Assembly: GCA_043725085.1 (NCBI GenBank)
Contig: JAYSLY010000007.1
Location: 1,471 to 65,470, forward strand
DNA length: 64,000 nucleotides
Source: a bacterium
GTDB lineage: Bacteria; Patescibacteriota; Minisyncoccia; Moranbacterales; UBA2206
Direction: 5' to 3'
How positions within the stretch are numbered: the first letter of the stretch is position 1; each line of letters begins with the position of its first letter. The translations under genes and the position numbers were made by a program. The notes beneath the pieces were generated by a model. The model saw nothing but the letters and a program-made list of their open reading frames with translations. It ran no database searches and was not told the origin of the DNA. This document shows positions 1-64,000 of this stretch, piece after piece.

Positions 1-262
1 GTTTTTTCTGCAAATACTTCGCCAGCTCCTCATAATTTAAGCCCATTCTAATCGCATCAAAATCCAAATCTTCCGAAAACCGCTCAATGCCATAGGCAAA
101 GCGCAAACAAGTTCCGCCCAAAAACGCCAAGTGATTGCCATATTTGGAAGTATAGAGAATTTCCAAAATTTCTGATTGCAAATATTCCACCAAACAACGT
201 CTGGGATTATTGGGAATATTATTTCTTTTAATATAATCTTCCAAGAAATTTTTATCGAGCAT
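1..262 (-). CDS. AbiEii/AbiGii-family nucleotidyltransferase toxin, N-terminal part (gene runs off window start)
   Basis: Reverse strand from ATG (rc of cat at 260-262) reads MLDKNFLEDYIKRNNIP...HLAFLGGTCLRFAYGIERFSEDLDFD, the DUF1814/AbiEii N-terminal signature. Overlaps the upstream AbiEi gene by 11 nt. Confidence 0.65.
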   Translation of the reverse strand, partial: MLDKNFLEDYIKRNNIPNNPRRCLVEYLQSEILEILYTSKYGNHLAFLGGTCLRFAYGIERFSEDLDFDAIRMGLNYEELAKYLQKK

Positions 263-872
263 TTTTTTGATAGGCTAGCAAGCTTTCAATCAGCTTGGTC
301 ACTTTTTTGTCATTAAATAATTTTTTATACTCCCCAATTTTTTTCAAATCAAATTCAAACTCCTCATCAATCCGCAACTCCCGCCAAAAATTCTCCTGCG
401 CCACCAGCTTGTTTTTGTTGAGATAGAGATAATCCAAAATCGCCTTTTCCGGCGTGGCAATGTAAAAAGTCACATTTCTATCTTTTTGCATAACATACCC
501 GAAAAACAGACTACTTTTAATTTTTTGATAAGTAAAATTACCGAATTCATTTTCATAGGTAATGGTTTTTCTTGAAGTAACGGAAGTATAGGTGCCGGGA
601 ATATCGGGAATAATGCCATAATAGTTCAAAGCAAATTCCAAGCTCAAATAGGCCGGTGCATAGATTTTGGAAGCTAGTGACAATAAATTAATGTCATTTT
701 GAGCATTAGTCAAAAGATAGAGGCCTTTTCTAATTTTTTTGATATAGCCTTTCTTGGTCCAAAAAGCGATCTGAACAAGAATATTAGGCTCGGCAAAAAA
801 GATGTTTTTTGCTTCAATTGAGCTAAAAACAGGAAACCTAAGCATTTTTTTTTCGAACTCAAAAAATCGCAT
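252..872 (-). CDS. AbiEi-family type IV antitoxin (wHTH regulator)
   Basis: 206 aa. Contains ...KKGYIKKIRKGLYLL... and APAYLSLEFALNYYGIIPD, typical of AbiEi_4 antitoxins. Sits directly upstream of the AbiEii gene with overlap. Paralog of 10005-10577. Confidence 0.65.
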   Translation of the reverse strand: MRFFEFEKKMLRFPVFSSIEAKNIFFAEPNILVQIAFWTKKGYIKKIRKGLYLLTNAQNDINLLSLASKIYAPAYLSLEFALNYYGIIPDIPGTYTSVTSRKTITYENEFGNFTYQKIKSSLFFGYVMQKDRNVTFYIATPEKAILDYLYLNKNKLVAQENFWRELRIDEEFEFDLKKIGEYKKLFNDKKVTKLIESLLAYQKNAR

Positions 873-992
873 AGTTGTTTCTTTATATTAACATATATAA
901 TAATATCAAGAAACTTATATTTTGTCAACCCATTAACGTAATTCACCTATTTTGATGAATTATGTCATCAAATACAAAGCATGATAAAAAAA

Positions 993-1718
993 TTATTTTT
1001 TCTCCAACTCCACACTAATCCGCTTGGCGATAACTTCGCCGGCGTTGTTAGTGTAATTTCCCTCTTGAGAGATGTCTCGAAAGCCTAAGTTTTGGACAAT
1101 TTTGTGCGACGGCTTATCTTTTGGCACGTGCGCAATCAGCTTTTTGGCGCCAGAATTAATTTCTTCCGCCGTCACTTCTTGAAGAAAATTTTCTCCCACA
1201 TAGAATTTTTGGAGCAGCGGATCAATATTCATCGCGCCAAGATAGCGCTCGCCTTCCGACAAGGCCGCTCGCCCGTCAAATGTCGACGAGCGCACAAACC
1301 CGACCAGACTTCCGAGTGTTTTTTGCGACGCGCTGACATTTTCTTGGTCGAAATAGAGCAGATGAAATTTGGGATCATACGCTAGGTGTTTTTCAAAATC
1401 ACCGAGCAATCGCGCCAGATCTTCTTTAGATTTGTGCGCGTTAGCCGCCGCATACATCTCACGCAGTTTTTCTGTCAACGCCGAATCTTTTTTCAATTCT
1501 TCTTTTCCGACAGTCGTCAATTCCACACCCCCAATTTCTTCCAATTCTTGGACTTCACCGGCTTTTTTCGCCGCCACCAATAGCGAAGCCACCAAATCAA
1601 TTTCCGTGTGGCTCTTTTCCAAGTCAGTGAGAAGTTTTTGAATTTTATCTTCACTGGCTCGATCACCACTTTTCAACTCCGCGCTGAAATTGACAATAAT
1701 CTGATGTGCCCGCCGCAA
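993..1718 (-). CDS. hypothetical protein (241 aa) inside the TA islet
   Basis: Long ORF with coding-like composition. No motif recognised by eye. Confidence 0.45.
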   Translation of the reverse strand: MRRAHQIIVNFSAELKSGDRASEDKIQKLLTDLEKSHTEIDLVASLLVAAKKAGEVQELEEIGGVELTTVGKEELKKDSALTEKLREMYAAANAHKSKEDLARLLGDFEKHLAYDPKFHLLYFDQENVSASQKTLGSLVGFVRSSTFDGRAALSEGERYLGAMNIDPLLQKFYVGENFLQEVTAEEINSGAKKLIAHVPKDKPSHKIVQNLGFRDISQEGNYTNNAGEVIAKRISVELEKK

Positions 1719-1850
1719 TAGTTCCGTCCCTCCTGCCCGACTTATGCTTCGGGTCCGAGCGATTTTTGACCAGTATCATTGCTCGTAATGATTGACTGGC
1801 CGGAAAACTATTCCCAATGGACGAAGCGCTGATCCTTGGGGGTGATTTTT

Positions 1851-1869
1851 AATTCAACCGAAACAAAAG
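1851..1869. repeat. left arm of a 19-bp perfect inverted repeat flanking the MNT/HepT cassette
   Basis: aattcaaccgaaacaaaag. The exact reverse complement is at 2558-2576. Confidence 0.8.
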
Positions 1870-1921
1870 AAAAGCTATTTGGAAATTTGCTCTATAGGCA
1901 AATTTTTGCTATATTGAACTT

Positions 1922-2230
1922 ATGGATAAACTACTTGAAATCGAACAAAAACTAGTGGAAGCCATCCATAATGACCCGCACCGAGAAGATATGAAAAAAG
2001 TCTCTCTGTTCGGCTCCTATGTTTATGGCCAACCACGGGAAGATTCCGATGTGGATGTTTTGGTTGAATTTGAACCAAATGCGTCCATCGGGCTTTTTGA
2101 GTTTGTCAGAATTCAAAGAAGATTTTCCGAGTTTTCCGGAAAAAAAATTGACCTGCTCACGCCTTCCGCTCTGAGCAAATATTTTCGTGATGAAGTTCTT
2201 GCTAACGCCAAAACTATCTATGAAAAATGA
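1922..2230 (+). CDS. MNT-type minimal nucleotidyltransferase antitoxin
   Basis: 102 aa. LFGSYVYGQPREDSDVDVLVEF matches the GS...D.D nucleotidyltransferase motif. TTGCTC-17-TATATT promoter-like sequence at about 1885-1913. Confidence 0.75.
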   Translation: MDKLLEIEQKLVEAIHNDPHREDMKKVSLFGSYVYGQPREDSDVDVLVEFEPNASIGLFEFVRIQRRFSEFSGKKIDLLTPSALSKYFRDEVLANAKTIYEK

Positions 2231-2552
2231 CCAAGCTTTTCTCAAACATATTTAAGAATCCATCGAAGCCATAAATGAATCGCTTATTGGAATTTCTTAT
2301 GCGGAATTTTTAGAAAACAAACTACTCCTGAAAGCAATCGTGCGCGACTTGGAAATTATCGGCGAAGCGGCAAATAAAATCAGTTTGGAATTGCGCAACC
2401 TAAACCCGCAAATTCCTTGGCGAGATATGATTGATATGCGCAATGTCCTGATTCACGAATATTTTGGCGTCATTCCGGAAACAGTTTGGAAAACCTGTCA
2501 ACAAAATCTGCCTAAACTTAAGGAAGAAATTGACTTATTGCTCAGGCAATAA
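2220..2552 (+). pseudogene. HepT (DUF86/HEPN) toxin interrupted by an in-frame TAA at 2253-2255
   Basis: Frame from ATG 2220 reads MKNDQAFLKHI*ESIEAINESLIGISYAEFLENKLLLKAIVRDLEIIGEAANK...RNVLIHEY (Rx4HxY HEPN motif). The stop sits where Leu is expected (LKHI-L-ESIE), so a TTA to TAA change would account for it. The start overlaps the MNT stop by 11 nt. The ORF track shows only the GTG restart fragment 2340-2552. Confidence 0.6.
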
Positions 2553-2557
2553 TCCCC

Positions 2558-2576
2558 CTTTTGTTTCGGTTGAATT
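2558..2576. repeat. right arm of the 19-bp inverted repeat
   Basis: cttttgtttcggttgaatt is the exact reverse complement of 1851-1869. Confidence 0.8.
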
Positions 2577-2578
2577 GA

Positions 2579-2608
2579 CACTCGACTTTTTCAGTCGGGT
2601 GTTTTTTA
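2579..2608 (+). terminator. rho-independent terminator after HepT
   Basis: cactcgact-ttttc-agtcgggtg (9-bp stem, one mismatch) followed by tttttt. Confidence 0.55.
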
Positions 2609-3037
2609 ATTCCTATTTAATTGTCAATGAACTTTTTTGTGAATTAGCTCTTCTTTTCTAATTCACAAAAATGCCAGTGATACGGAGCATTCATGATGAA
2701 AGCTCCTTTTGATTTCCGAAGAAGAGAGATTTTGACGAAAAATCAACTTTTTTCTTATCACTAGCATTTTTCTAAAGATGATTGTTTTGAAATCATATTT
2801 AGCTCTCTTCTTCGACCACTGGAGCTTTCCGGTGATTTATCTTGACTGCGTAGTATATCATAATTTCACAGTTTTGTCTATATATCTTGTGCCATTTCTA
2901 GTGACATTGTCGTAAAACTCTTCAATTAAAACACTCTTTTGGCTTATATTCACTTGCATATTGTCATAATTAAAATTGACAATTATCTTATGGCGTGCTA
3001 GAATTAGGATATAAAACCTCTAAAAAACCAAAAAAAT

Positions 3038-3556
3038 ATGCCAAAAAATGAAAAACAAGCGCTAATTCCCGATGAGCGCATTATGAGCCGGATCTACTTT
3101 ATCCGCGGGGAAAAGGTAATGTTTGACCGAGATTTAGCCGAGCTTTATGGCGTGGAAACCAGAATACTTAAACAAGCAGTAAAAAGAAATTTGGACCGAT
3201 TTCCTTCAGATTTTATGTTTCAGCTGAATAAAAAAGAGCTTGAAATTTGGAGATCACAAATTGTGATGTCCAAAAGTGATAAGCAAGGATTGAGATGGCT
3301 ACCAATTGTTTTCACCGAACAAGGTGTCGCAATGCTTTCCGCTGTGCTCAAAAGCAAACGTGCTGTGGCAGTGAGCATTCAAATCGTGCGCACATTCGTG
3401 AAATTGCGCGAAATTTTGTCCACCCACACGAAACTACGCGAAAAAGTGGAACTGATGGAAGATAAATATGACAAGAGTTTCAAGGTGGTCTTTCAAATGA
3501 TCGCCAGACTGATGAAAGAAGACGCCCAGCCAAAAAAGCGCATTGGATTTTATTAG
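3038..3556 (+). CDS. ORF6N-domain protein (KilA-N-like, phage/defence-associated)
   Basis: SRIYFIRGEKVMFDRDLAELYGVETRILKQAVKRNLDRFPSDFMFQL is the characteristic ORF6N N-terminal block. Confidence 0.65.
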   Translation: MPKNEKQALIPDERIMSRIYFIRGEKVMFDRDLAELYGVETRILKQAVKRNLDRFPSDFMFQLNKKELEIWRSQIVMSKSDKQGLRWLPIVFTEQGVAMLSAVLKSKRAVAVSIQIVRTFVKLREILSTHTKLREKVELMEDKYDKSFKVVFQMIARLMKEDAQPKKRIGFY

Positions 3557-3563
3557 AACCCTT

Positions 3564-3598
3564 GGAGGCTCAACCTCCATAATGGAGGTTGAGCCTCC
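3564..3598 (+). terminator. perfect 17-bp palindrome 8 nt after the ORF6N stop (terminator or protein-binding site)
   Basis: ggaggctcaacctccat-a-atggaggttgagcctcc. Confidence 0.4.
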
Positions 3599-3625
3599 TT
3601 AAATAATTAGTTTTATACATTTACA

Positions 3626-4393
3626 ATGTTTATAGATCAGCTCCAAAAATTCGGCCTCACAAAAACCCAATCTGCTGTGCTGGATTGTCTGTTTGAACAT
3701 GGAGAAACCAAGGCCAGTGATGTGGCGAAAATCGCCAATCACCCTCGTGGAGTGGCCTACAAGGCTCTCGAGGAACTTCTAGCGTTTAACTTGGTGGAAA
3801 AAATCGAGAAAGAAAAAGAAGTGGCCAAATGGCGCGCCACCCATCCGCGTAATCTGGAAAAAATTTTGGAAAATAAAGAAGCCGAGCTCAGTCAAAACAA
3901 AAAAACGTTTGAAGACACGTTGCCCAGTCTCATTTCCAGCTACAACATTACACTCAATAAACCGGGCGTGAAATTCTATGAAGGCGCGGACGGAATGGAA
4001 AAAATTTTGGATGACACACTCAAAAGCCAAACGGAAATCTTGCTCTTCATCAACACCAATTCACTTGAAGCGGAGAGCTCCTTCAAGGAAATCAATGCGG
4101 AGTATAAGCGCAAGAGAAAATTCAAGGGTTTGAGAAAAAGAATTATCCGCACGGGAAAAAAGCCGGAAATAACTTTCGGAATATCTGATGATAAATATGA
4201 CGCGGTGACGGAAATCCGTTATTTGGAAAAAAATCTTTCCGCTTTCAAATCCAGCGTGCAAATTTATGACGGAAAAATTTCCTACCAAATTTTTGACCAA
4301 GGCAATGTCATTTCCATTCTGATTGAGGACAAAAATATCTATGAAATGAACAAGGCTTGGTTTGAGACGCTTTGGGAAATGGCGACTACATAA
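3626..4393 (+). CDS. TrmB-family HTH transcriptional regulator
   Basis: N-terminal LTKTQSAVLDCLFEHGETKASDVAKIANHPRGVAYKALEELL winged-HTH. C-terminal ...WFETLWEMA. Paralog of 8533-9267. Confidence 0.55.
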   Translation: MFIDQLQKFGLTKTQSAVLDCLFEHGETKASDVAKIANHPRGVAYKALEELLAFNLVEKIEKEKEVAKWRATHPRNLEKILENKEAELSQNKKTFEDTLPSLISSYNITLNKPGVKFYEGADGMEKILDDTLKSQTEILLFINTNSLEAESSFKEINAEYKRKRKFKGLRKRIIRTGKKPEITFGISDDKYDAVTEIRYLEKNLSAFKSSVQIYDGKISYQIFDQGNVISILIEDKNIYEMNKAWFETLWEMATT

Positions 4394-4443
4394 TTCTCTT
4401 TTTGTGCTATAATTAGCCTAATTTAAACCTTAAGTCAAACTTT

Positions 4444-7170
4444 ATGCCAGACACCAAGACCCAAAAACTAATTCTCATCGACGGCAATGCGATTATTCAT
4501 CGTTCCTATCACGCTCTCCCGCCGTTCACGACCAAAAAAGGCGAGCTGGTCAACGCTGTCTATGGCTTTGCTTCAACGGTGATTTCAATCATTGCCAAGT
4601 TTGAACCGGAATATATTATTGCAACTTTTGATCTCGCCGGGCCGACATTTCGTCATTTGGATTATGCCCAGTATAAGGCGACACGCGTCAAAGCCGATGA
4701 TGCGCTCTATGCGCAGATTCCTCGCGTCAAAGAAGTGGTGCGCGCTTTTGGTATTCCGATTTGCGAGGCCTCCGGTTTTGAAGCGGACGATGTGATTGGC
4801 ACGCTCGTCAAGAAAGTGGAAGAAAATAATCCTGAGTTGGAAATTATTATTGTAACGGGCGACATGGACACCTTGCAATTGGTGAGCGAAAAAACGAAAG
4901 TCTACACAATGCGCCGAGGGCTCACCGATTCCGCGCTCTATGGCAAAGCGGAAATATTTGAACGCTATTCGCTCGCACCGGAACAATTGATTGATTATAA
5001 GGGTCTGCGCGGTGATCCGTCGGACAACATTCCCGGCGTGAAAGGAATTGGCGAGAAAACCGCGATTGAACTTCTCAAAACCTATGGCACATTGGAAAAT
5101 GTTTATGCCCATTTAGGTGAGATTAAAAAAACATTGCAAGAAAAATTAGAGCACGATCGGATGATGGCTAAAAAAAGCAAAGAGCTCGCCACCATCTCGC
5201 GTGAGGCGCCGGTGGAGCTGGAGCTGGAAAAAGCCGTCACAAAAGATTATGACAAGCCAACACTTTTGGCTCTTTTTGACGAATTAAATTTCCACTCTCT
5301 CAAAAGAAGATTAGGACAGACGGAAAAAAATAATAGTGATCGCGATAAAAAAAATACTCCCAAAATTGATTCTGATGGGGTGAAAGATTTTAAATTTGAA
5401 ATTGCCGATGAAAAAAACAGTACGGAAATTTTGGAAGCAATTTCTGCGTCAAATGAAATTGCCATCAAATTGAAAACAGCCGGTGAGGCTAAGGAAAACA
5501 TAACGCTCCTTGGCGTGGCAGTTGCCTATAAAACCGGTCGCGTCGCCTATTTCGACCGCAATGACGCCGTTTTTGCCAAGCTAAAAACCATCCTGGAAGA
5601 TTCGCGAATTGCAAAGATCGGCTATGATTTGAAAAGTGATTTGAAAATTCTGTGGAAAAATGAAATAAATTTGACTGGCACATGTTTTGATATTCTCATT
5701 AGCAGCTATCTTTTGAACCCCGGTCGAAAAACCACCCTCCCTGAATTAGTCGCAGAATATCTAAACGAGGAACTTGCCGACGAGGCAAGAAAAGGTCAGT
5801 TGGGATTGGAAATTGAATCACTCGAAGAGATGGTTCAAAAAATTTCCGCCGTAGCTGACTATATTTTCAAACTGAAAAAAATCCACCAAACAGAAATCGA
5901 AAAAATCAGCGAAGCACAAATCAGGAATAATAATGAAAGCAAAAACACGCTTCGAGAGGTTTTTGCCAAACTGGAAATGCCGCTTGTGCCGGTCCTTGCC
6001 AAAATGGAAACTTTTGGAATCAAACTTGATACATTGATTTTCAGAGGAATTTCCAAAACGATCAGCGAACGAATTAAAAAACTAGAACAATCAATTTATA
6101 GCCTAAGCGGAGAAACTTTTAACATTGCCTCGCCCAAGCAACTGGCTAAAGTTTTGTTTGAAAAAATGCACATTCCCTCTGATGGAATTAAAAAAGGCAA
6201 GTCCGGCGTCATCTCCACCGCCTCAGCTGAGCTTGAAAAATTGAAAAATGAACACAAAATCGTGGAAAAAATTGAAGAGTTTCGCGAAATAACCAAGTTG
6301 AAAAATACCTATCTCGACACATTGCCGGAAATGGTCGACAAAGATTCTCGCCTCCACACCACGTTTAATCAAGCTATCGCTGCCACCGGCCGCCTTTCTT
6401 CATCTGATCCGAATTTGCAAAATATTCCCATTCGCACGGAACTCGGCCAACTCCTCCGTGTGGCTTTTGTCGCGCGTGGCGGCTGGAAACTGGTCAGCGC
6501 CGATTATTCCCAAATTGATTTGCGTGTCGTCGCTCATGTCAGTGGCGACAAAAAAATGATTGAACTGTTTGGCGCCGGCGAAGACATTCATCGCGCCACC
6601 GCCGCGGAGATTAACAAAATTCCCCTCTCGCAAGTTTCGCAAAAAATCCGGCGCACCGCCAAAGAACTCAATTTTGGCGTGATCTATGGCATGGGCACAT
6701 TCGGTTTTGCCTCACGCACCGGCATCTCCAGAGAAGACGCCAAAAAATTCATCGATGCCTATTTTGAACGCTTTCAAGGCGTGGCGAGCTATATGCAAAA
6801 AACCAAAGAATTTGCCAGAGAAAAAGGCTACGTCGAAACGGAAATCGGACGGCGAAGATATATCCCGGAAATTAATTCGCCCAATTTTCAAGTGCAAAGC
6901 GGCGCCGAACGAATGGCAATCAATATGCCGATTCAAGGTTTGTCATCAGACATCATGAAAATTGCCATGCTGCGAATCGACGAAGCGTTTGGAGCCGACT
7001 CGGAAGTGAAGATGCTCCTTCAAATCCATGACGAGATCATTTTGGAAGTCAAAGAAGAGCGCGCGAAAGTTGTGGCCGAAAAAATTAAAACCATTCTTGA
7101 GGATGCCTACACTTTGCGCGTCCCACTCGTCGCCAATGTGGAAATTGGAGATAATTGGGGGGAGATTTAG
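4444..7170 (+). CDS. polA: DNA polymerase I
   Basis: 908 aa. 5'-3' exonuclease N-terminus. Polymerase motifs RRTAKELNFGVIYGMGTFGFA and QIHDEIILEV. The central 3'-5' exo-like region lacks the canonical acidic motifs. Confidence 0.9.
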   Translation: MPDTKTQKLILIDGNAIIHRSYHALPPFTTKKGELVNAVYGFASTVISIIAKFEPEYIIATFDLAGPTFRHLDYAQYKATRVKADDALYAQIPRVKEVVRAFGIPICEASGFEADDVIGTLVKKVEENNPELEIIIVTGDMDTLQLVSEKTKVYTMRRGLTDSALYGKAEIFERYSLAPEQLIDYKGLRGDPSDNIPGVKGIGEKTAIELLKTYGTLENVYAHLGEIKKTLQEKLEHDRMMAKKSKELATISREAPVELELEKAVTKDYDKPTLLALFDELNFHSLKRRLGQTEKNNSDRDKKNTPKIDSDGVKDFKFEIADEKNSTEILEAISASNEIAIKLKTAGEAKENITLLGVAVAYKTGRVAYFDRNDAVFAKLKTILEDSRIAKIGYDLKSDLKILWKNEINLTGTCFDILISSYLLNPGRKTTLPELVAEYLNEELADEARKGQLGLEIESLEEMVQKISAVADYIFKLKKIHQTEIEKISEAQIRNNNESKNTLREVFAKLEMPLVPVLAKMETFGIKLDTLIFRGISKTISERIKKLEQSIYSLSGETFNIASPKQLAKVLFEKMHIPSDGIKKGKSGVISTASAELEKLKNEHKIVEKIEEFREITKLKNTYLDTLPEMVDKDSRLHTTFNQAIAATGRLSSSDPNLQNIPIRTELGQLLRVAFVARGGWKLVSADYSQIDLRVVAHVSGDKKMIELFGAGEDIHRATAAEINKIPLSQVSQKIRRTAKELNFGVIYGMGTFGFASRTGISREDAKKFIDAYFERFQGVASYMQKTKEFAREKGYVETEIGRRRYIPEINSPNFQVQSGAERMAINMPIQGLSSDIMKIAMLRIDEAFGADSEVKMLLQIHDEIILEVKEERAKVVAEKIKTILEDAYTLRVPLVANVEIGDNWGEI

Positions 7171-7196
7171 ATCTGTAAAAAAATAGTCATAGAAAA

Positions 7197-7233
7197 AAGG
7201 AGTTGTCGCATTGGACAGCTCCTTTTGAATTTT
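7197..7233 (+). terminator. rho-independent terminator after polA
   Basis: aaggagttgtc-gcattg-gacagctcctt (11-bp stem with a G-U pair) followed by ttgaatttt. Confidence 0.6.
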
Positions 7234-7251
7234 CCTACAAAAGAACTATTT

Positions 7252-7288
7252 GAGAGATAATCTTCCTCAAGGATTATCTCTTTTTATA
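7252..7288. terminator. second hairpin (10-bp stem) with T-tract, between the convergent polA and 7300 genes
   Basis: gagagataatc-ttcctcaag-gattatctct followed by ttttat. Confidence 0.45.
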
Positions 7289-7299
7289 TTGTCAACATT

Positions 7300-7599
7300 T
7301 TATCCTTCAAATTTTATTCCAAGATGAAAGATTCCCGCTTTTCCTGATTTTTGTTTTTCTATAAAAGTCACATAACCTTTCTTGATTTCATAGTTCCCCT
7401 TGGAAAGATTTACATTCTTTTTTAGAAAATAGAAGTGTCCCTCGTTTTTTTCGCAATATAATGATACTGATGGTTCTCTTGAATAGCCATCTTCAGAAAA
7501 TGGTTCAAAGCCGCCGAGCGCTTGCATAATAAAATGCGGTAAATGGCAAAATTGGGTAAATTGCCAATTTTCGGTAGCTGAACCAAAACTGATCCACAT
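7300..7599 (-). CDS. hypothetical protein (99 aa); may be the 3' part of a frameshifted gene that starts at 7769
   Basis: Overlaps 7422-7769 by 178 nt in another frame. Its sequence (WQFTQFCHLPHFIMQALGGFEPFSEDGY...) looks more globular than the overlapping tail. Confidence 0.35.
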   Translation of the reverse strand: MWISFGSATENWQFTQFCHLPHFIMQALGGFEPFSEDGYSREPSVSLYCEKNEGHFYFLKKNVNLSKGNYEIKKGYVTFIEKQKSGKAGIFHLGIKFEG

Positions 7600-7769
7600 A
7601 GAGATCCGTCATCCCCGATTTCAAGCTGACCAATTGCAGGATTGTCAAGATAAGCACAGGACAAAGTACCACAGACTTCGCTTTTATAAAAATCGGTTAG
7701 GGTAGTTCCCACAAAGCCGCTCAGATCAGCTGTTTGAAACACCACTCTTATCAAGTTGATTATTTTCAT
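7422..7769 (-). CDS. small hypothetical protein downstream of conserved 32-nt leader, copy 1 (possibly frameshifted into 7300-7599)
   Basis: aaggaga RBS then ATG at 7769. MKIINLIRVVFQTADLSGFVG... Confidence 0.4.
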   Translation of the reverse strand: MKIINLIRVVFQTADLSGFVGTTLTDFYKSEVCGTLSCAYLDNPAIGQLEIGDDGSLCGSVLVQLPKIGNLPNFAIYRILLCKRSAALNHFLKMAIQENHQYHYIAKKTRDTSIF

Positions 7770-7802
7770 ATCATTTCTCCTTTTTCAAAGTACCGTTTTT
7801 TT

Positions 7803-7834
7803 GTCTCCCCGAGAAACCGTTTTCTCAGCTTGAC
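7803..7834 (-). promoter_or_regulatory. conserved 32-nt leader/operator motif, copy 1
   Basis: Minus-strand reading: GTCAAGCTGAGAAAACGGTTTCTCGGGGAGAC. Contains the near-palindrome GAGAAAACGGTTTCTC. Identical to 8365-8396. Lies about 35 nt upstream of the ATG, followed by a shared cttt(g/a)aaaaaggagaa RBS region. Confidence 0.6.
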
Positions 7835-7938
7835 AATTTTTCCTCCATCTCAAGCCTCAAAACAATTCTGAAACTTGGGAAAAGGAGGCGAGCCGGATGC
7901 GATGATCATTGGTGGCTCGCCTTGAGACAAAGAATAAA

Positions 7939-8331
7939 TTAAGGAAAGATTTTGTACTTCTGATCAAACTTATGCGCAGCGTCAAGAAATCTTTTTTGTT
8001 CGCAGGATAATTCTTCATATCCAGAATCAAAGATTGATGATTTATCACGTTTTGTTTCTTCAAACCCCTTGAAATTAAAGGGATCCCCTTGCACTGTATA
8101 ACCTTCTTCTGTTATGACAAACATCCACAACGATTGAGATTTGTACAAAACACTGGATCCCGGGTCAAAAAGTTTAACTTTAACTTTTCGCCCTTCAGGA
8201 AGATCGTGATGTGAACCATTGGACACAAGCTCCTGACCCACAAATAATTCAAGTCCATTAAATCTTACTTTTAATAGACCGAAGCCTTCCTTTGACCTTT
8301 CGATTTCTTCAAAAGTATTTATTTCTTTCAT
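7939..8331 (-). CDS. small hypothetical protein (130 aa) downstream of conserved leader, copy 2
   Basis: aaaggagaa RBS then ATG at 8331. MKEINTFEEIERSKEGFGLLKV... No recognised domain. Confidence 0.5.
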   Translation of the reverse strand: MKEINTFEEIERSKEGFGLLKVRFNGLELFVGQELVSNGSHHDLPEGRKVKVKLFDPGSSVLYKSQSLWMFVITEEGYTVQGDPFNFKGFEETKRDKSSIFDSGYEELSCEQKRFLDAAHKFDQKYKIFP

Positions 8332-8364
8332 TTTCTATTCTCCTTTTTAAAGAACATTGTTTTC

Positions 8365-8396
8365 GTCTCCCCGAGAAACCGTTTTCTCAGCTTGAC
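8365..8396 (-). promoter_or_regulatory. conserved 32-nt leader/operator motif, copy 2
   Basis: Identical 32-mer to 7803-7834. Sits in the divergent region shared with the TrmB-like gene at 8533. Confidence 0.6.
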
Positions 8397-8449
8397 CCAA
8401 GAGTATAGCAGGTAAATTGTGTTTTGTCAACAGCAATCTTACGACAATA

Positions 8450-8478
8450 TTGACATCAGTCGAAAACTGCGCTATAAT
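8450..8478 (+). promoter_or_regulatory. sigma70-like promoter for the TrmB-like gene
   Basis: TTGACA (8450-8455), 17-nt spacer, TATAAT (8473-8478). Confidence 0.5.
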
Positions 8479-8532
8479 AGAGCCATAATAGTGGCTTTTA
8501 TCTACGATCGTAAGCCATAAACTGACAAAAAT

Positions 8533-9267
8533 ATGGAGCAAGAATTATCCCAACTCGGCCTCACACCCAACGAAATCAAGGTTTATCTCGTACTTTTGGA
8601 ATTGGGCGAAAATACGGTGGGACCACTGATCAAGAAACTCGGGATGCACCGCCAAGTCGCCTATGATGCGCTCGAAGGCCTCAAAGAGAGAAATATGGTG
8701 CTTAGTTCCACCAAAAACAACCGCCTGATCTTTCGCATCGCCAACCCGCAAAATATCCTGGACAATATTGAACAACAAAAAATGGTGGCCAATAATCTGA
8801 TGGGTGAAATCAATGACCGCTTGGCCGGACAGAAAAAGGGCCAAGAAATCCGGGTCTATGAAGGCGAAAAAGCCTATCGTGATTTCATCCGCCGGAGAAA
8901 TGACTTGCAACCGCCCAATACGACATACATGGTTATGAGCGGAATGAGTTTGATATATAAAGATATGATGACCAAAGGCAGAATCTATGAACGGATCAAT
9001 CGCATTCGCAAAAAAAACAATATCAACACAAAAATTTTGATGAATGACGCCCATAGAAATGAAGCGGAAAAACTTCAGCGCGTCAACTCAGAGATTCGCT
9101 TTCTGCCGGAAGGCTTCAATTCCCCCACTTCATTTGACATCTGGCATGATTCCATCTCGCTCATCTCACACGCCAACGGCGTCTTCTGCATCGAGATCAA
9201 GAACGACGATTTTCACCGGTCCTATTTGACCTATTTTGAGTTGCTTTGGCAGATGGCGAAAAAATAG
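8533..9267 (+). CDS. TrmB-family HTH transcriptional regulator
   Basis: LTPNEIKVYLVLLELGENTVGPLIKKLGMHRQVAYDALEGL wHTH. Ends ...YFELLWQMAKK. Its last 49 nt are duplicated at 10599-10647. Confidence 0.55.
   Translation: MEQELSQLGLTPNEIKVYLVLLELGENTVGPLIKKLGMHRQVAYDALEGLKERNMVLSSTKNNRLIFRIANPQNILDNIEQQKMVANNLMGEINDRLAGQKKGQEIRVYEGEKAYRDFIRRRNDLQPPNTTYMVMSGMSLIYKDMMTKGRIYERINRIRKKNNINTKILMNDAHRNEAEKLQRVNSEIRFLPEGFNSPTSFDIWHDSISLISHANGVFCIEIKNDDFHRSYLTYFELLWQMAKK
9219..9267 (+). repeat. direct repeat DR1 (49 bp), which is the 3' end of the TrmB-like gene
   Basis: gtcctatttgacctattttgagttgctttggcagatggcgaaaaaatag. Repeated with one mismatch at 10599-10647. Confidence 0.8.
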
Positions 9268-9337
9268 AGTTGACAACTTCCCTATTATATGATACGCTAT
9301 TATTATCAAATATGTTAATAATTAAGTATCATTAAAT

Positions 9338-10033
9338 ATGAACGAAACTCAACTAACCAACTACATCAAAGAATTCGGCATCGCGCGCGACCAGATTTTG
9401 CGCGAAGAAGCGGAGATGGAAATTTTATCCGAACTTTCCAAAAGCAAATTAAGCGCGAACTTGGTTTTTTATGGCGGAACGGCTTTGCGATTAGCTTATG
9501 GCTCCCCGCGCTTTTCCGAAGACCTTGATTTATTGGTGATAAAAAAAATTAGTTTTGCCGAATTTAAAAACTTTACCGCAAGTTTAATTAAAAATCACAC
9601 AAATTGGACACTGAAAGATCTCAAAGATAAGCGCCGGATGATATTCGCTCTGGTTAGTATTAATGATGAAAAATTAAAGCATGCGTTTTCCGTCAAAATC
9701 GAAGTACACAAGCCTGAGCGCAAACCAAAATTAGAAACTGAACTAGCACTCGTCAAAAGCCCACTAAGCATCGCCGAGCCATTACTTTTAGTTCCAACAC
9801 TTACGGAACTAAAACGACTGAAAGAATCTGCCTTGGCCGGAAGAAAAAAAGGTCGCGATATTTTTGACCTTTGGTATATCGCCAAAGCTCTGCGTGAAAA
9901 TTTCATTCTGCCAAAAAATTTACCAAAATATGGAAAAAAAGAATTTCAAAATGAACTGCAAGTATTTTTGCCAAAAAAATACTACCCGGTCATAACTCAA
10001 CTCTATGAACAATTTGGAAATAAAACTAAATAG
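9338..10033 (+). CDS. AbiEii/AbiGii-family nucleotidyltransferase toxin
   Basis: 231 aa. LVFYGGTALRLAYGSPRFSEDLDLLV nucleotidyltransferase signature. Confidence 0.7.
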   Translation: MNETQLTNYIKEFGIARDQILREEAEMEILSELSKSKLSANLVFYGGTALRLAYGSPRFSEDLDLLVIKKISFAEFKNFTASLIKNHTNWTLKDLKDKRRMIFALVSINDEKLKHAFSVKIEVHKPERKPKLETELALVKSPLSIAEPLLLVPTLTELKRLKESALAGRKKGRDIFDLWYIAKALRENFILPKNLPKYGKKEFQNELQVFLPKKYYPVITQLYEQFGNKTK

Positions 10034-10577
10034 AATCCCTAAAAGCTATTTTTCTTTTGCCGATGCCAGAAAAGTCGCCCGGTTGGATGATGCAAGTCTC
10101 CGTGTGGCAATCAGCCGCTTAGTTAAGGCTGGAAAAATAATCTCGCTAACCAAGGGCTATTATTGCCAAGATTTGGCCAAGCTAGATTTTCCCAGGCTAG
10201 CGCTGGAAATTTATGCGCCAAGTTATTTGTCCTTTGAATGGGTGCTTGGGCAAACCGGTATTTTGAGCCAAAAATCCTATGCCTTGACACTTGCAACCGC
10301 AAAACGCGCTCGTCAAATTGAAATCGCCGGCACAACTTTGATCTATCGCCATTTGCAAACAGATTTATTTTTTGGATATGAAATCAAAGATGGCTACCTA
10401 ATTGCGCAGCCGGAAAAAGCTTTTTTAGATCTCGCCTATCTGTCTCTCAACGGCTACGCGAAATTTGATGCGGAAGAAATGAACTTGACGCTACTTGATG
10501 AAAATAAAATAAAAAACTACTTGAAAAAGTTTGGGAGTAAACGATTGAATACATTGATAAACAACTTATTTGCATAG
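10005..10577 (+). CDS. AbiEi-family antitoxin, placed after the toxin (inverted order)
   Basis: 190 aa. LRVAISRLVKAGKIISLTKGYYC and LEIYAPSYLSFEWVLGQTGIL mirror 252-872. Overlaps AbiEii by 29 nt. Confidence 0.65.
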   Translation: MNNLEIKLNRIPKSYFSFADARKVARLDDASLRVAISRLVKAGKIISLTKGYYCQDLAKLDFPRLALEIYAPSYLSFEWVLGQTGILSQKSYALTLATAKRARQIEIAGTTLIYRHLQTDLFFGYEIKDGYLIAQPEKAFLDLAYLSLNGYAKFDAEEMNLTLLDENKIKNYLKKFGSKRLNTLINNLFA

Positions 10578-10598
10578 AAAAAACGCAAACTTTCGTAA

Positions 10599-10647
10599 GT
10601 CCTATCTGACCTATTTTGAGTTGCTTTGGCAGATGGCGAAAAAATAG
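10599..10647 (+). repeat. direct repeat DR2 (49 bp)
   Basis: gtcctatctgacctattttgagttgctttggcagatggcgaaaaaatag. One T/C mismatch versus DR1. Confidence 0.8.
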
Positions 10648-10783
10648 CTTTCAAACTAAACCTCGCTAATCACATCAAAGCCCTTGAAACTACCGGTAAT
10701 GGCCAGCCGATTACTTTTTTTGCCAAACCTCTTTCTTTAATCTTTCTGGCAATTTGGCAAGCCCCCCCCTGAATATCATCAAG

Positions 10784-10856
10784 TTGACAGTTTACTGTCA
10801 ACTGTCAACCAAATAGCAAGTATTGACAGGTGAGTCCTCACCAGTCAAGACTCACC
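10784..10856. promoter_or_regulatory. cluster of TTGACAG/CTGTCAA inverted repeats and a GGTGAGTC...GACTCACC palindrome about 150 bp upstream of mutM
   Basis: TTGACAGTttACTGTCAA CTGTCAA ... TTGACAGGTGAGTCctcaccagtcaaGACTCACC. Confidence 0.4.
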
Positions 10857-10985
10857 TCCACAATCCCGCCAACCCAATACATCAAACAAATATTCAACTG
10901 TCGACAAATTGTAAATAAAAGAAATAATAGTGCGAAAATTCTGTTTTTATGCTAGTCTTTTAAAAGCATTAACTTCATAAATATC

Positions 10986-11858
10986 ATGCCCGAACTACCC
11001 GAAGTCGAAACTATTGTCAGTGATTTGAACCGAAAAATCAAAGGCGCGCGCATTCTTTCTTTTTGGTCTGATTTTCCCAAAGCGATCAAAGGCATGGCAC
11101 TTCCGAAATTCAAGCGTGAAATGCAAGACAAAAAAATTATTCGCGCCGAGCGGGTGGGGAAAAATATTTTTCTCCATCTTTCCGGCGAAAAATCTTTGCA
11201 CATTCATTTGCGGATGACGGGGCATTTACTCATCAAAAAACAAGATACAAGATACAAAAAGCAAACAAAGGAAAATACAACTTTTTTTAACGAGAAAGTT
11301 AATCAATATATTCACCATGTTTGGCAATTGGATAAAGATCGCACTTTGGAATTTTCTGATTTGCGAAAGTTTGCAACGATGTGGCTAATGGATACTAAAA
11401 ATATTTCCGCCTATCTTGTTGACAAAAAAATCGGCATCGACGCGATGGATGAGAAGTTTACTTTGATCAAATTCAATGATTTACTTGACCTGAAGCCGGC
11501 CATGCCGATTGGCATATTCCTCCTTGATCAAAGCCTGATTTCGGGCATCGGCAACATCTATCGCAGTGAAATTTTATTTTCCGCCGGAGTTTTGCCTGAA
11601 CGCAAAAATGAAAGTCTCGACAAAAACGAACGCAAAAAAAATTTTCGTGAAATGAGAAGGATTCTAAAACTGGCCATCAAAATGCGCGGAACATCCGACA
11701 GCGATTACCGTGACTCAGCTGGCGCGCCGGGACATTTTCAAGAAGTTTTGAAAGTTTATCGTAAAACCGGAGCGCCTTGCCCAGATTGTTTTGGAAAAGT
11801 TCAGAGAAAAACTATGGCACAACGCAGTGTGTTTTTTTGCCCGAAGTGTCAGAAATAG
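10986..11858 (+). CDS. mutM: formamidopyrimidine-DNA glycosylase
   Basis: N-terminal MPELPEVE. C-terminal zinc finger CPDCFGKV...FFCPKCQK. Confidence 0.85.
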   Translation: MPELPEVETIVSDLNRKIKGARILSFWSDFPKAIKGMALPKFKREMQDKKIIRAERVGKNIFLHLSGEKSLHIHLRMTGHLLIKKQDTRYKKQTKENTTFFNEKVNQYIHHVWQLDKDRTLEFSDLRKFATMWLMDTKNISAYLVDKKIGIDAMDEKFTLIKFNDLLDLKPAMPIGIFLLDQSLISGIGNIYRSEILFSAGVLPERKNESLDKNERKKNFREMRRILKLAIKMRGTSDSDYRDSAGAPGHFQEVLKVYRKTGAPCPDCFGKVQRKTMAQRSVFFCPKCQK

Positions 11859-11966
11859 CCCCTTTTAGGAACATTCGGGAAATACAATATGGTCCTAATG
11901 TAATTAATTTAGATTATTTTTAGTAGTTCTATTCAATAGCATAAAAAGCTTTCGAGAAAAATAAGA

Positions 11967-11997
11967 GGCGGAAATTCTTGGTTCAAGAATTTCCGCC
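11967..11997 (-). terminator. terminator for the minus-strand Cys-rich operon
   Basis: ggcggaaattcttg-gttc-aagaatttccgcc (13-bp perfect stem). On the minus strand it is followed by tcttatttttctc. Confidence 0.55.
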
Positions 11998-12031
11998 CGA
12001 GATGATGATTTTGGCATAAGTCACCTCTCCG

Positions 12032-12205
12032 CTAATCCGAGGTAACTACAATCAAAAGAATCTCTTCTTTTTCTCCATACAACCGGCAATGCTCTGCCAG
12101 CTTTTTCGGGCTTTGAATGACAAACCCGTTGTACCGCGTACAAATGTTTTTGCCTAGATGTCTAGCAAAAATACTAAAACAACAATTGCTGCATGTTTTT
12201 TCCAT
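12032..12205 (-). CDS. small Cys-rich protein (57 aa), absent from the ORF track because it is under 60 aa
   Basis: aaggagg RBS then ATG. MEKTCSNCCFSIFARHLGKNICTRYNGFVIQSPKKLAEHCRLYGEKEEILLIVVTSD. Confidence 0.4.
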   Translation of the reverse strand: MEKTCSNCCFSIFARHLGKNICTRYNGFVIQSPKKLAEHCRLYGEKEEILLIVVTSD

Positions 12206-12246
12206 ACTATGCCCTATGCCTCCTTTTTTCTATGGCCATTGAAATG

Positions 12247-12444
12247 TTAGTTCTCGCCGTTCGCGCAAGAATGAACCTGTATTGCGACGGCTTTTTCTAC
12301 TCTCTCTCCAGCCTTCAAGCAATATACATCGCCACTGTTATTATCAGCATAGCAAAGCATATCGCAACACATACACTGAAGACAATTTTTTTCATCAAGA
12401 ATTGTTGCTCCCAAGAAATGCGCTACTTCAGCTGTCTTAATCAT
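12247..12444 (-). CDS. small Cys-rich protein (65 aa)
   Basis: gaggag RBS then ATG at 12444. MIKTAEVAHFLGATILDEKNCLQCMCCDMLCYADNNSGDVYCLKAGERVEKAVAIQVHSCANGEN. The ORF-track start at 12498 is an upstream extension. Confidence 0.5.
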   Translation of the reverse strand: MIKTAEVAHFLGATILDEKNCLQCMCCDMLCYADNNSGDVYCLKAGERVEKAVAIQVHSCANGEN

Positions 12445-12494
12445 TTTCTTCTCCTCTTTTAACAGGTTTAATAAGCTGGATTTTCTTTTTGCCG

Positions 12495-12899
12495 TCAATT
12501 GCTACAGCAAAAGACCTCTGCAACTTTGTCGATTTTCATTCTTTTGGAAGTAAAAGGACATTTGCCTTTATGCCCACAACTTTCACTTCCACACACTCTC
12601 TTAATAATTAAAAAACAGTTAGCAGATTTTCCGCAAATTGAACATAGCGCAACCCTATTTTCCTGTCTCCTACTTGGTGCATAAGTGAATACCCGCCGAG
12701 TTGGTTTTGGAGAATCACCAATGCTAATTTCTTGTTGTACGACATCCTCTTCGATTGGTTTTTTCCCCATTCTGCAGTGGGGATTTTTTTCAGATCCCAC
12801 CACAGTAACACCATACGTTTTGCATTGACCGTCCTTGTAATAGCGACAGTCGACACATCTTTCAACCACCTCTTCTTGGTTAAGAGAAATTTGTAGCAT
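12495..12899 (-). CDS. Cys-rich protein (134 aa) with multiple CxxC pairs, a putative metal-binding/zinc-ribbon protein
   Basis: aaggaggtgg RBS then ATG at 12899. CVDCRYYKDGQC, CSICGKSANC, CGSESCGHKGKC, FCC. Confidence 0.5.
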   Translation of the reverse strand: MLQISLNQEEVVERCVDCRYYKDGQCKTYGVTVVGSEKNPHCRMGKKPIEEDVVQQEISIGDSPKPTRRVFTYAPSRRQENRVALCSICGKSANCFLIIKRVCGSESCGHKGKCPFTSKRMKIDKVAEVFCCSN

Positions 12900-12965
12900 A
12901 TTTCCACCTCCTTTTGGCTGGGATAACATAAACTATTTGGATTAGAAACTACTAAATTGTTAAAG

Positions 12966-13004
12966 AAAAAACCGGCTCCCTTTCGAGACCGGCTTTGGTT
13001 TTTT
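12966..13004. other. imperfect hairpin with T-tract between the divergent Cys-rich operon and the DUF3048 gene
   Basis: aaaccggctc-cctttc-gagaccggcttt followed by ggtttttt. Confidence 0.3.
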
Positions 13005-13295
13005 AAAAATGATTTTTACTCGCGCTACATTATTTCATTTTCCAAAAACCAAAGCTGGCCAGGGGTAATCCCGGACAAATTAATGACGCGCTTGGTTGTT
13101 TTGAAAACAATATTATTCATGCGCTTAATATAGCACTTATCTAATTTTTGTCAATTATTCCCTTTCAAAAAAACGATTAATGCGCTCCGCCCTACTCCTT
13201 TCGGCATTGGGCTCATTTTGCATTAAAAGACTTCTCTTTCCCTATTTTTAATTTTTGATGTATAATGGGAAAGTAATTTTTAAACCTAAAACTCA

Positions 13296-14393
13296 ATGGA
13301 AAATAAGCGAAAAGTTATTATTGCTGTTATTGCAATAGTAATCATCATAGTCGGGGCCGTCGTCTGGTCCAAAAAGAAAGGTCAAGCATCAAAAAAACAA
13401 ATTGATATCAATCAAAAAATTGATACTTCCACTCCCAGAAACCCTGCCGATGTCAGCTATCTTTCCGGATTGCCTTGTGATGATAAAGCCAGAAGGGCTG
13501 TGGCAGTAATGCAACCGGCTGATGTCGCCGCTCGTCCCGCTTCCGGTTTTTCAGATGCTGATATGGTTTTTGAAATGCCTGTTATCACCGCTTCAATCAC
13601 TCGCCTTATGGGCGTTTACGTTTGCGGAAATCCTGAAGATGTCGGGTCAATGCGCAGTGCTCGTCATGATTTTCTCAACATTGCTGCCGGACTCGATGCC
13701 ATTTTTGTTCATTGGGGACGCTCCAATATCCAAAAATTCAGAGACGTCTTGGATGCAAAGACCTATGACGACATGAACTGCAACAATGACGGCGGTCGTT
13801 CTGCTGAACAATATTGCTATCGAAAAACCGGCATGGCCCGCGGAGTTGACACCGGCTATGCTAAATTTGCTACCCTTCTGGAAGGCGCCAAGGCTTTTGG
13901 GTATAACTTGCAAAATAAGTTTGTCGGCTACCCACACAAGGATGAAGCGCCGCTTGACCAAAGACCAAATGGCGGACATTTGCGTGTTGCTTTCGCAAAA
14001 CCCTATGACGCCACATATGACTATGACAAAGCCAGCAACTCCTATTTGCGTTCTTGGGGTGGAACAGCTGATACAGACAGGAATAATGGCAAGAGAATTG
14101 CCCCAAAGAATGTGGTAGTCCTAATTGCTCAATCTGATCAATTGGTTGAAGGAGAACAATATAATAATGTTCAGCTTGGTGATCCATGGTTTGATTCAGT
14201 TGATGCCGGCGAAGCGCATTACTATATGAACGGCACAGAGGCGACTGGCACTTGGAAAAAAGACAAATCTGATGCAAAAAACAAGCTTTTCTTCTATGAT
14301 GCTAGCGGACAAGAAGTGCAATTTGTTCCCGGACAAATCTGGGTAGAAATCCTTGAACCAGGCCAAAACCTAAAATGGGAAGTAGTTAACTAA
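13296..14393 (+). CDS. DUF3048-family membrane-anchored lipoprotein (YerB-like)
   Basis: N-terminal TM segment. SDADMVFEMPVITASITRLMGVY block typical of DUF3048. Confidence 0.55.
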   Translation: MENKRKVIIAVIAIVIIIVGAVVWSKKKGQASKKQIDINQKIDTSTPRNPADVSYLSGLPCDDKARRAVAVMQPADVAARPASGFSDADMVFEMPVITASITRLMGVYVCGNPEDVGSMRSARHDFLNIAAGLDAIFVHWGRSNIQKFRDVLDAKTYDDMNCNNDGGRSAEQYCYRKTGMARGVDTGYAKFATLLEGAKAFGYNLQNKFVGYPHKDEAPLDQRPNGGHLRVAFAKPYDATYDYDKASNSYLRSWGGTADTDRNNGKRIAPKNVVVLIAQSDQLVEGEQYNNVQLGDPWFDSVDAGEAHYYMNGTEATGTWKKDKSDAKNKLFFYDASGQEVQFVPGQIWVEILEPGQNLKWEVVN

Positions 14394-14426
14394 GCTCCCG
14401 CCTAAAGCAGTAACTGATGAAACTAT

Positions 14427-15401
14427 ATGCTTTTCTTTCTCTACGGCGAAGATAATTTCCAATCATACGAAAAAGTATTGGAGATAAAAAATAAGTTTTC
14501 TCTCAATGACAAATCCCGCGCGGGTTTGTCTTTGTTTGACGCAAAAGATTCAAAAGAAAGCGCACTAGAAAAAATCAAAGTCGCCCTTTCTGCTTCGGGA
14601 CTTTTTTCCTCAAAAAAATTAATTATCCTGCGACACGTCACTAGCGAATCGCCAAGCGATGAGCAGGCAAAAATCCTCAAATTCCTGAAGGAACGCACAG
14701 AAAAACTAAAAACCGACAATGATTCTGTTTTGATTTTTTGGGAAGCAGGGATTCCTCGAAAAAATAATGCGCTGTTTAAGTTTCTCTTGGAAAATTCAAA
14801 AAAACAAAATTTTGAAAAACTCGCCGGGCTAAAACTAAACCAATGGATTCTAAAAAAGCTTAAAGATATTGCGCCGGAAACGTCAATTTCCAACGATGCG
14901 CTGGAAAAATTAATCGCCTACGTGGGAAATGACACGGCACTGCTCACGCAAGAATTGAAAAAACTAACCAATTATTCCAACGCAGAAATAATTAGCGCCG
15001 AGACGGTTAATCTGCTCACAAAAGCCAATCTCGACAATAATATCTTTGAAACAATCGAGGCGCTCTCGGCTAATCAAAAGAAAAAAGCACTGGAACTCTT
15101 CCATCGCCATCTCGAAAATGGTGATGACCCATTCTACCTTTTCTCCATGTTCGTCTATCAATTTCGAAATCTCTTGCGCATTGCTTCACTCCAGGAAAAT
15201 GGAATTTTTAGTGAATTTGAAATTGCCAAACTCTCAAAACTCCATCCATTTGTCGTGAAAAAAAGTTTTCAACAAGCAAAAAATTTCGGTGAAAAAAAAC
15301 TGATCGCCATCCACAAAAAACTGGGCGCGCTAGACGCAAAAATCAAAACCGGGCAAGCGGAAATTAAACTAGCCTTGGATAAATTTATTGTGGAACTGTA
15401 G
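14427..15401 (+). CDS. holA: DNA polymerase III delta subunit
   Basis: MLFFLYGEDNF N-terminus. Length and helical C-terminal domain consistent with HolA. Confidence 0.7.
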   Translation: MLFFLYGEDNFQSYEKVLEIKNKFSLNDKSRAGLSLFDAKDSKESALEKIKVALSASGLFSSKKLIILRHVTSESPSDEQAKILKFLKERTEKLKTDNDSVLIFWEAGIPRKNNALFKFLLENSKKQNFEKLAGLKLNQWILKKLKDIAPETSISNDALEKLIAYVGNDTALLTQELKKLTNYSNAEIISAETVNLLTKANLDNNIFETIEALSANQKKKALELFHRHLENGDDPFYLFSMFVYQFRNLLRIASLQENGIFSEFEIAKLSKLHPFVVKKSFQQAKNFGEKKLIAIHKKLGALDAKIKTGQAEIKLALDKFIVEL

Positions 15402-15638
15402 CCACATACCCTCCTCTCCCCTCGGGAGAGGACCTGCCCGAAATGCAATCGTTGCAGGCGGGTGTCACGTACTCGTGACAGGTGAGGGAAAGGGCGTTTG
15501 ATGATTTGATAGTCGTTCTTATTTATACTAACCTCTATTTTATATCGCCCTTGCCCTCATCCGCCCTTCGGTTTTACCTTGCTGAAGCTTTAGCGTAAGC
15601 AGGCCACCTTCTCCCGAAGGGCGAAGGGGATATAGACA
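15402..15638. other. GC-rich structured intergenic segment (several hairpins plus a long imperfect helix); candidate small ncRNA or compound terminator
   Basis: Hairpins CCTCTCCCctcgGGAGAGG and GTCACGtactCGTGAC. Long-range pairing of tatatcgcccttgccctcatccgcccttcgg with ccgaagggcgaaggggatata. GC content clearly above the local background. Confidence 0.25.
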
Positions 15639-15672
15639 AAAACCATCCGAAGTTCTCGGATGGTTTTTTTAT
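15639..15672. terminator. bidirectional rho-independent terminator between convergent holA and rpsT
   Basis: ccatccga-agttc-tcggatgg flanked by aaaaa and ttttttt. Confidence 0.65.
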
Positions 15673-15690
15673 TTCAAAAAGTAAGTAAAA

Positions 15691-15963
15691 CTATTTCTTG
15701 GTTACCAGCGCTTTCACGGCCTTATTCAATCTGGATTTTCTTCGAGCAGCTGTGTTCTTGTGCAGCACATTTTTTTCTACTGCCTTGTCGAGAGCTTTGA
15801 TGGATTTCTTGAGATATTCTGTCGCTTTTTCTCCGTCGGCTTTCGCAAGAGCTTCCTTGGTATATTTTATTGCGCTTCTAAAGGCTCCTTTAATTTTACG
15901 GTTTTTCTCGGTCTTCCTTTCGGTCACCCGCATATACTTCTTAGCGGCTTTTTTGATTGGCAT
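15691..15963 (-). CDS. rpsT: 30S ribosomal protein S20
   Basis: 90 aa, basic. MPIKKAAKKYMRVTERKTEKNR... Confidence 0.85.
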   Translation of the reverse strand: MPIKKAAKKYMRVTERKTEKNRKIKGAFRSAIKYTKEALAKADGEKATEYLKKSIKALDKAVEKNVLHKNTAARRKSRLNKAVKALVTKK

Positions 15964-16005
15964 AAACTTTTTCTAAATTATTGATAAATTATGGTGCTGA
16001 GACAC

Positions 16006-16533
16006 TTAGATATTTTTAGCATGCTTTGGAGATTTTGGCAAGTTTTCCTCCTTTTTTACCAAAATAATCTTTCGCTTTTTCTCATCCATCCATTCAAATC
16101 CAAGCCAAATTGCCCGCCTTGGAATTATCTCTTTGATTTTATCCGCCCACTCAACAATGCAAATATTGCTTTCATCAGCAAGCATTTCTTCCCAGCCTAA
16201 ATTCAAAATGTCACCAGAACTAACCCGATACGCATCAAAGTGATATACTTTACGAATTCTACTATTCACCATTTTCTTATTATTGCTTGCCCCGTGTGAG
16301 CATAGCGATTTTACGGGGTCTCTTGTCTTGTACTCTTTCATCACCACAAAAGTCGGGCTAGTGTAGGGCTTTTGAGCTCCCAAACCTTCCAAAAGTCCTT
16401 GTGTGAAGGTGGTTTTTCCCGCACCAAGTTCGCCGGAAAGACAAATCACCTCACCGCCAGAAAGTTCCCGGGCAAGCAATTTCCCCAGCTTTTTTGTTTC
16501 AATGTGATTTTGCGTAATAAATTCTGTTTGCAT
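16006..16533 (-). CDS. tsaE: tRNA t6A37 threonylcarbamoyladenosine biosynthesis ATPase TsaE
   Basis: LSGELGAGKTTFTQGL P-loop in the YjeE-family context. Confidence 0.7.
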   Translation of the reverse strand: MQTEFITQNHIETKKLGKLLARELSGGEVICLSGELGAGKTTFTQGLLEGLGAQKPYTSPTFVVMKEYKTRDPVKSLCSHGASNNKKMVNSRIRKVYHFDAYRVSSGDILNLGWEEMLADESNICIVEWADKIKEIIPRRAIWLGFEWMDEKKRKIILVKKEENLPKSPKHAKNI

Positions 16534-16629
16534 TTTTCCAGTCTAGCGGATTTTTTTAATTTTGCAAAACCGTCTTTGTCGACTATAATAAAGCTACTAA
16601 AAATCGCTATGTTTTAATATTTTGTGCTT

Positions 16630-17331
16630 ATGAATATTGGTATTATCCTTGCTTCCGGCATCGGGAAAAGAATGGGAGCAGGAAAAAACAAGACGCTCGT
16701 GACGCTCGGAGGAAAACCGATTATTTTTTATGCCTTGTCAGTTTTTGAAAAATCAAAAGATATTGACGGCGTTGTACTAGTTGTTGGAGAAAAAGAAAAA
16801 AGCACCTTCCGGCAAATCGTTAAAAAATACAGATTTAGAAAAGTGCAAGGGATAATTTCTGGCGGGAAAGAGAGACAGGATTCAAGCTATGCCGGAATTG
16901 ATTTTATTGATAATTTCTTCGATAAGAAGAACAAAGGCGGAATGATCCTGCTCTTCCATAATGGTGCAAATCCTTTTGTGACCCCGGCAGAAATTAATCT
17001 TTGCATAGTCGAGACAAAAAAACGCGGAGCTTGTGCTGTCGCCCATAAAACCAAAGATACAATCCGAGAAGTTAATTCGCATGGACTTTCTGTTCAAGTG
17101 CTTGACAGATCAAAACTTTGGAATATGCAGACTCCACAAGCAATCCAATTAGCATTAGCAATAAGGGCGTTTCGAAAAGCCAGCATGGATAATTTTCTTG
17201 GAACAGATGATGTCAGTTTAGTGGAAAGATTGGGCAAAAAGGTGAAAATAGTCGAAGCTGCAAAAAATAATTTCAAACTGACCACACCACTGGACCTAGA
17301 ATTAGCAAAATTAATCTTAAAAAATACCTAA
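16630..17331 (+). CDS. ispD: 2-C-methyl-D-erythritol 4-phosphate cytidylyltransferase
   Basis: IILASGIGKRMG...K motif. An alternative GTG start lies at 16624. Confidence 0.8.
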   Translation: MNIGIILASGIGKRMGAGKNKTLVTLGGKPIIFYALSVFEKSKDIDGVVLVVGEKEKSTFRQIVKKYRFRKVQGIISGGKERQDSSYAGIDFIDNFFDKKNKGGMILLFHNGANPFVTPAEINLCIVETKKRGACAVAHKTKDTIREVNSHGLSVQVLDRSKLWNMQTPQAIQLALAIRAFRKASMDNFLGTDDVSLVERLGKKVKIVEAAKNNFKLTTPLDLELAKLILKNT

Positions 17332-17335
17332 TTAT

Positions 17336-17824
17336 ATGTTTAGAGTTGGATTAGGACAAGATTCTCATCGATTTTCTGATGATAAAAATAAAAAATTAGT
17401 TTTATGTGGAATAGAACTGGCAGGAGAATGTGGCCTGGAAGCTAATTCTGATGGAGACCTAGTCTTGCACGCTCTCTGCGCCGCAATCGAACAAGCGCTT
17501 GGCAGAGTTAATTTTTCAGTTTATGCTGATGAAATGTGCCAAAATGGTATCACCAATAGTCGGGAATACCTAAAAATAGCACTCTCTCATCTTAAGAAAG
17601 ATGGCTATATTATCAATAATTTAGGCGTATCGATCGAAGCCAAAAAACCCAAAATTTTGCCAATTGAAGATCGCCTAAGGACGAGCCTAGCTGAAATGCT
17701 TGGGCTGAAAAAAAACCGTATTGGAATCAATGCTACATCAGGAGAGGAGCTAACTGCGTTCGCTAGAGGCGAAGGGATTCAAGTTTTTGTAATTATTAGT
17801 CTGACCCGAAATGAAAAAAATTAG
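17336..17824 (+). CDS. ispF: 2-C-methyl-D-erythritol 2,4-cyclodiphosphate synthase
   Basis: FRVGLGQDSHRF metal-binding motif. Confidence 0.8.
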   Translation: MFRVGLGQDSHRFSDDKNKKLVLCGIELAGECGLEANSDGDLVLHALCAAIEQALGRVNFSVYADEMCQNGITNSREYLKIALSHLKKDGYIINNLGVSIEAKKPKILPIEDRLRTSLAEMLGLKKNRIGINATSGEELTAFARGEGIQVFVIISLTRNEKN

Positions 17825-18680
17825 AGCAAAATCGCCTGCCAAGCTAAATCTGACATTGGAAGTAACAGAAAGACTTTCCAACGGCTTCCACAAACTCCGC
17901 ACCATAGTGCTAAAAACAGAAAATCTATTCGATGAACTTGAATTCGTTTTTGATAAGAAAAAAACAGGGATCAAGATTACCTGTAATAATCCCGCCGTCC
18001 CAACAGATGAAAAAAATATCTGTTGGAAAATTACTGAACAATTTTTCCAAAAAACAGGAAAACGCATCGGGCTTGAGATACAAATTAAAAAAAATATTCC
18101 TCTGGCTTCCGGAATGGGCGGGGGCAGTTCGGATGGTGCGACAGTCCTCTTAGCGCTCAATCAATACTTTAAAAATTTATTACCCGAAAGAGAACTTATC
18201 GCACTGGCTGCAAAAGTGGGAAAAGACATTCCCTTGTTTTTTTCTAAAACGAGAGCAGTTAATATTACTGGCATGGGTGAAAAAATTAAACCACTAGAAA
18301 ATTTTCCGGGACTTAATATCCTAGTTATCAATCCGGCGGGAGAAATTTCTACTCCTTTGGCCTATAGCGAATTAGATCGGTCTTTGATTTTTATGAATGA
18401 CCCAAATAGAAAAAATATCTCTCAAAAATTTATCAAAAACAAATCAGACATTGAAAAAATGTGTTGTTATTTATATAATGATTTTTCTGTCATAGCAAAA
18501 AAGAAATATCCAGTCATAGAAACACTGGAAAAAACAATCATTTCCTTCGGAGCAATCGGGGCTTCTATTACAGGAAAGGGACCGACAGTTTTTGGAATTT
18601 TCCAAACAAAAAAAGCTGCACTGGAAACAAAAAAAATCCTCAAAAAATATTATCCAAAATTTTTCATCGAATTGGCTTAA
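17811..18680 (+). CDS. ispE: 4-diphosphocytidyl-2-C-methyl-D-erythritol kinase
   Basis: SPAKLNLTLEV...NGFHKL and GMGGGSSDGA GHMP-kinase motif. Overlaps ispF by 14 nt. Confidence 0.8.
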   Translation: MKKIRAKSPAKLNLTLEVTERLSNGFHKLRTIVLKTENLFDELEFVFDKKKTGIKITCNNPAVPTDEKNICWKITEQFFQKTGKRIGLEIQIKKNIPLASGMGGGSSDGATVLLALNQYFKNLLPERELIALAAKVGKDIPLFFSKTRAVNITGMGEKIKPLENFPGLNILVINPAGEISTPLAYSELDRSLIFMNDPNRKNISQKFIKNKSDIEKMCCYLYNDFSVIAKKKYPVIETLEKTIISFGAIGASITGKGPTVFGIFQTKKAALETKKILKKYYPKFFIELA

Positions 18681-18696
18681 ATTTTTAAAAAACTAT

Positions 18697-19749
18697 ATGC
18701 AAAAGTACAAATCCCGTGTCGTTAAAGTCGGTCCATATAAACTAGGCGGAAATAATCCGGTGCGTGTGCAATCAATGTGTAACACTGACACGCGCGATGT
18801 CGCATCGACAGTTACTCAAATTTTAGCATTGGAAAAGGCTGGTTGCGAAATTGTGCGCGTGGCCATTTTGGATATGGAAGCCGCGCAGGCTATTGGAAAA
18901 ATCAAAAAACAAATCCACATCCCACTGGTCGCTGACATTCACTTTGATCACAAGCTGGCGCTCGAAGTGATCGAGCAAGGGATTGATAAAGTACGCATCA
19001 ACCCGGGAAATATTGGCTCAGATGAAAATGTCCGTGCAGTTGTGACGGCTTGCAAGAAGAAAAAAATTCCGATCAGGATCGGCATCAACGGAGGATCATT
19101 GGAAAAAGAAATTTTGAAAAAATACAAAGGCAACGTAACAGCCCAAGGTATGGTCGAATCCGCTATGCGCCATATTAAAATTTTAGAAAAACATAAATTC
19201 AAAGATATTTTAGTTTCGCTGAAAGCCTCAGATATTGAACGAACGGTCGAAGCTTATCGCCTTTTGGCCAAAAAAGTTGACTATCCTCTGCACATCGGCG
19301 TCACAGAAGCTGGCACGATTTTCCGTGGCACAGTCATGTCATCCATTGGTCTCGGCATCTTGCTCTATGACGGCATCGGGGCAACACTACGCGTTTCGCT
19401 CACGGCCGATCCAATCGAAGAAATTCCAGTTGCCTGGGAAATTTTAAAATCACTAAAATTGAGAAAGAAAGGTGTTACCGTGACGAGTTGCCCGACTTGC
19501 GGACGCACGCAAATCGCACTCATTGACCTTGCCCAAAAAGTGGAGGCGGCAGTAAAAAATATCGATAAAGACATTCACATCGCTGTCATGGGTTGCGTGG
19601 TAAACGGTCCCGGCGAAGCACGCGAAGCAGACATCGGCGTGGCTGGTGGCAAAGGCATGGGCGCAATCTTTGCCAAAGGCAAAGTGATCAAATCAGTTAA
19701 AGAAAAAGATATTTTGAAAACGCTTTTGGAGGAAATTGATAAATTGTAA
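18697..19749 (+). CDS. ispG: 4-hydroxy-3-methylbut-2-enyl diphosphate synthase
   Basis: VGPYKLGGNNPVRVQSMCNTDTRD and CPTCGRT cluster ligands. Start chosen at ATG 18697, 17 nt after the ispE stop. The ORF-track start at 18592 overlaps ispE. Confidence 0.8.
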   Translation: MQKYKSRVVKVGPYKLGGNNPVRVQSMCNTDTRDVASTVTQILALEKAGCEIVRVAILDMEAAQAIGKIKKQIHIPLVADIHFDHKLALEVIEQGIDKVRINPGNIGSDENVRAVVTACKKKKIPIRIGINGGSLEKEILKKYKGNVTAQGMVESAMRHIKILEKHKFKDILVSLKASDIERTVEAYRLLAKKVDYPLHIGVTEAGTIFRGTVMSSIGLGILLYDGIGATLRVSLTADPIEEIPVAWEILKSLKLRKKGVTVTSCPTCGRTQIALIDLAQKVEAAVKNIDKDIHIAVMGCVVNGPGEAREADIGVAGGKGMGAIFAKGKVIKSVKEKDILKTLLEEIDKL

Positions 19750-19769
19750 TTATTATATTTTCTAACCCA

Positions 19770-19801
19770 CAAAAAGGCTCTCTTCAAATGGAGCTTTTTT
19801 T
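19770..19801 (+). terminator. weak hairpin with T-tract after ispG
   Basis: aaaaaggctc...gagcttttttt. Confidence 0.3.
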
Positions 19802-19914
19802 ATCTGGCCTAAAAAACCTAAAGTTGACCGATATTTGACACCCGCCAAAATCCTTGCTACCTTGGAATACTACCTGAAAACAAAAGTAGCTAAAACCTAA
19901 CTCTTTTTTTTCCT

Positions 19915-21042
19915 ATGAGCCTCATTCCGCAAGAACAATTCCGCAATTTCATCACTGATGCCAAAGATGTGCTCATTTTCATTCCCGAAAACCCGGGTTT
20001 TGACGCCATCGGCAGTGCTTTTGCACTGGCGTTTTTTTTGGAAAACAGACGCGTCTCCGCCACAATCGTTTCCGGGAAAAGATTAGCGGAAAATAAATTT
20101 GAATTCCTCCCCTGCCCGAAAAATATCGTTTCTGAAATTTCCGGCGCGCGCGAATTCGTCCTTTCTTTCGACACCAGTCGCAACAAAATTTCCGGCTTGC
20201 GCCAAGAAGTTATCGGCGACAAATTTAATGTCTATCTCACACCGGAAAAAGGTTCGATTGATCCGCGTGATTTTTCTTTTATTTTAGCTAAGTTCAAATA
20301 TGATTTAATTATTGTTTTGGATAGTCCTGATTTGGAATCCTTGGGACAAATCTACGTCAACAACTCTGATTTGTTTTTTGAAGTGCCGGTGATCAATATT
20401 GACCATCGCGGGAATAATGAAAATTTTGGTCAAATCAATCTGGTTGACATCACCGCTTCATCTTGCGCGGAAATCCTAAAACCGGTTTTGGAAAATATCG
20501 ACGTGACCAGTTTTGACAAAAACATTGCCACTTGCCTCATGGTAGGCATTATTGGTGCCACCGGAAATTTCCAAAAGAAAAATACCACCCCAAAATCCCT
20601 TTCAGCGGCGGCAGATTTGATGGACCGTGGCGCCGATCAGCAGGGCATCATTCGCTGGCTCTATAAAACACAGCCACTATCTATCTTAAAATTATTAGGT
20701 CGCGTGATGAGTAAACTTAGTTGGGAAGAAAAAAGCAAGCTTGTTTGGGCAAATTTGAGCCTAGAAGATTTCGTGCAAAGCCGCACAACGCCGGAAAACT
20801 TGCCTGTTATTTTGGAAAAGCTGCAAGAGAATTATAGCGATGGTCAAACGTTCATGATTCTCTATAACGACACACCCGGCAGCACTCTCGCGGTTTTGAA
20901 AACTGCCAATAATGAACTTTTGCAAAAAATCGCATTGCTTTTTGGAGCAGTTTCCAGTAATGATACATTGGAAATCAAAATTAACAGCAGTGATTTGATT
21001 TTGGCGGCGAAGACTATTCAAGGGAAAATCGAGAGCCTATAA
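19915..21042 (+). CDS. DHH-family phosphoesterase-like protein (NrnA-like) with a degenerate DHH motif (DHR)
   Basis: ENPGFDAIGSAFALAFFL (motif I with a single Asp), IIVLDSPD, NIDHRGNNENFG. Confidence 0.5.
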   Translation: MSLIPQEQFRNFITDAKDVLIFIPENPGFDAIGSAFALAFFLENRRVSATIVSGKRLAENKFEFLPCPKNIVSEISGAREFVLSFDTSRNKISGLRQEVIGDKFNVYLTPEKGSIDPRDFSFILAKFKYDLIIVLDSPDLESLGQIYVNNSDLFFEVPVINIDHRGNNENFGQINLVDITASSCAEILKPVLENIDVTSFDKNIATCLMVGIIGATGNFQKKNTTPKSLSAAADLMDRGADQQGIIRWLYKTQPLSILKLLGRVMSKLSWEEKSKLVWANLSLEDFVQSRTTPENLPVILEKLQENYSDGQTFMILYNDTPGSTLAVLKTANNELLQKIALLFGAVSSNDTLEIKINSSDLILAAKTIQGKIESL

Positions 21043-21063
21043 TAATTATCATCCTTTTTACAT

Positions 21064-21097
21064 AAACAGCTACACATTCGATAGCTGTTTTTTTGTT
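21064..21097 (+). terminator. rho-independent terminator after the DHH gene
   Basis: acagcta-cacattcga-tagctgt followed by ttttttt. Confidence 0.55.
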
Positions 21098-21160
21098 TTG
21101 GCTTTTTATGCTAGAATAGAGTCACAAAAATTAAAAGTTGCGCCCTAAATACAAAAAAAT

Positions 21161-24100
21161 ATGATCCAAATTACAAAGAAAACTGACGAGACAAAAAAAG
21201 AAACTGAGGCCATTTCCAGCAAATTAGTTTCCAAACTACAAAAGCAATCAGAAGAAGAACAAGTAGCTCAATTCGCGGCCAAGCTAGAGTTGCCCTATAT
21301 CGATACCAATATCGTCCCTGTTTCCATTGATAGTTTGAAATTAGTCGAGGAAAGCGACGCGCGAAAATTTAGCCTCGCTGTCATTCAAAAAAAGGCTAAA
21401 GTAGCTACCGTCGTAGTCACCGATCCAACCAGAGAGGATGTGCAGGAGTTTTTGAAGAATTTTTCCGAAAAATTTGGTTTCAAGGTAAAGCTTTTTGTTA
21501 TTTCCCCCTATAATCTTGAGCGGGTTTTGGAAAAATACAAAAAAATCGTCTTTACGGAAATCCTCGATCAACTAAGTCTCACAATTAAAGATGCGGAGCT
21601 TACTGATTTTAAATCAGCGCTTGAAAATTTACTCGTTCTCAAAGAAAGAATTAAAGAAATGCCGATCACGGAAGTGATGAATACGATTATGGCTGGAGCA
21701 TACACGCTTGGCGCTTCTGATGTGCACATTGAACCCGGAGAAAATGATTTTCGTTTGCGCTATCGTATTGACGGAGTTCTCCAAGATGTCGCTTTTTTTC
21801 CACTCAATATTCACAAGCGCATTGCCACTAGAATCAAAATGATGTCTGGCATGAAGCTTAATCTTGCAGACATGGCCCAAGATGGAACCTTTGAAATAAA
21901 CCTTGCCAACAAAACAATTGCTATCCGCGCTTCTTCCATTCCTGGCAATTATGGCGAATCGATTGTGATGCGGCTCCTTGATCCTGATTCCATTAATGTC
22001 AACATTGAAGAACTCGGTCTTCAGGGCCTAGCCTATGAAATTGTGCAAAAGCAAATTGAAGCGCCTAATGGCATGATTCTCACTACCGGACCAACCGGCT
22101 CGGGAAAAACCACAACACTCTATGCCATTATCAGCAAACTTAACACACCTGACAAAAAAATCATTACCATTGAAGACCCGATCGAATACCAACTTAAAGG
22201 CGTTTCCCAAACCCAAATCGAAAAAGCCCGCGGCTATACTTTTGCCACCGGCCTTCGCGCGATTGTTCGTCAGGACCCTGACATCATTTTGGTCGGTGAA
22301 ATCCGCGACGACGAGACAGCTGACATCGCCGTCAATTCCGCTCTCACAGGGCACCTCGTGCTTTCCACTTTTCACACCAACAGCGCCATAGCTTCAATTC
22401 CACGCCTCATTGAAATGGGCGTCAAACCTTCCTTTATCGCTCCGGCCGTAAATGCTATTATCGGTCAGCGTTTGGTGCGAAAACTTTGCTCTTGTCGAGA
22501 AGAATACGTCCCCGCCAGAGAAACAGTCGAGTCAATTAAAAAAATCCTTTCCATTATCTCCCCCCGCGCTAAGGTGGAAATTCCCAAAAATATCGACAAG
22601 CTCTATCGTCCAAAAGGTTGTCTCAAATGTGGAGGCACTGGCTACAAGGGTCGCATGGGCATCTTTGAGGTGCTCACGATCAGCCCGGAAACAGAAAAAA
22701 TGATTCTTGACCTCGCCGGTGAGACAGAAATCACCATGGCAGTGCTTGAAGAAGGCATGGTTACGATGCTTCAAGACGGAATTTTGAAAGCCGTGAGCGG
22801 CGTCACTTCCATTGATGAAGTGAAAAAAGTGACCGGGCAAGGAGAATTTTTGGAAGGTATCTATGAAAAGTTAATGGCTCAAACTCTCGGCAGCACGCTT
22901 CCGATTAAAAAAGAATTTTATGCTAAAACCTTGGGCAGCGTGGATGATTTTGCCAAAATGCAAACACTTCTCGCCGGGACGAAAATCGTTGACGCTATCA
23001 AAATTATTTTTTCCGCCGCGCAAATTTTAGGCGTAGGGGACATCCATATTGAACCGGAAAAAGAAGCAGTCAAAATCCGTTTTCGCATCGATGGAATCCT
23101 CCAAACTATTGCTTCACTTCCTCTCACAGAATACACAACCTTCCTCGGACAGATAAAAATGCTCAGTGGTGTCAAAACAGAAGCGCGCCAGGGCGTGATT
23201 GATAGTCGTTTTAGTATTACGTTTGACGACGAACTGACTGAACTCAAGGAAAAATCCGTTGATATTCGTGTTTCCATAATCTTGGGCGGCTTTGGCGAAA
23301 CAGTCGTGATGCGCCTTTTGAGCAAATCATCTGTCGAACTCAATTTGGATAAGCTGGGAATTCGCAAACAAAATTTGGAGAAAATCAAACATGAAATTTC
23401 AAAACCCAACGGCGTCGTGCTCAACACCGGACCAACCGGCTCAGGAAAAACCACCACGCTTTATGCAATTTTAAACCTGATCAAAAAGCCGGAAATTAAA
23501 ATCATCACAGTGGAAGATCCGATTGAATACCAAATGGAAGGCATTTTGCAAACTCCGGTCAGTGAAAAAGACGGCTATACTTTTTCCACCGCTCTGCGCG
23601 CCCTTCTGCGTCAAAATCCGGATATTATGATGATTGGTGAAATCCGTGACAATGAAACGGCGCAGATCGCCGTCCAAGCCGCGCTTACCGGGCATTTGGT
23701 ACTCTCAACACTTCATACAAACAACGCTTCTGGCGCCGTCGCCAGAATGCTCAATATGGGAGTCAAGCCGGAGGACATCGTTTCCGGCGTGAACGCCTTT
23801 ATCGCCCAACGCCTCGTGCGCACACTTTGCGAATGCAAAACTAAAGTTGCTCCGACTGAAGAAGAAAAACAAAAAATTGAAAAAGTCCTAAAAACTATCA
23901 GTCCAAAGGCCGGCGTAGAAATTCCGCAAATATCAGAAGTCTGCAAACCAAACGGCTGCAATAAATGTAACCACATTGGCTATAAAGGTCGCACAACCAT
24001 CAGTGAAATATTTTTGCTTTCCCGTGAAATCCAAGAAGCCGTCATGCACAATGCTGTCACATCAGAACTCAATCAAAAAGCCACTTCCGAAGGAATGATC

Positions 24101-24181
24101 TCAATGGCCCAAGACGGTGTTCTAAAAGTTTTGGAAGGCGAAACAACACTTGAGGAGGTGGAGCGGGTTACTGAAATATAG
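21161..24181 (+). CDS. tandem-duplicated PilB/GspE-family type II/IV secretion ATPase (two complete ATPase units in one 1006-aa polypeptide)
   Basis: Two Walker A sites TGPTGSGKTTTLYA, near nt 22090 and 23430. Two tetracysteine motifs (CSC...CLKCGG and CEC...CNKCNH). GspE N-terminal domain on the first unit only. Confidence 0.75.
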   Translation: MIQITKKTDETKKETEAISSKLVSKLQKQSEEEQVAQFAAKLELPYIDTNIVPVSIDSLKLVEESDARKFSLAVIQKKAKVATVVVTDPTREDVQEFLKNFSEKFGFKVKLFVISPYNLERVLEKYKKIVFTEILDQLSLTIKDAELTDFKSALENLLVLKERIKEMPITEVMNTIMAGAYTLGASDVHIEPGENDFRLRYRIDGVLQDVAFFPLNIHKRIATRIKMMSGMKLNLADMAQDGTFEINLANKTIAIRASSIPGNYGESIVMRLLDPDSINVNIEELGLQGLAYEIVQKQIEAPNGMILTTGPTGSGKTTTLYAIISKLNTPDKKIITIEDPIEYQLKGVSQTQIEKARGYTFATGLRAIVRQDPDIILVGEIRDDETADIAVNSALTGHLVLSTFHTNSAIASIPRLIEMGVKPSFIAPAVNAIIGQRLVRKLCSCREEYVPARETVESIKKILSIISPRAKVEIPKNIDKLYRPKGCLKCGGTGYKGRMGIFEVLTISPETEKMILDLAGETEITMAVLEEGMVTMLQDGILKAVSGVTSIDEVKKVTGQGEFLEGIYEKLMAQTLGSTLPIKKEFYAKTLGSVDDFAKMQTLLAGTKIVDAIKIIFSAAQILGVGDIHIEPEKEAVKIRFRIDGILQTIASLPLTEYTTFLGQIKMLSGVKTEARQGVIDSRFSITFDDELTELKEKSVDIRVSIILGGFGETVVMRLLSKSSVELNLDKLGIRKQNLEKIKHEISKPNGVVLNTGPTGSGKTTTLYAILNLIKKPEIKIITVEDPIEYQMEGILQTPVSEKDGYTFSTALRALLRQNPDIMMIGEIRDNETAQIAVQAALTGHLVLSTLHTNNASGAVARMLNMGVKPEDIVSGVNAFIAQRLVRTLCECKTKVAPTEEEKQKIEKVLKTISPKAGVEIPQISEVCKPNGCNKCNHIGYKGRTTISEIFLLSREIQEAVMHNAVTSELNQKATSEGMISMAQDGVLKVLEGETTLEEVERVTEI

Positions 24182-24391
24182 TAATAATCTGCAGGCAAAA
24201 ATCTCGAACTAGGAGCCCAAGAAAAGAAACAAAATCGAGGTATAGCGCAGATAATTTACTAAGAGCAAATTACCCACCCTACCCATATCTTGAAAGAAGT
24301 TTCCCATATTGATGACAAAAGATAGAAGCCACCAATTGCCTGCAATTTACTGCTTGCCAATGCCAATATATTAAAAAACATAAAAACACTG

Positions 24392-24425
24392 ACTCCCAAA
24401 TTTAGCACATCTTGGGAGTTTTGTC
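24392..24425 (+). terminator. rho-independent terminator after the PilB fusion
   Basis: actcccaa-12 nt-ttgggagt followed by tttt. Confidence 0.5.
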
Positions 24426-24448
24426 AAATAGGTGTATAATAGTGCTAT

Positions 24449-25447
24449 ATGATTACCAACTCTCACGAACAAACTGAAGATTTGAATCTGGACAACACCC
24501 TTCGTCCGCAAAGCTTTGCGGAATATGTCGGGCAGGAAAAAGTCAAAAAAAATCTCGATATTCTCATTCAAGCGGCCAAAAAACGCCAAGAGCAGATTGA
24601 GCATGTTTTGCTCTATGGCCCGGCGGGCCTCGGGAAAACAACGCTTGCCAACATTATCGCCAAAGAGTTGGGCGTGAGCATCAAAACCACGTCCGGCCCG
24701 GCGATTGAACGCGTGGGTGATTTTGGTTCCATCCTCACCAATTTGCAAGATGGCGATATTTTGTTTATCGATGAAATTCATCGCTTAAATAAATCTATTG
24801 AGGAAGTGCTTTACCCGGCAATGGAGGATTTTAAGCTTGATATTGTGATTGGCAAAGGCCCATCGGCACGCACCATCCAACTTGATTTGCCAAAATTTAC
24901 TCTAATTGGCGCAACAACCAAGCTTGGCTCCCTTTCCAATCCACTGCGCAATCGCTTTGGCGCCATCCATCGCCTGGAATTCTATGAAAATGGTGAGATT
25001 GAAAGAATCCTTCGCCGTTCCGGAAAAATTCTCGAAGTTCCAATGCAAGATGATGGACTGGCAGAAATTGCCAAATGTGCCCGTTGCACTCCGCGCGTGG
25101 CCAATCGACTTTTGAAACGCGTGCGGGATTTTTCACAAATCAAAAACTATCCGACAATTGATAGCGCGCGAGCCAGAGAAGCGCTTGAGATGATTGATGT
25201 GGATGAGCTTGGGCTTGAACCGGCCGACAAGCATATTTTGCGTACGATCATTGAAAAATTTGGTGGCGGCCCCGTGGGACTTTCCACTGTTGCTGCAGCC
25301 ACTAGCGAGGAAATCAAGACGATCGAAGATGTCTATGAGCCCTATCTCTTGCAAATCGGTTTTCTCACCCGTACTCCGCGTGGACGCGTTGCAACTGAAT
25401 CAGCCTACAAGCACTTAGGCATCAAATTTCCCGAAAAAACTAATTAA
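24449..25447 (+). CDS. ruvB: Holliday junction branch-migration helicase RuvB
   Basis: [31 protein letters not shown]. Confidence 0.9.
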
Positions 25448-25470
25448 GTTAATTATTTATCCGTTAAACT

Positions 25471-25710
25471 ATGCTTACTGTCATTTATGCGATCTATGCG
25501 TTGATTTTTTTGATGAACATTCTTTTTGCTTTTTTCATCATCTACCATCTAGTTGCCTATTCAATCAATTCCCACTTCAGCCATATTATGGTTGTTTTTT
25601 TTGGCATAATCTCCGCCATCCTGATTCTTTCTAATTTTTTTCTGTTTTTAGCTGTCGACTGGAAAACAATTCTTGCGAGTGTTTTTTCTAATAATTCTAA
25701 TCCTTTCTAA
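25471..25710 (+). CDS. small hydrophobic membrane protein (79 aa)
   Basis: Two predicted TM helices. Tightly packed between ruvB and the next gene. Confidence 0.4.
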   Translation: MLTVIYAIYALIFLMNILFAFFIIYHLVAYSINSHFSHIMVVFFGIISAILILSNFFLFLAVDWKTILASVFSNNSNPF

Positions 25711-25716
25711 AAAAAA

Positions 25717-26304
25717 ATGGAAAACTTCAATCAATTTCATTTCAAGGGCCAAAAACCGGGCGAAGAGATTTTGATGGTCATTCATCGTCATTGGTTTGAT
25801 ATTTTGACTCAATTTTTGATTATCCTCACTATGCTTTTGCTCCTTTTTAGCAGCCTCATCATCACACCCCTCATTTTTCCCGCGATGATAACCGGTGCCA
25901 ACTCAATGCTGCTTTCTTTTTTGCAAAATCTTTTTCTGCTCATCACCTGGATGCTTTTTTTTGTTATCTGGATCGATTATTACTTTGATGTTTGGATTGT
26001 CACCAATGAACGCATCGTTGATATTGATCAAAAGGGGCTTTTTTCGCGCGAAGTCAGTGAGCTGGAACTGGAAAAAATTCAAGATGTGTCCGTTGAAGTG
26101 CTGGGTATGCTTCCTACTTTTCTCAACTATGGAAATCTCTATGTCCAAACGGCCGGCGAAAAGGAGCGTTTCATTTTTATGCACGTGCCAAATCCCTATG
26201 CTATCAAAGATTTGGTGATGAACTTGCAAAAAACTTATGAAAAAAAGGAAGCGCAGGATTTGGGCGAAGTCATTCGCAAAGAAATTCATGAGGAACTGCA
26301 ATAG
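25717..26304 (+). CDS. membrane protein with a bacterial PH-like (YdbS/YdbT-type) domain
   Basis: FHFKGQKPGEEILMVIHRHWFDIL followed by two TM helices. Confidence 0.45.
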   Translation: MENFNQFHFKGQKPGEEILMVIHRHWFDILTQFLIILTMLLLLFSSLIITPLIFPAMITGANSMLLSFLQNLFLLITWMLFFVIWIDYYFDVWIVTNERIVDIDQKGLFSREVSELELEKIQDVSVEVLGMLPTFLNYGNLYVQTAGEKERFIFMHVPNPYAIKDLVMNLQKTYEKKEAQDLGEVIRKEIHEELQ

Positions 26305-26332
26305 TTTTTAGTTTTTCGATATAAAATGAAGG

Positions 26333-28399
26333 GTGAAAAATGAAAATATAAAAACAAAAATAAGTTTGTTTATATTCTTGCTTTTTTTAGCGGTGGCGTT
26401 TTTTTGTTTTGAGAAAAAATGTCTAGCCGAAAATAATGCCTTAGCCATCACAGAAATCATGTACTCCCCAACTGAAAATGAAGCTGGAGAAAAAGTAGAA
26501 TGGCTTGAATTATATGCCAATGCCGACAAAAATTTCATCTTGGGCTCAAACAAGCAACTAAAAAATTTTTATTTCTGCACAAAAAAAGGTTCCTCGGATA
26601 GCTCCTGTGCTGATAGTTCACATATTTTTGCAACATACGCTATCGATAGCAGTCTAGATATTAAAAAGGGTGATTTTATTATTGCAACAAAAAACCCGGA
26701 TGCTTTCAAAAATATCCCCGACGTCAAGATAATCAAAACATCTTCATCTTTCAATTTACTCTCTGATGAAAATGCCTTTATTGCTTACAGCGAAGACAAT
26801 AAAACCACTTGGAAAGAGCCGCTTAAATATGCTGAATTTTTTAGTAAAAAAGTTGCTGGATTTTCTTTAGAAAGAATTGATTTTAATAAAGATAATTCAA
26901 ACAGCAATTGGCAGGAAAGTTTTTGCCTTGGCGGATCCCTTGGTAAAGGAAGTACTCAACAAAAAGACTGCCCAAAAATTGAACCACTGCCACCCATTAA
27001 GCCGACAAGTAGCACCTATACTGGGAAGATAAAAATCAACGAAATTTTGCCGGCACCAAAAACCAAAAATGAGGAGAAAGAGTTTGTTGAACTGAAAAAT
27101 ATCTCGGATGAGAAGATTGATCTTTTTGGAATGTGGATTGAGGATGAAAAAAATCACAAAGTTTATTTCCCCGACGAAAAAATAGATCCCGGCAAACTCT
27201 ATTTTCTAGAAGGAAATTTCGAACTGAATAACACCACTCCCGACACAGCATTCCTCGTTGCCAAAAACGGCACCAAGGAAAAGCCAATTGATTCTGTACG
27301 CTATGAAAAACCCAAATATGACTACGCCTACGCCTGGAACGGCTCCGCTTGGCAATGGACAAGTAAAATTACCAAGGGAACAGAAAACGAATTTGATGAA
27401 ATACTTTCAGGAAAAATCAAAAAAGACAAAACAATCTATGCCGGAATATATGCCAACTTTGAAGTAAGGGCTGATGCTAAGGCTGAGCATTTCACTTGGG
27501 ATTTTGGCGACTCTCACAAGAGCTACCTCAAAAAAACTCGGCATAAATATGAAAAGGCCGGCACATATGATGCCACACTCAAAATCGCAGGGGAAGGTGA
27601 GGATAACTTACTCAGCTTTACCGTTGCAGTGGAAAAATATGGCAAAGCCAAGGTGCGCATCGTTTCACTCTCGCCCAATCCCAAAGGCCGTGACAGCGAA
27701 AACGAATGGATTGAAATTTTTAATAGCACCGAAAAGAAAATTAATCTCAAAAACTGGAGCGTTGCCACCGGCGCAAAAAATCTCTACAATCACCCGATCA
27801 CTAAAAATTTTATTTTCAAAGCCGGGGAGCAAAAAAAATTAACGCGCGATTTTTGCGCTTTTTCGCTGGGAAACAAACAAGCCAAAATTGAGTTGCGCTA
27901 TCCTAACGGAAAAGTGGCGGATAAAGTTAGATATGATCATGGAAATTCAATTTTAGAAGATGAACTGTATCAAAAAGAAGATAATATCTGGCAATGGACG
28001 GGAGGAACGCAAAAGACTCCAAAAGAAAATCAAACTGACACAGAGGCTGAAACACCAACTGAACCAGAAATCATCCTGGCAGATAGCGCACCAAAAAACG
28101 AGACCGATGAATCAAAAAAAGAGAATGTCGATTTTGATTTATCTGCTTTGGGGAAATATAGCGAGAATCCGACTTGGAGTGCCAAACAAAAAACACAAAC
28201 GATTTTACTTTTCGCCAACTCAAATATCAATCCCAAAAAATTTCTCGCAAAAAATCAAGGACAAGTTTTGGGGATTTTAACTGTGAAATATCCACAAACT
28301 GCCATGCCTTCAAAAAATTCTCGACAAGCATTGTTTTCATTGAAATATTTTTGGAAAATTATTAATCAAAAAATTAATTCATTTTTGAATAAATCATAA
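26333..28399 (+). CDS. secreted protein with three lamin-tail-domain (LTD) repeats and a PKD domain
   Basis: Signal peptide. ITEIMYSPTENEAGEKVEWLELYN, KINEILPAPKT...EFVELKN, SLSPNPKGRDSENEWIEIFN. PKD-like WDFGDSHKS...GTYDATL. Confidence 0.6.
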   Translation: MKNENIKTKISLFIFLLFLAVAFFCFEKKCLAENNALAITEIMYSPTENEAGEKVEWLELYANADKNFILGSNKQLKNFYFCTKKGSSDSSCADSSHIFATYAIDSSLDIKKGDFIIATKNPDAFKNIPDVKIIKTSSSFNLLSDENAFIAYSEDNKTTWKEPLKYAEFFSKKVAGFSLERIDFNKDNSNSNWQESFCLGGSLGKGSTQQKDCPKIEPLPPIKPTSSTYTGKIKINEILPAPKTKNEEKEFVELKNISDEKIDLFGMWIEDEKNHKVYFPDEKIDPGKLYFLEGNFELNNTTPDTAFLVAKNGTKEKPIDSVRYEKPKYDYAYAWNGSAWQWTSKITKGTENEFDEILSGKIKKDKTIYAGIYANFEVRADAKAEHFTWDFGDSHKSYLKKTRHKYEKAGTYDATLKIAGEGEDNLLSFTVAVEKYGKAKVRIVSLSPNPKGRDSENEWIEIFNSTEKKINLKNWSVATGAKNLYNHPITKNFIFKAGEQKKLTRDFCAFSLGNKQAKIELRYPNGKVADKVRYDHGNSILEDELYQKEDNIWQWTGGTQKTPKENQTDTEAETPTEPEIILADSAPKNETDESKKENVDFDLSALGKYSENPTWSAKQKTQTILLFANSNINPKKFLAKNQGQVLGILTVKYPQTAMPSKNSRQALFSLKYFWKIINQKINSFLNKS

Positions 28400-28510
28400 T
28401 CCACAGGGAACAAAGATAAAAATTATTTTTCCAAATAATTTTTTTCTTGAATTTCCCCCATCAAAGTGCTAAGCTTGCATTATACTAGATACTAAATACC
28501 ATATACTATT

Positions 28511-29224
28511 ATGTCAGGACACTCACACTGGGCAGGAATAAAGCAAAGAAAAGGCGTCAATGACGCTAAGCGCGGCAAAATTTTCACTAAATTTGGAAAA
28601 CTAGTGACCATTGCCGCAAGAGACGGCGGCGGAAAAATTGAAAGTAATTTTCAATTGCGTATGGCGGTTGACCGCGCGCGCGAGATGAATATGCCCAAGG
28701 AAAACATTGAACGAGCAATCAAGCGTGGCACAGGCGAGATCAAGGGCGCGATGATTGAAGAAGTACTCTATGAAGCGGTTGGACCAGGAGAGTTGATGAT
28801 CCTCATTTCTTGCACAACCGACAACAAAAACCGCACGGTTTCAGAAGTCAAAACCATTCTCACGAAAAATAATTCAAAGCTGGGAGAAAAAGGCAGCGCG
28901 ATGTGGAATTTTGAACAAGTTGGCAGCATCAGTGTTGATTTAGAAAATAAAGACGCGGACGAACTGGAAATGTTCGCCATTGAAGCTGGAGCCAAAGACA
29001 CGATCATCGAAGAAGGTTTGCTAAACATTATCACCGAAACAAAAGATTTTGCCCGTGTGCGTGAAAGCCTCTCAAAAGAAAATCTAAAAATTCTTGATTC
29101 GGGCCTGATTTATCTACCCAAAACAACCATCGCAACTGGCGAAAAAACCCGCGAAAGCTATGAAAATCTCATGGAACTGCTGGATGACCATGATGATGTG
29201 AGTGAAATTTATAGTAATCTATAA
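28511..29224 (+). CDS. yebC: YebC/PmpR-family transcriptional regulator
   Basis: MSGHSHWAGIKQRKG... Confidence 0.85.
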   Translation: MSGHSHWAGIKQRKGVNDAKRGKIFTKFGKLVTIAARDGGGKIESNFQLRMAVDRAREMNMPKENIERAIKRGTGEIKGAMIEEVLYEAVGPGELMILISCTTDNKNRTVSEVKTILTKNNSKLGEKGSAMWNFEQVGSISVDLENKDADELEMFAIEAGAKDTIIEEGLLNIITETKDFARVRESLSKENLKILDSGLIYLPKTTIATGEKTRESYENLMELLDDHDDVSEIYSNL

Positions 29225-29226
29225 TT

Positions 29227-29736
29227 ATGAAAATCCTCGGCATTGACCCTGGCACTGCCACCACTGGCTGGGCAATTATTGAAGTTAAAGGCGACAAACT
29301 CCTGCCTTTGGCTTATGGCCACATCAGCACGGAAAAAACCCATTCTGATGATGAGCGTATTTTGGAGATTTCGGATGATTTAGCAAAAATAATTCAAAAA
29401 CACAAACCGTCTGAAGCGGCAATTGAAAGCCTTTTTTTCTTCAAAAACCAAAAAACCGTCATCCAAGTGGCTCAATCTCGTGGCGCGATTCTCTTGACAT
29501 TAGGCCAAAATAGTGTTAAGGTGTTTAGTTATACTCCGCTCCAAGTCAAGCAAGCCCTCACAGGCTATGGCCGGGCGGAAAAAAAACAAATGCAACAGAT
29601 GATTAAGAGCGTTTTGCACCTAAGTTGCATCCCTAAGCCCGATGACACCGCTGACGCACTGGCTATTGCCGTGTGTCATGCCAATAGTCGTGCCATAATT
29701 AGCCTAAAATCAACTTCGCTCAACCTCCCCTGCTAA
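29227..29736 (+). CDS. ruvC: Holliday junction resolvase RuvC
   Basis: MKILGIDPGTATTGWAIIE. Confidence 0.85.
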   Translation: MKILGIDPGTATTGWAIIEVKGDKLLPLAYGHISTEKTHSDDERILEISDDLAKIIQKHKPSEAAIESLFFFKNQKTVIQVAQSRGAILLTLGQNSVKVFSYTPLQVKQALTGYGRAEKKQMQQMIKSVLHLSCIPKPDDTADALAIAVCHANSRAIISLKSTSLNLPC

Positions 29737-29779
29737 AGCTACGGCGGGTCAAGAGCTATGTCGTATCAAAGAAAAAATT

Positions 29780-30445
29780 ATGAATGAAATTAATTTTAGC
29801 GTTAGTCCTATTTTGACATTTTTTCTCAATGAAGGAGTGCCGTTTGAAACAATCAAGCTAATCCTCATACTTCCAATTATTGCTACGCTCATCGCCTTCT
29901 TGCGCCAAGTAGTTGGAATCAAGGCTTTTGGCATCTACACTCCACTCTTAGTCACCTTTGCCTTTTTGGCAACTGACGGTTTGAAGTACGGTCTTTTGAT
30001 TTTTGCAATGATTATTCTTATTGGCATGCTGATGCGTATTGCGCTCAAATCCTTCCGCCTGCTCTATCTTCCGCGTGTAGCCATCATGCTCACTGTCGTA
30101 GCGCTTTCTATTCTGGTGATTTTGGCAATTAGTGGCAGTCTCAAGAGAACAGGCCTTGCCTCTGTTTCCATCTTCCCTATTCTCATTATGATTACTCTCG
30201 TGGAAAAATTCATCGCAGTGCAAATTGAAAAAGGTGACCGCGCCGCGATACTTCTTGCCACAGAGACCTTGATTATTTCGATCTTAGGCTTTTACATCGC
30301 TAGTTGGGAAACACTCATCCATTTTATTGCTTTTTATCCTTGGATTATTCTTCTCACTATTCCTTTTAATATTCTTTTGGGCAAATGGACGGGACTTCGC
30401 CTGAGTGAATATTTGCGTTTTGGGGAGATTATAAAAAGAAGCTAA
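29780..30445 (+). CDS. 7-TM membrane protein (7TM module of the alpha-L-glutamate-ligase-related cassette, without a transglutaminase-like domain)
   Basis: Seven hydrophobic helices in 221 aa. Lies 3 nt upstream of the ligase gene. Confidence 0.45.
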   Translation: MNEINFSVSPILTFFLNEGVPFETIKLILILPIIATLIAFLRQVVGIKAFGIYTPLLVTFAFLATDGLKYGLLIFAMIILIGMLMRIALKSFRLLYLPRVAIMLTVVALSILVILAISGSLKRTGLASVSIFPILIMITLVEKFIAVQIEKGDRAAILLATETLIISILGFYIASWETLIHFIAFYPWIILLTIPFNILLGKWTGLRLSEYLRFGEIIKRS

Positions 30446-30448
30446 GTT

Positions 30449-31882
30449 ATGTTTGAATTTACTAAAAAAAAATTTGCCTATTTGCCCTCTAGGCAGGCAC
30501 GTGGAATTTTAGGGATGAACTCCAGAAATTTGGACTACATCCGTCCCTATAATCGTACTCGCGCCAAACGCCTTGCGGACAACAAGCTGCTTAGCAAGAG
30601 GATTCTTAAAAAAAATGATATTGCTGTTCCAGCGCTCATTTCTCAAATCAAAACCCTGGAAGATTTGGATAATTTTGATTGGCAAAAATTACCGGATAGT
30701 TTTGTTTTGAAACCTAATCGCGGTTTTGGCGGCGAAGGCATTATCGTTGTTTATGGCAGAAAAAAGCACCGAGACGATGCGTGGGTAAAAGCCGATGGAT
30801 CAATTATCACAATTGATGATCTCAAGAATCACACCAGAAATATCTTAGACGGTTCATATTCTTTGTCCGGCATTCCCGACACGGCTTTTTTTGAGGAACG
30901 CTTGAAACTTTTGAAACTTTTCAAACCATACGCCTTTAAGGGCATCCCCGATATTCGTATCATCGTTTTTAATAAGATGCCGATTATGGCGATGCTTCGA
31001 CTTCCCACCAGAGAATCAAATGGAAAGGCTAACCTCGCGCAAGGGGCAATTGGCGTGGGAATCGACCTCGCCTCCGGCGTTACCACAACGGCGGTTTTGG
31101 GCAAACAAAAAATCATCGAATATCTTCCCGGCACAAGACTCTTACTCTCCGGTATTAAAATTCCCTATTGGCTGGATATCTTAAATTTAGCTGTTCGCTC
31201 ACAAGAAATTTCCGGTCTGGGGTTTCTTGGTGTAGACGTAGCAATCGATAAAGAGCGTGGGCCGGTCATCCTAGAGCTCAATGCTCGCCCGGGCTTGGCT
31301 ATTCAAATCGCCAATCTCGACGGGCTGAAATGGCGACTCAAGAAAGCCGCTGGCATTAAAATTAAAACGGCAAAAAAGGGCATCCGCGTCGGCATGGATC
31401 TTTTCGGAGGAGAAATCGAAGAAGAATTGGAGGAAATTTCCGGAAAAAAAGTGATCGGCACCGTCGAAAAAGTGAAGCTGCTTGGCAAAGACGGAAAAGA
31501 AATTGAAGTGGAGGCGAGAATCGATACCGGTGCAGGAATCTCGGCAATAGATAAGAAGCTAGCTCAAGAACTGGGCTTTAGTGAAGCAGTTAAACTATGG
31601 GAAGACCTTCATCTTGACAAAGTCTTTGACGAAGAAGAAATCAAAACGCTTAGCCAAAATGAAACATGGAAAAAGCTGGAAAAACACCCGGATATTGTCG
31701 GGGTAGCTAAAACTTTTTCTTCTCATGGCGCTACTTATCGGATTGAAATCAAGCTTTCAATAATTTTAGATAATCAAGAGATTGCTTCCAAACTTTCCAT
31801 TGCTAATCGTGAAGGATTAACTTATCCGGTTTTGGTTGGAAGGCGCGACTTAAGAAAATATTTAATTGATACAAGCAAATGA
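30449..31882 (+). CDS. alpha-L-glutamate-ligase-related ATP-grasp enzyme fused to a C-terminal retropepsin-like (RimB / 'putative ATP-dependent zinc protease' family) domain
   Basis: N-terminal ILGMNSRNLDYIRPYNRTRAKRLADNKLLSK. C-terminal domain with IDTGAGISAI (D-T-G-A). Confidence 0.55.
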   Translation: MFEFTKKKFAYLPSRQARGILGMNSRNLDYIRPYNRTRAKRLADNKLLSKRILKKNDIAVPALISQIKTLEDLDNFDWQKLPDSFVLKPNRGFGGEGIIVVYGRKKHRDDAWVKADGSIITIDDLKNHTRNILDGSYSLSGIPDTAFFEERLKLLKLFKPYAFKGIPDIRIIVFNKMPIMAMLRLPTRESNGKANLAQGAIGVGIDLASGVTTTAVLGKQKIIEYLPGTRLLLSGIKIPYWLDILNLAVRSQEISGLGFLGVDVAIDKERGPVILELNARPGLAIQIANLDGLKWRLKKAAGIKIKTAKKGIRVGMDLFGGEIEEELEEISGKKVIGTVEKVKLLGKDGKEIEVEARIDTGAGISAIDKKLAQELGFSEAVKLWEDLHLDKVFDEEEIKTLSQNETWKKLEKHPDIVGVAKTFSSHGATYRIEIKLSIILDNQEIASKLSIANREGLTYPVLVGRRDLRKYLIDTSK

Positions 31883-32787
31883 AAACGATTTTAACCCTAT
31901 ACAGTCAACCGTTTCCGCAAACAATGCTCAAAGTTTCAGAAGATTTTTATGCTTACGCAAATAAAAATGGACTAATAATTTGCCGGGGTTTTATCATAGA
32001 CTTTGACCCTAAAAAGGGCGCCTTCAAAAAGGCGCTGTTCTTTGAGAATAAAAAATGGATTTGGGAAAAAAACATTAAACCGGATTTCATCCACGATCGT
32101 TCATTACATTACCAAAAAGAGCCAAATCTTTCTTTAAAAAAAATCATTGAAGCAACTTTTCCTTTTTTCAATCACATCGAACTAAGCGAGATAATGACTA
32201 ATAAATGGAGTACCTATAAAAACTTTAAAAAATATTCTCCCAAATTAGTCAAAATTGAAAAAGAATCCGACCTAAAAAAACTCGCCCTACTTTCTTCAAA
32301 CAGAATTATTCTCAAGCCCATTCACGGCTCTGGCGGAATGGGCATTAAAATAGTTGCAAAAAATAGTCCGACAGAAATGCCATATCCCTTTCTTGCCCAA
32401 GAATTAATTGAAACTAATGGCTACAAGAACTGGGCTTTGGGAGCTCACGACTTTCGAGTCATGGTAATTAATGAACGCCCCTTCCACTCATTCTTAAGAA
32501 TCCCTCCTCAAGGTAAACTAATCGCCAATCTTGCTCAAGGAGGCAAAATAAAACTAATTAATCTAAAAGAGCTGCCAGACAGCATTCATACTATTTTAAA
32601 GTACGCTTCTAAAAAATTTGCTAGATTCGAAAAAAAAATGTATGCGATTGACTTCATCTTTGACAAAAATGAACGCCCATGGATAATTGAACTAAACTCT
32701 CGTCCAGGAATCGCACTGGAAAAAGAAGAATTGCCTGTTCGAATCGATTATTATAATAATTTGATAAATTTTTATCTAAGCTTATGA
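31879..32787 (+). CDS. ATP-grasp family ligase
   Basis: KPIHGSGGMGI, DFRVMVINERP, RIPPQGKLIANLAQGG. ATGA overlap with the upstream gene. Confidence 0.5.
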   Translation: MKTILTLYSQPFPQTMLKVSEDFYAYANKNGLIICRGFIIDFDPKKGAFKKALFFENKKWIWEKNIKPDFIHDRSLHYQKEPNLSLKKIIEATFPFFNHIELSEIMTNKWSTYKNFKKYSPKLVKIEKESDLKKLALLSSNRIILKPIHGSGGMGIKIVAKNSPTEMPYPFLAQELIETNGYKNWALGAHDFRVMVINERPFHSFLRIPPQGKLIANLAQGGKIKLINLKELPDSIHTILKYASKKFARFEKKMYAIDFIFDKNERPWIIELNSRPGIALEKEELPVRIDYYNNLINFYLSL

Positions 32788-33695
32788 AAATCTGCGTAAT
32801 ATCTTCTCATTTTGGCTTGCATGCGCCGACGAGAATAATAGAGGAGGGCAAAAAACGAGGGCACGAAATGCACCTAACAACCTGGGAAGACTTACGCATT
32901 GACATTTCAAACGATCATTTTTATCTTGGAGATGAACAAAAATCCCTAAGCGAATTTGATGCTATCATTCCTCGTAGTGACCGCTATAACCTACGATTAT
33001 CCCCGCAAAAAAGAGTAACGAAAAATATGAATACGCTCTTTAGATTGACACTCGAATATGCCAGAAAAAATAATATTTTCTTTCTAAATAGTGTTTATTT
33101 TTCTTCTTACCAGAGTCTAGATAAGATGGCGCAACAGTTTTTTTTCTTCCAAAACAATTTGCCCGGGATCAACACGTCTTACTTTTCTTCTCCTGAAAAT
33201 TTTGAAAAGAAATTAAAAACTTTCCCCATTGTTGCCAAGGTCGCTGAAGGTAGTACTGGCACTAGCGTGTTCAAATTAAATAACCCGACTGAACTGGCAT
33301 CCTTCATTGATGATCGCAATACTGATGGAAGTTTTTTCATTTTTCAAAAATTCCACAAAATAAAAAATGACTACCGCGTACTAGTTGTCGGAAAAAAAGT
33401 CTTAGGCATAATGAAGCGCTTGCCAAAAAATGGAGAATGGCGAACCAATTTTTCCCTGGGAGGAGATGTATTAGCAGAAAAAAATGATCCGGAAATGATA
33501 AAGCTATCCTTAGATATAGCAAAAAAAATGGGTTTTGATTATGTTGGCATTGATCTGCTTAAAGACGGCGGTCGTTTGCACATTATTGAGACCAACTCAC
33601 TGCCCCAATTTAAGGGCTTCGAGAAAGCCTTCCCAAAAATTAACGTTGCCCAAGAATTAATTAAATTGGTTGAAAAAAACGCAACTAAAAAATAA
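32784..33695 (+). CDS. RimK-type ATP-grasp ligase
   Basis: DYRVLVVGKKVLGIMKRLPKNGEWRTNFSLGG matches the RimK motif. ATGA overlap with the upstream gene. Confidence 0.55.
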   Translation: MKICVISSHFGLHAPTRIIEEGKKRGHEMHLTTWEDLRIDISNDHFYLGDEQKSLSEFDAIIPRSDRYNLRLSPQKRVTKNMNTLFRLTLEYARKNNIFFLNSVYFSSYQSLDKMAQQFFFFQNNLPGINTSYFSSPENFEKKLKTFPIVAKVAEGSTGTSVFKLNNPTELASFIDDRNTDGSFFIFQKFHKIKNDYRVLVVGKKVLGIMKRLPKNGEWRTNFSLGGDVLAEKNDPEMIKLSLDIAKKMGFDYVGIDLLKDGGRLHIIETNSLPQFKGFEKAFPKINVAQELIKLVEKNATKK

Positions 33696-33787
33696 ACTGC
33701 CGATCAATATCTCCTTGATACTTCACCCAAAAAATGCTAAACTGCATACTAGCTTTAGTTTAGGCCTAATTAGTCTAATCTTATTTT

Positions 33788-36370
33788 ATGCAAAATATTT
33801 TTTCTCCCAAACTGCCCAAAACTTTCGCTCCACACAAATCACACTGGTGGAGACGAAAATGGAATTGGAAATTTCTTTTTAAGCTTTTTGGCATTGGGGC
33901 TAGTATTGTTCTTCTTTTAATCATTGGCGTTTTTGCCTATTTTTTCAAAGACCTGCCGGATCCTGGCAAAATCAATAACCGCTTCATTCCTGAATCAACC
34001 AAGATCTATGACCGAACAGGCACGCATCTGCTCTATGACGTTCATGGCGAAGAAAAAAGAACCCAGATTGATTTTACCCAGATGCCCGATGTCTTGAAAT
34101 ATGCCACGATCAGCCTGGAAGACCAAGACTTCTACAGCCATCACGGCATCAAGCTTACCTCCATTATCCGCTCGGTGCTAAATGACATTATCCACCTCGG
34201 CAAAGCACAAGGAGGATCAACCATTACCCAGCAGTTTGTTAAAAACTCCCTTCTTTCTAATGAAAAAACCTTAATCAGAAAGGTCAAGGAAGTAATTCTT
34301 TCCCTCGAATTGGAGACAAAGTTTTCCAAAAATGAGATCCTGGCGATGTACCTCAATGAAATTCCCTATGGCTCCAACGCCTATGGAGTTGAAGCGGCGG
34401 CTCAGACATTTTTTGGAAAATCCGCCAAAGACCTCACCCTTGATGAAGCAGCCACCATCGCCGCTCTTCCTCAAGCCACAACATACTACTCCCCTTATGG
34501 CTCGCACACTGACGCTCTCATCGGAAGAAGGGATTACGCGCTAAAAACCATGGCAAAACTTGGATATATCACACAAGATCAAGCCACTGAAGCGATAAAC
34601 ACCCCGACTCTCGCCAAAATAAACCCCCAAAAAGACATAATCGCCGCGCCACATTTTGTGATGTATATCAAAGATTATCTGCAACAAAAATATGGCGACC
34701 AAGCCGTGGAACAGGGTGGTCTTAAGGTTTATACCACCCTCGATTGGGACAAACAGCAGCTAGCGGAAAAAGTTGTGAAAGATGGCGCAACAAAAAATAC
34801 CACCACCTACAAAGCTGCCAATGCCGGACTTGTGGCAATGGACCCTAAAACCGGACAAGTTTTGGCGATGGTTGGTTCTAAGGACTATTTTGCCCCAAGC
34901 GAACCAGCTGGCTGCATTCCGGGGAAAAGCTGCGTTTTCGAGCCAAATGTTAATGTTGCTACCTCGCTCCTTCAGCCAGGTTCCTCTTTTAAGCCCTATG
35001 TCTATCTGACAGCTTTTGAAAAAGGCTTCACTCCGGAAACAAACATTTGGGATGTTGACACAAACTTTAGCACTGATGATGGCAAAACCTATGACCCTAA
35101 AAATTATGACGGAAAAAATTCCGGCCTCATGCAGATGAAAGATGCCCTCGCCAGATCGCTTAACGTTCCAGCCGTAAAAACGCTCTATTTAGCCGGGGTA
35201 AAAGAATCAATCAACACCGCAAAAAGCATGGGCATCACCACTCTCAATGATCCCAATCGTTACGGGCTATCGCTTGTGCTTGGCGGCGGCGAAGTAAAAC
35301 TCCTTGATCATGTTAATGCCTTTTCTACCTTTGCCACTGACGGAATTCACCACCCAACAACAGCAATCTTGCGCATTGAAGATAGCAAAGGAACTGTTTT
35401 GGAAAAATACAACGATAACCCGGGAGAAAAAGTGATTGATGAAAAATATATCGCCATGATTGATTACATCATGTCCACCAATAGCCTGCGTGCACCGGTT
35501 TTTGGCGACAAAAACCCTCTGAGCTTTGATGACCGCTCTGTCGCTGCCAAAACTGGAACGACAAATGATTGGCGTGATGGTTGGACAATGGGCTATACTC
35601 CGTCACTCGCGGTCGGTGTTTGGGCAGGCAACAATGACCATTCTACTATGAAGCAAGGAGCGGATGGAATTTTCGTGGCTGCTCCAATTTGGCGCGCCTT
35701 TATGGATGAAGCCCTAAAAAACACCAACAAAGAATCTTTCCCTGAATACAAACAAGAAGACACAGGGAAAGACGTGCTTGACGGAAAATTAAGCATGAAA
35801 CAAGAATTAAAGGTTTGTAAAATTCCCGGGGGGAATAAATACTGCTTAGCTAGCTCAGCTTGTCCAGACAAAGAAGTGGATAAGAAAAAGTTCTCTGATG
35901 TTCATAGTATTCTCTATTATGTGAATAAAGATGATCCCCGTGGTGACGCCCCATCGGACCCCAAAAGCGATCCGCAATTTTCCAATTGGGAGACTGGAGT
36001 CAAAAATTGGCTAAAAGACAACGGCTATTCCTCAGATGGCGCCCCTCAAGATGAATGCAAGGAAAAAGATTTTTCAAAATACAAACTTAGTATTGATAGT
36101 ATTTCCCCAACTGATGGCACAACCATCACATCCTCTTCCTTTTCCATTTCAACCAAACTCTCCGCCCCTTATGGTGTCAAAAAAGTAACAATTAGTGTTA
36201 ATGGTAACGAAATTGCCTCTGGTGGCAACGATTCATTGAGCACAACTTACACAATTCCAAGCGATAAATATAGCTCCAGCTTAGAAATCAAAGTTGACGC
36301 CACAGATAACAATGGCAATTCTGATTCAAAAAGCATCAACGTAAACACAAATATTTCTGCGACGCCGTAA
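33788..36370 (+). CDS. class A penicillin-binding protein (glycosyltransferase + transpeptidase) with a C-terminal Ig-like extension
   Basis: EDQDFYSHHGI, GGSTITQQ, SSFKP, KTGT. Confidence 0.85.
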   Translation: MQNIFSPKLPKTFAPHKSHWWRRKWNWKFLFKLFGIGASIVLLLIIGVFAYFFKDLPDPGKINNRFIPESTKIYDRTGTHLLYDVHGEEKRTQIDFTQMPDVLKYATISLEDQDFYSHHGIKLTSIIRSVLNDIIHLGKAQGGSTITQQFVKNSLLSNEKTLIRKVKEVILSLELETKFSKNEILAMYLNEIPYGSNAYGVEAAAQTFFGKSAKDLTLDEAATIAALPQATTYYSPYGSHTDALIGRRDYALKTMAKLGYITQDQATEAINTPTLAKINPQKDIIAAPHFVMYIKDYLQQKYGDQAVEQGGLKVYTTLDWDKQQLAEKVVKDGATKNTTTYKAANAGLVAMDPKTGQVLAMVGSKDYFAPSEPAGCIPGKSCVFEPNVNVATSLLQPGSSFKPYVYLTAFEKGFTPETNIWDVDTNFSTDDGKTYDPKNYDGKNSGLMQMKDALARSLNVPAVKTLYLAGVKESINTAKSMGITTLNDPNRYGLSLVLGGGEVKLLDHVNAFSTFATDGIHHPTTAILRIEDSKGTVLEKYNDNPGEKVIDEKYIAMIDYIMSTNSLRAPVFGDKNPLSFDDRSVAAKTGTTNDWRDGWTMGYTPSLAVGVWAGNNDHSTMKQGADGIFVAAPIWRAFMDEALKNTNKESFPEYKQEDTGKDVLDGKLSMKQELKVCKIPGGNKYCLASSACPDKEVDKKKFSDVHSILYYVNKDDPRGDAPSDPKSDPQFSNWETGVKNWLKDNGYSSDGAPQDECKEKDFSKYKLSIDSISPTDGTTITSSSFSISTKLSAPYGVKKVTISVNGNEIASGGNDSLSTTYTIPSDKYSSSLEIKVDATDNNGNSDSKSINVNTNISATP

Positions 36371-36372
36371 GA

Positions 36373-36654
36373 TTATTTCATTTTAATATTCTCCACCCCA
36401 TCTTCCCCAAGCTCTTCGTTTATTTTCTGAATAATTCGCGCTTTATTTGTCCAAAGTTCGGCCGACCAAGCGCTGTTTTGAGCCCTGACAAATAAGATTC
36501 GCTTGGCAAAATAGTCTGGAGTAAATTTAGATTTACCAATTTGGCCAAATTCTTCTTCAATCACCTTTTTGAACACAAAAAAAACAGTCTTGTCATCAAG
36601 GATCTGTTTTTTTTGTAATTTCCTGCCACTTAAAATATCTCCAAGCGCCTTCAT
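36373..36654 (-). CDS. DUF721 (DciA-like) protein
   Basis: LFVRAQNSAWSAELWTNKARIIQKINEELG. Position immediately downstream of dnaN. Confidence 0.55.
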   Translation of the reverse strand: MKALGDILSGRKLQKKQILDDKTVFFVFKKVIEEEFGQIGKSKFTPDYFAKRILFVRAQNSAWSAELWTNKARIIQKINEELGEDGVENIKMK

Positions 36655-36665
36655 ATTTTTAACCT

Positions 36666-37826
36666 CTAATTCTTTATTGGCATAATAATATAGGTAAAAT
36701 CAGCCAAAACCTCTTTTGTGCCCTCAGAAAATTCGCGAATTGCCACTGGAGAGGAATCACTATTGGCCAGCAATGCTAATTTATTTGTCGTCACCACATT
36801 AATCCCGTCCACTAAATATTTCAAGTTAAAAACAATTTCTTGAGACTCACCTTGAACCTCAAAATTGATTTGTGTGGAGTTTTCACCCACCTCTGCACTC
36901 TTAGTGTCAACCAAGATATTTTTTCCTTCTGCGTCAATTTTTAAAACAACTTCGCTGGATTTATTATTCACAAAAACCCCGGCAATTTTTAGAGCATTTT
37001 GCAGGACTTTTCTATCCCCAATAATAGTTGTTTTATAACTCTCCGGCATAATGTGTTTATATTCCGGATATTTCCCATTAATAAGCCGTGAAACTATTTT
37101 TATTCCATCCAACTCAAAAAAAATCTGACCCTCTTCAATAAATACTTTCACCGTATTATCTTCTGAATTATTAGAAATAATGCGATTTAACTCAGAAAGT
37201 GTGCTGATTGGCACGATAATATTTTTAGTTTTTTCCCTAAACTCCAAATATTTTTCACTATTCACCTCATTTTCCCCTATTTTTAAAATATATTCAGAAA
37301 GTCTAAAACCATCTGTCGCCGCAAAAAATAACTCCTTTTCTCCAAAAACAATATTCATTCCGGTCAATTCTTGTCTTGCTTCATTATGCGCAACAGCAAT
37401 AAGAATTTTAGAGAAAATATCTTTCAACTTACTAATTCCAATATTTAGGATAAATTCAGTGTTTTTTTGTGGAATTAAAGGAAAATCTTCCGCAGAAAAA
37501 CCCTTAATCATCGCTTTTGTAGAGCCATTTTTTATCTTTAGGTTTTGATCTATTACCTCAATATCCATATTTTCCCCTTCAGTTAAATTAGCAGAGAAAC
37601 TACTTAAAAGCCTCGCAGGAATCGTAATTCTCCCCTCCTCTTCCACTTTCGCGCCAATTTTCACTTCAATTCCAATTTCCAAGTTTGTGGCAGATATTTT
37701 CAAATAACCCTTATTCGCTTCTAAGAGGATGTTGTTTAAAATTGGCAATGTATTTTGCTTAGAAACAATTCTTTCTGAATTGATAATCGCTTTTTTAAAG
37801 TTATCCTGAGTGCAAATTAATTTCAT
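36666..37826 (-). CDS. dnaN: DNA polymerase III beta sliding clamp
   Basis: MKLICTQDNFKKAIINSERIVSKQNTLPILNNILLEA. Confidence 0.9.
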   Translation of the reverse strand: MKLICTQDNFKKAIINSERIVSKQNTLPILNNILLEANKGYLKISATNLEIGIEVKIGAKVEEEGRITIPARLLSSFSANLTEGENMDIEVIDQNLKIKNGSTKAMIKGFSAEDFPLIPQKNTEFILNIGISKLKDIFSKILIAVAHNEARQELTGMNIVFGEKELFFAATDGFRLSEYILKIGENEVNSEKYLEFREKTKNIIVPISTLSELNRIISNNSEDNTVKVFIEEGQIFFELDGIKIVSRLINGKYPEYKHIMPESYKTTIIGDRKVLQNALKIAGVFVNNKSSEVVLKIDAEGKNILVDTKSAEVGENSTQINFEVQGESQEIVFNLKYLVDGINVVTTNKLALLANSDSSPVAIREFSEGTKEVLADFTYIIMPIKN

Positions 37827-38104
37827 AGTATTATTATTTTATTAATTAATTATAAAGAAACTTATTACTATTATTATAAATTAAACTTTTGTGGATAATT
37901 GAGATATAGAGCTAAGATGAGGGATAAATAGTGGAGATAATCTGTGGATAACCCTCATCTGAGTTGCTGGATAAACCATTAGTGTTATTGGGTTGGTGAG
38001 GAAAAGCTTTTGGCTTACTAAGATAATAAACAGGAAAAACTTATAATTAAGCAGGGTTTTTAGCCTCTTTACAACACCTTATCCACAACTTATACGCATT
38101 TAAC
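37827..38104. other. candidate oriC: an AT-rich unwinding region plus three perfect and several degenerate DnaA boxes between dnaA and dnaN
   Basis: TGTGGATAA at 37890-37898 and 37943-37951. TTATCCACA at 38079-38087. Degenerate TGGAGATAA and TGGATAAAC. AT tract 37827-37885. Confidence 0.6.
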
Positions 38105-39490
38105 CTAATCTATCTTATATAATTGTTCGCGAATCTGGCTAATTTCTTCTGATAATTTCTCATCGCTCATAAGACTTTTGGAAATTTTTTCAAAAGCATG
38201 GATGGCGGTGGTGTGATCGCGACCACCTAATTTCTCTCCTATTCCAGGGTAAGAAAATTGAAGCTCGCTGCGCATAAGGTACATAGCAACTTGTCGAGGC
38301 CGTACAACTTCTTTTTTGCGATTTTTTAGAACTAAATCCTCGAGGGTGATGTCATAGAATGAAGAAATAGCTTTTAATATTTGCTTGTACGTGATACCTT
38401 TCTTTTTTCCGCTGGAAATTAATTCAGAGAGTTGGTTTCTAGTAAAATCAAGCGTAATCTCCTTTTTAGTGAGTTGGGCTGAAACAATTAGTCGGTTAAG
38501 CGCACCTTCTAGTTCGCGAATATTGTTTTTGATGTTTGCGGCAATAAAATTAAGCGCTTCTTGGCTGATTTCCAGATTTTCATCGGCGACTTTCTTTTGG
38601 AGGATGGCAATTCTTGTTTCAAGATCGGGTTTAGAAACATCAGCAATCATCCCACCCTCAAAACGTGAGCGCAATCTTTCTTCAAGGATTTGGATTGCTT
38701 TTGGCGGGCGATCACTACTAAGCACGATTTGTTTATTGAGTTGATAGAGGTAGTTGAAAATATGGAAAAATTCTTCTTGGGTTTTTTCTTTGCCGGAAAT
38801 AAACTGGATATCATCGATAATTAGGATGTCAATTTTTTGATAGTATTCCTTAAATTCATTGATTTTTTGTTCCTGGAGGGAGTTGATTAGCTCCGTGGTA
38901 AACCTTTCTGAGGTGATGTATTTTACCTTGTAATTAGGATCTTTGCGCAAGATTTCATTGCCAATAGATTGGATTAGGTGGGTTTTCCCAAGACCAACTC
39001 CACCATAAATGAAGAGGGGGTTGTAGATTTTACCTAAATTTTGAGAAACAGCCACGCAGGCCGCATGAGCAAGCTCATTATTTCCACCAACAATGAAATT
39101 TTCAAAAACGTATTTGGGGTTAAGATTATTTTCGAGGTTTACTGTGAAAGTTTTCCTTTCTTGGTTTTTTGGATTATTATAATTTTGCGGGGCAACAATT
39201 GCGTCTACCATCGGCTCTCTCCTCAACGGCCTAAGTGGTTCTTTTGGCGTGGCAATCACACAAGAAACTGTTTTTATATTCGAATCAATGTTTTTAAGTG
39301 CTTTTAGGATATAGGCGTTGTATTTGTTTTCCAGCCATTCTTTAGCAAAGCCATTGGGCACACTAATAATAATAACCCCGTCAATATTAGAAATAATCTC
39401 GGTATTTTTAAACCAAGTGATAAAATTCGCCTTAGAAATGAAAAGCTCTATTTCACTGAGGGCTGTTTGCCAAAGTTCTTCGCTCTGCAT
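38105..39490 (-). CDS. dnaA: chromosomal replication initiator DnaA
   Basis: NPLFIYGGVGLGKTHLIQSIGNE plus a C-terminal HTH. Confidence 0.9.
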   Translation of the reverse strand: MQSEELWQTALSEIELFISKANFITWFKNTEIISNIDGVIIISVPNGFAKEWLENKYNAYILKALKNIDSNIKTVSCVIATPKEPLRPLRREPMVDAIVAPQNYNNPKNQERKTFTVNLENNLNPKYVFENFIVGGNNELAHAACVAVSQNLGKIYNPLFIYGGVGLGKTHLIQSIGNEILRKDPNYKVKYITSERFTTELINSLQEQKINEFKEYYQKIDILIIDDIQFISGKEKTQEEFFHIFNYLYQLNKQIVLSSDRPPKAIQILEERLRSRFEGGMIADVSKPDLETRIAILQKKVADENLEISQEALNFIAANIKNNIRELEGALNRLIVSAQLTKKEITLDFTRNQLSELISSGKKKGITYKQILKAISSFYDITLEDLVLKNRKKEVVRPRQVAMYLMRSELQFSYPGIGEKLGGRDHTTAIHAFEKISKSLMSDEKLSEEISQIREQLYKID

Positions 39491-39850
39491 TTTTTTAATA
39501 ATAAAAAAGGGTTAATAAGAGATTATTTTCTTAAAATAATCTAAAAACAATTTTTTGTTTTTGTATATTGAGAAAAGTATAGCACGGGAGAAGGCGGCGG
39601 AACATTGCAAAAAAGAGAGTAACTTGTTGATAAACTGTGAATATGCTTTAAAGCTAATACAAAAACCCTAAAAAAGCAAGTGCTGGGCGCGGTGTGTTTG
39701 GGCAAAAGTGAGCAATGAGGGACTTGTATTTCGGGTTTTTTTGAGAGGCTTATGCGCAAGTCTTACAAAAAGGCTTTTTAATTGACTTTTTCTTGAATAA
39801 TTGATAAGCTTTCAATTGGTTAGTTATAAATAGTTTAACTTGCAAAATAA

Positions 39851-39988
39851 ATGAGCGTAACATATAAACCCAAGAGTATTAAAAGAAAAAGAAGCCACGG
39901 ATTTATTGAAAGAAACAGCACTGCTTCAGGCCGAAATGTGCTAAAAGCCAGAAGAAGAAAGGGTCGCGCTAAGTTGACAACTGTTTAA
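39851..39988 (+). CDS. rpmH: 50S ribosomal protein L34 (45 aa, absent from the ORF track)
   Basis: [45 protein letters not shown]. Confidence 0.8.
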
Positions 39989-40011
39989 GTTTTAATCTTT
40001 CAAAACTGACA

Positions 40012-40374
40012 ATGTTGCCAAAAAAGAACAGGATTAGAAAAAATGCTGATTTTGGGGTAATTTGTCGCTATGGCAAGACACTTTCTTGTGGTAAAATTAG
40101 TTTGAAGCTTAAAAAGAATGATTTGGGCCTAATAAGGCTTGGGATATCGGTGGGTGTGAAGTTTTCCCCTCGGGCAGTGGATCGGAATCGAATAAAGCGC
40201 CAAATCAGAGAGTTTTTTCGCCTAAACCTGGAAAGAATGGAAACGGGCTGGGATATTGTGGTGATTGTGCAAAAAGGTGCGAATGAAGCGGGAAATTTTC
40301 TAGTAGAATTAGAAAAGGGTCTCGCAAGAAGCGGTGTAATTAACAACTTATCCCCAACTGCAAAAAACAGCTAG
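40012..40374 (+). CDS. rnpA: RNase P protein component
   Basis: RNRIKRQIRE motif. Confidence 0.8.
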   Translation: MLPKKNRIRKNADFGVICRYGKTLSCGKISLKLKKNDLGLIRLGISVGVKFSPRAVDRNRIKRQIREFFRLNLERMETGWDIVVIVQKGANEAGNFLVELEKGLARSGVINNLSPTAKNS

Positions 40375-40385
40375 GGCAAACAAAA

Positions 40386-41183
40386 ATGGCATTTTTATTC
40401 AATGAATTTGTGTATCAGCCAATTTATAATTTGCTGATTTTTACCTACAACATTATTCCCTTGCATGATTTTGGTATAGCGATTATTCTGGTTACTGTGC
40501 TGATAAAACTGCTTCTCATTCCGCTTAGCCGCAAACAAATTGAATCACAAAAGAAAATGCAGGAATTGCAGCCAAAAATAAAGGCAATTCAGGATAAATA
40601 TAAAAACGACAAAGAAAAACAGAGCCGAGCGCTCATGGAGTTTTATAAGGAAAATAAGGCCAATCCTTTCTCGGGATGTCTGCCAATGGTTTTCCAATTA
40701 ATTTTTTTGATTGCAATCTATCGGGTACTCTTTAATATTTCCAAAAACGGTCTCATAGTGAGTGGTAGTGATTTATATTTATTCATGCATAATCCCGGCC
40801 AAATTAACCACCTTTTTTTGGGACTGATTGATCTTTCGAGTATCGTAGATTTTAAAAATTTTAGCGCGGGAAATATCGCGCATATCGTCCTTGTGGTGAT
40901 GGCCGCCGGAGCGCAGTATGTTCAAACAAAGATGCTTATGGCGACGAAAAGCCGCAAAGATGGGGAAGCTAAGTCAAGCAAGGAAGGAAAAGAACAAGAT
41001 TTTGCACAAATTATGTCAAAGCAAATGCTCTATCTTGCGCCCATTATGACACTATTTATTGGAATTAAGTTTCCTGCCGGACTCGCGCTCTATTGGTTGG
41101 TTTCGACTCTGTTTATGATTGCGCAGCAAGACTATCTGGAAAAGCTGAAAAACACTACTGTTGTTACAGTGCCTAAATTGTAA
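40386..41183 (+). CDS. yidC: membrane protein insertase YidC
   Basis: GCLPMVFQLIFLIAIY and the conserved rpmH-rnpA-yidC-jag order. Confidence 0.8.
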   Translation: MAFLFNEFVYQPIYNLLIFTYNIIPLHDFGIAIILVTVLIKLLLIPLSRKQIESQKKMQELQPKIKAIQDKYKNDKEKQSRALMEFYKENKANPFSGCLPMVFQLIFLIAIYRVLFNISKNGLIVSGSDLYLFMHNPGQINHLFLGLIDLSSIVDFKNFSAGNIAHIVLVVMAAGAQYVQTKMLMATKSRKDGEAKSSKEGKEQDFAQIMSKQMLYLAPIMTLFIGIKFPAGLALYWLVSTLFMIAQQDYLEKLKNTTVVTVPKL

Positions 41184-41239
41184 ATTTTAAATAAAACCCG
41201 CGTGTTAGCGCTAGGCATAGAAAGTTAGTTAGCGGACAG

Positions 41240-41731
41240 ATGGGTGAATTAAATCAGATGGAAAGAGAAATGTTGGAAAAAGAAATTACAACAATCGTCG
41301 AAGAGTTGCTTGTGAAAATGGGCTTTGCTGCCACAATTGAAATTAAAGATGGCCAGGAAGAGGGCAAGGATGCGATTATTTATAATATTAAAACCGAGGA
41401 CTCTAATTTTTTAATCGGGCAATATGGAATGAATCTGCAATCATTGCAGCATATTGTACGGGTGATTATTCGAAAGCGCCTTCTTGAGCCGGTTAATTTT
41501 ATCCTGGATGTCAACTCCTATCGTCAAGAAAAAAATGATTCAATTGTGCGTTTGGCGAAAAACTTAGCTCAAGAGGCGGTTATGGAAAAGAGAGACGTTG
41601 TGATGCGACCAATGACTGCCTATGAACGGAGAATCGTGCACATGGAACTTTCCAAAGACGATCGTATTAAAACAGAAAGTATTGGCGAGGGCGAAAATCG
41701 CCGAATTATGATAAAGCCATTAGAGCAATAA
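41240..41731 (+). CDS. jag: Jag/KhpB KH+R3H RNA-binding protein
   Basis: Jag_N, then a KH domain, then the R3H motif PMTAYERRIVHMEL. Confidence 0.75.
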   Translation: MGELNQMEREMLEKEITTIVEELLVKMGFAATIEIKDGQEEGKDAIIYNIKTEDSNFLIGQYGMNLQSLQHIVRVIIRKRLLEPVNFILDVNSYRQEKNDSIVRLAKNLAQEAVMEKRDVVMRPMTAYERRIVHMELSKDDRIKTESIGEGENRRIMIKPLEQ

Positions 41732-41732
41732 T

Positions 41733-41752
41733 TTCAAATTTCAAATTTATTT
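41733..41752. repeat. AT-rich palindromic repeat family (copy A)
   Basis: tttcaaatttcaaattta. Related to the repeats at 55010, 56900, 58070 and 58508. Confidence 0.4.
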
Positions 41753-41755
41753 CTT

Positions 41756-43207
41756 ATGGTTATTGCCAGAAAAATAGCCTACAACGTGCTTGTTAGCAGT
41801 ATTTCCAAGATACTTTCTACTGCGCTTGCACTTGCCGCAATTGGCTTTATCACCCGCTATTTAGGCAAGGGAGGTTTTGGTGATTATGCGACAGTTCTGG
41901 CTTTTCTTTCTTTTTTCTCTGCTGTTTCCGATTTTGGTCTTTATCAATTCTCAACGCGCGAGATTTCCCGTCCTGGGGCGGATGAAGAGGAAATCATGGC
42001 AAACGCCTTTTCAATGCGGATCATTTCCTCCCTGGCAATCTTTCTCCTTTCTTTCCTTATAATCATCTTTTTGCCCTATTCGCAGGAAGTGAAATATGGA
42101 ATCATAATTATTGCCGCGTCCCTCATCTTTTCTTCCAGTTATCAGATCCTAAACGGGGTTTTTCAAAAAAACCTTGCGATGGACAAAGTGGCCATTTCAG
42201 AGCTTTTGGGGAAAGTCGTTCAATTGGCAATTGTGATTCTAGCGGTCAAGTTGAGGCTAAGTTTTGCTTGGATTATTACCTCGTTGCTTTTTAATATGCT
42301 AGTTAGTTTTTTTCTGGTTTATTTTTGGTCTAAGAAATATATCAAGGTGCGACTAGCCTTTAATTTCTCCTATTGGAAAAAGTTCCTTTTAGAATCCTAT
42401 CCGATTGGAATTATGTCGATTGTGGTTTTTGTTTATTTCAAGGTTGATACAATCCTTTTGTCTATTATGAAAAGCAATGCTGATGTGGGGATTTATAATG
42501 TTGCCTATAAGGTGTTGGAAAACATTTCCTTTTTCCCTTCTATGATTGTGGGGCTAATCTTTCCGATTATTTCACAACATATTTTTAGCGATGAAAAACG
42601 GTTTTTTGATATTTCCAATAAAACTTTCAAGGTTTTTGTGCTTCTTGCGGTGCCGCTTGTTGTTGGCACACTTTTTCTTTCCAATGGCCTTATCTATCTG
42701 ATTGGTGGCGCGGGATTTGGCGAATCAGCTCTTGTTCTTCGCATTCTTGTTTTTGCAATGGCGGCGATATTTTTCAGTAATCTTTTTAATGCCATCTTGA
42801 TTGCAGGAAATTTGCAAAAAAAATTAATGTATGTGTTGTCGGCGGCGGCAATTTTTAATGTGCTGGCGAACTTGGCCCTAATCCCCCTCTTTTCCTATGT
42901 GGCAGCCGCGGCAACCTCATTTGTTACCGAGGCTTTTGTGGCAATCGCGGCGGGCTATCTCGTTTTCAAGCGATTAAACTATTTCCCGCGAGTGGAGAAG
43001 GTCACAAGGATTTTGCTTTCCGGAGTGGTGATGGCGGGATTTTTGTTTGTTTTTCGTGCGAGCAACTTCTATCTCTTAGGCTTTGGCAGCGTTTGTGTCT
43101 ATATTTTGGCGCTGTGGGCATTTCAAGCAGTGGAAGCCGCTGAAATAACCACTATAATTAGCAAAAAAGGCGTGGAAGAATATGAAAAGCCAATTTCCGA
43201 AAGTTAA
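41756..43207 (+). CDS. polysaccharide/oligosaccharide flippase (Wzx/MOP-family polytopic membrane protein)
   Basis: 483 aa with about 12-14 TM helices. Confidence 0.6.
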   Translation: MVIARKIAYNVLVSSISKILSTALALAAIGFITRYLGKGGFGDYATVLAFLSFFSAVSDFGLYQFSTREISRPGADEEEIMANAFSMRIISSLAIFLLSFLIIIFLPYSQEVKYGIIIIAASLIFSSSYQILNGVFQKNLAMDKVAISELLGKVVQLAIVILAVKLRLSFAWIITSLLFNMLVSFFLVYFWSKKYIKVRLAFNFSYWKKFLLESYPIGIMSIVVFVYFKVDTILLSIMKSNADVGIYNVAYKVLENISFFPSMIVGLIFPIISQHIFSDEKRFFDISNKTFKVFVLLAVPLVVGTLFLSNGLIYLIGGAGFGESALVLRILVFAMAAIFFSNLFNAILIAGNLQKKLMYVLSAAAIFNVLANLALIPLFSYVAAAATSFVTEAFVAIAAGYLVFKRLNYFPRVEKVTRILLSGVVMAGFLFVFRASNFYLLGFGSVCVYILALWAFQAVEAAEITTIISKKGVEEYEKPISES

Positions 43208-44054
43208 TATTGTTGTTCTGAATTATAATGGTCGGGATTGTCTAAAAAAATGCCTAACCAGTCTTTTTTGTTTGGACTATCCTAACTTTGAGGTGGTTGT
43301 GGTGGATAATAATTCACAAGACGGCTCGCTTGAACTGGCAAAGCTTAATTTTTCTCGCGCCACTTTCATCAAAAATGAGCAAAACCTGGGATTTTCGGCG
43401 GGAAACAATGTGGGGATAAAATATTCCCTGGAAAAGATGGCGGATTTCGTGCTTCTCCTAAACAACGATACGGAGGTAGAAAAAGATTTTCTAAGCCAGC
43501 TCATTAGGAGCGCGCAAGCGAATGAGCGGGTGGGGATTTTGAGCCCGCTGGTTTTTGGGGGTAATGGGAAGCACGTTTGGTTTTCTGGCGGAAAAATTGA
43601 TTGGTTGCGCATGAAAACCGAACATACGCAAAAACTGATCGAAAGTGATTTTGCGGAGAGTGATTTTATTTCTGGTTGCGCGATGCTAGTGCGCGCGGAA
43701 GTGTTTGCCAAGGCGGGTCTCTTGGATGAAGACTTTTTTCTATATTGGGAGGATGTGGATTTTAGTGTTAGGGCGAAAAAAGCCGGCTTCTCTCTTTTAG
43801 TTGTGGCTGGTTCTCACGTGCGCCACTTTGAAAAAAGTGAAAATATGCAGAAAAACAAGGTTTATTGGCTGGTGCTTTCCGGGCTGATTTTTTTTGATAA
43901 AAACGCTTCAGGAATGTGGCGCTGGTGGATTTTTGCCTTTGTGCTTTTGCGTAAGCTAAAAAATTGGAGAGATGTCCGAACAAGAGGGACTGAAATAGAT
44001 TTGTCCGTAAAAAAAGCGTATGGTGATTTTAAAAAACTAAAATGCGAGAAATAA
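43182..44054 (+). CDS. family-2 glycosyltransferase
   Basis: VNIVVLNYNGRDCLKKCL...VDNNSQDGS. Confidence 0.7.
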   Translation: MKSQFPKVNIVVLNYNGRDCLKKCLTSLFCLDYPNFEVVVVDNNSQDGSLELAKLNFSRATFIKNEQNLGFSAGNNVGIKYSLEKMADFVLLLNNDTEVEKDFLSQLIRSAQANERVGILSPLVFGGNGKHVWFSGGKIDWLRMKTEHTQKLIESDFAESDFISGCAMLVRAEVFAKAGLLDEDFFLYWEDVDFSVRAKKAGFSLLVVAGSHVRHFEKSENMQKNKVYWLVLSGLIFFDKNASGMWRWWIFAFVLLRKLKNWRDVRTRGTEIDLSVKKAYGDFKKLKCEK

Positions 44055-44830
44055 AGCTTTCGATAATTATTGTAAATTATGAAAGCCGAGATTATTTGGA
44101 AAAATGCTTGGCTTCTATTTTCGCGAAAATTGACCCTAGTGTACCGTTTGAGGTGATTGTAGTCAATAACAGTGCGAAAGAAACATTGAATGGGCTAGTG
44201 AGTCTTTTTGAAGGAATAAAGATTGTTCAAAACCCGCGCAACAGTGGTTTTGGCAGCGCGAATAACATGGGCGCAAAAGTGGCCAGTGGCGAGATTCTTT
44301 TTTTTCTCAACCCTGACACGGAAATTATTTCTCAAAACATCACTCAGGTGCTTAGGGAGTTTGAAAATAATCCAACCTTAGGAATTTTGGGTAGCAGGCT
44401 TATGGAGTCAAGCGAAAAGGTTCAAAAATGGAGCGCTGGAGAGCGAATTTCTCTTTGGAGCATTTTGAGAAATAATATGCGAAAAACCAAAGAGGAAAAA
44501 TCTTGGCAAAGTCTGGCAAGGGCGGAGGTGTTTTGGGTGGCGGGAACGGCCTTGTTTATTCGTCGAGCACTATTTTCGCGACTGAAGGGCTTTGATGAAA
44601 TTTTTTTTACTTATTTTGAAGATGTGGATCTTTGCAATCGCGCACACACGCTTAGCCAAAAAGTGGTCTATTTTCCCGAATTTTCTGTTTTGCATCATGG
44701 TGGGAGGAGTTTTCTGGAAAAAAAAGAACAAAAGAAAAGATATTATGCGTCCCAAGACTATTATTTTGAGAAACATTTTAATTGTTTTTGGGCAACAGCT
44801 TTAAAAATATTGCGATTTTTTAGTTTTTAA
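44042..44830 (+). CDS. family-2 glycosyltransferase
   Basis: LSIIIVNYESRDYLEKCL...VNNSAKE. Confidence 0.7.
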   Translation: MREIKLSIIIVNYESRDYLEKCLASIFAKIDPSVPFEVIVVNNSAKETLNGLVSLFEGIKIVQNPRNSGFGSANNMGAKVASGEILFFLNPDTEIISQNITQVLREFENNPTLGILGSRLMESSEKVQKWSAGERISLWSILRNNMRKTKEEKSWQSLARAEVFWVAGTALFIRRALFSRLKGFDEIFFTYFEDVDLCNRAHTLSQKVVYFPEFSVLHHGGRSFLEKKEQKKRYYASQDYYFEKHFNCFWATALKILRFFSF

Positions 44831-44833
44831 TAA

Positions 44834-46081
44834 ATGTTATTCAAGTTAATTTTAATTTTTTGTGCCTATCTGCCTTTTCAGATTGCACTTAACCCAGGTG
44901 CGGGAGTAGATTTGGCGAGCTCGCGGGTTTTTATCCTGCTTGCATTTTTTGCGTGGTTAGTGGGTAGTTTGAAAAGGAAAAAGCTAAGTATCCAAAATAG
45001 CAGAACGAATTTTTTTCTGGCGAGTTTTCTTTTTTTGAGTCTTTTCTCTGTGGTGGTTTCCAAAAACAGTGATTGGTCGATAAGAAAACTGTTATTTTTA
45101 TTTTCTGTTTTTCCGCTATATTTCGTGATAGCGGATCTTGTTTCTACGAAAGAAAGAATGTTGAAATTGGTTAAGTATTTGGTTTGGGGCGGGTTTTTTG
45201 TGGCGGCTCTTGGCATAGTTCAATTTGCCTCTCAGTTTATTTTTGGTCTTGAGAGGACATATCAATTTTGGGCCAATTATGTTTCTCCGCTTTTCTTGGG
45301 CCAAAATGTGACCCAAGCCGTGCTTAAAAACCCCAGCTGGCTTGTTAATATTTCCGGATCAACATATCTTCGCTCTATTGCGACATTTCCTGACCCGCAT
45401 ATGCTATCGTTTTTTTTGGGTATGCTTTTGCCGTTTGCCTTGGGATTGTTCCTTGTCTCAAAAAAGAAAATCTACCTATTTGTGTCTTTTGTGATATTAT
45501 TGGCGGATTTGCTGACTTTTTCACGTGGGGGATATTTAGGATTGTTTTCCGGTGGACTGGTCGCGCTAATATTACTTTTAGGTAAAATGAAAAAAAGGCA
45601 TAAGCTGGGCGTGGTTGCCTTTGCTTTTGTTTTGACCGGACTTTTGTTGGTTCCTGGGCCAATCTCTCAGCGGTTTTTCTCTAGCTTTAATTGGAAAGAG
45701 GGCTCTAATCAAGGCCGAATTGAAACTTGGAAAAAAGCCAGTGAAGTTATTTTGAAGCATCCATTGCTCGGAGTCGGTATTGGCAACTACCCGCTTGAAA
45801 TTAGCGCAACAGCAGATTATCGTGATCCAATTTATGCGCATAGTAATTATTTGGACATTGCGGCGGAAACTGGTATTCTCAGTCTTTTGGCTTGGTTAGG
45901 TTTTTTGGGCTCTCTGTTTTTCACGTTTATCAAAAGAAAGGATTTTATGTTTTTTTGTGCCGCGATAAGCATCGTTATCTTTTCTGCTCATTCCTTGGTG
46001 GAAACATCGATTTATTCTCCGGTAGTTTTGGCGCTATTTCTAATCATTGCCGGATTTGTTCGTTTGGCGAAAAACAGATGA
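44834..46081 (+). CDS. O-antigen ligase/polymerase (Wzy-like) membrane protein
   Basis: Polytopic. FSRGGYLG region typical of the Wzy_C family. Confidence 0.5.
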   Translation: MLFKLILIFCAYLPFQIALNPGAGVDLASSRVFILLAFFAWLVGSLKRKKLSIQNSRTNFFLASFLFLSLFSVVVSKNSDWSIRKLLFLFSVFPLYFVIADLVSTKERMLKLVKYLVWGGFFVAALGIVQFASQFIFGLERTYQFWANYVSPLFLGQNVTQAVLKNPSWLVNISGSTYLRSIATFPDPHMLSFFLGMLLPFALGLFLVSKKKIYLFVSFVILLADLLTFSRGGYLGLFSGGLVALILLLGKMKKRHKLGVVAFAFVLTGLLLVPGPISQRFFSSFNWKEGSNQGRIETWKKASEVILKHPLLGVGIGNYPLEISATADYRDPIYAHSNYLDIAAETGILSLLAWLGFLGSLFFTFIKRKDFMFFCAAISIVIFSAHSLVETSIYSPVVLALFLIIAGFVRLAKNR

Positions 46082-47223
46082 AAAAAATATTTAGACTGGA
46101 AAACTTAATCTATCTGACTATTTTTGCACTGCCAGTGTATCTTTGGCGGTTTAGTTTTTTCAACATGCTGGATATTTTGCTGGGCGGGTGTATTATTGGC
46201 GGACTACTCATTTATCATAAAAAATTTTCCCCTAAGACATTTTTTGATAAATATAGGGCGATCATTTTTTCTGCCGGGCTTATTCTTGCGGGTTTGGTTA
46301 TTTCGGTTCTTTGGAATAAGAATTATGCGGTAGGTTTCGGGATAGTTAAAAGCTGGTTTCTATTGCCAGTCCTTTTTTCTATGGTTGTTGGCGGTGTGAT
46401 TGAAAAAGAGAGGCTTAGGAATATTTTTTTCGCCTACTATTTGAGCGCTTTTTTGGTGGCATTGATTTCTTTGGCCTATTATTTTTCAGGAATGGTGACT
46501 TTCGATTTGCGGCTTCAAGGTTTTTTCAATTCGCCAAACTATTTGGCAATGTATTTGGCGCCGGCAATTTTTATCGGCTGGTCTTTGTTTCAAGAGACTG
46601 CGTTAAAAAGAAAACCACTATTTGTTTTTTTGGCGCTAGTGATTTTTCTTGCGCTTTATCTGACCCGTTCTTATGCCACTTGGCTGGCTCTTTTTGGCGC
46701 GCTTGTTTTTGTTTTCGTGTTGGAAAAAAAGCTGAATTGGAAAAAAGCGCTCGCTACGTTGCTTTTTTTGTGCGCACTGTTTTTTTCGCAGATGGGGGAA
46801 AAGAAATTAACTGATCTTTTAAGTTTTAATGAACGCTCTTCCTTGGAATCTCGCATAATGATTTGGCGTTCAGCGGAAAAGATGCTGGAGAATAGCTGGC
46901 TTTTGGGAATTGGCGCTGGTAATTTTCAAACAAAATATTTGGAAAATCAGAAATATTTTTCGCCATATCTAGAGTGGGCTGTTGCGCATCCGCACAATCT
47001 CTATCTGACTTTTTGGCTTTATGGAGGAATTTTTGGTGCGGCTGGCTTTTTTGCGCTTATCTATTTTTGGTTTTTGGGCATTTTGCGCACACAAAAAAAT
47101 TCCCAACTCAGATTCATCGGGCTGGGAATTATGGGCTATATCTTGCTTTGTGGACTAGTAGACACAACTTATTTCAAAAACGATTTGGCAGTCGTGTTTT
47201 GGCTCTTATTTGTACTTCTTTAA
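46078..47223 (+). CDS. second Wzy-like O-antigen ligase-family membrane protein
   Basis: Start ATG 46078 overlaps the upstream stop (ATGA). MKKIFRLENLIYLTIFALPVYLW. The ORF-track start at 45892 is an overlapping extension. Confidence 0.5.
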   Translation: MKKIFRLENLIYLTIFALPVYLWRFSFFNMLDILLGGCIIGGLLIYHKKFSPKTFFDKYRAIIFSAGLILAGLVISVLWNKNYAVGFGIVKSWFLLPVLFSMVVGGVIEKERLRNIFFAYYLSAFLVALISLAYYFSGMVTFDLRLQGFFNSPNYLAMYLAPAIFIGWSLFQETALKRKPLFVFLALVIFLALYLTRSYATWLALFGALVFVFVLEKKLNWKKALATLLFLCALFFSQMGEKKLTDLLSFNERSSLESRIMIWRSAEKMLENSWLLGIGAGNFQTKYLENQKYFSPYLEWAVAHPHNLYLTFWLYGGIFGAAGFFALIYFWFLGILRTQKNSQLRFIGLGIMGYILLCGLVDTTYFKNDLAVVFWLLFVLL

Positions 47224-47245
47224 AAGATCCCGGGAGTGATTAGGC

Positions 47246-48394
47246 TTAGAGGGTTATGCGATAGAGTTTTCCGTCTATTCTGTTTGTGAAAAACAAAATA
47301 CTTTCGTTAATGTCCAGAAAGGGATTTGCCGCGTCATATTTTTCGGTGATTTTATTTAAATCAATGATGCGATTTTTTTCTCCGGTGGTTGTGTTAATTT
47401 TCCAAAATGTATCGGTAGTGTGGAATTTTTCTTGGTCGTAGTCATTTGGCATGATGGCAGACGCGGGGACTTCTCCGGGCATTGCGCAATAAACAGTCAC
47501 ATTATCCTTGGCCCATGTGCATTTGGAGGTAAGTGAGGGAAAATCGAGATTCTTAAATTCACCGCCATTGGAATTGATCGTGGCAAGTTGGATTTTTGTG
47601 GAGCCTTTAGTGTCGGAATAGCTGACAAGAGCCATTGTTCCATCTTTATTCCAAAGATAGTCTGCTCCGAAAATGCCTTTTAGAAGGCTTTTTTCTTCCC
47701 CGCCAATTAGGGGAACTGATTTTAGGGTGGTTTCAAAGAAAGAATCGGGCTTGTTCCAAAAAGAAACTAAGCTACTTTTCGGGATTTGCGCAATCGAAAC
47801 ATTGCGAAAATCGATATCAGCCAATTTTGTCCAATTGGTTCCGTCCGGATCAGAGATGTTTAGGGTTCTTTTTTTGGTGGCAGCGTCGTAGTATTTGTAG
47901 AAAATACGGTTACTGCTATTTTGCCAGGCGATTTCGTCTACATTTTTCTTAAGCGGTGTGCTTTGTAGCGTGGTGTAGTCGTAGGAATAAAACTTTGTCG
48001 CTCCGGCACTCATAAATTTTGTGATTACTTTATTTTTGTCCGGTGACCACGAAACATCAGAAATCCCAATTAGCTCTTTGTCGGAAAAGGTTCTTTTGTT
48101 GTTGCCATCAAAATCAATCTGGTAGACTCGCCCGCTATTTTTGGAATAATATTTGATAGCATCACTGCCGCTGGCAAGTGTCGGGGAAAGCACGGCTTCA
48201 TCGGAAATGGCGGTTATGGGGTCGGTGCTGACCTTTGGTGGAATCTGGGGAGCGACAATTGTCGGAGCTTTTATTTCCGGGGCCTGAGCGACTTCCGTTG
48301 GTTTTCTAAACGCTAAATTATAGACACCAAAAAACAGCAGTGCAACGCAAAAAAGCGCAAGAGAAATAAAAAAGATTTTTTTGTTGAGAGGCAT
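47246..48394 (-). CDS. membrane-anchored beta-propeller (TolB-like) repeat protein
   Basis: N-terminal TM helix. Repeated D..G.....F motifs. Confidence 0.4.
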   Translation of the reverse strand: MPLNKKIFFISLALFCVALLFFGVYNLAFRKPTEVAQAPEIKAPTIVAPQIPPKVSTDPITAISDEAVLSPTLASGSDAIKYYSKNSGRVYQIDFDGNNKRTFSDKELIGISDVSWSPDKNKVITKFMSAGATKFYSYDYTTLQSTPLKKNVDEIAWQNSSNRIFYKYYDAATKKRTLNISDPDGTNWTKLADIDFRNVSIAQIPKSSLVSFWNKPDSFFETTLKSVPLIGGEEKSLLKGIFGADYLWNKDGTMALVSYSDTKGSTKIQLATINSNGGEFKNLDFPSLTSKCTWAKDNVTVYCAMPGEVPASAIMPNDYDQEKFHTTDTFWKINTTTGEKNRIIDLNKITEKYDAANPFLDINESILFFTNRIDGKLYRITL

Positions 48395-48412
48395 GGATTA
48401 GATTAGTTTAAT

Positions 48413-49279
48413 TTAATATCCTCGTTGACAATTATTGGTGCTGACATGCACATGATTTGCTTCACTTGACTCATCTTTGATGGATTTGTCTGATATGCCA
48501 CATTCTTTGGCAGCAGTCGTTATGTTTCCGACAGTTAAGCCTGTTGTGGTGGAAATGTCGACTGCTTCTGATTTTCCTCCGGCCACACCTCCATAATGGC
48601 AAGAACCTTTTTCGTGAGCACATGGCGGTTTGGCGTAGCCGGTGCCGCTGCACTTATCTAGTCCAGCGCTATCTGAAATGGAATTGATGGTCATTTTTGA
48701 TCCGAGCTTGTTTCTCAGACAAACAATGAGTGTTTGCAAAGAAGAAGACGCATCGCCCATTTGAGAATCAATGCCTGATTGAAATTTGAAATTTTCTTTG
48801 GAATAGCCGGATATTGGCGCTTCAGTGGAGGGAGTCAGGGAGCCAACGGATGAGCTGGTGGTTGAGCAAGAAAAGCTGGTCCAGCTTTTTCCTTCAATGC
48901 CAAAGGCACCTTTATCGCCTTCTTTTTTAGCGGAAAATACCCAAAAAACAGTGTTGATAATGAGCCAGGCACCAAGCATTAAGGAAAATCCAATCACAAC
49001 ACTTTGGATAAAACCTTTGGCTTTTGTGGCAAAAGTAGGGTCACCGGAGGAAACGACATACATGATGCCGGCGATGGATATGCCGGTTATGGAAATGGTT
49101 ACAATTATTTTCATTCCCCAATTGATGAGACCTTGAATTCCGATGAGAAAATGACAAAGCGTGCATGGGTCGGTTGCGCCAAGGCCGCAAGGAACGAGTC
49201 CACTGGCGGCATTAGCTTGAGAAAAGGTAAGAAGGAAAAGAGAGAAGCTGAAAAATAGAAAGAGGATTTTTTTTAGCAT
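48413..49279 (-). CDS. secreted protein with pilin-like topology (signal peptide + two hydrophobic helices) fused to a LAS-type (M15/M23-like) metallopeptidase-like C-terminal domain
   Basis: N-terminal LVPCGLGATDPCTLCHFLIGIQGLINWGMKIIVTISITGISIAGIMYVV. C-terminal SCHYGGVA...AVDI and ANHVHVS (SxHxxGxA..D and HxH). Confidence 0.4.
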   Translation of the reverse strand: MLKKILFLFFSFSLFLLTFSQANAASGLVPCGLGATDPCTLCHFLIGIQGLINWGMKIIVTISITGISIAGIMYVVSSGDPTFATKAKGFIQSVVIGFSLMLGAWLIINTVFWVFSAKKEGDKGAFGIEGKSWTSFSCSTTSSSVGSLTPSTEAPISGYSKENFKFQSGIDSQMGDASSSLQTLIVCLRNKLGSKMTINSISDSAGLDKCSGTGYAKPPCAHEKGSCHYGGVAGGKSEAVDISTTTGLTVGNITTAAKECGISDKSIKDESSEANHVHVSTNNCQRGY

Positions 49280-49291
49280 AAAATTTTTTAA

Positions 49292-49741
49292 TTATCTGGG
49301 AAAAGCTTTTCCGTTGGGGCAAAAGCTGAGACCAAATTCTTGCCCGGCTAAATTATCATTGGCGAAACTGGAAACACGCAGGGAAACATTTAGTGAGCAG
49401 GCTTGGTTTTGGGTTATGTTGAGTAATTGCAAGAAAGCCGCTTCCGCCTTTATTCTGGCTGATGTAATATCTGCGCCTTTAATGTCAATCAGAAAACTTC
49501 TATCTTTGGTGCCAAAATCAAAATAGACGATATCATAGTCGGAAGTGCTTTGCGCTAGTGTATCTTGCGGAGACAATTTTTTCGCTTCAGGTGTCGTTTT
49601 TATGTTGTTGATTGGAAGGCTGCCCTGGGTGGTTTGGACTGAAATAGTTGCTCCTTCCTTGGGAAAAAACACAGAATAAAGCCAATAAGAGGCAATAATA
49701 ATTAGCACGATACCAACAATGACGTAGATATTTTTTTTCAT
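49292..49741 (-). CDS. small membrane-anchored secreted protein (149 aa)
   Basis: Single N-terminal TM helix. Confidence 0.4.
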   Translation of the reverse strand: MKKNIYVIVGIVLIIIASYWLYSVFFPKEGATISVQTTQGSLPINNIKTTPEAKKLSPQDTLAQSTSDYDIVYFDFGTKDRSFLIDIKGADITSARIKAEAAFLQLLNITQNQACSLNVSLRVSSFANDNLAGQEFGLSFCPNGKAFPR

Positions 49742-49771
49742 AGCAGTAAGGTTATAATTTAATTTTTTTGT

Positions 49772-50869
49772 TTATAGCCCGCATTTATTGGCTGTGTTTA
49801 CCCAAGGGCTTGTATTGGAACCATTAGAGCCACTACTTGGCAAGTTGCAAGCGGCTGTGATGTTCATTTGACCATTTTTCAGTTTATTAAGACATTCTGT
49901 GTATTTTGCCATGTCCTTAACTTCGCAATCGCGCTTTTTGCAATAGGATAATCCGCTAGAATTAGTGACTGTTTCCAGGCAGGTGCCTTGAGGTCCACTA
50001 CCATTTACAGTGAAAATATCAGATCCTTTGCATCCGATAGATCCAGCGCTCGTGATCATATTTATTTGAAATAAGCCAATTGAAAATGCGTTTCCATCTT
50101 TGCATCTGTCAGTGCAATTGTCTGTGGTACTCGCGCATTTATTTGGGTTTCCATTCGATTCGACACTGCAAATTTTTGACATTTTTTCAGCATTTGATCC
50201 AAAGCAACCAGTTTGCAGATTAGTTATGGTGCAATCTCCCCCGGGTACTGGTGTGCAAGTTCCTGTACTGGTTCCGTTATTGCCAGTATTGCTACTACTA
50301 TTACTACCAGTAGTGTCATAGTTATTACCGCCGATTTGCACTAGAGCGGGGTTGATTGTATAGAGAAGGATGTATGACGTGAGAGCGAGGATTACTCCGG
50401 CAATCGCATCAACGATGTAGCCCTTGGCAGTGCCCATTGTGCTGGTATTTCCGCCACTTGTGATATACATGAAAGCACCGATAGAGATCATAAGCATAGC
50501 GGCGATGCCAACGGTCCAGAGGCCAAACTGATAAAGTTGCAAAATATATGCGGTACTATCCCCGGTTTTAGGGAATCCGGGAATTGCTTCCATGGGGACA
50601 TAGGGGAAGGCTTGTTGTGGTTGGTTTTGTGTTGTAGTTGCTGGCTTCTGGTATTGTTTGCATCCAGAGATAGTGGCACATGTCCCTGTTGTTTTTGAGC
50701 TATACCCAGATTGGCAACCAGTGGAAGAATTGCTATCAATGCAAACATCTCCAGTGCTAGGAACGCAACACCAGGGAGTGCTTGATTCTGCATAAGCATT
50801 TTTGACTAGAAAAAAATCAAAAAGTAAAACCGCAGCCAGGATTAAGGATAATTTTAGGTTATTTTTCAT
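49772..50869 (-). CDS. secreted protein with pilin-like two-helix segment fused to a lytic transglycosylase (SLT/VirB1-like) domain
   Basis: Signal peptide and a Cys-rich region. Hydrophobic pair AYILQLYQFGLWTVGIAAMLMISIGAFMYI...GVILALTSYILLY. SLT motifs CSVESNGNPN and AFSIGLFQINMITSAG. Confidence 0.5.
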   Translation of the reverse strand: MKNNLKLSLILAAVLLFDFFLVKNAYAESSTPWCCVPSTGDVCIDSNSSTGCQSGYSSKTTGTCATISGCKQYQKPATTTQNQPQQAFPYVPMEAIPGFPKTGDSTAYILQLYQFGLWTVGIAAMLMISIGAFMYITSGGNTSTMGTAKGYIVDAIAGVILALTSYILLYTINPALVQIGGNNYDTTGSNSSSNTGNNGTSTGTCTPVPGGDCTITNLQTGCFGSNAEKMSKICSVESNGNPNKCASTTDNCTDRCKDGNAFSIGLFQINMITSAGSIGCKGSDIFTVNGSGPQGTCLETVTNSSGLSYCKKRDCEVKDMAKYTECLNKLKNGQMNITAACNLPSSGSNGSNTSPWVNTANKCGL

Positions 50870-50884
50870 TTATATATCTCTGTT

Positions 50885-53761
50885 TTAAAATTCATCGAAC
50901 GTTCTTTTTGGTAGCACGAAAAAAATGATTTTTATGGCGAGAATGATAGCGAGTCCGGAAAGGGCCATGCGGAAAAGAAAGGCGAAATAGCTGGGGATGC
51001 CGGAAGAAACAGTCGCAAGAACTTTTCCGGGTGAAGTTTCTTTTTGAGAAAGCGTTGTGTCATTGCTTACCATTTCAATTTCAATGTTATGCGTCAATTT
51101 CTTCTCATAGAATTCATTATAGGTGACATCCCAATATTTGTTAAGCATTTGGCGCATCGAGTTGGTGGGTGTGAAGGTGGTGGAGAGAGAGATGATATAT
51201 TTTTCACCAACATTTTTTGGCGGAAGGGTTAATCTTCCAAAGTGCGCCGTGTCAATCATGTATCCATAGTTCCTGGCATTGTCGGCGTTGATAGTTGTGC
51301 CATCAATATTCCATTGATAGGGACAATTTGATGATTGACCGGCAGTGTCATTGAAATTTTCTGTTCCAACTGTTCCGGAAAAGACAGGTGTTAGCACTAT
51401 ATTATTTCCCGTTCGTGCCTGAAAACTTGTGTCGCTGTGATCAGGATAGGACGTGTTGTTGAAATCTTTATATTCCCCCAAAACTAAACCGAGACAAGTT
51501 GGCTTGCCCGAAGTGTCCTGGTTATCCTTTCCTTCCGGCACAATTTTTACGTCCGGCGATGAGATTTTGAAAACTTTGCTTAGATCGATTCTTTTTCCGG
51601 TTGTTTTGTTGAGTGCGGACAGGCTGATATTATATTGATCACCAATGTTTTTTAGGACAGGAAAATAGATGGTAGTTCCTGTTTTGCCACTAGCATCAAA
51701 ACAGTCTTTGAAATGTTCGTCAGCGCAAGTCAATGGCGCTCCGTCAACTGTCCAAAGAAAATCAGTGTAGGTTGGGTTTGCTGCAGTTCCATTGTCAATT
51801 TTCATTCCAATCAGTTCATCTTTTGCTACTTCGCAGACTGCTGCTGGCACCGGGCTAGTTGTTATTGAGCCATCGGATTTTTTTTCCGGTATGTCTGCAA
51901 GGCATCTTTCATCACTGGTTCCGCTGGCGTTAATTTCTGCGGTAGGCGTTGCATCGGATTGATTGAGGTAGACAAGGCCTGCTGTATAAACCTTAATATA
52001 TTCTCCGGAGGAAGAAATTGGCGTGGTGATGTCGGCGTGACCTTCTCTTTCCGCTCCTCCTCCGGCGAGAGTTTCTTTTACAGTCACTTTTACTTTGAGA
52101 TATTTTTTCGGGCTTGGGAAATTTAAATTGAATTTAAGTGTATTAATCCCCAATCCGGAGGTTTGCGTGGATCCATCTAGGGCAGTTTTTGGAAGTGGAT
52201 TTCCCCAGTCGTCCGGATTTGCTTCATCGCTGGCATAAACTTCCCATGTGTAGCTGAGGTAGGCGGCGTTGTTGGCGTTAGGAACTGAAGCGGTGAGGCT
52301 GAGCGTATCACCGTTTTTACTGGAAGAGGTATCGTTGATTGGATTTTCCGGTAAATATTTGAGTGAAACGTCAAGTTTTTCTTTCGCGCCTCCTCCCTCG
52401 GTGGGTGTTACGAGATTTTCATAAAGACAATCATTCAAGTTATTAATATCAAAATTAGTCATTTTGATTGACTTGTATTCATCGGCTCCTGAGCAGCCGG
52501 TAGTGCCACTTTCCAGTTCGCTCGGAGAGCAGGTGTGGCTTGTGATTGTTTCATTCAGTTGAGTCTCGCTCAGTAATTGTGGGTCTGTACCGACATAGGT
52601 CACGACAGTGTGGATGGTGGTAGTTGTTCTGATTGTGGCATTGTCATTAACTTGGTTTGTGTTAGGAGCAATATCCTCAACTGTTTTTGTGGAAATGGTT
52701 GTGGTGTAGTCTGTGGCGGCGGGAGGCGGAACGCTTGTGCTTCCGGAAATTGCTTTTGTGTTTGGGTAGGTCGTGGTGGTGTCTTCGGTTGTTTTTGGAT
52801 AATCGGAATTACCTGTGCCTGCTTTGATATTATTTTTGTCGCCACATGTATTTTTAGTGAATGCCCACATAGTTTCATAGGATGAGTCAGATATTTGGGT
52901 TGGTTGAATTGAAACGCCTTCTACGGCAACGCCGACCTGATCTCCTGCCGAATAGGAAAAGGAAAAAACATTTTCACCTAAGCCAACAATATTGGCTTCA
53001 TCGGGATGGCCTGTTCCGGCCGTGTCTTTATTTTTTGGATTAGTGTGCCAAAATTTTTCCTCGTTAGCGTCAAATTCATTATCACCGGTTGTATGTCCGG
53101 GAGCGTTGGGGAAAAGATGGTGGCACGCTATTTCATTGTCATCGCCACTTTTAACATCATGCACGAAGCAGTGTTCTTTTTTACCTCGTTGGTCATCTCC
53201 GCCAAAAGGGGCACTGTATCCATCATTGTCAGTGTCACTGGAGTAATCGGCGTTTTGCCAGTCGAAATCATTACTAGCCAGTATTCGCATAGCTTTCATT
53301 TTGTAGTCTTCGATATCAACCTCACCGTCTCCATTGAGATCACAGGCCTTAAAATCATCACTTTTTTTGTAGTCAGAAGTGTATTTGTCGTGGTCTAGTT
53401 TGTCATCAAAGCATCTGGCGCTTTTGATATACCACGTGAAATAGAGGTTTTCCGGCATATTCATGAAGTAGGATGGCGTGGTGGTGACAGTCACTTTTTC
53501 CCCCGGCACTGGGTCGACCGGATCAAAGGTGAGTGAAACAGTGGGGGGCGTGACTTTTTTTCTGGCAACATTGACTGATTTCATCGTGTTTTGTATCTCG
53601 TCTTTGTTGACACCAAAAGCGCCCATGACGGTGTCCATAAGCGCCATTGGATTACCCAAGGCAACGCCCAATAGATCGGCGTGAGCCGGCGCGGCGGTCA
53701 GTGAAAAAATATTGATGATAACCAAAAAAGTGATTATGGCTTTTTTAATTCTTGTTTTCAT
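50885..53761 (-). CDS. large (~958 aa) surface protein with a signal peptide, acidic Ca-binding-like repeats and a C-terminal TM anchor
   Basis: Start at the ATG giving MKTRIKKAIITFLVIINIFSLTAAPAHA. DLNGDGEVDIEDY and DTDNDGYSAPFGGDD repeats. C-terminal LSGLAIILAIKIIFFVL. The ORF-track start at 53899 is an upstream extension. Confidence 0.5.
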   Translation of the reverse strand: MKTRIKKAIITFLVIINIFSLTAAPAHADLLGVALGNPMALMDTVMGAFGVNKDEIQNTMKSVNVARKKVTPPTVSLTFDPVDPVPGEKVTVTTTPSYFMNMPENLYFTWYIKSARCFDDKLDHDKYTSDYKKSDDFKACDLNGDGEVDIEDYKMKAMRILASNDFDWQNADYSSDTDNDGYSAPFGGDDQRGKKEHCFVHDVKSGDDNEIACHHLFPNAPGHTTGDNEFDANEEKFWHTNPKNKDTAGTGHPDEANIVGLGENVFSFSYSAGDQVGVAVEGVSIQPTQISDSSYETMWAFTKNTCGDKNNIKAGTGNSDYPKTTEDTTTTYPNTKAISGSTSVPPPAATDYTTTISTKTVEDIAPNTNQVNDNATIRTTTTIHTVVTYVGTDPQLLSETQLNETITSHTCSPSELESGTTGCSGADEYKSIKMTNFDINNLNDCLYENLVTPTEGGGAKEKLDVSLKYLPENPINDTSSSKNGDTLSLTASVPNANNAAYLSYTWEVYASDEANPDDWGNPLPKTALDGSTQTSGLGINTLKFNLNFPSPKKYLKVKVTVKETLAGGGAEREGHADITTPISSSGEYIKVYTAGLVYLNQSDATPTAEINASGTSDERCLADIPEKKSDGSITTSPVPAAVCEVAKDELIGMKIDNGTAANPTYTDFLWTVDGAPLTCADEHFKDCFDASGKTGTTIYFPVLKNIGDQYNISLSALNKTTGKRIDLSKVFKISSPDVKIVPEGKDNQDTSGKPTCLGLVLGEYKDFNNTSYPDHSDTSFQARTGNNIVLTPVFSGTVGTENFNDTAGQSSNCPYQWNIDGTTINADNARNYGYMIDTAHFGRLTLPPKNVGEKYIISLSTTFTPTNSMRQMLNKYWDVTYNEFYEKKLTHNIEIEMVSNDTTLSQKETSPGKVLATVSSGIPSYFAFLFRMALSGLAIILAIKIIFFVLPKRTFDEF

Positions 53762-54420
53762 TTCGTAAGATAAATAATATACGCGTCTAGGAATATTATA
53801 ACAAAAATACTCATAAAATACGAATAGAAAAATGATTTTGTTTTGTAGGCAAGAAATCCTGCGGTGACTGAGAGTAGGACAAGTGAGGCTGATTGCCAAG
53901 AAAGGGCTTTAGTAAAAAAAAGTAGCGTGAAAAATAGAATTGCTTGCACAGCAATTGCCCAATGTTTGAATTTTTTTTGCAAAACAGAAAGGAGAAAGCC
54001 TTGGAAGAAAAAACTGGAAGCAAAAACTGTGAAATTGACGATTAATAATTCATAGGCTAAAAATAGCCAAAAATTGTTTTTTATGTAATCTGATAATGTG
54101 TAGTTAGCCTTAAATTGGGTGTAATTTAGCATTAAATACAGTAAAAAAAGTGTAAAAAGTGCGGTGATTGCTCCCCAAGCCAGAGAAGTTATTGGATTTT
54201 TCAGATTGCAGCCAAAATCGGCGAGATCTTTTTTCAGAATAATTTTTACATAAGCAATCGGGAGAAGAATGAGAAAAAATAAGTTTTTTGTGATAGTTTG
54301 TACGGAGTTTTGGGTGGGAAAAACAGCGCTGGAGAAAAGACAAATGAGCGCCAGACCAAAACCGACCAGCAGTTCTTGGTTATCTTTCAAAAAATTTCGT
54401 GGTGTTTTTTGGCGGTACAT
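53758..54420 (-). CDS. polytopic membrane protein, possibly a CPBP/Abi-family-like intramembrane protease with degenerate motifs
   Basis: Six to seven TM helices. YELLIVN...FQGFLL and FKHWAIAVQ. Confidence 0.3.
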   Translation of the reverse strand: MYRQKTPRNFLKDNQELLVGFGLALICLFSSAVFPTQNSVQTITKNLFFLILLPIAYVKIILKKDLADFGCNLKNPITSLAWGAITALFTLFLLYLMLNYTQFKANYTLSDYIKNNFWLFLAYELLIVNFTVFASSFFFQGFLLSVLQKKFKHWAIAVQAILFFTLLFFTKALSWQSASLVLLSVTAGFLAYKTKSFFYSYFMSIFVIIFLDAYIIYLTK

Positions 54421-54436
54421 ATAAGTTAATGCTGCG

Positions 54437-55006
54437 CTAGTCTTGGTAGGCGTAGGCAGCTGTCATTCGGGCGGCTTCTCTTTGTTCTTCTGCGGCGGCT
54501 TCTCTTCTGTTTTTTAGGATTAAAATAAAAATAACAAATGTCGTGATTGTTTCCAGGGGAAGAAAGTCTATGATAGGCAGCATTTCAAGAACGGTGCCGG
54601 CAATGAGAACTTTCCATTTATCAGGAGTAAAAATACTTTTTATCATGGATCTTTTCTTGCTTTGGCGCAACCCGGCACCGCAAAGAAGCATAGCCGCCCA
54701 GGTAATAATTCCGGCCATAAAGGCTGTAACTACGCCAAGAAGCTGTAGGCCAGGAACGGCATTTGCGACAAAATCGACAATGTCTTTCAGGAGAGAGCTC
54801 ATTATGGCAATGGCAAAAAAGAAATCTGTGAGCTGGATAAATTTTCTAAGATGTTCGGTGTCGGTAACTTCGGCTTCTCTGGCGATTTCATTGGCTAGTT
54901 TTCCTAGACTCTTTTTTTGCTTATTAACTTCAAGCTCTCTCTTTTTTTCTGCATCAGCCGCTCTTTGCGCCTCTAGGCGTTGTTGGTTTTCTTCTTCTTT
55001 TGACAT
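54437..55006 (-). CDS. membrane protein with a charged coiled-coil N-terminus (possible T4SS accessory component)
   Basis: N-terminal EENQQRLEAQRAADAEKKRELE, then three TM helices. Confidence 0.35.
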   Translation of the reverse strand: MSKEEENQQRLEAQRAADAEKKRELEVNKQKKSLGKLANEIAREAEVTDTEHLRKFIQLTDFFFAIAIMSSLLKDIVDFVANAVPGLQLLGVVTAFMAGIITWAAMLLCGAGLRQSKKRSMIKSIFTPDKWKVLIAGTVLEMLPIIDFLPLETITTFVIFILILKNRREAAAEEQREAARMTAAYAYQD

Positions 55007-55009
55007 ATC

Positions 55010-55045
55010 GCATAATTTGAAATTTCAAATTTCAAATTTAAAATT
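55010..55045. repeat. AT-rich palindromic repeat (copy B)
   Basis: aatttgaaatttcaaatttcaaatttaaaatt immediately upstream of the ATG at 55006. Confidence 0.45.
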
Positions 55046-55052
55046 ATGGAGC

Positions 55053-56897
55053 TTATTCTTCCTCGCTAAATTCCTTCTTTGCCCTTTCGATGTCTAGCAG
55101 TTGCGACGGGTCGGTAGTGATGATTTGATCTTCAGAATAGGACGCAACGACTTTGATGGCGACGTGATTTGTGCCGGCAAAAAAGATGCCCTCTCCCACG
55201 TTGCTTTCGAGGAGCAAGAATTTTTCTTGATCAGTGAGATAGAATGTGTCAGAAATCACATCAATTCCGGCCGGCGATTGCTTGAGCAGGAGCTGCAAAG
55301 ACGAGTTGGTCACAATCGCTTTGCCATAGCGAGAAGAAAGAAAGTCGTTCACATCTTGTGTGATGGTGGTGAGTCCGGTGAAATATTTTCGGCAGCGCTT
55401 GGCGATACCAAAAAGGAAAGAAGCGGCGTCTTCATATTTCATCATTACCCAAGCTTCATCAACCAAAACTAGGCGCTTTTTCATGTTGGTGCGCATTTCA
55501 TTCCAGATAAATTGCAAGATGGTGTACATAGCAACCGGACGCAATTCCTCTTCCATATCGCGGATATTAAACACCACCAGCTGATTATCAACTTTAATGT
55601 TAGTGGCGTGATTGAGAAATCCGGCGAAAATTCCTTCGGTGTATTTTTCCAGGCGAACAGCCAAAACCTCTCCGCCGTCCAGGCTGCGCAAGACTTGATA
55701 GAGGTCGGACATTGTTGGGAAAGAATCTTTGCTTAAAGCATTTAAATCCGCTTCCGCAGTGATGTCTCTAATTGAATAAGTTTCGTGGATTGCTCGATCC
55801 AAAACAGAATCTTCTTCCGGAGTGATTGATCCGAGCATGATGTGGAGTAGTCCCAGGAGATTGGCAATGTTATTGCGCAAAATATCTTCCGGGTCATCAT
55901 CTTCTCCGACATGCGGCAGGTCAAAAGGATTGAGATGGTTGGTCGAATTGAGGGAAATCTTGATGAAAGTTCCTTCAACAGTGTCGCAGAGGTGACGGTA
56001 TTCATTTTCCGGGTCGATAATGATGACATCAGTGCCTACCATCATCGAACGCAAAACTTCCAACTTGACGGTATAACTTTTTCCCGCTCCAGACTTGGCA
56101 AAAACTACCATGTTAGCATTTTCCATTCCAAAACGGTCGAAAATAATCAAGCTGTTATTGTGGCGGTTAATGCCATAGAGGATTCCTGTATTAGATGAAA
56201 GAGTGGAAGAGACAAAAGGAAAGGTGGTGGAAAGCGGTGAGCTATTCATGTTTGTTCCCACGTCTAACTCGTCGTTGGCAAGGGGTAACGATGAGTTGAA
56301 GCCTTGTTCTGATTTGAAAACAGCCGGTTTGACATAGACTAATTGGGCTTCCAAAATAGCCTCAATGCTTTTTATGTTTTTCGTAACCGCTTCTTCGCTA
56401 TCGCCATAGGCGGTGATGTAGAGGGAAAAACGAAAAAATTTTTCTGTGCCTTGTTGCAGCTTATCTCTGAGTTCATCAATATCTTGTTGAGCGGTTTCCA
56501 GAGCGGGGTCTCTGATGAGGCCTTTGGTTTGTTCGATTTGAATCTGTGATTCAACTTGAGTGGCGCTTTTTTTCAAAGTTTTCAAAATATCATAGGTATC
56601 GACCGGATGAATAAACATGGAGATGTCAATCGGCATATCGATATTTATAATGGGAGAAAACCAATTACTGTGCAAATAGCGCGGATAGGCGATGATGAAG
56701 ATGGTTTGCGCAATCGTTTCTCCGATGCGAATCGATTTCGGCATAATTCTGATTGCGGCGGGAGCGATGATGTCGTTGAGCTTGGCCAGCCCTTCTTGAT
56801 AATATTTTTCCGATTCCAAAACCTCGTCTTGCGGTTTTGCGACTTTTTTTGCGGGAGCGGTTAGGCCCTCATCTTTTTTAGCGAATAAATTTAGCAT
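55053..56897 (-). CDS. virB4: VirB4/TraE-family type IV secretion ATPase (ATPase portion)
   Basis: AYPRYLHSNWFSPIINIDMPID. Walker A VVFAKSGAGKSYTV. Walker B region LVLVDEAW. Confidence 0.8.
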   Translation of the reverse strand: MLNLFAKKDEGLTAPAKKVAKPQDEVLESEKYYQEGLAKLNDIIAPAAIRIMPKSIRIGETIAQTIFIIAYPRYLHSNWFSPIINIDMPIDISMFIHPVDTYDILKTLKKSATQVESQIQIEQTKGLIRDPALETAQQDIDELRDKLQQGTEKFFRFSLYITAYGDSEEAVTKNIKSIEAILEAQLVYVKPAVFKSEQGFNSSLPLANDELDVGTNMNSSPLSTTFPFVSSTLSSNTGILYGINRHNNSLIIFDRFGMENANMVVFAKSGAGKSYTVKLEVLRSMMVGTDVIIIDPENEYRHLCDTVEGTFIKISLNSTNHLNPFDLPHVGEDDDPEDILRNNIANLLGLLHIMLGSITPEEDSVLDRAIHETYSIRDITAEADLNALSKDSFPTMSDLYQVLRSLDGGEVLAVRLEKYTEGIFAGFLNHATNIKVDNQLVVFNIRDMEEELRPVAMYTILQFIWNEMRTNMKKRLVLVDEAWVMMKYEDAASFLFGIAKRCRKYFTGLTTITQDVNDFLSSRYGKAIVTNSSLQLLLKQSPAGIDVISDTFYLTDQEKFLLLESNVGEGIFFAGTNHVAIKVVASYSEDQIITTDPSQLLDIERAKKEFSEEE

Positions 56898-56899
56898 GT

Positions 56900-56972
56900 A
56901 ATTGTGAATTTGAAATTTGAAGTTTTAAATTTAAAATGAAATCGAAATTACTAAATTTTAAATTGAAAATTT
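56900..56972. repeat. AT-rich palindromic repeat (copy C) forming the 75-nt gap that splits VirB4
   Basis: gaatttgaaatttgaagttttaaatttaaaatgaaatcgaaattactaaattttaaattgaaaatt. Confidence 0.45.
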
Positions 56973-57659
56973 TCATTTGAGTTCCATCTTCTCCGTATCG
57001 ATATAGCCTTTAGTGTCGAAGATGGTCGGATTGTAGGCATTAAACAGCAGTTCAATCAGCTCGGGGGTTTTCAGGGGAATGATTTTGACGCCAATGCCGG
57101 AAAGTCCGGCGGTGAGGTGATCGACTCTTTGATAAAGTTGGCTTTTGTATGTTTCAAATGTTTCTCTTTTTTCCAGGATGCTTCTTTTGGGATTCAGCAT
57201 GTTGGAAAGATTGCTCAGAAAACTTCTGTCTTGATTTTCCATGGGAGAAAATGGCACGACTATGTAGAAAGTTTTGTCCATAATGTCAGACATGGAGACC
57301 AATTGGGTGATAAAATTTTTATATTCTGAAATTTGCAAACGCATCAGTTCAGTTTTTTGTTGTTTTTCTTTGGTAGTTAGAAAATCAATATAGGTGTCGA
57401 TGTTCAATTTCCGTGAGCTAATAAGAACTTGCATCGGAAAGTCAACTGAGTTGAGGAAATTTTGATATTGGCTGATGATAGCTTCTTGTTCATCGGTGGC
57501 CTTGAGTTCAAAATTGATCGCGGAAACAGCTAAAACTGCCCTCATCGAGCCGTTTTTAAGCACAATCACATCTTCTTTGACTTCTGCCACATCAAGATAT
57601 TGCTGGGTCGGCGAAGCGGCGGATTGTTTGGCGAGCTTTTGAGAATATAGTTTTTCCAT
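56973..57659 (-). CDS. VirB4 N-terminal domain (CagE/TrbE/VirB family) encoded as a separate ORF
   Basis: QYLDVAEVKEDVIVLKNGSMRAVLAVSAINFELKATDEQEAIISQYQNFLNSV aligns with the canonical VirB4 N-terminus (IVLLEDGSIMSIARIDGVAFELEEIEMRNARCRAFNTLMRNI). Confidence 0.6.
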   Translation of the reverse strand: MEKLYSQKLAKQSAASPTQQYLDVAEVKEDVIVLKNGSMRAVLAVSAINFELKATDEQEAIISQYQNFLNSVDFPMQVLISSRKLNIDTYIDFLTTKEKQQKTELMRLQISEYKNFITQLVSMSDIMDKTFYIVVPFSPMENQDRSFLSNLSNMLNPKRSILEKRETFETYKSQLYQRVDHLTAGLSGIGVKIIPLKTPELIELLFNAYNPTIFDTKGYIDTEKMELK

Positions 57660-57665
57660 TGATTT

Positions 57666-58067
57666 TTATTTTTTCCTTATGTCTAATAATTGCGAAATAT
57701 CAGCGACTTTTTGAGCGTCAAATTTCTTTTTTGTAACGACTGAAGCCGCATTTTCTTTTTTGTCGATGGTGGTTTTTTGAATTTTTTCCGTGACGCGGCG
57801 CCAGATATACATTTTTGGACGAGTAGCAAAAAGGACTGAGGAAAGAATGAATTTAATCAGCGGTTGGTTGTAGGGGCGATAAAAGGCCAATGCTCCAAAA
57901 ATGACGGCGATGATAATGGCGGAAAGAATGAAAGCGGATTGGTCGAGTGTTCCATAGCAAATCAAAAGCACAACTCCTCCGGCGGCTAACCAGCCAAGTT
58001 GTCTGGCGGTCAGCGGACCGACGATTTTGTCTTCAATATCGATAAATTGGGGGACGTTGAAAATCAT
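57666..58067 (-). CDS. PrgI-family (VirB3-like) small membrane protein
   Basis: NVPQFIDIEDKIVGPLTARQLGWLAAGGVV followed by two TM helices. Confidence 0.55.
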   Translation of the reverse strand: MIFNVPQFIDIEDKIVGPLTARQLGWLAAGGVVLLICYGTLDQSAFILSAIIIAVIFGALAFYRPYNQPLIKFILSSVLFATRPKMYIWRRVTEKIQKTTIDKKENAASVVTKKKFDAQKVADISQLLDIRKK

Positions 58068-58069
58068 GA

Positions 58070-58128
58070 ATTTGAAATTTAAAATTAGAAATTTGAAATG
58101 AAATTTTAATTTCTAAATTTAAAACTGT
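58070..58128. repeat. AT-rich palindromic repeat (copy D)
   Basis: gaatttgaaatttaaaattagaaatttgaaatgaaattttaatttctaaatttaaaa. Confidence 0.45.
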
Positions 58129-58130
58129 GT

Positions 58131-58505
58131 CTATTGGGTTTCTTTGTTTTCTTTCAGTGTCAGGGCTATTTTTGAAAATATCAATGTTAGTTCTTGTGCT
58201 TCTTTCCAGAGTTTTCTGCCTTCTTCTTTGTGTTCAGGATTGGATTTTGCAAGGAGTTCTAGCCAATATTTTGTTTCTTTGCACTCCTTTTTGCAGATAT
58301 AGATCTTATTGTGGAAATCCTTTTTTGAGCTTGCTCCGTTAGCTTCGCAGTAATTCGCGCCTATGCTGGTCGCAGAACGAACCAGTTGGCTCATCAGTGG
58401 AGTGTTTGTGATGTCTCTGCTTAATTTTTTAATAAAAACAATTACCTCTTCACTAAACTTCAGAGTTCTGGACTCTAAATCATACTTTTCCGAATTTTTT
58501 GTCAT
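58131..58505 (-). CDS. four-helix-bundle protein (TIGR02436-type, formerly '23S rRNA intervening-sequence protein')
   Basis: SATSIGANYCEANGASSKKDFHNKIYICKKECKETKYWLELL. Confidence 0.6.
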   Translation of the reverse strand: MTKNSEKYDLESRTLKFSEEVIVFIKKLSRDITNTPLMSQLVRSATSIGANYCEANGASSKKDFHNKIYICKKECKETKYWLELLAKSNPEHKEEGRKLWKEAQELTLIFSKIALTLKENKETQ

Positions 58506-58507
58506 TT

Positions 58508-58545
58508 AATAATTTAAATTTTGATATTGATTTAAAATTTCAAAT
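58508..58545. repeat. AT-rich palindromic repeat (copy E)
   Basis: aatttaaattttgatattgatttaaaatttcaaatttaaaatt. Confidence 0.4.
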
Positions 58546-59718
58546 TTAAAATTGGTCATTGTTCTTTAAGTCTACCACATTTTTTGGCATTGGTCTTGGG
58601 GTGGAATAATTAATTCTGGCAATTGGCGTGGGAGCGGGATAATTTTTTTGAAGCGGCTTTGGAATTTCCGGTGATTTTTCCGTGGAGAATGTTTGGGGTG
58701 ATGAAAATTTAATATTCTCTGCCGTGTTTCCATTTCTCAAGGCTTCTTTTTGGGGCAAATCTCTTCTCCAGGCGGCAATTCTTTCCTCGTCAGTTTGAAA
58801 TCTTTGCTGGCCTCCCGAAATGGTTTGTCTTGTTGGGTAGTTTCCTTGGCCTCTTTGGATTTCTGCCGGCTCGAAATTATTGCGAGTGGCACCTGGATTC
58901 ATTGTTGGTCTTTGCGGAATTTCTCTTTTTTCCGGTGCGGCAAAAACAACTTGCTTGGTGTTACCGTTGATTGAGATTGGTGTTTTTTCTTCAAATGATT
59001 TGAGAATGGCAGTTAGTTTTTCGCGGTCTTGACTGGAAAGCGGTCGGCCATTTTCACTTTTGAAAAGATAGTTTCCGCGTACAATCGGATCATGATTGCT
59101 GATGCCAACGGTGAAAGTGTAGTCAGAAAGCCAGTTTTTGATTGACGGACGCACCGGTTCGGGGAAAACCTTGAGTTTGATGTGATTTGAAGTGATGAGC
59201 TGCTCGCCTAGTTCAGGATATTTTTCTAAGGCAAGTTCGATTGGCATATTTTCCAATTGAGATTGCTGTTTTCTTATTATTTCATCTTCTGCTCTTTTTT
59301 CTTTTATTTTCTCTCTTTCTTCTTCTAAAATCCATGGCTCTAGCTCTAAAACTTTTTTCCAGGCCTCGCTTTCGGAAATCAGTGGGTTGGATTTCTTGTT
59401 GGACCATTCTTCCAGTAAGCTTAGTGAATCTTTGAAAAAATCAGGAAAACGGGCAAAAATTCGTTGGTTTATTTCATAGGCAATGCCAAAAATAACCTGT
59501 TCTGGTTGTTTTAGATCCTTGGCGATTATCGCAGGGTAATCCTTTAGTTTTAATTCGCCGATAAAAATGAGTGCGATTGGGTAGGATAATGTTTTTATTA
59601 CTTCTTCGCTTAATCCATAGATAAAACAGGTCTTTTCAATTTCATATCGTGGCGCATCAGATATAATAAATTCTCTCAGTGTATTTGGTAATTTATTTCT
59701 TTTTTCTAAATAGCTCAT
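58546..59718 (-). CDS. hypothetical protein with a Pro/Gln-rich C-terminal tail (390 aa)
   Basis: Long ORF with no recognised domain. Embedded in the T4SS-like cluster. Confidence 0.45.
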   Translation of the reverse strand: MSYLEKRNKLPNTLREFIISDAPRYEIEKTCFIYGLSEEVIKTLSYPIALIFIGELKLKDYPAIIAKDLKQPEQVIFGIAYEINQRIFARFPDFFKDSLSLLEEWSNKKSNPLISESEAWKKVLELEPWILEEEREKIKEKRAEDEIIRKQQSQLENMPIELALEKYPELGEQLITSNHIKLKVFPEPVRPSIKNWLSDYTFTVGISNHDPIVRGNYLFKSENGRPLSSQDREKLTAILKSFEEKTPISINGNTKQVVFAAPEKREIPQRPTMNPGATRNNFEPAEIQRGQGNYPTRQTISGGQQRFQTDEERIAAWRRDLPQKEALRNGNTAENIKFSSPQTFSTEKSPEIPKPLQKNYPAPTPIARINYSTPRPMPKNVVDLKNNDQF

Positions 59719-59732
59719 AACAAAGGGTGCTT

Positions 59733-61658
59733 TTAATTGTGAATATGCATTAGATCATGGTCTCTGCCTGCTAGGCGAGAAATATTTTGTGCTGTTGGAC
59801 TATTTTGTTGCGTGTTTTGCATTTGATGATTTAACTCTCTTTGTGCGGCTTCATCATCCATGTTTAAGACAATATTTTTGTATCTGTTCGTTCTTATGTT
59901 ATTGGCAATATCATCAGCGTAGTTTGTTATTGTGTTTGTGCTCATTCTTTTTGCCGTATCCTTGTCTAAGCGACTTATTATTTGTGTTCTCGAATCTTGG
60001 TCACCAGTTATTGATCCGTGGAATCCGCCAATTTGGGCAAAATGGGCCATTTGGACATTTCTATTTATTCTAAGTTGTTCAGGAGAGAGATTTGGATCAG
60101 CTGCATTAAGATTGGCAAAATTTCCAGCAATAGCTGCTAGAGAGGCGTCAATATTGTTTCCATGTGCAACGCTTTTGCCTCTAAGATCTTCAAGATCTTT
60201 GTTTGAAATAGCTTGTTCTTGAAAGGCCATTTGCATAAAATTTGTGTTTCCTAGTGTGTTGGCACTGAGTTTTTTTGCGTCGAATTGGTTACTCCTCATA
60301 TGACTTTGCATCATTTCTTGCCAGCGCGCAGGGTCTGTTATGTGAGAAAAAGCCGCAACTGGATCGTAGGTCTTGACTTTATTGACTAATTGCATAAACA
60401 CCTGGCTAGTTTCTCCAAAAGCAGCTCTAACGTTATTTAAATCATTTTGTGTGGTCGCTCCAAGCTCAGCTAAGCGCTGAATGGCAGCTGCTCTTTCGTA
60501 TTGCGTTCCATTTGCTGCGATTCTTCTTAAATCAGCCTCAGAAGTATTATCAATATTAAGTCTTTCTTTTGTCTCCTTGATTCTTTTTAGTTGAGTCTGG
60601 TCAATGACATTTGGCACTGCGAATGGACCACTTCCGGCAATACGAGCTTCTCTTTCAGCTTGTCTGTCTGATCCAAGCAGTCCACTTTTTTTCCAATTAG
60701 TCCATTTTTGCTGGATTCCTCCTGGTACGCCAGTTTTTTTAGCGGCCCACCAAGCAGTCCTATGCGGTGCATTTCCAACCCACTTCATCATCTTTGTTCC
60801 CTGCCCCACTACCATACTGGCTCCGGCGATGCCGGAGCTTTGGGCTCTTTCGATGCCGATCCAAAGGATAACCAGCGGGAGAACAAAAAAAGAAATGGAT
60901 GAAACTGAGCTGCTCAAGGTGCCTCCATCGGCGGATAGTTTCAGGCCACCGGCGGAATCGGCTACGGCTATCATCATGCGATTAGCCAAAACCAGCATAA
61001 AAATCATAATCGGTCCGGCAAAACAATATTTCATAAATTCTTTCCACCAGCCACTGGCGGCGTTTGCCAGGTCTGTGCCGGGTAGAGTTGAGCCCAAAAA
61101 AGCAATCGGAGAGAAGATGATGAAAATAGTCAGGGCGATTGTTCTAATCACCAAAAGAACGGCAATTGTGAGCATGGTGATGGCAAACATGAAGGTGAAG
61201 ATAACAGCGGCGAGGAGAAAATAGGAGTCTGCTGTTTTCCCTTCGGCTCCATTGATTATGCCAAGTATGCCACTTTTTTCAACAATATTCCAAAATGAGC
61301 CATCTCCGCCAAGTTGATTGAGAAAGCCATACATGAAAATGTTGGACATGTCGATGATGAAACGGGCAATGGGGTAACTGAAATTGACCAAAAGAGCCAT
61401 AATAATCAGATTGATCAAGACCTTTTTATAGTTATAGTTCGTGCTGGCTTGAAAAATTGTGGCAAAAGCGGAAAACAGCAAAATCATGATAAGAGTTGTG
61501 TTGAAAAAATCACGCACAAAACGCCACATCGTGTAGACGGTCGGGTTGTCCATGACAGCGGTCATGTGTGATGGCACGATAATCCATTTGAAAAGGTTAT
61601 CGGCTGAGTAAAGTAGCGCACCGTCAAGTTTTAGAATAAGTCGAAGTATGTCGTCCAT
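59733..61658 (-). CDS. VirB6/TrbL-like polytopic T4SS membrane protein with a C-terminal soluble domain
   Basis: Six to seven TM helices in the N-terminal 400 aa, then a hydrophilic ~250-aa tail. Confidence 0.5.
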   Translation of the reverse strand: MDDILRLILKLDGALLYSADNLFKWIIVPSHMTAVMDNPTVYTMWRFVRDFFNTTLIMILLFSAFATIFQASTNYNYKKVLINLIIMALLVNFSYPIARFIIDMSNIFMYGFLNQLGGDGSFWNIVEKSGILGIINGAEGKTADSYFLLAAVIFTFMFAITMLTIAVLLVIRTIALTIFIIFSPIAFLGSTLPGTDLANAASGWWKEFMKYCFAGPIMIFMLVLANRMMIAVADSAGGLKLSADGGTLSSSVSSISFFVLPLVILWIGIERAQSSGIAGASMVVGQGTKMMKWVGNAPHRTAWWAAKKTGVPGGIQQKWTNWKKSGLLGSDRQAEREARIAGSGPFAVPNVIDQTQLKRIKETKERLNIDNTSEADLRRIAANGTQYERAAAIQRLAELGATTQNDLNNVRAAFGETSQVFMQLVNKVKTYDPVAAFSHITDPARWQEMMQSHMRSNQFDAKKLSANTLGNTNFMQMAFQEQAISNKDLEDLRGKSVAHGNNIDASLAAIAGNFANLNAADPNLSPEQLRINRNVQMAHFAQIGGFHGSITGDQDSRTQIISRLDKDTAKRMSTNTITNYADDIANNIRTNRYKNIVLNMDDEAAQRELNHQMQNTQQNSPTAQNISRLAGRDHDLMHIHN

Positions 61659-62707
61659 TATTTTTTATACAATGCTCCCGGGCCGTAGGCATTAACCTTT
61701 TTATTGACTTGTTGAACCGCTTTGTCGGTAACCTTGTTTACCTCGCGGTTCACCGCATTTTCCACTCCGGAAACAGTTTTACTTATTGCGCCGGAAATTG
61801 CCTTAGAAACAGTAGCGGCGACTAGCTCTCCAATACTTGTTGCGCTAGACATTGCCAAATTAGGCAAGTTATCAACATTCGCTTGCATTTGTTCAAAAAG
61901 GATGCCCGGTTTTTCCACTATCCCATTGACCTTTTCACTAATAAAGCCCGAATTGGAAGTAGCTTCTGTGGTGGCAACAGTTTGTTCTTGCTTTAGATTA
62001 TCTTGGTATATTTGGTCAACTTTCTCTTTAACAGCGGTTGGCTCTCCGTTGTCTATGTAGTCCGCGTAATTATTTATCATGGCAACAGTCGGACTGGTTA
62101 GTCCTTCGGGGAGTGTGAACAGTTCGCCTGGATCACCAGCGTAGGCTTGCCATTCCGGCGGATCGATGACTTTGATTTGGAGCATGTCACTGAGTCTTTG
62201 TTGGTAGCTTGATTCATCGGCATAAAGATCGGTTGCGTCTCCCAAAACCGCTTCTTTGCCAAAACCTTCTCCGGCAACCGTGCTGGCGCCCAAAACTGAA
62301 TTGGAGGCTTTTTTGTAGCTCGCACTGCCACGCCCGGACATTGCTCGACTGATGTAGTCATTGGCATAGCGTTGAGCATTTCTGGTTGGGTTGTCAATCA
62401 GATAGTCTTGCCAGTTAGTGATGAATCTGGCGCCATTTGAGGTTGTGCCGGAAATAAACCTGTCCATTTGTTTGGAAAGCATTTTGATGGCCGCTTGTTT
62501 CAAGGAACCCATAATCATGCCTTTAATTTGAGCGGAAATTTCTTCCATGCCTTGCTTCATTACTGCCGCCATCGGCTCTAGCCAGGCGTTTGCCGGTTTT
62601 GTGAAAATTGGAAAGCAGGAAAAAGATAGTGCAAAAAGTAGGACAAAAAAAATTTTTTTGCAAAAAGAAAATTTTTGTTTTTTTGGATTTTCTGGCATGG
62701 GTTTCAT
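61658..62707 (-). CDS. secreted hypothetical protein (signal peptide; possible T4SS periplasmic/surface component)
   Basis: N-terminal hydrophobic leader. Ala/Ser/Thr-rich. Confidence 0.4.
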   Translation of the reverse strand: MKPMPENPKKQKFSFCKKIFFVLLFALSFSCFPIFTKPANAWLEPMAAVMKQGMEEISAQIKGMIMGSLKQAAIKMLSKQMDRFISGTTSNGARFITNWQDYLIDNPTRNAQRYANDYISRAMSGRGSASYKKASNSVLGASTVAGEGFGKEAVLGDATDLYADESSYQQRLSDMLQIKVIDPPEWQAYAGDPGELFTLPEGLTSPTVAMINNYADYIDNGEPTAVKEKVDQIYQDNLKQEQTVATTEATSNSGFISEKVNGIVEKPGILFEQMQANVDNLPNLAMSSATSIGELVAATVSKAISGAISKTVSGVENAVNREVNKVTDKAVQQVNKKVNAYGPGALYKK

Positions 62708-62715
62708 GTTTTTTG

Positions 62716-62796
62716 TAGAGGCGAGGCATTGCCTCGACTAGAAAATAATGAACAAGGTGTAAACCAACGATACCTAGACGAGGCACTGCCTCGTCT
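62716..62796. promoter_or_regulatory. two near-identical GC-rich palindromes (CGAGGCAyTGCCTCG cores) about 52 bp apart in the intergenic region
   Basis: gtagaggcgaggcattgcctcgactag (62715-62741) and tagacgaggcactgcctcgtcta (62775-62797). Confidence 0.5.
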
Positions 62797-63900
62797 CTAC
62801 GGATTTGTTGTCGTGTCAGTTGTTGCGCTTGTTGTGGTAGTAGCGGCATTTAGCAAAGAGTTCAATTCATCTGAACTTTTTGGCGCGTCAATGCCGAAAC
62901 CCTCCAGTTTTTTCTGGACCGTTGCATCGTAGGTTAGGCCATATTCGGAAATTTTACTTTCAGCTTCAATGGAAAAATCAGAAAGAGCGGTGATAAATCC
63001 TTGTATTTTTGAAAGATTGGCGATTGAGCCCATCGGATCTTCTGGGTTAGATTGCAAAAGATTGCCCAAGTTTTCGGAATACATGGAAAAACGCAGAGCT
63101 TTAATGTGGATGGAAACCAGATCCTGGGGCACTTCAACCGCACGCAACTGCTCGACCACTTTCTTTTGACCGGTCATCAGGTCTTGCAAACCGGAAGCGC
63201 TCTGTGTTGTTATGGCGGTGGTGATTGTGCTTGTGAGCGTGGAAAACAGCTTGGTCGCGTCGGGGATTTTTGTGATTGGTTGGGGAGAATTGCTGGTGAG
63301 GATGTAGGCCATGGCGGAGAGATAGTCGAGGCAATCTTCTTTTTTCTTAGCCTTAGCTTTGTCGGCACTGAGATTTCCGTAATTTTGTTTTTTTATCTTG
63401 ATATCTTTTTCATTAACCTCAGGAAGATCATTGTCAGAAATGGTGCTCGGGGTCATTGTCTGATCAACTAATGTTTGCACGTCATCAAGAGAGACTTGCT
63501 TGTTGTCCGTAGTTGATTTTACGGCGAGGTCATTTATTTTTTGAGCAATATCGGTGGTGAGATTTTTTTGTGAAGCGTCGCCGAGCACTGCGCTATTTGG
63601 ATCGCTTGTCGTTCTTGTTCCGGTAAATCCCGGCAACTTGTCTCCCGGCGCTTTTTTCAAGGGGTCATAGCCACTCCTCACTTCGGCTCCATCGGAATAG
63701 CCATCGCCGTCTGTGTCAGGATTGTGCGGATCCGTACCATAAATTTTTTCTTCTTCATCGGAAAGGCCGTCTTGGTCGCTGTCCAAAAAAATGCTCTTAG
63801 TTCCAGCGGAAGTATTTTCGGCGCGCACATAAAAAGCGAAACTCAAAACAAGTAAGCTCGCGAGAACGAAAAAAGAGAGGCTAATATTTTTTATTTTCAT
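62797..63900 (-). CDS. secreted protein with thrombospondin-type-3-like Ca-binding repeats
   Basis: Signal peptide. DSDQDGLSDEEE, DPHNPDTDGDGYSDGAEV. Confidence 0.45.
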   Translation of the reverse strand: MKIKNISLSFFVLASLLVLSFAFYVRAENTSAGTKSIFLDSDQDGLSDEEEKIYGTDPHNPDTDGDGYSDGAEVRSGYDPLKKAPGDKLPGFTGTRTTSDPNSAVLGDASQKNLTTDIAQKINDLAVKSTTDNKQVSLDDVQTLVDQTMTPSTISDNDLPEVNEKDIKIKKQNYGNLSADKAKAKKKEDCLDYLSAMAYILTSNSPQPITKIPDATKLFSTLTSTITTAITTQSASGLQDLMTGQKKVVEQLRAVEVPQDLVSIHIKALRFSMYSENLGNLLQSNPEDPMGSIANLSKIQGFITALSDFSIEAESKISEYGLTYDATVQKKLEGFGIDAPKSSDELNSLLNAATTTTSATTDTTTNP

Positions 63901-64000
63901 ACAATAAAATTATACCATAATAACTATCAATCTGTGAAGGACTTGCGACTTTATTTTTTTTGTTTGGTTTGGTATGCTTAGGCTATGAAGAAAATGACAA

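Follow-up and report, generated by a model that had tools for sequence, protein, structure and literature searches.

A probable Patescibacteria-type type IV secretion system encoded beside oriC on a Moraniibacteriota chromosome

The block at positions 47246–63900 of the window, the 64-kb stretch of DNA analysed here, very probably encodes a chromosomal Patescibacteria-type type IV secretion system (T4SS) that derives from monoderm (MPF_FATA-like) conjugation machinery and in which the DNA-transfer functions have been uncoupled. Its parts are a VirB4 motor split into TrsD and VirB4, a PrgI/VirB3 protein, an extended VirB6 and two proteins with VirB2-like pilin domains, one bearing a lytic transglycosylase and the other a zinc peptidase. 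Lineage-specific surface and membrane proteins complete the set, and all are arranged as a single co-directional unit beside oriC. The Moraniibacteriota block is a good but ordinary case of an already known T4SS class of ultrasmall Patescibacteria (CPR), which two studies describe across Patescibacteria (Quinonero-Coronel et al. 2025, PMC12102498; Wang et al. 2023, PMC10633639). What is new is minor: the fusion of pilin and hydrolase domains, a cytoplasmic protein (g12) that is conserved but has no close fold match in the PDB, and a degenerate CPBP-like membrane protein.

The block contains 15 intact open reading frames, all on the minus strand, with intergenic gaps that range, by the ORF coordinates, from −4 to 89 nt, in agreement with the co-directional, closely spaced genes of the original prediction. 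The features are as follows, in the direction of transcription.

63909–63938, minus strand: candidate operon promoter, TTCACA-18 nt-TATAAT with TG (consensus match only)
62797–63900, minus strand: g15, secreted protein of 367 aa with bacterial thrombospondin type-3 (calcium-binding) repeats (Pfam TSP3_bac)
61658–62707, minus strand: g14, N-terminally anchored/secreted helical protein of 349 aa (homologs)
59733–61658, minus strand: g13, extended VirB6/TrbL-like polytopic membrane protein (PF19590, syntenic orthologs)
58546–59718, minus strand: g12, conserved cytoplasmic protein of 390 aa (conserved gene order)
58131–58505, minus strand: g11, four-helix-bundle protein of the 23S rRNA-IVS / TIGR02436 family (PF05635, TIGR02436)
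57666–58067, minus strand: g10, PrgI/VirB3-like small membrane protein (Pfam PrgI)
56973–57659, minus strand: g09, TrsD-like protein, the VirB4 N-terminal domain as its own gene (NCBIfam, PF26593)
55053–56897, minus strand: g08, VirB4 ATPase, end of the N-terminal domain plus P-loop motor (profile searches)
54437–55006, minus strand: g07, membrane protein of 189 aa with a charged N-terminal coil and 3–4 transmembrane (TM) segments (TM prediction)
53758–54420, minus strand: g06, CPBP/Rce1-like polytopic membrane protein (Pfam Rce1-like)
50885–53761, minus strand: g05, surface protein of 958 aa (TM prediction, synteny)
49772–50869, minus strand: g04, pilin hairpin plus SLT-type lytic transglycosylase (Pfam, C-domain profile)
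49292–49741, minus strand: g03, bitopic protein of 149 aa (TM prediction)
48413–49279, minus strand: g02, pilin hairpin plus Hedgehog/DD-peptidase (LAS) zinc-hydrolase domain (Pfam, C-domain profile)
47246–48394, minus strand: g01, N-terminally anchored protein of 382 aa with TolB-like beta-propeller repeats (NCBIfam)

The promoter-like site matches 11 of 12 consensus positions, the best minus-strand match within the block, and ends 8 nt 5' of the ATG of the first gene, g15. The PrgI-TrsD-VirB4 order is kept in 78–80 of 81 loci. About 40 Moraniibacteriota loci carry the VirB6-like gene and g12 upstream of this trio and the CPBP-like and 958-aa proteins downstream of it; pilin-domain genes are linked to virB4 even in differently arranged loci (e.g. 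L017-L026).

The motor module is the most firmly assigned part. In Pfam, g08 matches P-loop_TraG (2.7e-29), AAA_10 (1.7e-11) and TraC_F_IV (7.4e-7); in NCBIfam it matches conju_CD1110 above the cut-off (1.6e-112, 377 bits versus 325; model positions 179–734 of 752), as expected of the predicted VirB4 ATPase. A weak match to CedB (1.8e-13, 50 bits) is far below that family's cut-off. The reference genomes contain 578 VirB4 relatives; the best 80 of the 578 are almost all labelled Patescibacteria, and the closest among these 80 (94% identity) come from Moraniibacteriota or from MAGs. A VirB4 of monoderm CD1110/MPF_FATA type, with nearest relatives all in Patescibacteria and mostly in Moraniibacteriota, supports the Gram-positive/CPR-type T4SS-like apparatus originally proposed. 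The reading of g09 as the VirB4 N-terminal domain is confirmed by its match to NCBIfam TrsD (5.8e-7) and its alignment with conju_CD1110 positions 2–121 and VirB4_plasma positions 94–233; the precomputed annotation assigns PF26593 TraC-like. TrsD has an ORF of its own in 77 of 77 related loci, which shows that a frameshift did not cause the TrsD/VirB4 split. The TrsD gene adjoins that of PrgI in 78 of 81 loci. The g10 protein, with two hydrophobic segments side by side, matches Pfam PrgI (4.1e-12, 46.9 bits versus a cut-off of 27), as had been predicted, and is expected to be the membrane partner of VirB4.

The VirB6-like protein g13 contains about 5–6 TM segments; the C-terminal part beyond them, about 370 aa long, is hydrophilic and variable. 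The window copy, below the gathering threshold on its own, gave no match in the local Pfam search. The predicted VirB6/TrbL identity was borne out indirectly, through PF19590 TrbL_3 in the precomputed annotation and Pfam TrbL matches in 5 of 33 syntenic orthologs (best 1e-9); W45, R49, D50 and N53 of the TM domain are invariant. The gene upstream, g14, has a stop codon that overlaps the VirB6-like gene at its start. The g14 protein has 37 homologs in Moraniibacteriota and Parcubacteria, all annotated as hypothetical; a PDB sequence search found no match, and its AF2 model (pLDDT 42.5) is unusable. The first gene, g15, encodes an N-terminal hydrophobic segment and TSP3_bac repeats (1.7e-15), and is an accessory gene present only in the nearest clade (13–14 of the related loci). 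In Moraniibacteriota, g12 always lies between the VirB6-like gene and PrgI. The four-helix-bundle assignment of g11 is correct (PF05635 1.2e-19, TIGR02436 2.9e-25). This gene occurs in only 6 of 81 loci, is missing from the closest relatives (L002-L006), and shows in the alignment as about 400 bp inserted between g12 and PrgI; it is a sporadic insertion, probably outside the machine.

Two proteins previously described as wall hydrolases turn out to have a pilin hairpin in front of the enzyme. The g04 protein consists of a signal peptide, a Cys-rich segment, a VirB2-like pilin hairpin, a Gly/Ser/Asn linker and a C-terminal SLT-type domain. The predicted VirB1-like lytic transglycosylase is thus present, confined to the C-terminal third, but the hairpin in the N-terminal half had been overlooked. 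That half matches T4SS_pilin at 6.8e-4 in the window copy, below the Pfam gathering threshold, and 19 of 22 homologs match the family (best 1.8e-18). Homologs of g04 match SLT (1.3e-9) and SLT_3 (7.7e-9); against the PDB, the C-domain profile finds EmtA (9e-4, marginal) and EtgA (0.036), in alignments that bring the E-S and G-L-x-Q motifs into register. Judged from its sequence, g04 is the putative functional VirB1 equivalent. In g02, a signal peptide, a VirB2-like pilin hairpin of the CGxxxxxCTLC type and a Ser/Thr linker precede the zinc-hydrolase domain; the second cell-wall hydrolase of the original prediction holds for this C-terminal domain, with the front-half hairpin again missed. The window copy matches T4SS_pilin at 0.006, below the Pfam gathering threshold, and stand-alone pilins of the g02 type (144–149 aa) occur in L018-L020. 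The C-domain profile finds the Sonic hedgehog N-domain in the PDB (0.007, marginal) with the H-x-D and HxH zinc-ligand residues aligned, and H71, D84, E113, H119 and H121 of the domain are invariant. The pilin-domain profile also reaches proteins of 130–150 aa with both PF18895 and PF04956 (TrbC/VirB2). The putative enzyme functions of g04 and g02 rest mainly on conserved catalytic motifs, the PDB profile matches being marginal; the likely pilin domains of both, like the likely VirB6 identity of g13, lean on orthologs and profiles.

The remaining genes downstream of virB4 encode surface and membrane proteins. The g05 protein runs from a signal peptide through an ectodomain of about 890 aa to a TM anchor at the C-terminus (TM segments 5–28 and 922–955); the gene call of the public assembly likewise gives 958 aa. 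It is lineage-specific, kept 3' of virB4 and syntenic in about 40 loci, and it matched nothing in Pfam, family or PDB searches with the single sequence or a profile. Its description as a calcium-binding surface protein stands for the surface location; the calcium binding is weaker than first described, a putative property read by eye from DxNxDG/DxDxDG motifs. Among the conserved features of g05 are Cys residues and the motifs CDxNxDG and DxDxDGY; the Pfam-supported calcium-binding repeats lie in g15. The g06 protein, syntenic in about 40 loci, matches Pfam Rce1-like narrowly (1.2e-4, 22.8 bits versus a cut-off of 22.4). The catalytic motifs of the window copy are degenerate: it has SSFFFQG where the ortholog consensus is YExFFRG, and the motif-2 and motif-3 histidines are not conserved. 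No family was found for g07 in Pfam or NCBIfam profile searches, nor in Pfam for g03, a poorly conserved protein (4 related loci only) in which a TM segment at the N-terminus precedes about 120 aa of ectodomain. The last gene of the block, g01, is syntenic in 26 loci; its product has a TM segment at 1–30 and matches NCBIfam propeller_TolB at 1.9e-5, far below the family cut-off. No VirB8-like component was recognised in the block, and the searches yielded no role for five of the 15 proteins (g03, g05, g07, g12 and g14). The g07 protein is 34–37% identical to its copies in genomes whose VirB4 is 93–94% identical, and in the comparison with one relative, VirB4 (94%) and TrsD (89%) contrast with VirB6-like (41%), g07 (34%) and g04 (34%). 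Conserved cytoplasmic parts and fast-evolving membrane or exposed parts would fit a host-facing surface.

The chromosomal setting bears on a rival reading in which an ordinary integrative conjugative element (ICE) or integrated plasmid has its transfer module here and its relaxase, coupling protein and integrase outside the window. The VirB4 family match is of the conjugative-transposon type (conju_CD1110), and only 1.9 kb past the right window edge was inspected. In those 1.9 kb there is no VirD4, relaxase, integrase or tRNA gene; instead of the relaxase, VirD4 and integrase that would mark an ICE, a divergent UbiA prenyltransferase gene is found. Within the 64-kb window, no VirD4, relaxase or integrase was detected among the scanned ORFs (long ones not nested in others, nearly every one of 130 aa or more), upholding the predicted lack of coupling protein and relaxase, and there is no tRNA. 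The UbiA and Wzy/GT2 flanks are housekeeping genes syntenic in 13–18 related genomes at 43–75% protein identity, and cluster protein divergence tracks that of the flanking genes. The GC content of the block is similar to that of the remaining window, with no composition shift. The block lies 7–24 kb from dnaA (38105–39490), with rnpA at 40012 and a sign change in GC skew at 36–40 kb; proximity to dnaA/dnaN/rnpA/yidC recurs in distant relatives, the cluster adjoining jag-yidC-dnaA-dnaN in L067 and L076. According to PMC12102498, a relaxase is near only 15 of ~2,474 patescibacterial virB4 genes. Because VirD4, relaxase, integrase and tRNA are missing from the 64-kb window and the 1.9 kb beyond it, the flanks are syntenic housekeeping genes and dnaA is so close, the block is not regarded as an ICE, an origin that is highly improbable. 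The conserved chromosomal genes on both flanks, together with the missing transfer genes, support the non-conjugative role originally suggested.

By analogy with established T4SSs, VirB4 would dock at the membrane via PrgI/VirB3 and VirB6 and power the extraction of Sec-inserted pilin hairpins from the membrane, giving an envelope-spanning conduit or a short pilus. The tethered glycosidase and peptidase would make local openings in peptidoglycan, that of the cell itself and perhaps also that of the host; large anchored surface proteins would contact the host, and macromolecules would then cross the epibiont-host interface through the machine. In a rough split, protein export or pilus-mediated contact is quite possibly its role, import of host nucleic acids or other macromolecules is somewhat less likely, and a role other than export, contact or import is unlikely. 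The literature discusses import of host macromolecules on an equal footing with the 'attachment or effector-delivery organelle' first suggested for this block. The same apparatus working in the opposite direction, as a ComB- or Ced-like importer of host DNA, RNA or other macromolecules that would supply nucleotides to an epibiont unable to make them, is possible if doubtful. The weak similarity of VirB4 to CedB, an ATPase of archaeal DNA import, points this way, as does the failure to find the DNA export parts (coupling protein and relaxase) in the 64-kb window. Import has been proposed in the literature on the grounds that in S. epibionticum comEC is dispensable and the T4SS essential (PMC11665869; PMC12102498); a 2026 preprint reports feeding on host RNA and tubular structures at the interface. 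However, VirB4 fits conjugative exporters better (CD1110 377 bits versus CedB 50 bits), the block yielded no recognisable component that binds nucleic acid or acts as a nuclease, and the sequence gives no sign of transport direction.

It is decidedly unlikely that translocation has been lost and the apparatus kept only to attach the cell to its host, as a pilus, an adhesin or an organelle that remodels the cell wall. In favour of this reading, the two pilin-domain proteins and two wall hydrolases account, together with four surface proteins that are anchored or secreted, for more than half of the block, no coupling protein was found in the window, and the tubular structures seen at the host interface in the 2026 preprint were proposed to be T4SS pili. 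Against this, the block keeps a VirB6-like channel protein together with the VirB4 motor, VirB4 at 94% identity to relatives versus about 35–55% for the surface parts, a retention compatible with a transport function without proving it. Type IV pili already give Patescibacteria adhesion (PMC12857230), and a PilB-like ATPase is encoded in the same 64-kb window.

Compared with the Gram-negative VirB/D4 systems (MPF_T), the block has VirB1, VirB3, VirB4 and VirB6 equivalents and shares the topology of VirB2/TrbC pilins, in which a two-helix hairpin comes after a signal peptide. In contrast to them, VirB5, B7, B9, B10 and B11 were not recognised, and the pilin hairpins are fused via flexible linkers to enzymes of about 130–190 aa. 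The T4SSs that lack a coupling protein (Bordetella Ptl, Brucella VirB) and those for DNA uptake (H. pylori ComB, Sulfolobales Ced) likewise have none in the cluster, and illustrate that protein export or DNA import by a T4SS is possible without a relaxase. These systems are diderm or archaeal with other envelope components, the sole direct likeness being the VirB4-CedB match. The MPF_FATA systems (pCF10 Prg/Pcf, pIP501 Tra, pGO1 Trs, C. difficile CTn2) are closer: the best VirB4 match is CD1110 of CTn2, above cut-off, TrsD has its own gene, like that of pGO1, a PrgI is encoded, the VirB7/9/10 outer-membrane core is absent, and wall hydrolysis combines a glycosidase and a peptidase (SLT+CHAP in PrgK/TraG). 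Unlike these systems, the block shows no relaxase, VirD4/TcpA, PrgB-type adhesin or recognisable VirB8-like protein in the 64-kb window; it has VirB2-like pilins, which the Gram-positive systems lack, and is fixed in the chromosome, whereas theirs are on mobile elements.

The closest likeness is to the Patescibacteria T4SS, as set out in PMC12102498 and, for Southlakia epibionticum SEML1_0006-0019, in PMC10633639. The component set in PMC12102498 (VirB4, a separate TrsD, PrgI/VirB3, VirB6 and PF18895 VirB2-like pilins beside virB4) is that of the block, and a glycosidase and a peptidase likewise lie near virB4. The missing relaxase and the near-origin position both appear in these accounts: PMC12102498 describes chromosomal systems with no relaxase, a coupling protein (T4CP) rarely near virB4, and proximity to dnaA/dnaN/rnpA in Paceibacteria. 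The SEML1_0006-0019 cluster is essential (Wang et al. 2023, PMC10633639), T4SS and pilins being required for epibiotic growth of S. epibionticum (PMC10633639; PMC12857230). A term search of the available parts of the published accounts returned no mention of a CPBP/CAAX-like protein or of pilin-enzyme fusions, and g12, the 958-aa protein and the TolB-like propeller protein are not named there. Set against the systems as described in those parts, the block adds lineage-specific partners, namely g12, the degenerate CPBP-like protein, the anchored protein of 958 aa and the propeller protein resembling TolB. In place of the six small pilins arrayed in Saccharibacteria, the block has two pilin-domain genes only, both with C-terminal enzyme domains.

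The block at 47246–63900 contains 15 intact open reading frames (ORFs), every one on the minus strand and with spacing from a 4-nt overlap up to 89 nt, as the original prediction of co-directional genes with short gaps had it; the same ORFs are called in the public assembly. The predicted apparatus resembling a type IV secretion system (T4SS) was confirmed, with VirB4, TrsD and PrgI recognized by profile and VirB6 through its orthologs.

Genes of the block, from first (g15) to last (g01)
62797–63900, minus strand: g15, secreted protein with TSP3 calcium-binding repeats
61658–62707, minus strand: g14, anchored helical protein
59733–61658, minus strand: g13, VirB6/TrbL-like protein
58546–59718, minus strand: g12, cytoplasmic protein
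58131–58505, minus strand: g11, four-helix-bundle gene, TIGR02436 / 23S rRNA-IVS protein family
57666–58067, minus strand: g10, PrgI/VirB3
56973–57659, minus strand: g09, TrsD-like ORF
55053–56897, minus strand: g08, VirB4
54437–55006, minus strand: g07, small polytopic protein
53758–54420, minus strand: g06, CPBP/Rce1-like protein, Pfam match just at threshold
50885–53761, minus strand: g05, 958-aa protein with signal peptide and C-terminal anchor
49772–50869, minus strand: g04, 365-aa fusion of a pilin hairpin and a predicted lytic transglycosylase
49292–49741, minus strand: g03, small bitopic protein
48413–49279, minus strand: g02, 288-aa fusion of a pilin hairpin and a predicted zinc hydrolase
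47246–48394, minus strand: g01, anchored protein, weak propeller repeats of the TolB type (NCBIfam)

The VirB4 protein matches Pfam P-loop_TraG (2.7e-29), AAA_10 and TraC_F_IV, and scores 377 bits against the 325-bit cut-off of the NCBIfam equivalog conju_CD1110, covering model positions 179–734 of 752; it is the sole T4SS-type P-loop protein among the window ORFs scanned. The ORF upstream of virB4, which carries a precomputed TraC-like label and had been taken for the VirB4 N-terminal domain, matches NCBIfam TrsD (5.8e-7) and positions 2–121 of the same VirB4 model. Judged by these alignments, the two genes jointly are one predicted VirB4. A frameshift or pseudogene as the origin of the split is ruled out: in 77 of 77 related loci, those in which the limits of both could be set, TrsD and VirB4 are separate ORFs, so the split is ancestral. 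PrgI/VirB3, adjoining the virB4 region, matches Pfam PrgI above the gathering score (4.1e-12). The VirB6/TrbL-like protein has five to six hydrophobic segments followed by a hydrophilic tail of ∼370 aa. Its assignment was upheld by a precomputed TrbL_3 match and by syntenic orthologs, 5 of 33 of which match Pfam TrbL (best 1e-9); the window copy alone has no local Pfam match, and the family profile returned nothing useful from PDB sequences. No Pfam or NCBIfam match to the VirB7/VirB9/VirB10 outer-membrane core or the VirB11 ATPase was found among the 15 block proteins, and no VirB8-like candidate was identified in the block, with g12 and g14 covered by structure prediction.

The two proteins predicted to be cell-wall hydrolases, g04 and g02, turned out to be more than that: the enzyme domains were borne out, and both proteins also carry N-terminal VirB2-like pilin hairpins. 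They share a layout of signal peptide, two-helix hairpin, a linker rich in Gly, Ser, Asn and Thr, and enzyme domain. The hairpins of the window copies match Pfam T4SS_pilin (PF18895) below the gathering score (6.8e-4 for g04 and 0.006 for g02), and 19 of 22 homologs match it, at best with 1.8e-18. The pilin-family profile extends to pilins of 130–150 aa with both PF18895 and PF04956 (TrbC/VirB2), including Saccharibacteria proteins named TrbC/VirB2 by NCBI, and stand-alone pilins of the same type (144–149 aa) are present in three related loci (L018–L020). The window proteins, with their C-terminal enzymes and lengths of 288 and 365 aa, depart from the plain TrbC/VirB2 form of ∼100–150 aa with signal peptide and hairpin only. 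Fusions of PF18895 to PF18896 or PF01464 are present in many database proteins; the accessible portions of PMC12102498 and of related Patescibacteria T4SS literature yielded no mention of pilin–enzyme fusions.

A profile built from ten orthologs of the g04 C-domain finds EmtA, a lytic transglycosylase (9e-4), and EtgA, a transglycosylase of type III secretion (0.036), with the catalytic E-S and G-L-x-Q motifs aligned; E33-S34 is nearly invariant and Q64 invariant, and these align to the EmtA catalytic region. Single g04 homologs match SLT (1.3e-9) or SLT_3 (7.7e-9). The domain is a predicted SLT (family 1) lytic transglycosylase with motifs of the VirB1/PrgK type, E-S and then G-L-(M/F)-Q. For g02, a profile of eleven C-domains gives a marginal match (E 0.007) to the zinc-binding Hedgehog N-domain (Shh-N), in which S-C-H-Y-G-G...A-V-D aligns to SLHYEGRAVD and H-V-H-V-S to HIHCS. 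The zinc-ligand positions H71, D84, H119 and H121 are invariant, and their order, H...D then H-x-H, is that of LAS hydrolases. This domain is a predicted zinc hydrolase of the Hedgehog/DD-peptidase (LAS) fold.

In the reference-genome collection, VirB4 has relatives at 578 places. Nearly all of the 80 best are from Patescibacteria, and the closest among them (94% identity) are from Moraniibacteriota or MAGs. When the 15 block proteins were compared by tblastn with 81 related loci, PrgI-TrsD-VirB4 was present in 78–80 of them. About 40 have the VirB6-like protein and g12 upstream and the CPBP-like and 958-aa proteins downstream, about 20 have the pilin-hydrolases and the propeller protein, and only the nearest 13–14 have the two most upstream genes. 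Identity to the nearest relative is 94% for VirB4 and 89% for TrsD, and falls to 41% for the VirB6-like protein and 34% for both g07 and the SLT fusion. The motor is conserved; the membrane and exposed parts are fast-diverging.

Among the remaining genes, g12 belongs to a family of 654 clusters at 50% identity (E≤1e-30) that has no Pfam domain. Its residues 1–265 are predicted with pLDDT above 95; its profile returned nothing useful from PDB sequences, and no close match was found among solved structures. A VirB5-like fold considered for g14 found no support: the AF2 model (32 sequences) has a pLDDT of 42.5, and the g14 profile found no match among PDB sequences. The signal peptide and C-terminal anchor of the 958-aa protein agree with the surface protein that had been proposed; the calcium binding attributed to it is suggested only by DxNxDG-type motifs, and the protein has no family match and no PDB match, profile search included. 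In g06 the window copy reads SSFFFQG where orthologs have YExFFRG, so that the catalytic Glu/Arg motif is gone. The CPBP motifs EExxxR, FxxxH and HxxxN/D are absent from it, and the conserved histidines are missing across the family. An active CPBP protease processing the pilins is thus not supported.

The four-helix-bundle gene g11 is ruled out as a part of the T4SS. Of the 81 related loci only 6 have it, in differing places; the closest relatives lack it, and in them the flanking genes lie 82 nt apart. In the window it forms a ∼400-bp insertion between g12 and PrgI whose arms (58083–58123 and 58513–58553) are 41 nt long, AT-rich and 76% complementary; copies of this type lie at different positions within the T4SS cluster of 5 other genomes. 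The varying positions and the absence from the nearest relatives suggest a small gene that is mobile or often acquired. A role as Avd of a diversity-generating retroelement was considered, and no reverse transcriptase was found among the window ORFs scanned. On its sequence distribution, g11 is a putative sporadic insertion and no machine component.

Several intergenic gaps of the block are filled by the heptad AATTTSA, repeated in tandem in short arrays (2.7–8.3 copies), and a candidate promoter precedes the first gene.

Candidate regulatory features
63938–63909, minus strand: candidate promoter TTCACA-18-TATAAT with TG extension, just upstream of g15, the strongest sigma-70-like match on the minus strand
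55014–55045, window: AATTTSA array
56907–56973, window: AATTTSA array
58069–58124, window: AATTTSA array
58530–58553, window: AATTTSA array
41730–41748, window: AATTTSA array
9894–9925, related locus L002: heptad array
8546–8579, related locus L002: heptad array

The pattern AAATTTSAAATTT has 12 matches against 2.7 expected, a number reached by 0 of 100 shuffles. In the block the arrays directly precede four genes, g07, VirB4, PrgI and the four-helix-bundle gene, and no Shine-Dalgarno sequence is visible ahead of these four start codons. L002 has this heptad in its TrsD-VirB4 gap and another, (TTCATGC)n, in its PrgI gap. Their role could be in translation initiation, as an AU-rich region, or that of an internal promoter or of a binding array for a regulator. 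Only 8 nt separate the −10 hexamer of the candidate promoter from the g15 ATG (63900–63938); the operon mRNA is therefore possibly leaderless or nearly so.

The window is chromosomal, containing dnaN, dnaA, rnpA, yidC, jag, polA, ruvABC and holA (DNA polymerase III delta subunit), as well as isoprenoid genes, a PBP gene and a PilB-like ATPase gene.

Genes of the replication region
36666–37826: dnaN
38105–39490: dnaA
40012–40374: rnpA

From rnpA to the start of the block it is 7.2 kb, and the GC skew changes sign at 36–40 kb. On its upstream side a divergent UbiA prenyltransferase gene lies directly past the window edge; downstream, the genes that face the block convergently are two Wzy_C genes, two GT2 genes and one flippase gene. 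Both flanks are syntenic in 13–18 related genomes, and in two distant relatives (loci L067 and L076) the cluster abuts jag-yidC-dnaA-dnaN. These observations bear on whether the block is an integrative conjugative element, the reading that an adjacent relaxase, VirD4 and integrase would have favored. The scan covered the window's long non-nested ORFs, nearly every one of 130 aa or more, together with 1.9 kb beyond the window. No relaxase (MOB) family was matched in the scanned ORFs of the 64 kb or in the 1.9 kb beyond, and an oriT is not recognizable without a relaxase family. Among the scanned window ORFs there was no T4SS-DNA_transf or TraG-D match to indicate a VirD4/TcpA-type coupling protein, and no integrase, and the 1.9 kb beyond likewise gave no coupling protein; neither tRNA nor rRNA nor any further Rfam family was matched in the 64-kb window. 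With these parts missing from the ORFs scanned and the flanks syntenic, an integrative conjugative element is ruled out, and the CPR-type, non-conjugative reading is supported, also by the patescibacterial origin of the relatives.

Transcription of the 16.6-kb operon runs toward the presumed origin; going by the skew, it lies on the lagging strand and meets replication head-on. L067 and L076 have the cluster in the same orientation relative to dnaA. This orientation could be relevant to a gene-dosage idea in the literature and to how fast the exposed components evolve. Several other loci of the window are worth recording. A 1006-aa protein (21161–24181) has two stretches matching the T2SSE (PilB/GspE-type) ATPase (E 5.5e-227) and an MshEN domain, and resembles a type IV pilus ATPase in tandem or fused form. 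At 29780–33695, three ATP-grasp ligases (RimK / sugar-transfer-associated) come after a 7TM_transglut membrane protein, and one of the three is a fusion with a zinc-protease-like domain; the cluster appears to be a peptide-ligation module. An ORF6N-domain protein (3038–3556) lies amid housekeeping genes, as do a TrmB-like protein and the AbiEii nucleotidyltransferase toxin that follows it (8533–10033), a pair of the type IV toxin-antitoxin or abortive-infection kind. The 688-aa protein at 26333–28399, which has lamin-tail (LTD) and PKD domains, is likely one more surface protein.

General knowledge of T4SSs suggests how the apparatus might work. The VirB4/TrsD motor would dock on PrgI and VirB6, the pilin hairpins would be pulled from the membrane and then assembled, the tethered enzymes would open the wall, and the surface proteins would touch the host. 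We also entertain, as an unlikely extension, that the pilins are covalent carriers of the lytic transglycosylase and zinc peptidase rather than plain structural subunits, that the T4SS builds, or bears at its end, a filament or anchor armed with these enzymes and cutting the host wall, and that g12 stands in for the missing coupling protein as a substrate receptor.

The T4SS of Patescibacteria belongs to a small set of machines with a demonstrated essential role in epibiotic life, in bacteria that are very abundant and mostly uncultured. By Tn-seq, Wang et al. 2023 found the T4SS and its pilins to be essential when S. epibionticum grows epibiotically, the one organism for which this requirement is known, and they noted that coupling and relaxase proteins are missing (PMC10633639). 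The function is described as unsettled in reviews, with effector delivery and host nucleic acid import both proposed (PMC11665869, PMC12857230), and a 2026 preprint describes host-RNA feeding and tubular structures at a host interface. For Moraniibacteriota the locus is a clean example, complete and clearly bounded, that separates the universal parts (PrgI-TrsD-VirB4) from lineage-specific, fast-evolving ones, and it offers three experimental handles: the pilin-hydrolase fusions, g12 and the catalytically degenerate CPBP-like protein.

The block differs from conjugative T4SSs and integrative conjugative elements, whose relaxase, coupling protein, integrase and tRNA target were not found at it, and from the Gram-negative VirB/D4 system (MPF_T), whose VirB7/VirB9/VirB10 core and VirB11 were not found among its 15 proteins. 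It is no new class, the system type being already published across Patescibacteria. Quinonero-Coronel et al. 2025 describe the same system across 2,474 patescibacterial virB4 genes, with VirB4 forming a clade related to MPF_FATA and with TrsD (of all T4SS parts the most abundant in Patescibacteria), PrgI/VirB3, VirB6 and PF18895 pilins nearby; VirB1 homologs accompany virB4 mainly in Paceibacteria, relaxases lie near virB4 in only 15 of the 2,474 cases, coupling proteins are rarely close, and in Paceibacteria and Microgenomatia the T4SS is often near dnaA, dnaN and rnpA (PMC12102498). The block shares with that system the MPF_FATA-related VirB4, separate TrsD, PrgI/VirB3, VirB6 and PF18895 pilins, likewise has no relaxase or coupling protein among the nearby ORFs scanned, and lies near dnaA, dnaN and rnpA. 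What it adds in detail is the predicted pilin-tethered SLT and LAS hydrolases, the degenerate CPBP-like protein, the widespread cytoplasmic g12 without a close solved-structure match, and the clear division of the components into conserved and fast-evolving ones. The pairing of a glycosidase with a peptidase has parallels: S. epibionticum likewise has both downstream of virB4, where they are essential, according to PMC12102498, and in Gram-positive conjugation PrgK/TraG likewise supply a glycosidase and a peptidase.

What the first reader, a model, noticed from the sequence alone, without database searches (positions are those of the whole stretch)
48413..50869. Two secreted proteins combining a pilin-like hydrophobic helix pair with cell-wall hydrolase domains (SLT-like and LAS/M15-like)
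Both proteins start with a signal peptide followed by two adjacent hydrophobic helices. That is the VirB2/TrbC-pilin-like topology, though it could equally be a membrane anchor.

49772-50869 then carries lytic-transglycosylase motifs (SVESNGN...GLFQIN). 48413-49279 carries SxHxxGxA..D and HxH motifs suggestive of a zinc peptidase.

Fusing the T4SS peptidoglycan-breaching enzymes to pilin-like modules would be an unusual architecture.
Basis: partly seen in the sequence, partly recalled or inferred. Interest (0 to 1): 0.5.

Follow-up and report, generated by a model that had tools for sequence, protein, structure and literature searches.

The report
Pilin-fused cell-wall enzymes of T4SS
Two neighbouring genes at the end of a type IV secretion gene cluster of an ultra-small (CPR/Patescibacteria) bacterium each join a pilin-like membrane hairpin to a different cell-wall-cutting enzyme, a recurrent but undescribed design that may explain how these machines cross a cell wall without a separate VirB1 enzyme.

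Summary
Both minus-strand ORFs (48413-49279, "A"; 49772-50869, "B") encode a signal peptide, a two-helix hydrophobic hairpin, a low-complexity linker and a Cys-rich C-terminal domain.

**Hairpin.** It belongs to the Pfam T4SS_pilin (VirB2-like) family by transitivity: sub-threshold in A and B, but matched at E<=0.01 by 33/41 and 31/35 homologues.

**B's tail.** It has a lysozyme-like/SLT fold with an invariant Glu-Ser and GLFQIN.

**Context.** The genes close a conserved Moranbacteria T4SS operon next to dnaA: VirB6-like, PrgI/VirB3, split VirB4, Rce1-like, a large protein, B, A, a beta-propeller.

**Spread.** A's tail defines about 740 clusters (50% identity), and 114 of 122 newly recovered top representatives carry the hairpin. 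In sister genomes B's slot holds a PF01464 SLT on the same hairpin, and A's slot can hold a plain short pilin.

**Best reading.** These are T4SS-dedicated, pilin-borne glycan and peptide cutters, a VirB1 equivalent. Own wall versus host wall, and membrane anchor versus pilus subunit, remain open.

This is a new variant of a known kind, of moderate interest.

The parts
48413..49279 (-). Protein A (288 aa): signal peptide, VirB2-like pilin hairpin, linker and a LAS/Hedgehog-DD-peptidase-like domain.
49208..49279 (-). A residues 1-24: Sec-type signal peptide (cleavage ...QANA|ASG).
   Evidence: Hydrophobic stretch 1-23. Read directly from the sequence.
48920..49207 (-). A residues 25-120: pilin module, comprising GLVPCG..PCTLCH, helix 41-76, loop SSGDPTFATKAKG and helix 81-116.
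   Evidence: Pfam T4SS_pilin scores 14.6 bits on A itself, but 33/41 homologues match at E<=0.01. Own pilin HMM gives 5e-29.
48800..48919 (-). A residues 121-160: short beta-hairpin (WTSFSCSTTSS) followed by a Ser/Thr-rich linker.
   Evidence: pLDDT 58-68 and strands 129-137. Plain short pilins at the same locus position end just after this motif (L018, L021).
48416..48799 (-). A residues 161-288: LAS-like zinc-peptidase domain. Putative Zn ligands are H228, D241 and H278; H222, H276 and E273 are putative catalytic helpers.
49772..50869 (-). Protein B (365 aa): signal peptide, Cys-rich insert, VirB2-like pilin hairpin, Gly/Ser/Asn/Thr linker and a lysozyme-like (SLT_3-type) domain.
50336..50608 (-). 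B residues 88-178: pilin module (FPYVPMEAIPGF, helices 105-137 and 142-172, loop TSGGNTSTMGTAKG, ...YTINPALV).
   Evidence: Pfam T4SS_pilin scores 18.6 bits on B, and 31/35 homologues match. 28% identical to A's module, E 2e-6. Own HMM gives 8e-30. Foldseek top hit is 8dfu.
49775..50260 (-). B residues 204-365: lysozyme-like/SLT domain with catalytic E237-S238, S263, G265-L-F-Q268-I-N270 and A340/C341...W356.
49292..49741 (-). p149: small membrane-anchored protein between B and A. It occurs only where the B-slot enzyme is of the SLT_3 type.
   Evidence: Present in 5/5 SLT_3-type loci and 0/11 SLT-type loci. Alignment A6. No Pfam or PDB match.
47246..48394 (-). prop382: secreted TolB-like beta-propeller protein, the constant downstream partner of the A-type pilin gene.
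   Evidence: NCBIfam TolB propeller, 1.9e-5. It follows the A-type gene in the window and in L001-L012, L014-L016, L018, L021, L023 and L024.
50885..53899 (-). Large (about 960-1004 aa) secreted protein with a C-terminal TM helix, a conserved T4SS-cluster member. The true start is probably the ATG at about 53764.
   Evidence: Conserved position. No Pfam hit.
53758..54420 (-). Rce1-like (CPBP) intramembrane protease, conserved in the cluster.
   Evidence: Pfam PF02517, 1.2e-4 and 22.8 bits against a cut-off of 22.4. Present in every full-length cluster.
54437..55006 (-). p189: conserved cluster protein of unknown function.
55053..56897 (-). VirB4-type ATPase (C-terminal part).
   Evidence: Pfam P-loop_TraG 2.7e-29, AAA_10 and TraC_F_IV.
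56973..57659 (-). VirB4 N-terminal part / TraC-like protein (228 aa). It is a separate gene in all relatives.
   Evidence: TraC_F_IV, weak. The L001 orthologue carries PF26593 TraC-like. Conserved split.
57666..58067 (-). PrgI / VirB3-like protein.
   Evidence: Pfam PrgI, 4.1e-12.
58546..59718 (-). p390: conserved cluster protein of unknown function.
59733..61658 (-). p641: VirB6/TrbL-like polytopic protein.
   Evidence: Homologous to the L001 gene annotated PF19590 TrbL_3.

Best explanation
A and B are the dedicated cell-wall-cutting enzymes of a patescibacterial (Moranbacteria-type), Gram-positive-like type IV secretion system. They are built on the system's own VirB2-like pilin scaffold.

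Proposed steps, each marked as shown or inferred:
1. Export. Each protein is exported by Sec and its signal peptide is cut. The two helices insert as a hairpin with the short Lys-containing loop inside, so the mature N-terminus and the whole C-terminal domain lie outside the membrane. The topology logic is shown; the export itself is inferred.
2. Routing. The pilin module takes the protein to the T4SS, as a membrane-pool pilin that docks at or is extracted by the VirB4/VirB6/VirB3 core. This is inferred.
3. Cleavage. The flexible linker lets the enzyme reach peptidoglycan. B cleaves the glycan strand; it is lysozyme/SLT-type, with a single invariant Glu and a Ser where C-type lysozyme has Asp52, so it is probably a lytic transglycosylase. 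A cleaves the peptide stem or cross-link; it is a LAS-type Zn peptidase with the full H/D/H plus H, H, E constellation. The folds and residues are shown; the activities are inferred.

Together they give the glycan-plus-peptide cutting pair that Gram-positive T4SSs combine in one protein (PrgK, TraG of pIP501). They open a local gap for the channel or pilus.

I rate action on the producer's own wall (a VirB1-like gateway role) as somewhat more likely than action on the host's wall. The data do not separate the two.
For: **Domain identities**
- Pilin module.
- LAS fold and invariant metal/catalytic residues.
- Lysozyme-like fold and the E-S / GLFQIN motifs.

**Extracytoplasmic placement**
- Signal peptide plus two TM helices, and even Cys counts.

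**T4SS linkage**
- The genes sit 15-30 nt apart at the 3' end of a same-strand cluster with PrgI, split VirB4 and a VirB6-like gene.
- The order p641-p390-PrgI-VirB4N-VirB4-p189-Rce1-big-B-A-propeller recurs in L001, L005, L007, L008, L010, L011, L012, L015 and L024. Partial copies occur on short contigs L004, L006 and L009.
- 10 of the 11 distinct loci with enough upstream sequence (the window plus 10 others, counting the identical L002/L003 once) have VirB4 within 10 kb.

**Scaffold behaviour**
- The same B-type hairpin (62% identity) carries a PF01464 SLT instead of an SLT_3-like tail in sister genomes.
- The A slot holds a plain 152-164-aa pilin in L018 and L021.
- 114 of the 122 newly recovered top representatives of the LAS-like tail carry the hairpin.

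**Literature**
- Patescibacterial T4SSs lie near dnaA, have VirB2-like pilins and mostly lack a recognisable VirB1 (PMC12102498).
- In Southlakia the T4SS cluster encodes essential lysozyme-like (SEML1_0006) and Hedgehog/DD-peptidase (SEML1_0007) proteins downstream of virB4 (PMC10633639 supplement). That is the same two chemistries in a different packaging.
- The producer makes peptidoglycan: a class A PBP is encoded at 33788-36370.
Against: - No enzyme activity, metal binding, localisation or pilus has been shown for any member.
- A and B themselves score below the Pfam T4SS_pilin cut-off (14.6 and 18.6 bits against 26.6).
- A profile of the hairpin finds no solved VirB2/TraA pilin by sequence, and the Foldseek pilin hit is not significant (E 1.1).
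- B itself does not hit SLT_3.
- A's His-to-Asp spacing (12) lies outside the LAS pattern, and no LAS Pfam family matches.
- In L002/L003 the A-type gene and the propeller sit near dnaA without adjacent T4SS genes.
- The strict pairing of p149 with the SLT_3-type enzyme would fit an effector/immunity pair, meaning an attack on another cell, better than a housekeeping gateway role.
Confidence: 0.55

Rival explanations
1. Enzyme-armed pilus. A and B are true pilus subunits, either minor, tip or base pilins or decorated major pilins. The T4SS polymerises them, so the hydrolase domains ride on the filament on their 25-45-residue linkers and digest the HOST cell wall at the contact site. This would open the way for uptake or delivery during epibiotic growth.
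For: - The hairpin is conserved far beyond what an anchor needs and is shared with plain short pilins at the same locus position.
- No other pilin gene lies in the 64-kb window or in the L001 cluster.
- In VirB2-type pili both termini face outward (own knowledge), which fits a C-terminal passenger.
- Related pilin modules carry other surface-type passengers: fn3/Ig domains, Cys-rich repeats and tails with an HExxH zincin signature.
- p149 co-occurs strictly with the SLT_3-type enzyme, as an immunity protein would.
- The T4SS is essential for host-dependent growth in Saccharibacteria (PMC10633639).
Against: - No pilus has been seen for any of these systems.
- Separate tandem arrays of short pilins exist in Moraniibacteriota genomes (L026, L027, L034), so the fused forms need not be the filament builders.
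- A 13-18 kDa passenger on every subunit of a narrow helical filament is sterically demanding (own estimate).
- The host and its wall chemistry are unknown.
Confidence: 0.22
2. Carrier and release. The pilin hairpin is a pro-domain or carrier. After membrane insertion, the cluster-encoded Rce1-like intramembrane protease (53758-54420) or another protease cuts near the conserved W-x-x-F-x-C-x-T-S-S motif. This would free a soluble hydrolase (compare VirB1*) and leave a mature short pilin.
For: - An Rce1-like/CPBP protease gene is a constant member of the cluster.
- Plain pilins in the A slot end exactly after that motif (L018, L021).
- The linkers are low-confidence and low-complexity.
Against: This is purely inferential. 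CPBP proteases have many other roles. No cleavage site or product is known. The B-type pilins lack the W..F.C.T.SS motif.
Confidence: 0.1
3. Generic anchored autolysins. The hairpin is only a membrane anchor. The two enzymes are housekeeping wall-remodelling hydrolases (growth or division) that merely lie next to the T4SS genes.
For: - In L002/L003 the A-type gene is not next to T4SS genes.
- The neighbours on the other side are envelope-biogenesis genes (Wzy, glycosyltransferases, YidC).
- A and B score below the Pfam pilin threshold.
Against: - Synteny with VirB4 is conserved in 10 of 11 informative loci.
- Hairpin sequence conservation and T4SS_pilin hits occur across the families.
- Tail swapping occurs on a constant hairpin.
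- 93% of the newly recovered top representatives of the LAS-like tail carry this particular hairpin.
Confidence: 0.08
4. Binding modules rather than enzymes. The tails are catalytically silent wall- or ligand-binding domains, as the hedgehog N-domain is usually regarded, and serve as adhesins.
For: The closest structures to A's tail are hedgehog signalling domains rather than peptidases. alpha-Lactalbumin, a non-enzyme, is among B's top hits.
Against: Every catalytic or metal residue is invariant over families that have diverged to 26-30% identity. That pattern argues for selection on chemistry rather than only on binding.
Confidence: 0.05

Closest known systems
T4SS-associated peptidoglycan hydrolases: VirB1 (Agrobacterium), PrgK (pCF10), TraG (pIP501), TcpG
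   Same: They are encoded inside the T4SS operon. They use an SLT/lysozyme-type glycan cutter, and in Gram-positive systems a peptide cutter as well. The presumed job is to open the wall locally for the machine (PMC12102498).
   Different: VirB1 is soluble. PrgK and TraG have one N-terminal TM helix and stack several hydrolase domains in one protein, with a CHAP or LytM domain as the peptide cutter. Here each enzyme is a separate protein on a VirB2-like two-helix pilin module, and the peptide cutter is a hedgehog-like LAS domain.
Patescibacterial T4SS of Southlakia epibionticum (SEML1_0006-0019) and the VirB2-like pilin arrays of CPR genomes
   Same: The system type is the same: a location near dnaA, PrgI, split VirB4 and PF18895 pilins. 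The same two enzyme folds occur downstream of virB4: lysozyme-like in SEML1_0006 and Hedgehog/DD-peptidase at the C-terminus of SEML1_0007.
   Different: In Southlakia the pilins are short stand-alone proteins (104-185 aa) and the enzyme domains sit in large multidomain proteins (643 and 1113 aa). In the window the enzyme domains are fused to the pilins, and no plain pilin lies in the cluster.
Pfam T4SS_pilin (PF18895) combined with SLT_3 (PF18896) or SLT (PF01464)
   Same: B belongs to this set. Homologues carry PF18895+PF18896 (P0052, P0058) or PF18895+PF01464 (P0138, P0140) in precomputed annotations.
   Different: I found no paper describing or interpreting this combination. A's LAS-like tail has no Pfam model at all.
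LAS enzymes / Hedgehog-DD-peptidase fold (Streptomyces Zn DD-peptidase 1lbu, Ply500 L-Ala-D-Glu peptidase 2vo9, VanX/VanY, hedgehog N-domain)
   Different: A 6-7-residue insert makes the His-to-Asp spacing 12. The domain has six conserved Cys. No sequence-level membership in M15, M23, M74 or HH_signal was found. It is nearly always fused to a pilin hairpin.
FlgJ (flagellar rod cap + muramidase) and phage tail-tip lysozymes (for example T4 gp5)
   Same: The analogy is functional: a wall-cutting enzyme is covalently joined to a structural subunit of the apparatus that must cross the wall (own knowledge).
   Different: The folds of the structural part and the machines are unrelated. No homology is implied.

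Membership tests
VirB2/TrbC-type T4SS pilins (Pfam T4SS_pilin PF18895) | Match to the family HMM at or above the gathering score (26.6 bits). | tested here: inconclusive
   A scores 14.6 bits and B 18.6 bits, both below the cut-off. However, 33/41 A-homologues and 31/35 B-homologues match at E<=0.01, with best E-values of 1.7e-10 and 3.7e-10. Two homologues also hit TrbC PF04956.
VirB2/TrbC-type T4SS pilins (Pfam T4SS_pilin PF18895) | Cleavable signal peptide followed by two hydrophobic helices joined by a short polar loop. | tested here: met
VirB2/TrbC-type T4SS pilins (Pfam T4SS_pilin PF18895) | Encoded with VirB4 and other T4SS core genes. | tested here: met
VirB2/TrbC-type T4SS pilins (Pfam T4SS_pilin PF18895) | Similarity to an experimentally solved conjugative pilin. 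| tested here: inconclusive
   The hairpin profile gives no PDB pilin hit. The Foldseek top hit is the Aeropyrum conjugation pilus 8dfu, at only E 1.1, prob 0.92 and TM 0.62.
VirB2/TrbC-type T4SS pilins (Pfam T4SS_pilin PF18895) | Small size (about 70-130 aa mature) with no passenger domain. | tested here: not met
   Mature A is about 264 aa and mature B about 338 aa, each with a 130-160-aa C-terminal domain.
VirB2/TrbC-type T4SS pilins (Pfam T4SS_pilin PF18895) | Polymerises into an extracellular pilus. | not testable with these tools
   This needs microscopy or biochemistry.
LAS zinc peptidases / Hedgehog-DD-peptidase fold (MEROPS M15, M23, M74) | Hedgehog/DD-peptidase fold. | tested here: met
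LAS zinc peptidases / Hedgehog-DD-peptidase fold (MEROPS M15, M23, M74) | Metal ligands His, Asp and His (the second from an H-x-H motif) are conserved. | tested here: met
   H228, D241, H276 and H278 are invariant in 41 sequences, and they align with the hedgehog motifs.
LAS zinc peptidases / Hedgehog-DD-peptidase fold (MEROPS M15, M23, M74) | H-x(3-6)-D spacing of the first two ligands (pattern recalled from the LAS literature). | tested here: not met
   The spacing is 12 residues (H228...D241) because of a conserved insert, GGVAGGKSE.
LAS zinc peptidases / Hedgehog-DD-peptidase fold (MEROPS M15, M23, M74) | Sequence match to a curated LAS family model (Peptidase_M15 family, VanY, M23, M74, HH_signal). 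| tested here: not met
   A gave no Pfam hit at E<=1 and no NCBIfam hit. None of 41 family members matched at E<=0.01.
LAS zinc peptidases / Hedgehog-DD-peptidase fold (MEROPS M15, M23, M74) | Zn-dependent cleavage of a peptidoglycan peptide bond. | not testable with these tools
   This needs a biochemical assay.
Lysozyme-like / SLT lytic transglycosylases (Pfam SLT_3 PF18896, SLT PF01464) | Match to the family HMM. | tested here: inconclusive
   B itself gives no hit at E<=1. 25/35 homologues hit SLT_3 (best E 7.7e-9) and 2 hit SLT. B is 49% identical to P0004, which is annotated PF18896.
Lysozyme-like / SLT lytic transglycosylases (Pfam SLT_3 PF18896, SLT PF01464) | Catalytic Glu in an E-S motif plus the G-L-x-Q motif. 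| tested here: met
   E237, S238, S263, G265, Q268 and N270 are invariant.
Lysozyme-like / SLT lytic transglycosylases (Pfam SLT_3 PF18896, SLT PF01464) | Lysozyme-like fold. | tested here: met
Lysozyme-like / SLT lytic transglycosylases (Pfam SLT_3 PF18896, SLT PF01464) | Non-hydrolytic cleavage giving 1,6-anhydroMurNAc (transglycosylase rather than muramidase). | not testable with these tools
   There is only indirect evidence. By secondary-structure register, Ser263 occupies the position of lysozyme Asp52. A nearly invariant D254 nearby leaves the mechanism open.
T4SS-dedicated wall hydrolases (VirB1 / PrgK / TraG-pIP501 class) | Gene lies within the T4SS operon. | tested here: met
T4SS-dedicated wall hydrolases (VirB1 / PrgK / TraG-pIP501 class) | Required for T4SS assembly or transfer. 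| not testable with these tools
   No genetics are possible for uncultured Moranbacteria.

The most novel reading that the evidence does not exclude
The patescibacterial T4SS may build an enzyme-armed filament. In this reading the VirB2-like pilins are a display scaffold whose C-terminal passengers are carried out on the pilus to breach and grip the host cell envelope. The passengers include a lytic transglycosylase, a hedgehog-like Zn peptidase and, in relatives, tails with an HExxH zincin signature, fn3/Ig domains and Cys-rich modules. A small membrane protein (p149) would protect the producer from the SLT_3-type enzyme. This would be a new functional class of conjugative-type pilus, and a concrete mechanism for how CPR epibionts open their hosts.
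Probability: 0.2. Interest if true: 0.8.

Novelty: new variant of a known kind. Interest (0 to 1): 0.5.

Why it matters
**What is already known.** The T4SS is essential for the host-dependent growth of the only genetically tractable Patescibacteria, and its role is called 'completely unknown' (PMC11665869). The recent survey of 3,035 genomes concluded that most pilin-bearing systems lack VirB1, so the pilus seems not to need one (PMC12102498).

**What this locus adds.** At least in Moranbacteria and other Parcubacteria, the wall-cutting functions are present but hidden inside the pilin genes themselves. They form a conserved pair, one glycan cutter and one peptide cutter.

**What it provides:**
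- An explanation for the 'missing VirB1'.
- A sizeable unannotated domain family: about 740 clusters at 50% identity, with no Pfam model, related to the hedgehog/DD-peptidase fold.
- A testable idea that VirB2-like pilins can serve as carriers for extracellular enzymes.

**If wrong.** If the enzymes only remodel the producer's own wall, the finding is a neat architectural variant and no more.

Tried and rejected
**Searches that found nothing useful**
- Single-sequence searches of A and B against PDB sequences gave only noise: NGF, LMBD1 and SpaQ at E about 1.
- Pfam and NCBIfam on A and B themselves gave no C-terminal domain hit.
- The full-length B-family profile against the PDB gave only spurious RNase A hits driven by Cys spacing.
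- The full-length A-family profile also gave repeated 'Pizza' designer-protein hits from the hairpin. I disregarded these because each stretch scores about 4 bits.
- The hairpin-only profile against the PDB found no pilin, only HtrII transducer helices at E>1.
- The p149 profile against the PDB found nothing.

- The afdb50 fold library was unavailable.
- The search for related loci with the divergent tail alignment A3 failed for lack of a conserved stretch. I repeated it with the closer full-length set A5.
- Model coordinates are not exposed, so the Zn-site geometry could not be measured.

**Readings considered and rejected**
- Split VirB4 as a frameshift or pseudogene: the 228 + 614 aa split is conserved in all relatives.
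- The short 'stand-alone' LAS-domain proteins as evidence for a free enzyme: several of those inspected start inside TM helix 2, so they are truncated gene calls.
- The 'Bdellovibrionales' and 'Omnitrophota' labels on some loci as a wider taxonomic range: I suspect mislabelling but did not check this. All named full-length A homologues are from CPR lineages, except one record labelled Bathyarchaeia (P0126).

Full report
**1. What is in the sequence.**
One search lists two minus-strand ORFs exactly at the reported coordinates: A (48413-49279, 288 aa) and B (49772-50869, 365 aa). They are separated by a 149-aa ORF (49292-49741). Upstream lies a roughly 1000-aa ORF, and downstream a 382-aa ORF, with gaps of only 12-30 nt.

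A hydropathy scan and two AlphaFold models (mean pLDDT 84.8, mean pLDDT 75.2) agree on the layout:
- an N-terminal signal peptide (A 1-24, ...ANA|A; B 1-27, ...AYA|E);
- a helix-loop-helix hairpin (A 41-76/81-116; B 105-137/142-172);
- a low-confidence Ser/Thr/Gly/Asn linker;
- a confidently folded C-terminal domain.

In B an extra Cys-rich insert (28-87, pLDDT about 40) sits between the signal peptide and the hairpin. With a cleaved signal peptide and two membrane helices, both the mature N-terminus and the C-terminal domain must lie outside the membrane. The even Cys counts (10 and 20) fit that.

**2. The hairpin is a T4SS_pilin-family module.**
- On A and B themselves Pfam T4SS_pilin (PF18895) scores 14.6 and 18.6 bits, below the 26.6-bit cut-off.
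- Across the families, 33 of 41 A-homologues and 31 of 35 B-homologues match it at E<=0.01 (best E 1.7e-10 and 3.7e-10). Two also touch TrbC/VirB2 PF04956.
- The two modules are 28% identical to each other (E 2e-6).
- An HMM built from both families finds only these two ORFs in all six frames of the 64-kb window (8e-30 and 5e-29).
- A hairpin-only profile finds no solved pilin by sequence.
- The top Foldseek hit of model B in the whole PDB is the conjugative pilus of Aeropyrum pernix (8dfu). It is weak: E 1.1, probability 0.92, TM 0.62.

I therefore treat 'VirB2-like pilin module' as well supported by family transitivity and context. It is not proven by similarity to an experimentally characterised pilin.

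**3. The tail of A is a LAS/hedgehog-like zinc-peptidase domain without a curated family.**
- In 41 homologues down to 26% identity, the invariant columns of the tail are H222, S226, C227, H228, Y229, G230, G231, A239, D241, H276, H278, S280 and C284 (same result for the tail alone).
- No Pfam or NCBIfam model matches A or any of the 41 members.
- A profile of the tail alone hits about two dozen hedgehog N-domain sequences at E 0.004-0.045. The alignment pairs 'C-a-H-a-k-n-S-C-H-Y-G-G...A-v-D...n-H-v-H-v-S' with 'H-H-A-Q-D-S-L-H-Y-E-G-R-A-L-D...N-H-V-H-V-S'.
- By that alignment, H228, D241 and H278 correspond to the hedgehog zinc ligands. H222 and the Glu just before the H-x-H correspond to the residues usually numbered H135 and E177 in Shh (numbering from my own knowledge).
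- The one departure from the LAS pattern is a conserved 6-7-residue insert that stretches the His-to-Asp spacing to 12.

**4. The tail of B is lysozyme/SLT-like.**
- Invariant columns are E237, S238, S263, G265, Q268, N270, C326, A340, W356 and C363. These give the E-S and G-L-x-Q motifs of family-1 lytic transglycosylases.
- B itself misses the Pfam SLT_3 model, but 25 of 35 homologues hit it (best E 7.7e-9).
- By the strand register of the model, Ser263 sits where hen lysozyme has Asp52, which favours a transglycosylase-type single-acid mechanism. A nearly invariant D254 nearby leaves this open; a pairwise comparison with hen lysozyme gave only non-significant motif matches.

**5. Context: the 3' end of a patescibacterial T4SS operon beside the replication origin.**
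Upstream on the same strand lie:
- PrgI/VirB3 (4e-12);
- a split VirB4 (TraC-like 228 aa plus P-loop_TraG 614 aa, 2.7e-29);
- an Rce1-like protease;
- several unknown proteins.

dnaA and dnaN lie 9-11 kb away, and the cumulative GC skew turns there. Names attached to homologues place the organism in Candidatus Moranbacteria/Moraniibacteriota.

In 48 related loci I scanned six-frame ORFs with HMMs for the hairpin, the two tails and the PF01464-like tail, and with the window's cluster proteins. The order VirB6-like - p390 - PrgI - VirB4N - VirB4 - p189 - Rce1-like - large protein - [B slot] - [A slot] - beta-propeller recurs in L001, L005, L007, L008, L010, L011, L012, L015 and L024. It recurs in part on short contigs L004, L006 and L009. 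Only L002/L003 have the A-type gene and the propeller without adjacent T4SS genes.

**6. The hairpin behaves as a scaffold with exchangeable passengers.**
- In the B slot, eleven loci carry the same hairpin with a PF01464-type SLT tail instead of the SLT_3-like tail. The hairpin of P0027 is 62% identical to B's over 117 residues, and the tails are unalignable.
- In the A slot, L018 and L021 carry plain 164- and 152-aa pilins that end just after the conserved W-x-x-F-x-C-x-T-S-S motif.
- An exhaustive profile search with A's tail found 736 representatives (50% identity clusters) at E<=1e-3 and 540 at E<=1e-10. The domain is almost always C-terminal. 114 of the 122 newly recovered top representatives also carry the hairpin.
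- Several of the apparently short 'free' domains that I inspected start inside helix 2, so they are truncated gene calls.
- Other loci show tandem arrays of 3-6 pilin genes, including in Moraniibacteriota (L026, L027, L034).
- Pilin modules also carry fn3/Ig domains, an SLT, Cys-rich repeats and tails with an HExxH signature.

**7. What is known.**
- Wang et al. 2023 showed that the Southlakia T4SS cluster, including six short PF18895 pilins, is essential (PMC10633639).
- Their structure-based table lists, just downstream of virB4, SEML1_0006 (two lysozyme-like domains plus a cysteine protease) and SEML1_0007 (C-terminal Hedgehog/DD-peptidase domain, ECOD hit e6n7gC1).
- Quinonero-Coronel et al. 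2025 surveyed 3,035 genomes. They found VirB2-like pilins near virB4 and the dnaA proximity, and noted that most genomes with pilins lack VirB1 (PMC12102498). They do not mention pilin-hydrolase fusions.
- Three literature searches found no paper that does.
- The combinations PF18895+PF18896 and PF18895+PF01464 are visible in precomputed Pfam annotations.

**8. Mechanism.**

*Shown:*
- the domain composition, the topology logic and the invariant catalytic residues;
- the conserved T4SS synteny;
- the scaffold-like exchange of tails.

*Inferred:*
- that the pilin module routes the proteins to the T4SS;
- that B cuts glycan strands and A cuts peptide stems or cross-links;
- that together they do the job of VirB1/PrgK/TraG.

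I give this 0.55.

*Not resolved:*
- whether the enzymes stay in the membrane at the machine, are built into a pilus, or are released by the cluster's Rce1-like protease;
- whether the target is the producer's wall (it has one: a class A PBP at 33788-36370) or the host's.

The strict pairing of the small membrane protein p149 with the SLT_3-type enzyme hints at an inhibitor or immunity function, and hence at an offensive role. It is present in 5 of 5 SLT_3-type loci and 0 of 11 SLT-type loci. The loci are phylogenetically related and nothing has been tested.

**9. Verdict.**
Two corrections apply. The peptidase is hedgehog/LAS-like rather than a recognisable M15 member. The architecture is unusual for textbook T4SSs but is a widespread CPR design.

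I rate it a new variant of a known kind: T4SS-dedicated wall hydrolases in a pilin-fused packaging, plus an unannotated LAS-like domain family. Interest is 0.5.

Noticed in passing
window 49292-49741 (-); L008 9209-9733, L010 9447-9893, L012 9364-9942, L037 4942-5742: p149 is a small protein with an N-terminal TM anchor, two invariant Cys and a GLSFCPNGKAFP motif. It is present in all 5 loci whose B-slot pilin carries the SLT_3-like tail and in none of the 11 loci with the PF01464-like tail. It may be an inhibitor, immunity protein or chaperone for that enzyme. It has no Pfam or PDB match.
   Followed up: partly
window 47246-48394 (-): A secreted TolB-like beta-propeller protein (NCBIfam TolB propeller, 1.9e-5) follows the A-type pilin gene in every locus examined. 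That includes L002/L003, where no T4SS gene is adjacent. It is the tightest gene partner of A.
   Followed up: partly
window 53758-54420 (-): An Rce1-like/CPBP intramembrane protease gene is a constant member of the T4SS cluster. It could process the pilins or release their passenger domains.
   Followed up: no
window 55053-56897 and 56973-57659 (-): VirB4 is encoded as two genes, a 228-aa TraC-like N part and a 614-aa ATPase. The split is conserved in all related loci, so it is not a frameshift.
   Followed up: yes
window 58131-58505 (-): A 23S_rRNA_IVP-family (four-helix-bundle) gene (Pfam 1.2e-19) sits between p390 and PrgI. In L001, L005 and L007 these two genes are 19-46 nt apart, so the gene is a local insertion into the operon.
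   Followed up: partly
window 50609-50788 (-), B residues 28-87: A Cys-rich (6 Cys), low-confidence insert lies between the signal peptide and the pilin module of B. Most homologues lack it, and a few carry different inserts at the same place. This is a second variable, outward-facing passenger site.
   Followed up: no
L016 1-1899, L023 6890-8656, L039 9415-11655, L032 2374-3459, L031, L035, L036, L043: The same pilin module is fused to other tails: fn3 plus Ig domains (L039), a PF01464 SLT (L032), long tails with an HExxH signature (L016, L023) and Cys-rich repeats. L023 9434-10822 ends in an S-x-H-x-x-G-x-x-x-D motif that resembles a canonical M15 site.
   Followed up: partly
L013, L017, L019, L020, L026-L028, L032-L034, L043, L048: These loci hold tandem arrays of 3-6 divergent pilin genes (96-495 aa), some in Moraniibacteriota genomes. 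In several members the pilin module is at the C-terminal end behind an N-terminal extension.
   Followed up: no
window 50885-53899 (-): The listed TTG start of the 1004-aa ORF overlaps the upstream Rce1-like gene by about 140 nt. The ATG 45 codons downstream (MKTRIKK..., about 53764), which is followed by a signal-like stretch, is the more likely start.
   Followed up: no
window 36000-40000: dnaN (36666-37826) and dnaA (38105-39490) lie here, and the minimum of the cumulative GC skew at about 36-38 kb marks the replication origin. The T4SS cluster starts about 8 kb away, as reported for many Patescibacteria.
   Followed up: partly
L029, L030, L032, L033, L039-L043 (record titles), L025: Several contigs carrying CPR-type pilin genes are titled 'uncultured Bdellovibrionales' or 'Omnitrophota'. 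I suspect taxonomic mislabelling of MAGs but did not check it.
   Followed up: no

What the first reader, a model, noticed from the sequence alone, without database searches (positions are those of the whole stretch)
55053..57659. VirB4 split into a separate N-terminal-domain ORF and an ATPase ORF, separated by a 75-nt AT-rich palindromic repeat
ORF 56973-57659 carries the canonical VirB4 N-terminal block (IVLKNGSMRAVLAVSAINFELKATDEQEAIISQYQNFLNSV). ORF 55053-56897 carries the Walker A/B ATPase portion.

The two are separated by the 75-nt gap 56898-56972. That gap consists of aatttgaaattt-type repeats and contains no obvious strong SD.

VirB4 is normally a single polypeptide of about 800 aa; these two ORFs sum to 842 aa.

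Possible explanations are a genuine two-subunit VirB4, a repeat-element insertion that split the gene, or a sequencing/assembly artefact.
Basis: partly seen in the sequence, partly recalled or inferred. Interest (0 to 1): 0.6.

Follow-up and report, generated by a model that had tools for sequence, protein, structure and literature searches.

The report
Conserved two-gene VirB4 secretion ATPase
The type IV secretion ATPase VirB4 really is encoded here as two adjacent genes, but this split (a TrsD-like protein plus a VirB4 core) is an ancient, conserved and already published feature of Patescibacteria and pGO1-type Gram-positive systems, and the AT-rich repeat between the genes arrived later.

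Summary
ORF 56973-57659 (228 aa) and ORF 55053-56897 (614 aa) lie on the minus strand, separated by a 75-nt, 85% A+T spacer built from AAATTTS heptamers.

The two products tile a full-length VirB4 without loss. The break falls inside the N-terminal domain, not at the border with the ATPase domain.

It is neither an artefact nor a recent disruption:
- All 74 informative species-level genomes keep both ORFs adjacent and separate.
- Both ORFs are under strong purifying selection (dN/dS 0.02-0.06).
- The break sits at the same position as in TrsD/TrsE of Staphylococcus plasmid pGO1.

The spacer is secondary. In relatives it ranges from a 1-nt overlap (TAATG) to 496 nt. The window's copy is a truncated member of a small AT-rich element family that also fills three other junctions of this operon.

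The missing Shine-Dalgarno says nothing, since only 4 of 55 genes here have one.

Quinonero-Coronel et al. 2025 already reported TrsD next to virB4 as the commonest T4SS component in Patescibacteria, often near dnaA, as here. Verdict: real, functional, already known, low interest. Only the spacer element family remains unexplained.

The parts
57666..58067 (-). prgI / VirB3-like small membrane protein (133 aa), first gene of the prgI-trsD-virB4 triplet
   Evidence: Pfam PrgI PF12666, E 4e-12, 46.9 bits against a cutoff of 27. The same gene sits directly upstream of the 228-aa ORF in relatives. It parallels trsC in pGO1.
56973..57659 (-). trsD-like gene: stand-alone first half of the VirB4 N-terminal domain (228 aa)
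   Evidence: NCBIfam places residues 19-137 on CD1110 VirB4 profile positions 2-121, and also hits TrsD/TraD at E 6e-7. Residues 15-220 align to 5-218 of the fused 797-aa relative P0383. The AlphaFold2 model has pLDDT 84.8, and the top 14 Foldseek PDB hits are all R388 TrwK/VirB4. Precomputed Pfam PF26593 TraC-like is recorded for the identical protein. dN/dS is 0.03-0.06.
56898..56972 (.). 75-nt AT-rich spacer. It is a truncated copy of a roughly 65-nt AAATTTS-rich element (element copy 56900-56965), with no significant secondary structure in this genome.
   Evidence: It is 80% identical over 66 nt to 58062-58127, with nhmmer E 2.5e-11. Orthologous gaps in the closest relatives are 18-206 nt, and the window lacks about 46 nt of the left arm present in L005. 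Fold z is -0.34 here against -4.74 in L004/L005. No Rfam match. There are four in-frame stops.
55053..56897 (-). virB4 core gene (614 aa): a variable tail of about 35 aa, the second half of the N-terminal domain (about 36-230) and the RecA-like ATPase domain (about 231-594)
   Evidence: NCBIfam CD1110 VirB4, 377 bits, residues 31-581 on profile 179-734/752. PDB 4ag5 VirB4 C-terminal domain matches residues 231-594, E 1.5e-51. Residues 36-601 align to 226-789 of fused P0383. It is collinear with pGO1 TrsE from residue 21/9. dN/dS is 0.02-0.03.
55007..55052 (.). AT-rich spacer downstream of virB4, holding the longest heptamer run (55013-55047)
58068..58130 (.). Paralogous copy of the AT-rich element, directly upstream of prgI
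   Evidence: Direct repeat D5 with the trsD-virB4 gap. nhmmer E 5e-11. Forms a modest hairpin, z = -2.3.
58506..58545 (.). AT-rich spacer with a heptamer run, an inverted partner of 58083-58123 across the small PF05635 gene
   Evidence: Inverted repeat I1.

Best explanation
These are two real, separately translated genes that together encode the VirB4 ATPase of the chromosomal Patescibacteria (Candidatus Moranbacteria) type IV secretion system.

The gene order is prgI/virB3-like, then trsD-like, then virB4 core. The 228-aa TrsD-like protein is the detached first half of the VirB4 N-terminal domain. The 614-aa protein is the second half of that domain plus the ATPase domain.

The fission is ancient. 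It is shared, at the same break point, with TrsD/TrsE of the pGO1 subclass of monoderm (MPF-FATA) conjugation systems, from which the Patescibacteria system is thought to derive.

Inferred, not shown: the two polypeptides reassemble non-covalently into a VirB4-like unit that docks on PrgI/VirB3 at the membrane.

The 75-nt AT-rich spacer is a later, lineage-specific occupant of a junction that already existed. It uncouples translation of the two cistrons, which overlap as TAATG in sister lineages. It probably serves simply as an unstructured AU-rich leader in a genome that almost never uses Shine-Dalgarno sequences.
For: Tiling:
- The two ORFs cover CD1110 VirB4 profile positions 2-121 and 179-734.
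- They cover residues 5-218 and 226-789 of a fused 797-aa relative.

Fold: the top 14 PDB matches of the N-ORF model are all TrwK/VirB4.

Conservation:
- The 120 best homologues of each half are all stand-alone, at 224-244 aa and 587-628 aa.
- 149 of the 150 best 50%-identity cluster representatives are short, and 2,165 representatives match at E <= 1e-3.
- A relative is encoded in 563 of the 588 stretches matched in the species-genome collection. In 74 of 74 informative loci the ATPase ORF follows directly as a separate ORF.
- dN/dS is 0.03-0.06 for the N-ORF and 0.02-0.03 for the ATPase ORF.

Same break as pGO1:
- pGO1 carries trsC (135 aa), trsD (227 aa) and trsE (672 aa) in that order.
- TrsE aligns collinearly with the ATPase ORF from residue 9/21, E 4e-48.
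- The N-ORF family profile aligns to TrsD over 179 columns, E 1.6e-5.
- Firmicutes plasmids show the same pair.

Spacer is secondary:
- Gaps range from -1 to 496 nt across species and 18-206 nt among the closest relatives.
- The window's spacer is a paralogue of the spacer upstream of prgI.

Shine-Dalgarno: only 4 of 55 genes have one.

Literature: TrsD next to virB4 in 1,664 Patescibacteria cases, essential in Ca. Southlakia epibionticum ML1, with the T4SS near dnaA (PMC12102498). Here dnaA lies 15.6 kb away.
Against: - No direct evidence that the two proteins bind each other. No complex prediction or experiment was possible.
- Scores of the N-ORF on curated models are far below their cutoffs: TrsD 29.5 bits against 200, TraC_F_IV 15.4 bits against 28.1.
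- The hhalign probability to pGO1 TrsD is only 79%.
- Foldseek TM-scores to TrwK are moderate, 0.34-0.54 normalised to the query.
- The paper notes that in Gracilibacteria TrsD homologues are not next to virB4. TrsD could therefore have a role that is not strictly that of a VirB4 piece.
- The role proposed for the spacer is inference only.
Confidence: 0.88

Rival explanations
1. A small AT-rich repeat element (MITE-like) inserted into a once-continuous virB4 gene and split it, leaving two fragments, one or both on the way to becoming pseudogenes.
For: The spacer is a copy of a dispersed element also found upstream of prgI. Five of the seven heptamer runs in the window crowd into 55013-58555. 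Spacer length varies greatly between close relatives.
Against: Sister species have the same two ORFs with a 1-nt overlap (TAATG) or gaps of 1-4 nt and no element. The break point is the same in pGO1 and in Firmicutes plasmids. Both ORFs have dN/dS of 0.06 or less and no frameshifts across 74 species. The start codon and first residues of the ATPase ORF (MLNL/MLNP) are conserved next to the variable spacer.
Confidence: 0.02
2. A sequencing or assembly error (indel or chimeric join in a low-complexity AT-rich stretch) created an apparent split in a single gene.
For: AT-rich low-complexity repeats are error-prone in assembly. A single fused 797-aa version exists in one MAG.
Against: The same two-ORF layout appears in 74 independent species-level assemblies from many projects. 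The gap carries four in-frame stops and no coding potential. No single indel could fuse the ORFs. Orthologous gaps in four other species share the architecture. Reads were not available to check.
Confidence: 0.01
3. The two ORFs are joined at the protein level by stop-codon readthrough or recoding, because they happen to be in the same reading frame (the gap is 25 codons).
For: The 75-nt gap is a multiple of three, so the ORFs are in frame. Some Patescibacteria lineages reassign UGA.
Against: The in-frame path crosses TGA and then three TAA codons. Gaps in relatives are 121, 108, 61, 25, 18, -1 nt and so on, mostly not multiples of three. The other genes in the window read normally under table 11.
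Confidence: 0.01
4. The TrsD-like protein is homologous to the VirB4 N-terminus but has taken on an independent job, such as an adaptor, assembly factor or regulator of the T4SS, instead of being a constitutive piece of the ATPase. The variable spacers would tune its ratio to VirB4.
For: [quoted passage not shown] Spacers from -1 to 496 nt imply that coupling is not required. The N-ORF evolves about twice as fast as the ATPase ORF: 55-91% against 66-95% identity, with higher dN/dS. Many family members carry C-terminal extensions, reaching 300-440 aa.
Against: The VirB4 core lacks exactly the segment that TrsD supplies, and the two tile a fused relative with only a 7-residue junction. Adjacency held in 74 of 74 informative loci.
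Confidence: 0.08

Closest known systems
TrsD + TrsE (TraD + TraE) of Staphylococcus aureus pGO1/pSK41, the pGO1 subclass of MPF-FATA conjugation systems
   Same: The gene order is the same: VirB3-like (trsC 135 aa / prgI 133 aa), then a small protein (TrsD 227 aa / 228 aa here), then an N-terminally shortened VirB4 (TrsE 672 aa / 614 aa here). The ATPases align collinearly from their first residues. The N-ORF family profile aligns to TrsD over 179 columns.
   Different: Sequence identity is low: about 20% for TrsD and 26% for TrsE. The N-ORF scores far below the NCBIfam TrsD cutoff. pGO1 is a conjugative plasmid with a relaxase and a coupling protein, while this locus is chromosomal, lies next to the replication origin, and none of the ORFs I scanned matched a relaxase or coupling protein.
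Patescibacteria T4SS as described by Quinonero-Coronel et al. 2025 (Microb Genom 11:001409; PMC12102498) and Wang et al. 2023 (Ca. Southlakia epibionticum)
   Same: The components VirB4, TrsD and PrgI/VirB3 are clustered. TrsD is associated with virB4 in 1,664 of 2,272 cases. The cluster lies near dnaA. The TrsD homologue is listed as essential in strain ML1. This window shows the same layout, with dnaA 15.6 kb away.
   Different: Nothing substantive differs; this is one more instance. The paper calls TrsD a remote homologue of the VirB4 N-terminus with no assigned function. In the text I searched it does not state that TrsD plus VirB4 tile a complete VirB4 or that the break lies within the N-terminal domain.
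Canonical single-chain VirB4 (R388 TrwK, Agrobacterium VirB4, CD1110 of CTn2, PrgJ of pCF10)
   Same: The total length is about the same (842 aa against about 750-820), as are the domain order and Walker motifs. The ATPase domain is homologous to PDB 4ag5, and the N-ORF model matches TrwK.
   Different: Here there are two polypeptides instead of one, with the break around profile position 122-178 of 752.
VirB3-VirB4 fusions (for example in Campylobacter and Helicobacter CagE-type systems)
   Same: They show that the VirB3 / VirB4 N-terminus / VirB4 core module tolerates rearrangement of its covalent links. This point rests on the literature cited in PMC12102498.
   Different: That is the opposite event, a fusion instead of a fission. 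No such fusions occur in Patescibacteria.

Membership tests
VirB4-like conjugal transfer ATPase, CD1110 family (NCBIfam NF045971) | Whole-protein HMM score above the curated cutoff (325 bits) | tested here: met
   The 614-aa ORF scores 377.2 bits, E 1.6e-112.
VirB4-like conjugal transfer ATPase, CD1110 family (NCBIfam NF045971) | One polypeptide covering the full profile, N-terminal domain plus ATPase | tested here: not met
   The 614-aa ORF covers profile positions 179-734 of 752 only. Positions 2-121 are matched by the separate 228-aa ORF.
VirB4-like conjugal transfer ATPase, CD1110 family (NCBIfam NF045971) | Intact Walker A and Walker B motifs and a RecA-like C-terminal domain | tested here: met
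   GAGKS and VLVDEAW are present in the translation. PDB 4ag5 VirB4 C-terminal domain matches residues 231-594, E 1.5e-51. Pfam P-loop_TraG scores 102.5 bits.
TrsD/TraD family conjugative transfer protein (NCBIfam NF041427) | HMM score above the curated cutoff (200 bits) | tested here: not met
   29.5 bits, E 5.8e-7, residues 27-173 on profile 24-181/201. This makes it a remote homologue, not a member by NCBI's cutoff.
TrsD/TraD family conjugative transfer protein (NCBIfam NF041427) | Stand-alone protein of about 200-230 aa encoded between a VirB3-like gene and an N-terminally shortened VirB4 | tested here: met
   Window order is prgI (133 aa), 228 aa, 614 aa. pGO1 order is trsC (135 aa), trsD (227 aa), trsE (672 aa).
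TrsD/TraD family conjugative transfer protein (NCBIfam NF041427) | Detectable homology to pGO1 TrsD itself | tested here: inconclusive
   hhalign of the 42-sequence family profile against pGO1 TrsD gives probability 79%, E 1.6e-5, 179 aligned columns and 20% identity. The result is supportive but not strong.
Pfam PF26593 TraC-like | Match to the Pfam model | tested here: inconclusive
   A precomputed PF26593 hit is recorded for the identical protein P0001 and for all 120 listed homologues. My own hmmscan of the local Pfam copy returned only TraC_F_IV at E 0.0099, so I could not reproduce the hit.
Patescibacteria T4SS (Quinonero-Coronel et al. 2025) | VirB4, TrsD and PrgI/VirB3 homologues clustered on the chromosome | tested here: met
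   The same triplet appears in relatives.
Patescibacteria T4SS (Quinonero-Coronel et al. 2025) | Location near the replication origin (dnaA) | tested here: met
   dnaA is at 38105-39490 and dnaN at 36666-37826. The GC-skew sign changes near 38 kb. virB4 ends 15.6 kb from dnaA.
Patescibacteria T4SS (Quinonero-Coronel et al. 2025) | VirB6-like polytopic membrane protein and VirB2-like pilins in the cluster; no relaxase | tested here: inconclusive
   The 641-aa ORF 59733-61658 and the other neighbours gave no Pfam or NCBIfam hit. No relaxase or coupling protein was seen among the ORFs scanned, but not every ORF in the window was scanned.

The most novel reading that the evidence does not exclude
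The AAATTTS-rich, roughly 65-120-nt quasi-palindromic spacers that occupy several junctions of this T4SS operon are a functional cis-element family. They lie upstream of prgI, between trsD and virB4, downstream of virB4, and on both sides of the small PF05635 gene.

Possible roles are RNA hairpins or processing sites, or protein-binding sites, that set the relative output of TrsD, VirB4 and PrgI. On this reading they are not inert or selfish filler.

Points in favour:
- Copies at two orthologous positions persist between this genome and L005, although synonymous sites are saturated (dS above 1.3).
- The roughly 25 nt before the virB4 ATG are nearly invariant in five species.
- The long versions fold much better than shuffles, with z between -2.5 and -4.7.
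Probability: 0.2. Interest if true: 0.35.

Novelty: already known. Interest (0 to 1): 0.18.

Why it matters
It matters little as a discovery. The TrsD/VirB4 pairing is published for Patescibacteria and goes back to pGO1.

The analysis has three modest uses:
- It states explicitly, with a fused relative as a ruler, that TrsD plus the shortened VirB4 add up to one complete VirB4, broken in the middle of the N-terminal domain. This gives the 'function unknown' TrsD a concrete structural hypothesis: it supplies the VirB3- and membrane-proximal half of the VirB4 N-terminal domain. That system is essential for the epibiotic lifestyle.
- It shows that annotation pipelines should not flag such pairs as pseudogenes or frameshifts.
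- It shows that the junction tolerates anything from a 1-nt overlap to about 500 nt of inserted repeats, so translational coupling of the two halves is not required.

Tried and rejected
- The search for related loci with the 42-sequence alignment A1 failed because no stretch was conserved enough. It worked with the closer 13-sequence alignment A2.
- I tried a mixed alignment of the fused relative P0383 with N-half and C-half homologues as input for a structure prediction of the whole unit. MAFFT misplaced the N-half fragments, giving 15-20% identity instead of about 36%, so I did not run the prediction.
- A sequence search of the N-ORF against PDB gave only chance hits to UCH-L3, E about 0.3. 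The link to VirB4 needed the fold search.
- Rfam found no family in 54300-58700, even at E <= 1.
- The promoter scan found no sense-strand sigma-70-like site in the gap. It found only antisense TTGAAA-N16-TAAAAT matches that follow trivially from the repeat. I draw no conclusion from them.
- I considered a diversity-generating retroelement, because the neighbouring PF05635 gene belongs to the family I recall (from memory, not checked here) as including the DGR accessory protein Avd. The window has no template/variable repeat pair of the expected kind. I did not scan for a reverse transcriptase.
- I considered readthrough of the in-frame gap and rejected it.
- nhmmer with the 65-nt element found copies only in the window, L005 and L033. 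The exact element is therefore confined to close relatives, although AAATTT-rich gaps recur more widely.
Full report
**1. The observation**

On the minus strand the window carries ORF 56973-57659 (228 aa, ATG) and ORF 55053-56897 (614 aa, ATG). They are separated by exactly 75 nt, 56898-56972. The spacer is 85% A+T and is built from runs of the heptamer AAATTTS, at 56906-56933 and 56953-56973. Such runs are rare by chance: the window has seven, against 0-1 in 20 shuffles. A 15-nt version of the motif gives 27 matches against 8.5 expected.

There is no Shine-Dalgarno before the 614-aa ORF. That is the rule in this genome, where only 4 of 55 genes have a 5-mer SD, so its absence says nothing.

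'Palindromic' is true only in the trivial sense that AAATTT is self-complementary. The spacer transcript folds no better than shuffled sequence (z = -0.34).

**2. What the two ORFs are**

The 614-aa product passes the curated cutoff of the NCBIfam VirB4-like CD1110 family (377 bits against 325). It covers only profile positions 179-734 of 752. It carries Walker A and B motifs. Residues 231-594 match the crystallised C-terminal ATPase domain of Thermoanaerobacter VirB4, PDB 4ag5, at E 1.5e-51. Residues 107-207 still match the end of the Pfam N-terminal-domain models TraC_F_IV and CagE_TrbE_VirB.

The 228-aa product matches the beginning of VirB4 profiles:
- CD1110 positions 2-121
- the Mycoplasma VirB4 model, positions 94-233
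- TIGR00929, positions 11-147
- the TrsD/TraD family model, at E 6e-7

An AlphaFold2 model built on a 42-sequence alignment is confident (mean pLDDT 84.8). Its 14 best PDB matches are all chains of R388 TrwK/VirB4 (E 3e-4 to 6e-3), and the next hit is at E 0.25.

A rare fused relative serves as a ruler. This is P0383, 797 aa, encoded beside prgI and dnaA in a Patescibacteria MAG. The 228-aa ORF aligns to its residues 5-218 and the 614-aa ORF to residues 226-789.

The two ORFs therefore tile a complete VirB4 with nothing lost. The break lies in the middle of the N-terminal domain, not at the border between that domain and the ATPase domain.

**3. Real and conserved, not an artefact or a recent disruption**

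- The 120 best database homologues of each half are all stand-alone, at 224-244 aa and 587-628 aa. They come from Candidatus Moranbacteria and other Patescibacteria MAGs of many projects.
- In an exhaustive search of 1.8 billion cluster representatives, 2,165 match the small ORF. Of the best 150, 149 are short and one is fused.
- In the species-representative genome collection, 563 of 588 matched stretches encode a relative of the small ORF.
- Of the 80 loci fetched, all 74 in which the downstream region was informative have the ATPase ORF directly after the small ORF, as a separate ORF.
- Against seven relatives, dN/dS is 0.03-0.06 for the small ORF and 0.02-0.03 for the ATPase ORF. Synonymous sites are saturated, so these ratios are approximate but clearly far below 1.

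**4. The spacer is secondary**

Across those species the distance between the two ORFs ranges from -1 nt to 496 nt. The -1 cases are overlapping TAATG junctions, for example in L013-L015 and L068. Many gaps are only 1-4 nt.

Among the closest relatives (86-91% identity in the small protein) the gap is 18, 25, 61, 108, 108, 121 and 206 nt. The 108-121-nt versions fold into long AU-rich hairpins (L004/L005: -29.7 kcal/mol, z = -4.74; L007 and L009: z about -2.5). The window's 75 nt lack about 46 nt of the left arm and do not fold.

Within the window, 66 nt of the spacer are 80% identical to the spacer upstream of prgI, 58062-58127. Related heptamer runs fill the gap after virB4 (55013-47) and the gap at 58535-55. 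Five of the seven runs in the window lie within 55013-58555.

So a small AT-rich element family has colonised junctions of this operon that already existed. It did not split the gene.

The two ORFs happen to be in the same frame, but the path between them crosses TGA and three TAA codons. Gap lengths in relatives are mostly not multiples of three, so readthrough is excluded.

**5. How it most likely works**

Shown:
- two separately initiated cistrons
- strict adjacency to a PrgI/VirB3-like gene
- strong purifying selection on both
- complementarity of the two products to one VirB4

Inferred: the TrsD-like protein and the VirB4 core reassemble non-covalently. The TrsD-like part would supply the VirB3- and membrane-proximal portion of the N-terminal domain. 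In R388 (from my own knowledge of the 7O41/8RTB structures) that portion is where VirB4 engages VirB3 and the inner-membrane complex.

Because the spacer can be anything from an overlap to 496 nt, translational coupling is not essential. In this genome the AU-rich, unstructured 75 nt probably act simply as the leader for SD-independent initiation. The last roughly 25 nt before the ATG (TTCAAATTTC.AATT.A) are nearly invariant in five species, despite saturated synonymous divergence. This is consistent with a constrained initiation region but does not prove one.

**6. Comparison with what is known**

Staphylococcus plasmid pGO1 has trsC (VirB3-like, 135 aa), trsD (227 aa) and trsE (VirB4, 672 aa) in the same order. 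TrsE aligns collinearly with the 614-aa ORF from its first residues (residue 9 against 21, E 4e-48). The small-ORF family profile aligns to TrsD over 179 columns (E 1.6e-5, probability 79%). Firmicutes megaplasmids show the same pair, for example Pontibacillus (274 aa plus a 621-aa CD1110-family VirB4) and Planococcus (annotated TrsD plus a DUF87 protein).

Quinonero-Coronel et al. 2025 (PMC12102498) report the following:
- 1,664 of 2,272 homologues are associated with virB4.
- The homologue in Ca. Southlakia epibionticum ML1 is listed as essential.
- The T4SS often lies near dnaA.

This window fits in every respect. dnaA (38105-39490) and dnaN lie 15.6 kb from virB4, and the GC skew changes sign there.

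By curated cutoffs the small ORF is not a member of NCBIfam's TrsD subfamily (29.5 bits against 200). It is best described as a remote TrsD homologue of the Pfam PF26593 'TraC-like' family. That Pfam hit is precomputed, and I could not reproduce it with the local library.

**7. Verdict**

The feature is a genuine, ancient two-gene VirB4, but it is already described, so the finding is ordinary.

Two things go slightly beyond the published description:
- the explicit tiling, with the break placed in the middle of the N-terminal domain
- the demonstration that the junction is a hotspot for lineage-specific AT-rich and GC-rich intergenic elements

The function, if any, of the AAATTTS element family remains open.

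Noticed in passing
window 58131-58505 (-), flanks 58083-58123 and 58513-58553: A 124-aa PF05635 '23S rRNA intervening-sequence protein' (four-helix-bundle) gene sits inside the T4SS operon, between the 390-aa ORF and prgI. Inverted copies of the AT-rich element bracket it (41 nt, 76% complementary). It is present in the 91%-identity relative L004 and absent in the 68% relative L001, which suggests a cassette-like insertion.
   Followed up: partly
window 36666-39490 and the whole window: dnaN (36666-37826) and dnaA (38105-39490) are present, and the GC skew changes sign near 38 kb, so the replication origin lies in the window. Most genes on both flanks (3-36 kb on the + strand, 47-64 kb on the - strand) point towards the origin. 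That is head-on to replication, which is unusual.
   Followed up: no
whole window: Only 4 of 55 confident genes have a 5-mer Shine-Dalgarno within 20 nt of the start, so most leaders are simply A/T-rich.
   Followed up: yes
window 7756-7834 and 8318-8396: A 79-nt direct repeat (78% identity) covers the starts and upstream regions of two adjacent small minus-strand ORFs, 7422-7769 and 7939-8331. These are two of the few genes with a strong AAGGAG SD. The shared part includes TCTCCCCGAGAAACCGTTTTCTCAGCTTGAC.
   Followed up: no
window 62708-62796; L001 6688-6865; L004 3796-3908 and 7282-7530: GC-rich perfect palindromes occur in T4SS-operon gaps. The window has AGACGAGGCAGTGCCTCGTCT and GAGGCAATGCCTC. 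Relatives have GCCTGCCTGCCGGCAGGCAGG-type hairpins, including one inside the trsD-virB4 gap of L001. This is a second, REP-like intergenic repeat family in the clade.
   Followed up: no
L087 544-2937 (MAG GCA_964615945.1, contig CAZTUR010000004.1): This is the only fused TrsD-VirB4 (797 aa) among the 150 best cluster representatives. It lies beside prgI and 2.4 kb from dnaA. It could be a secondary re-fusion or a 1-nt assembly error at an overlapping junction.
   Followed up: partly
window 55017-55044, 56910-56937, 58057-58085 (+ strand): Three copies of the AT-rich element each give an antisense sigma-70-like match (TTGAAA, 16-17 nt, TAAAAT; 10 of 12 positions). This probably follows from the repeat sequence itself, but antisense transcription into virB4, trsD and prgI is not excluded.
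   Followed up: no
window 22053-22386 and 23394-23727: There is an internal duplication of about 335 nt (72% identity, spacing 1341 nt) inside the 1006-aa ORF 21161-24181, presumably a repeated protein domain.
   Followed up: no
window 9199-9267 and 10579-10647: A 69-nt direct repeat (86% identity) ends in the same ...GGCAGATGGCGAAAAAATAG. One copy is the 3' end of ORF 8533-9267. The other lies just after ORF 10005-10577, suggesting a duplicated or displaced gene end.
   Followed up: no
window 50885-53899 and 53758-54420: The mechanically listed 1004-aa ORF (TTG start) overlaps the upstream Rce1-like gene by 142 nt. Its real start is probably the internal ATG at MKTRIKK, about 45 codons in, which removes the overlap.
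   Followed up: no
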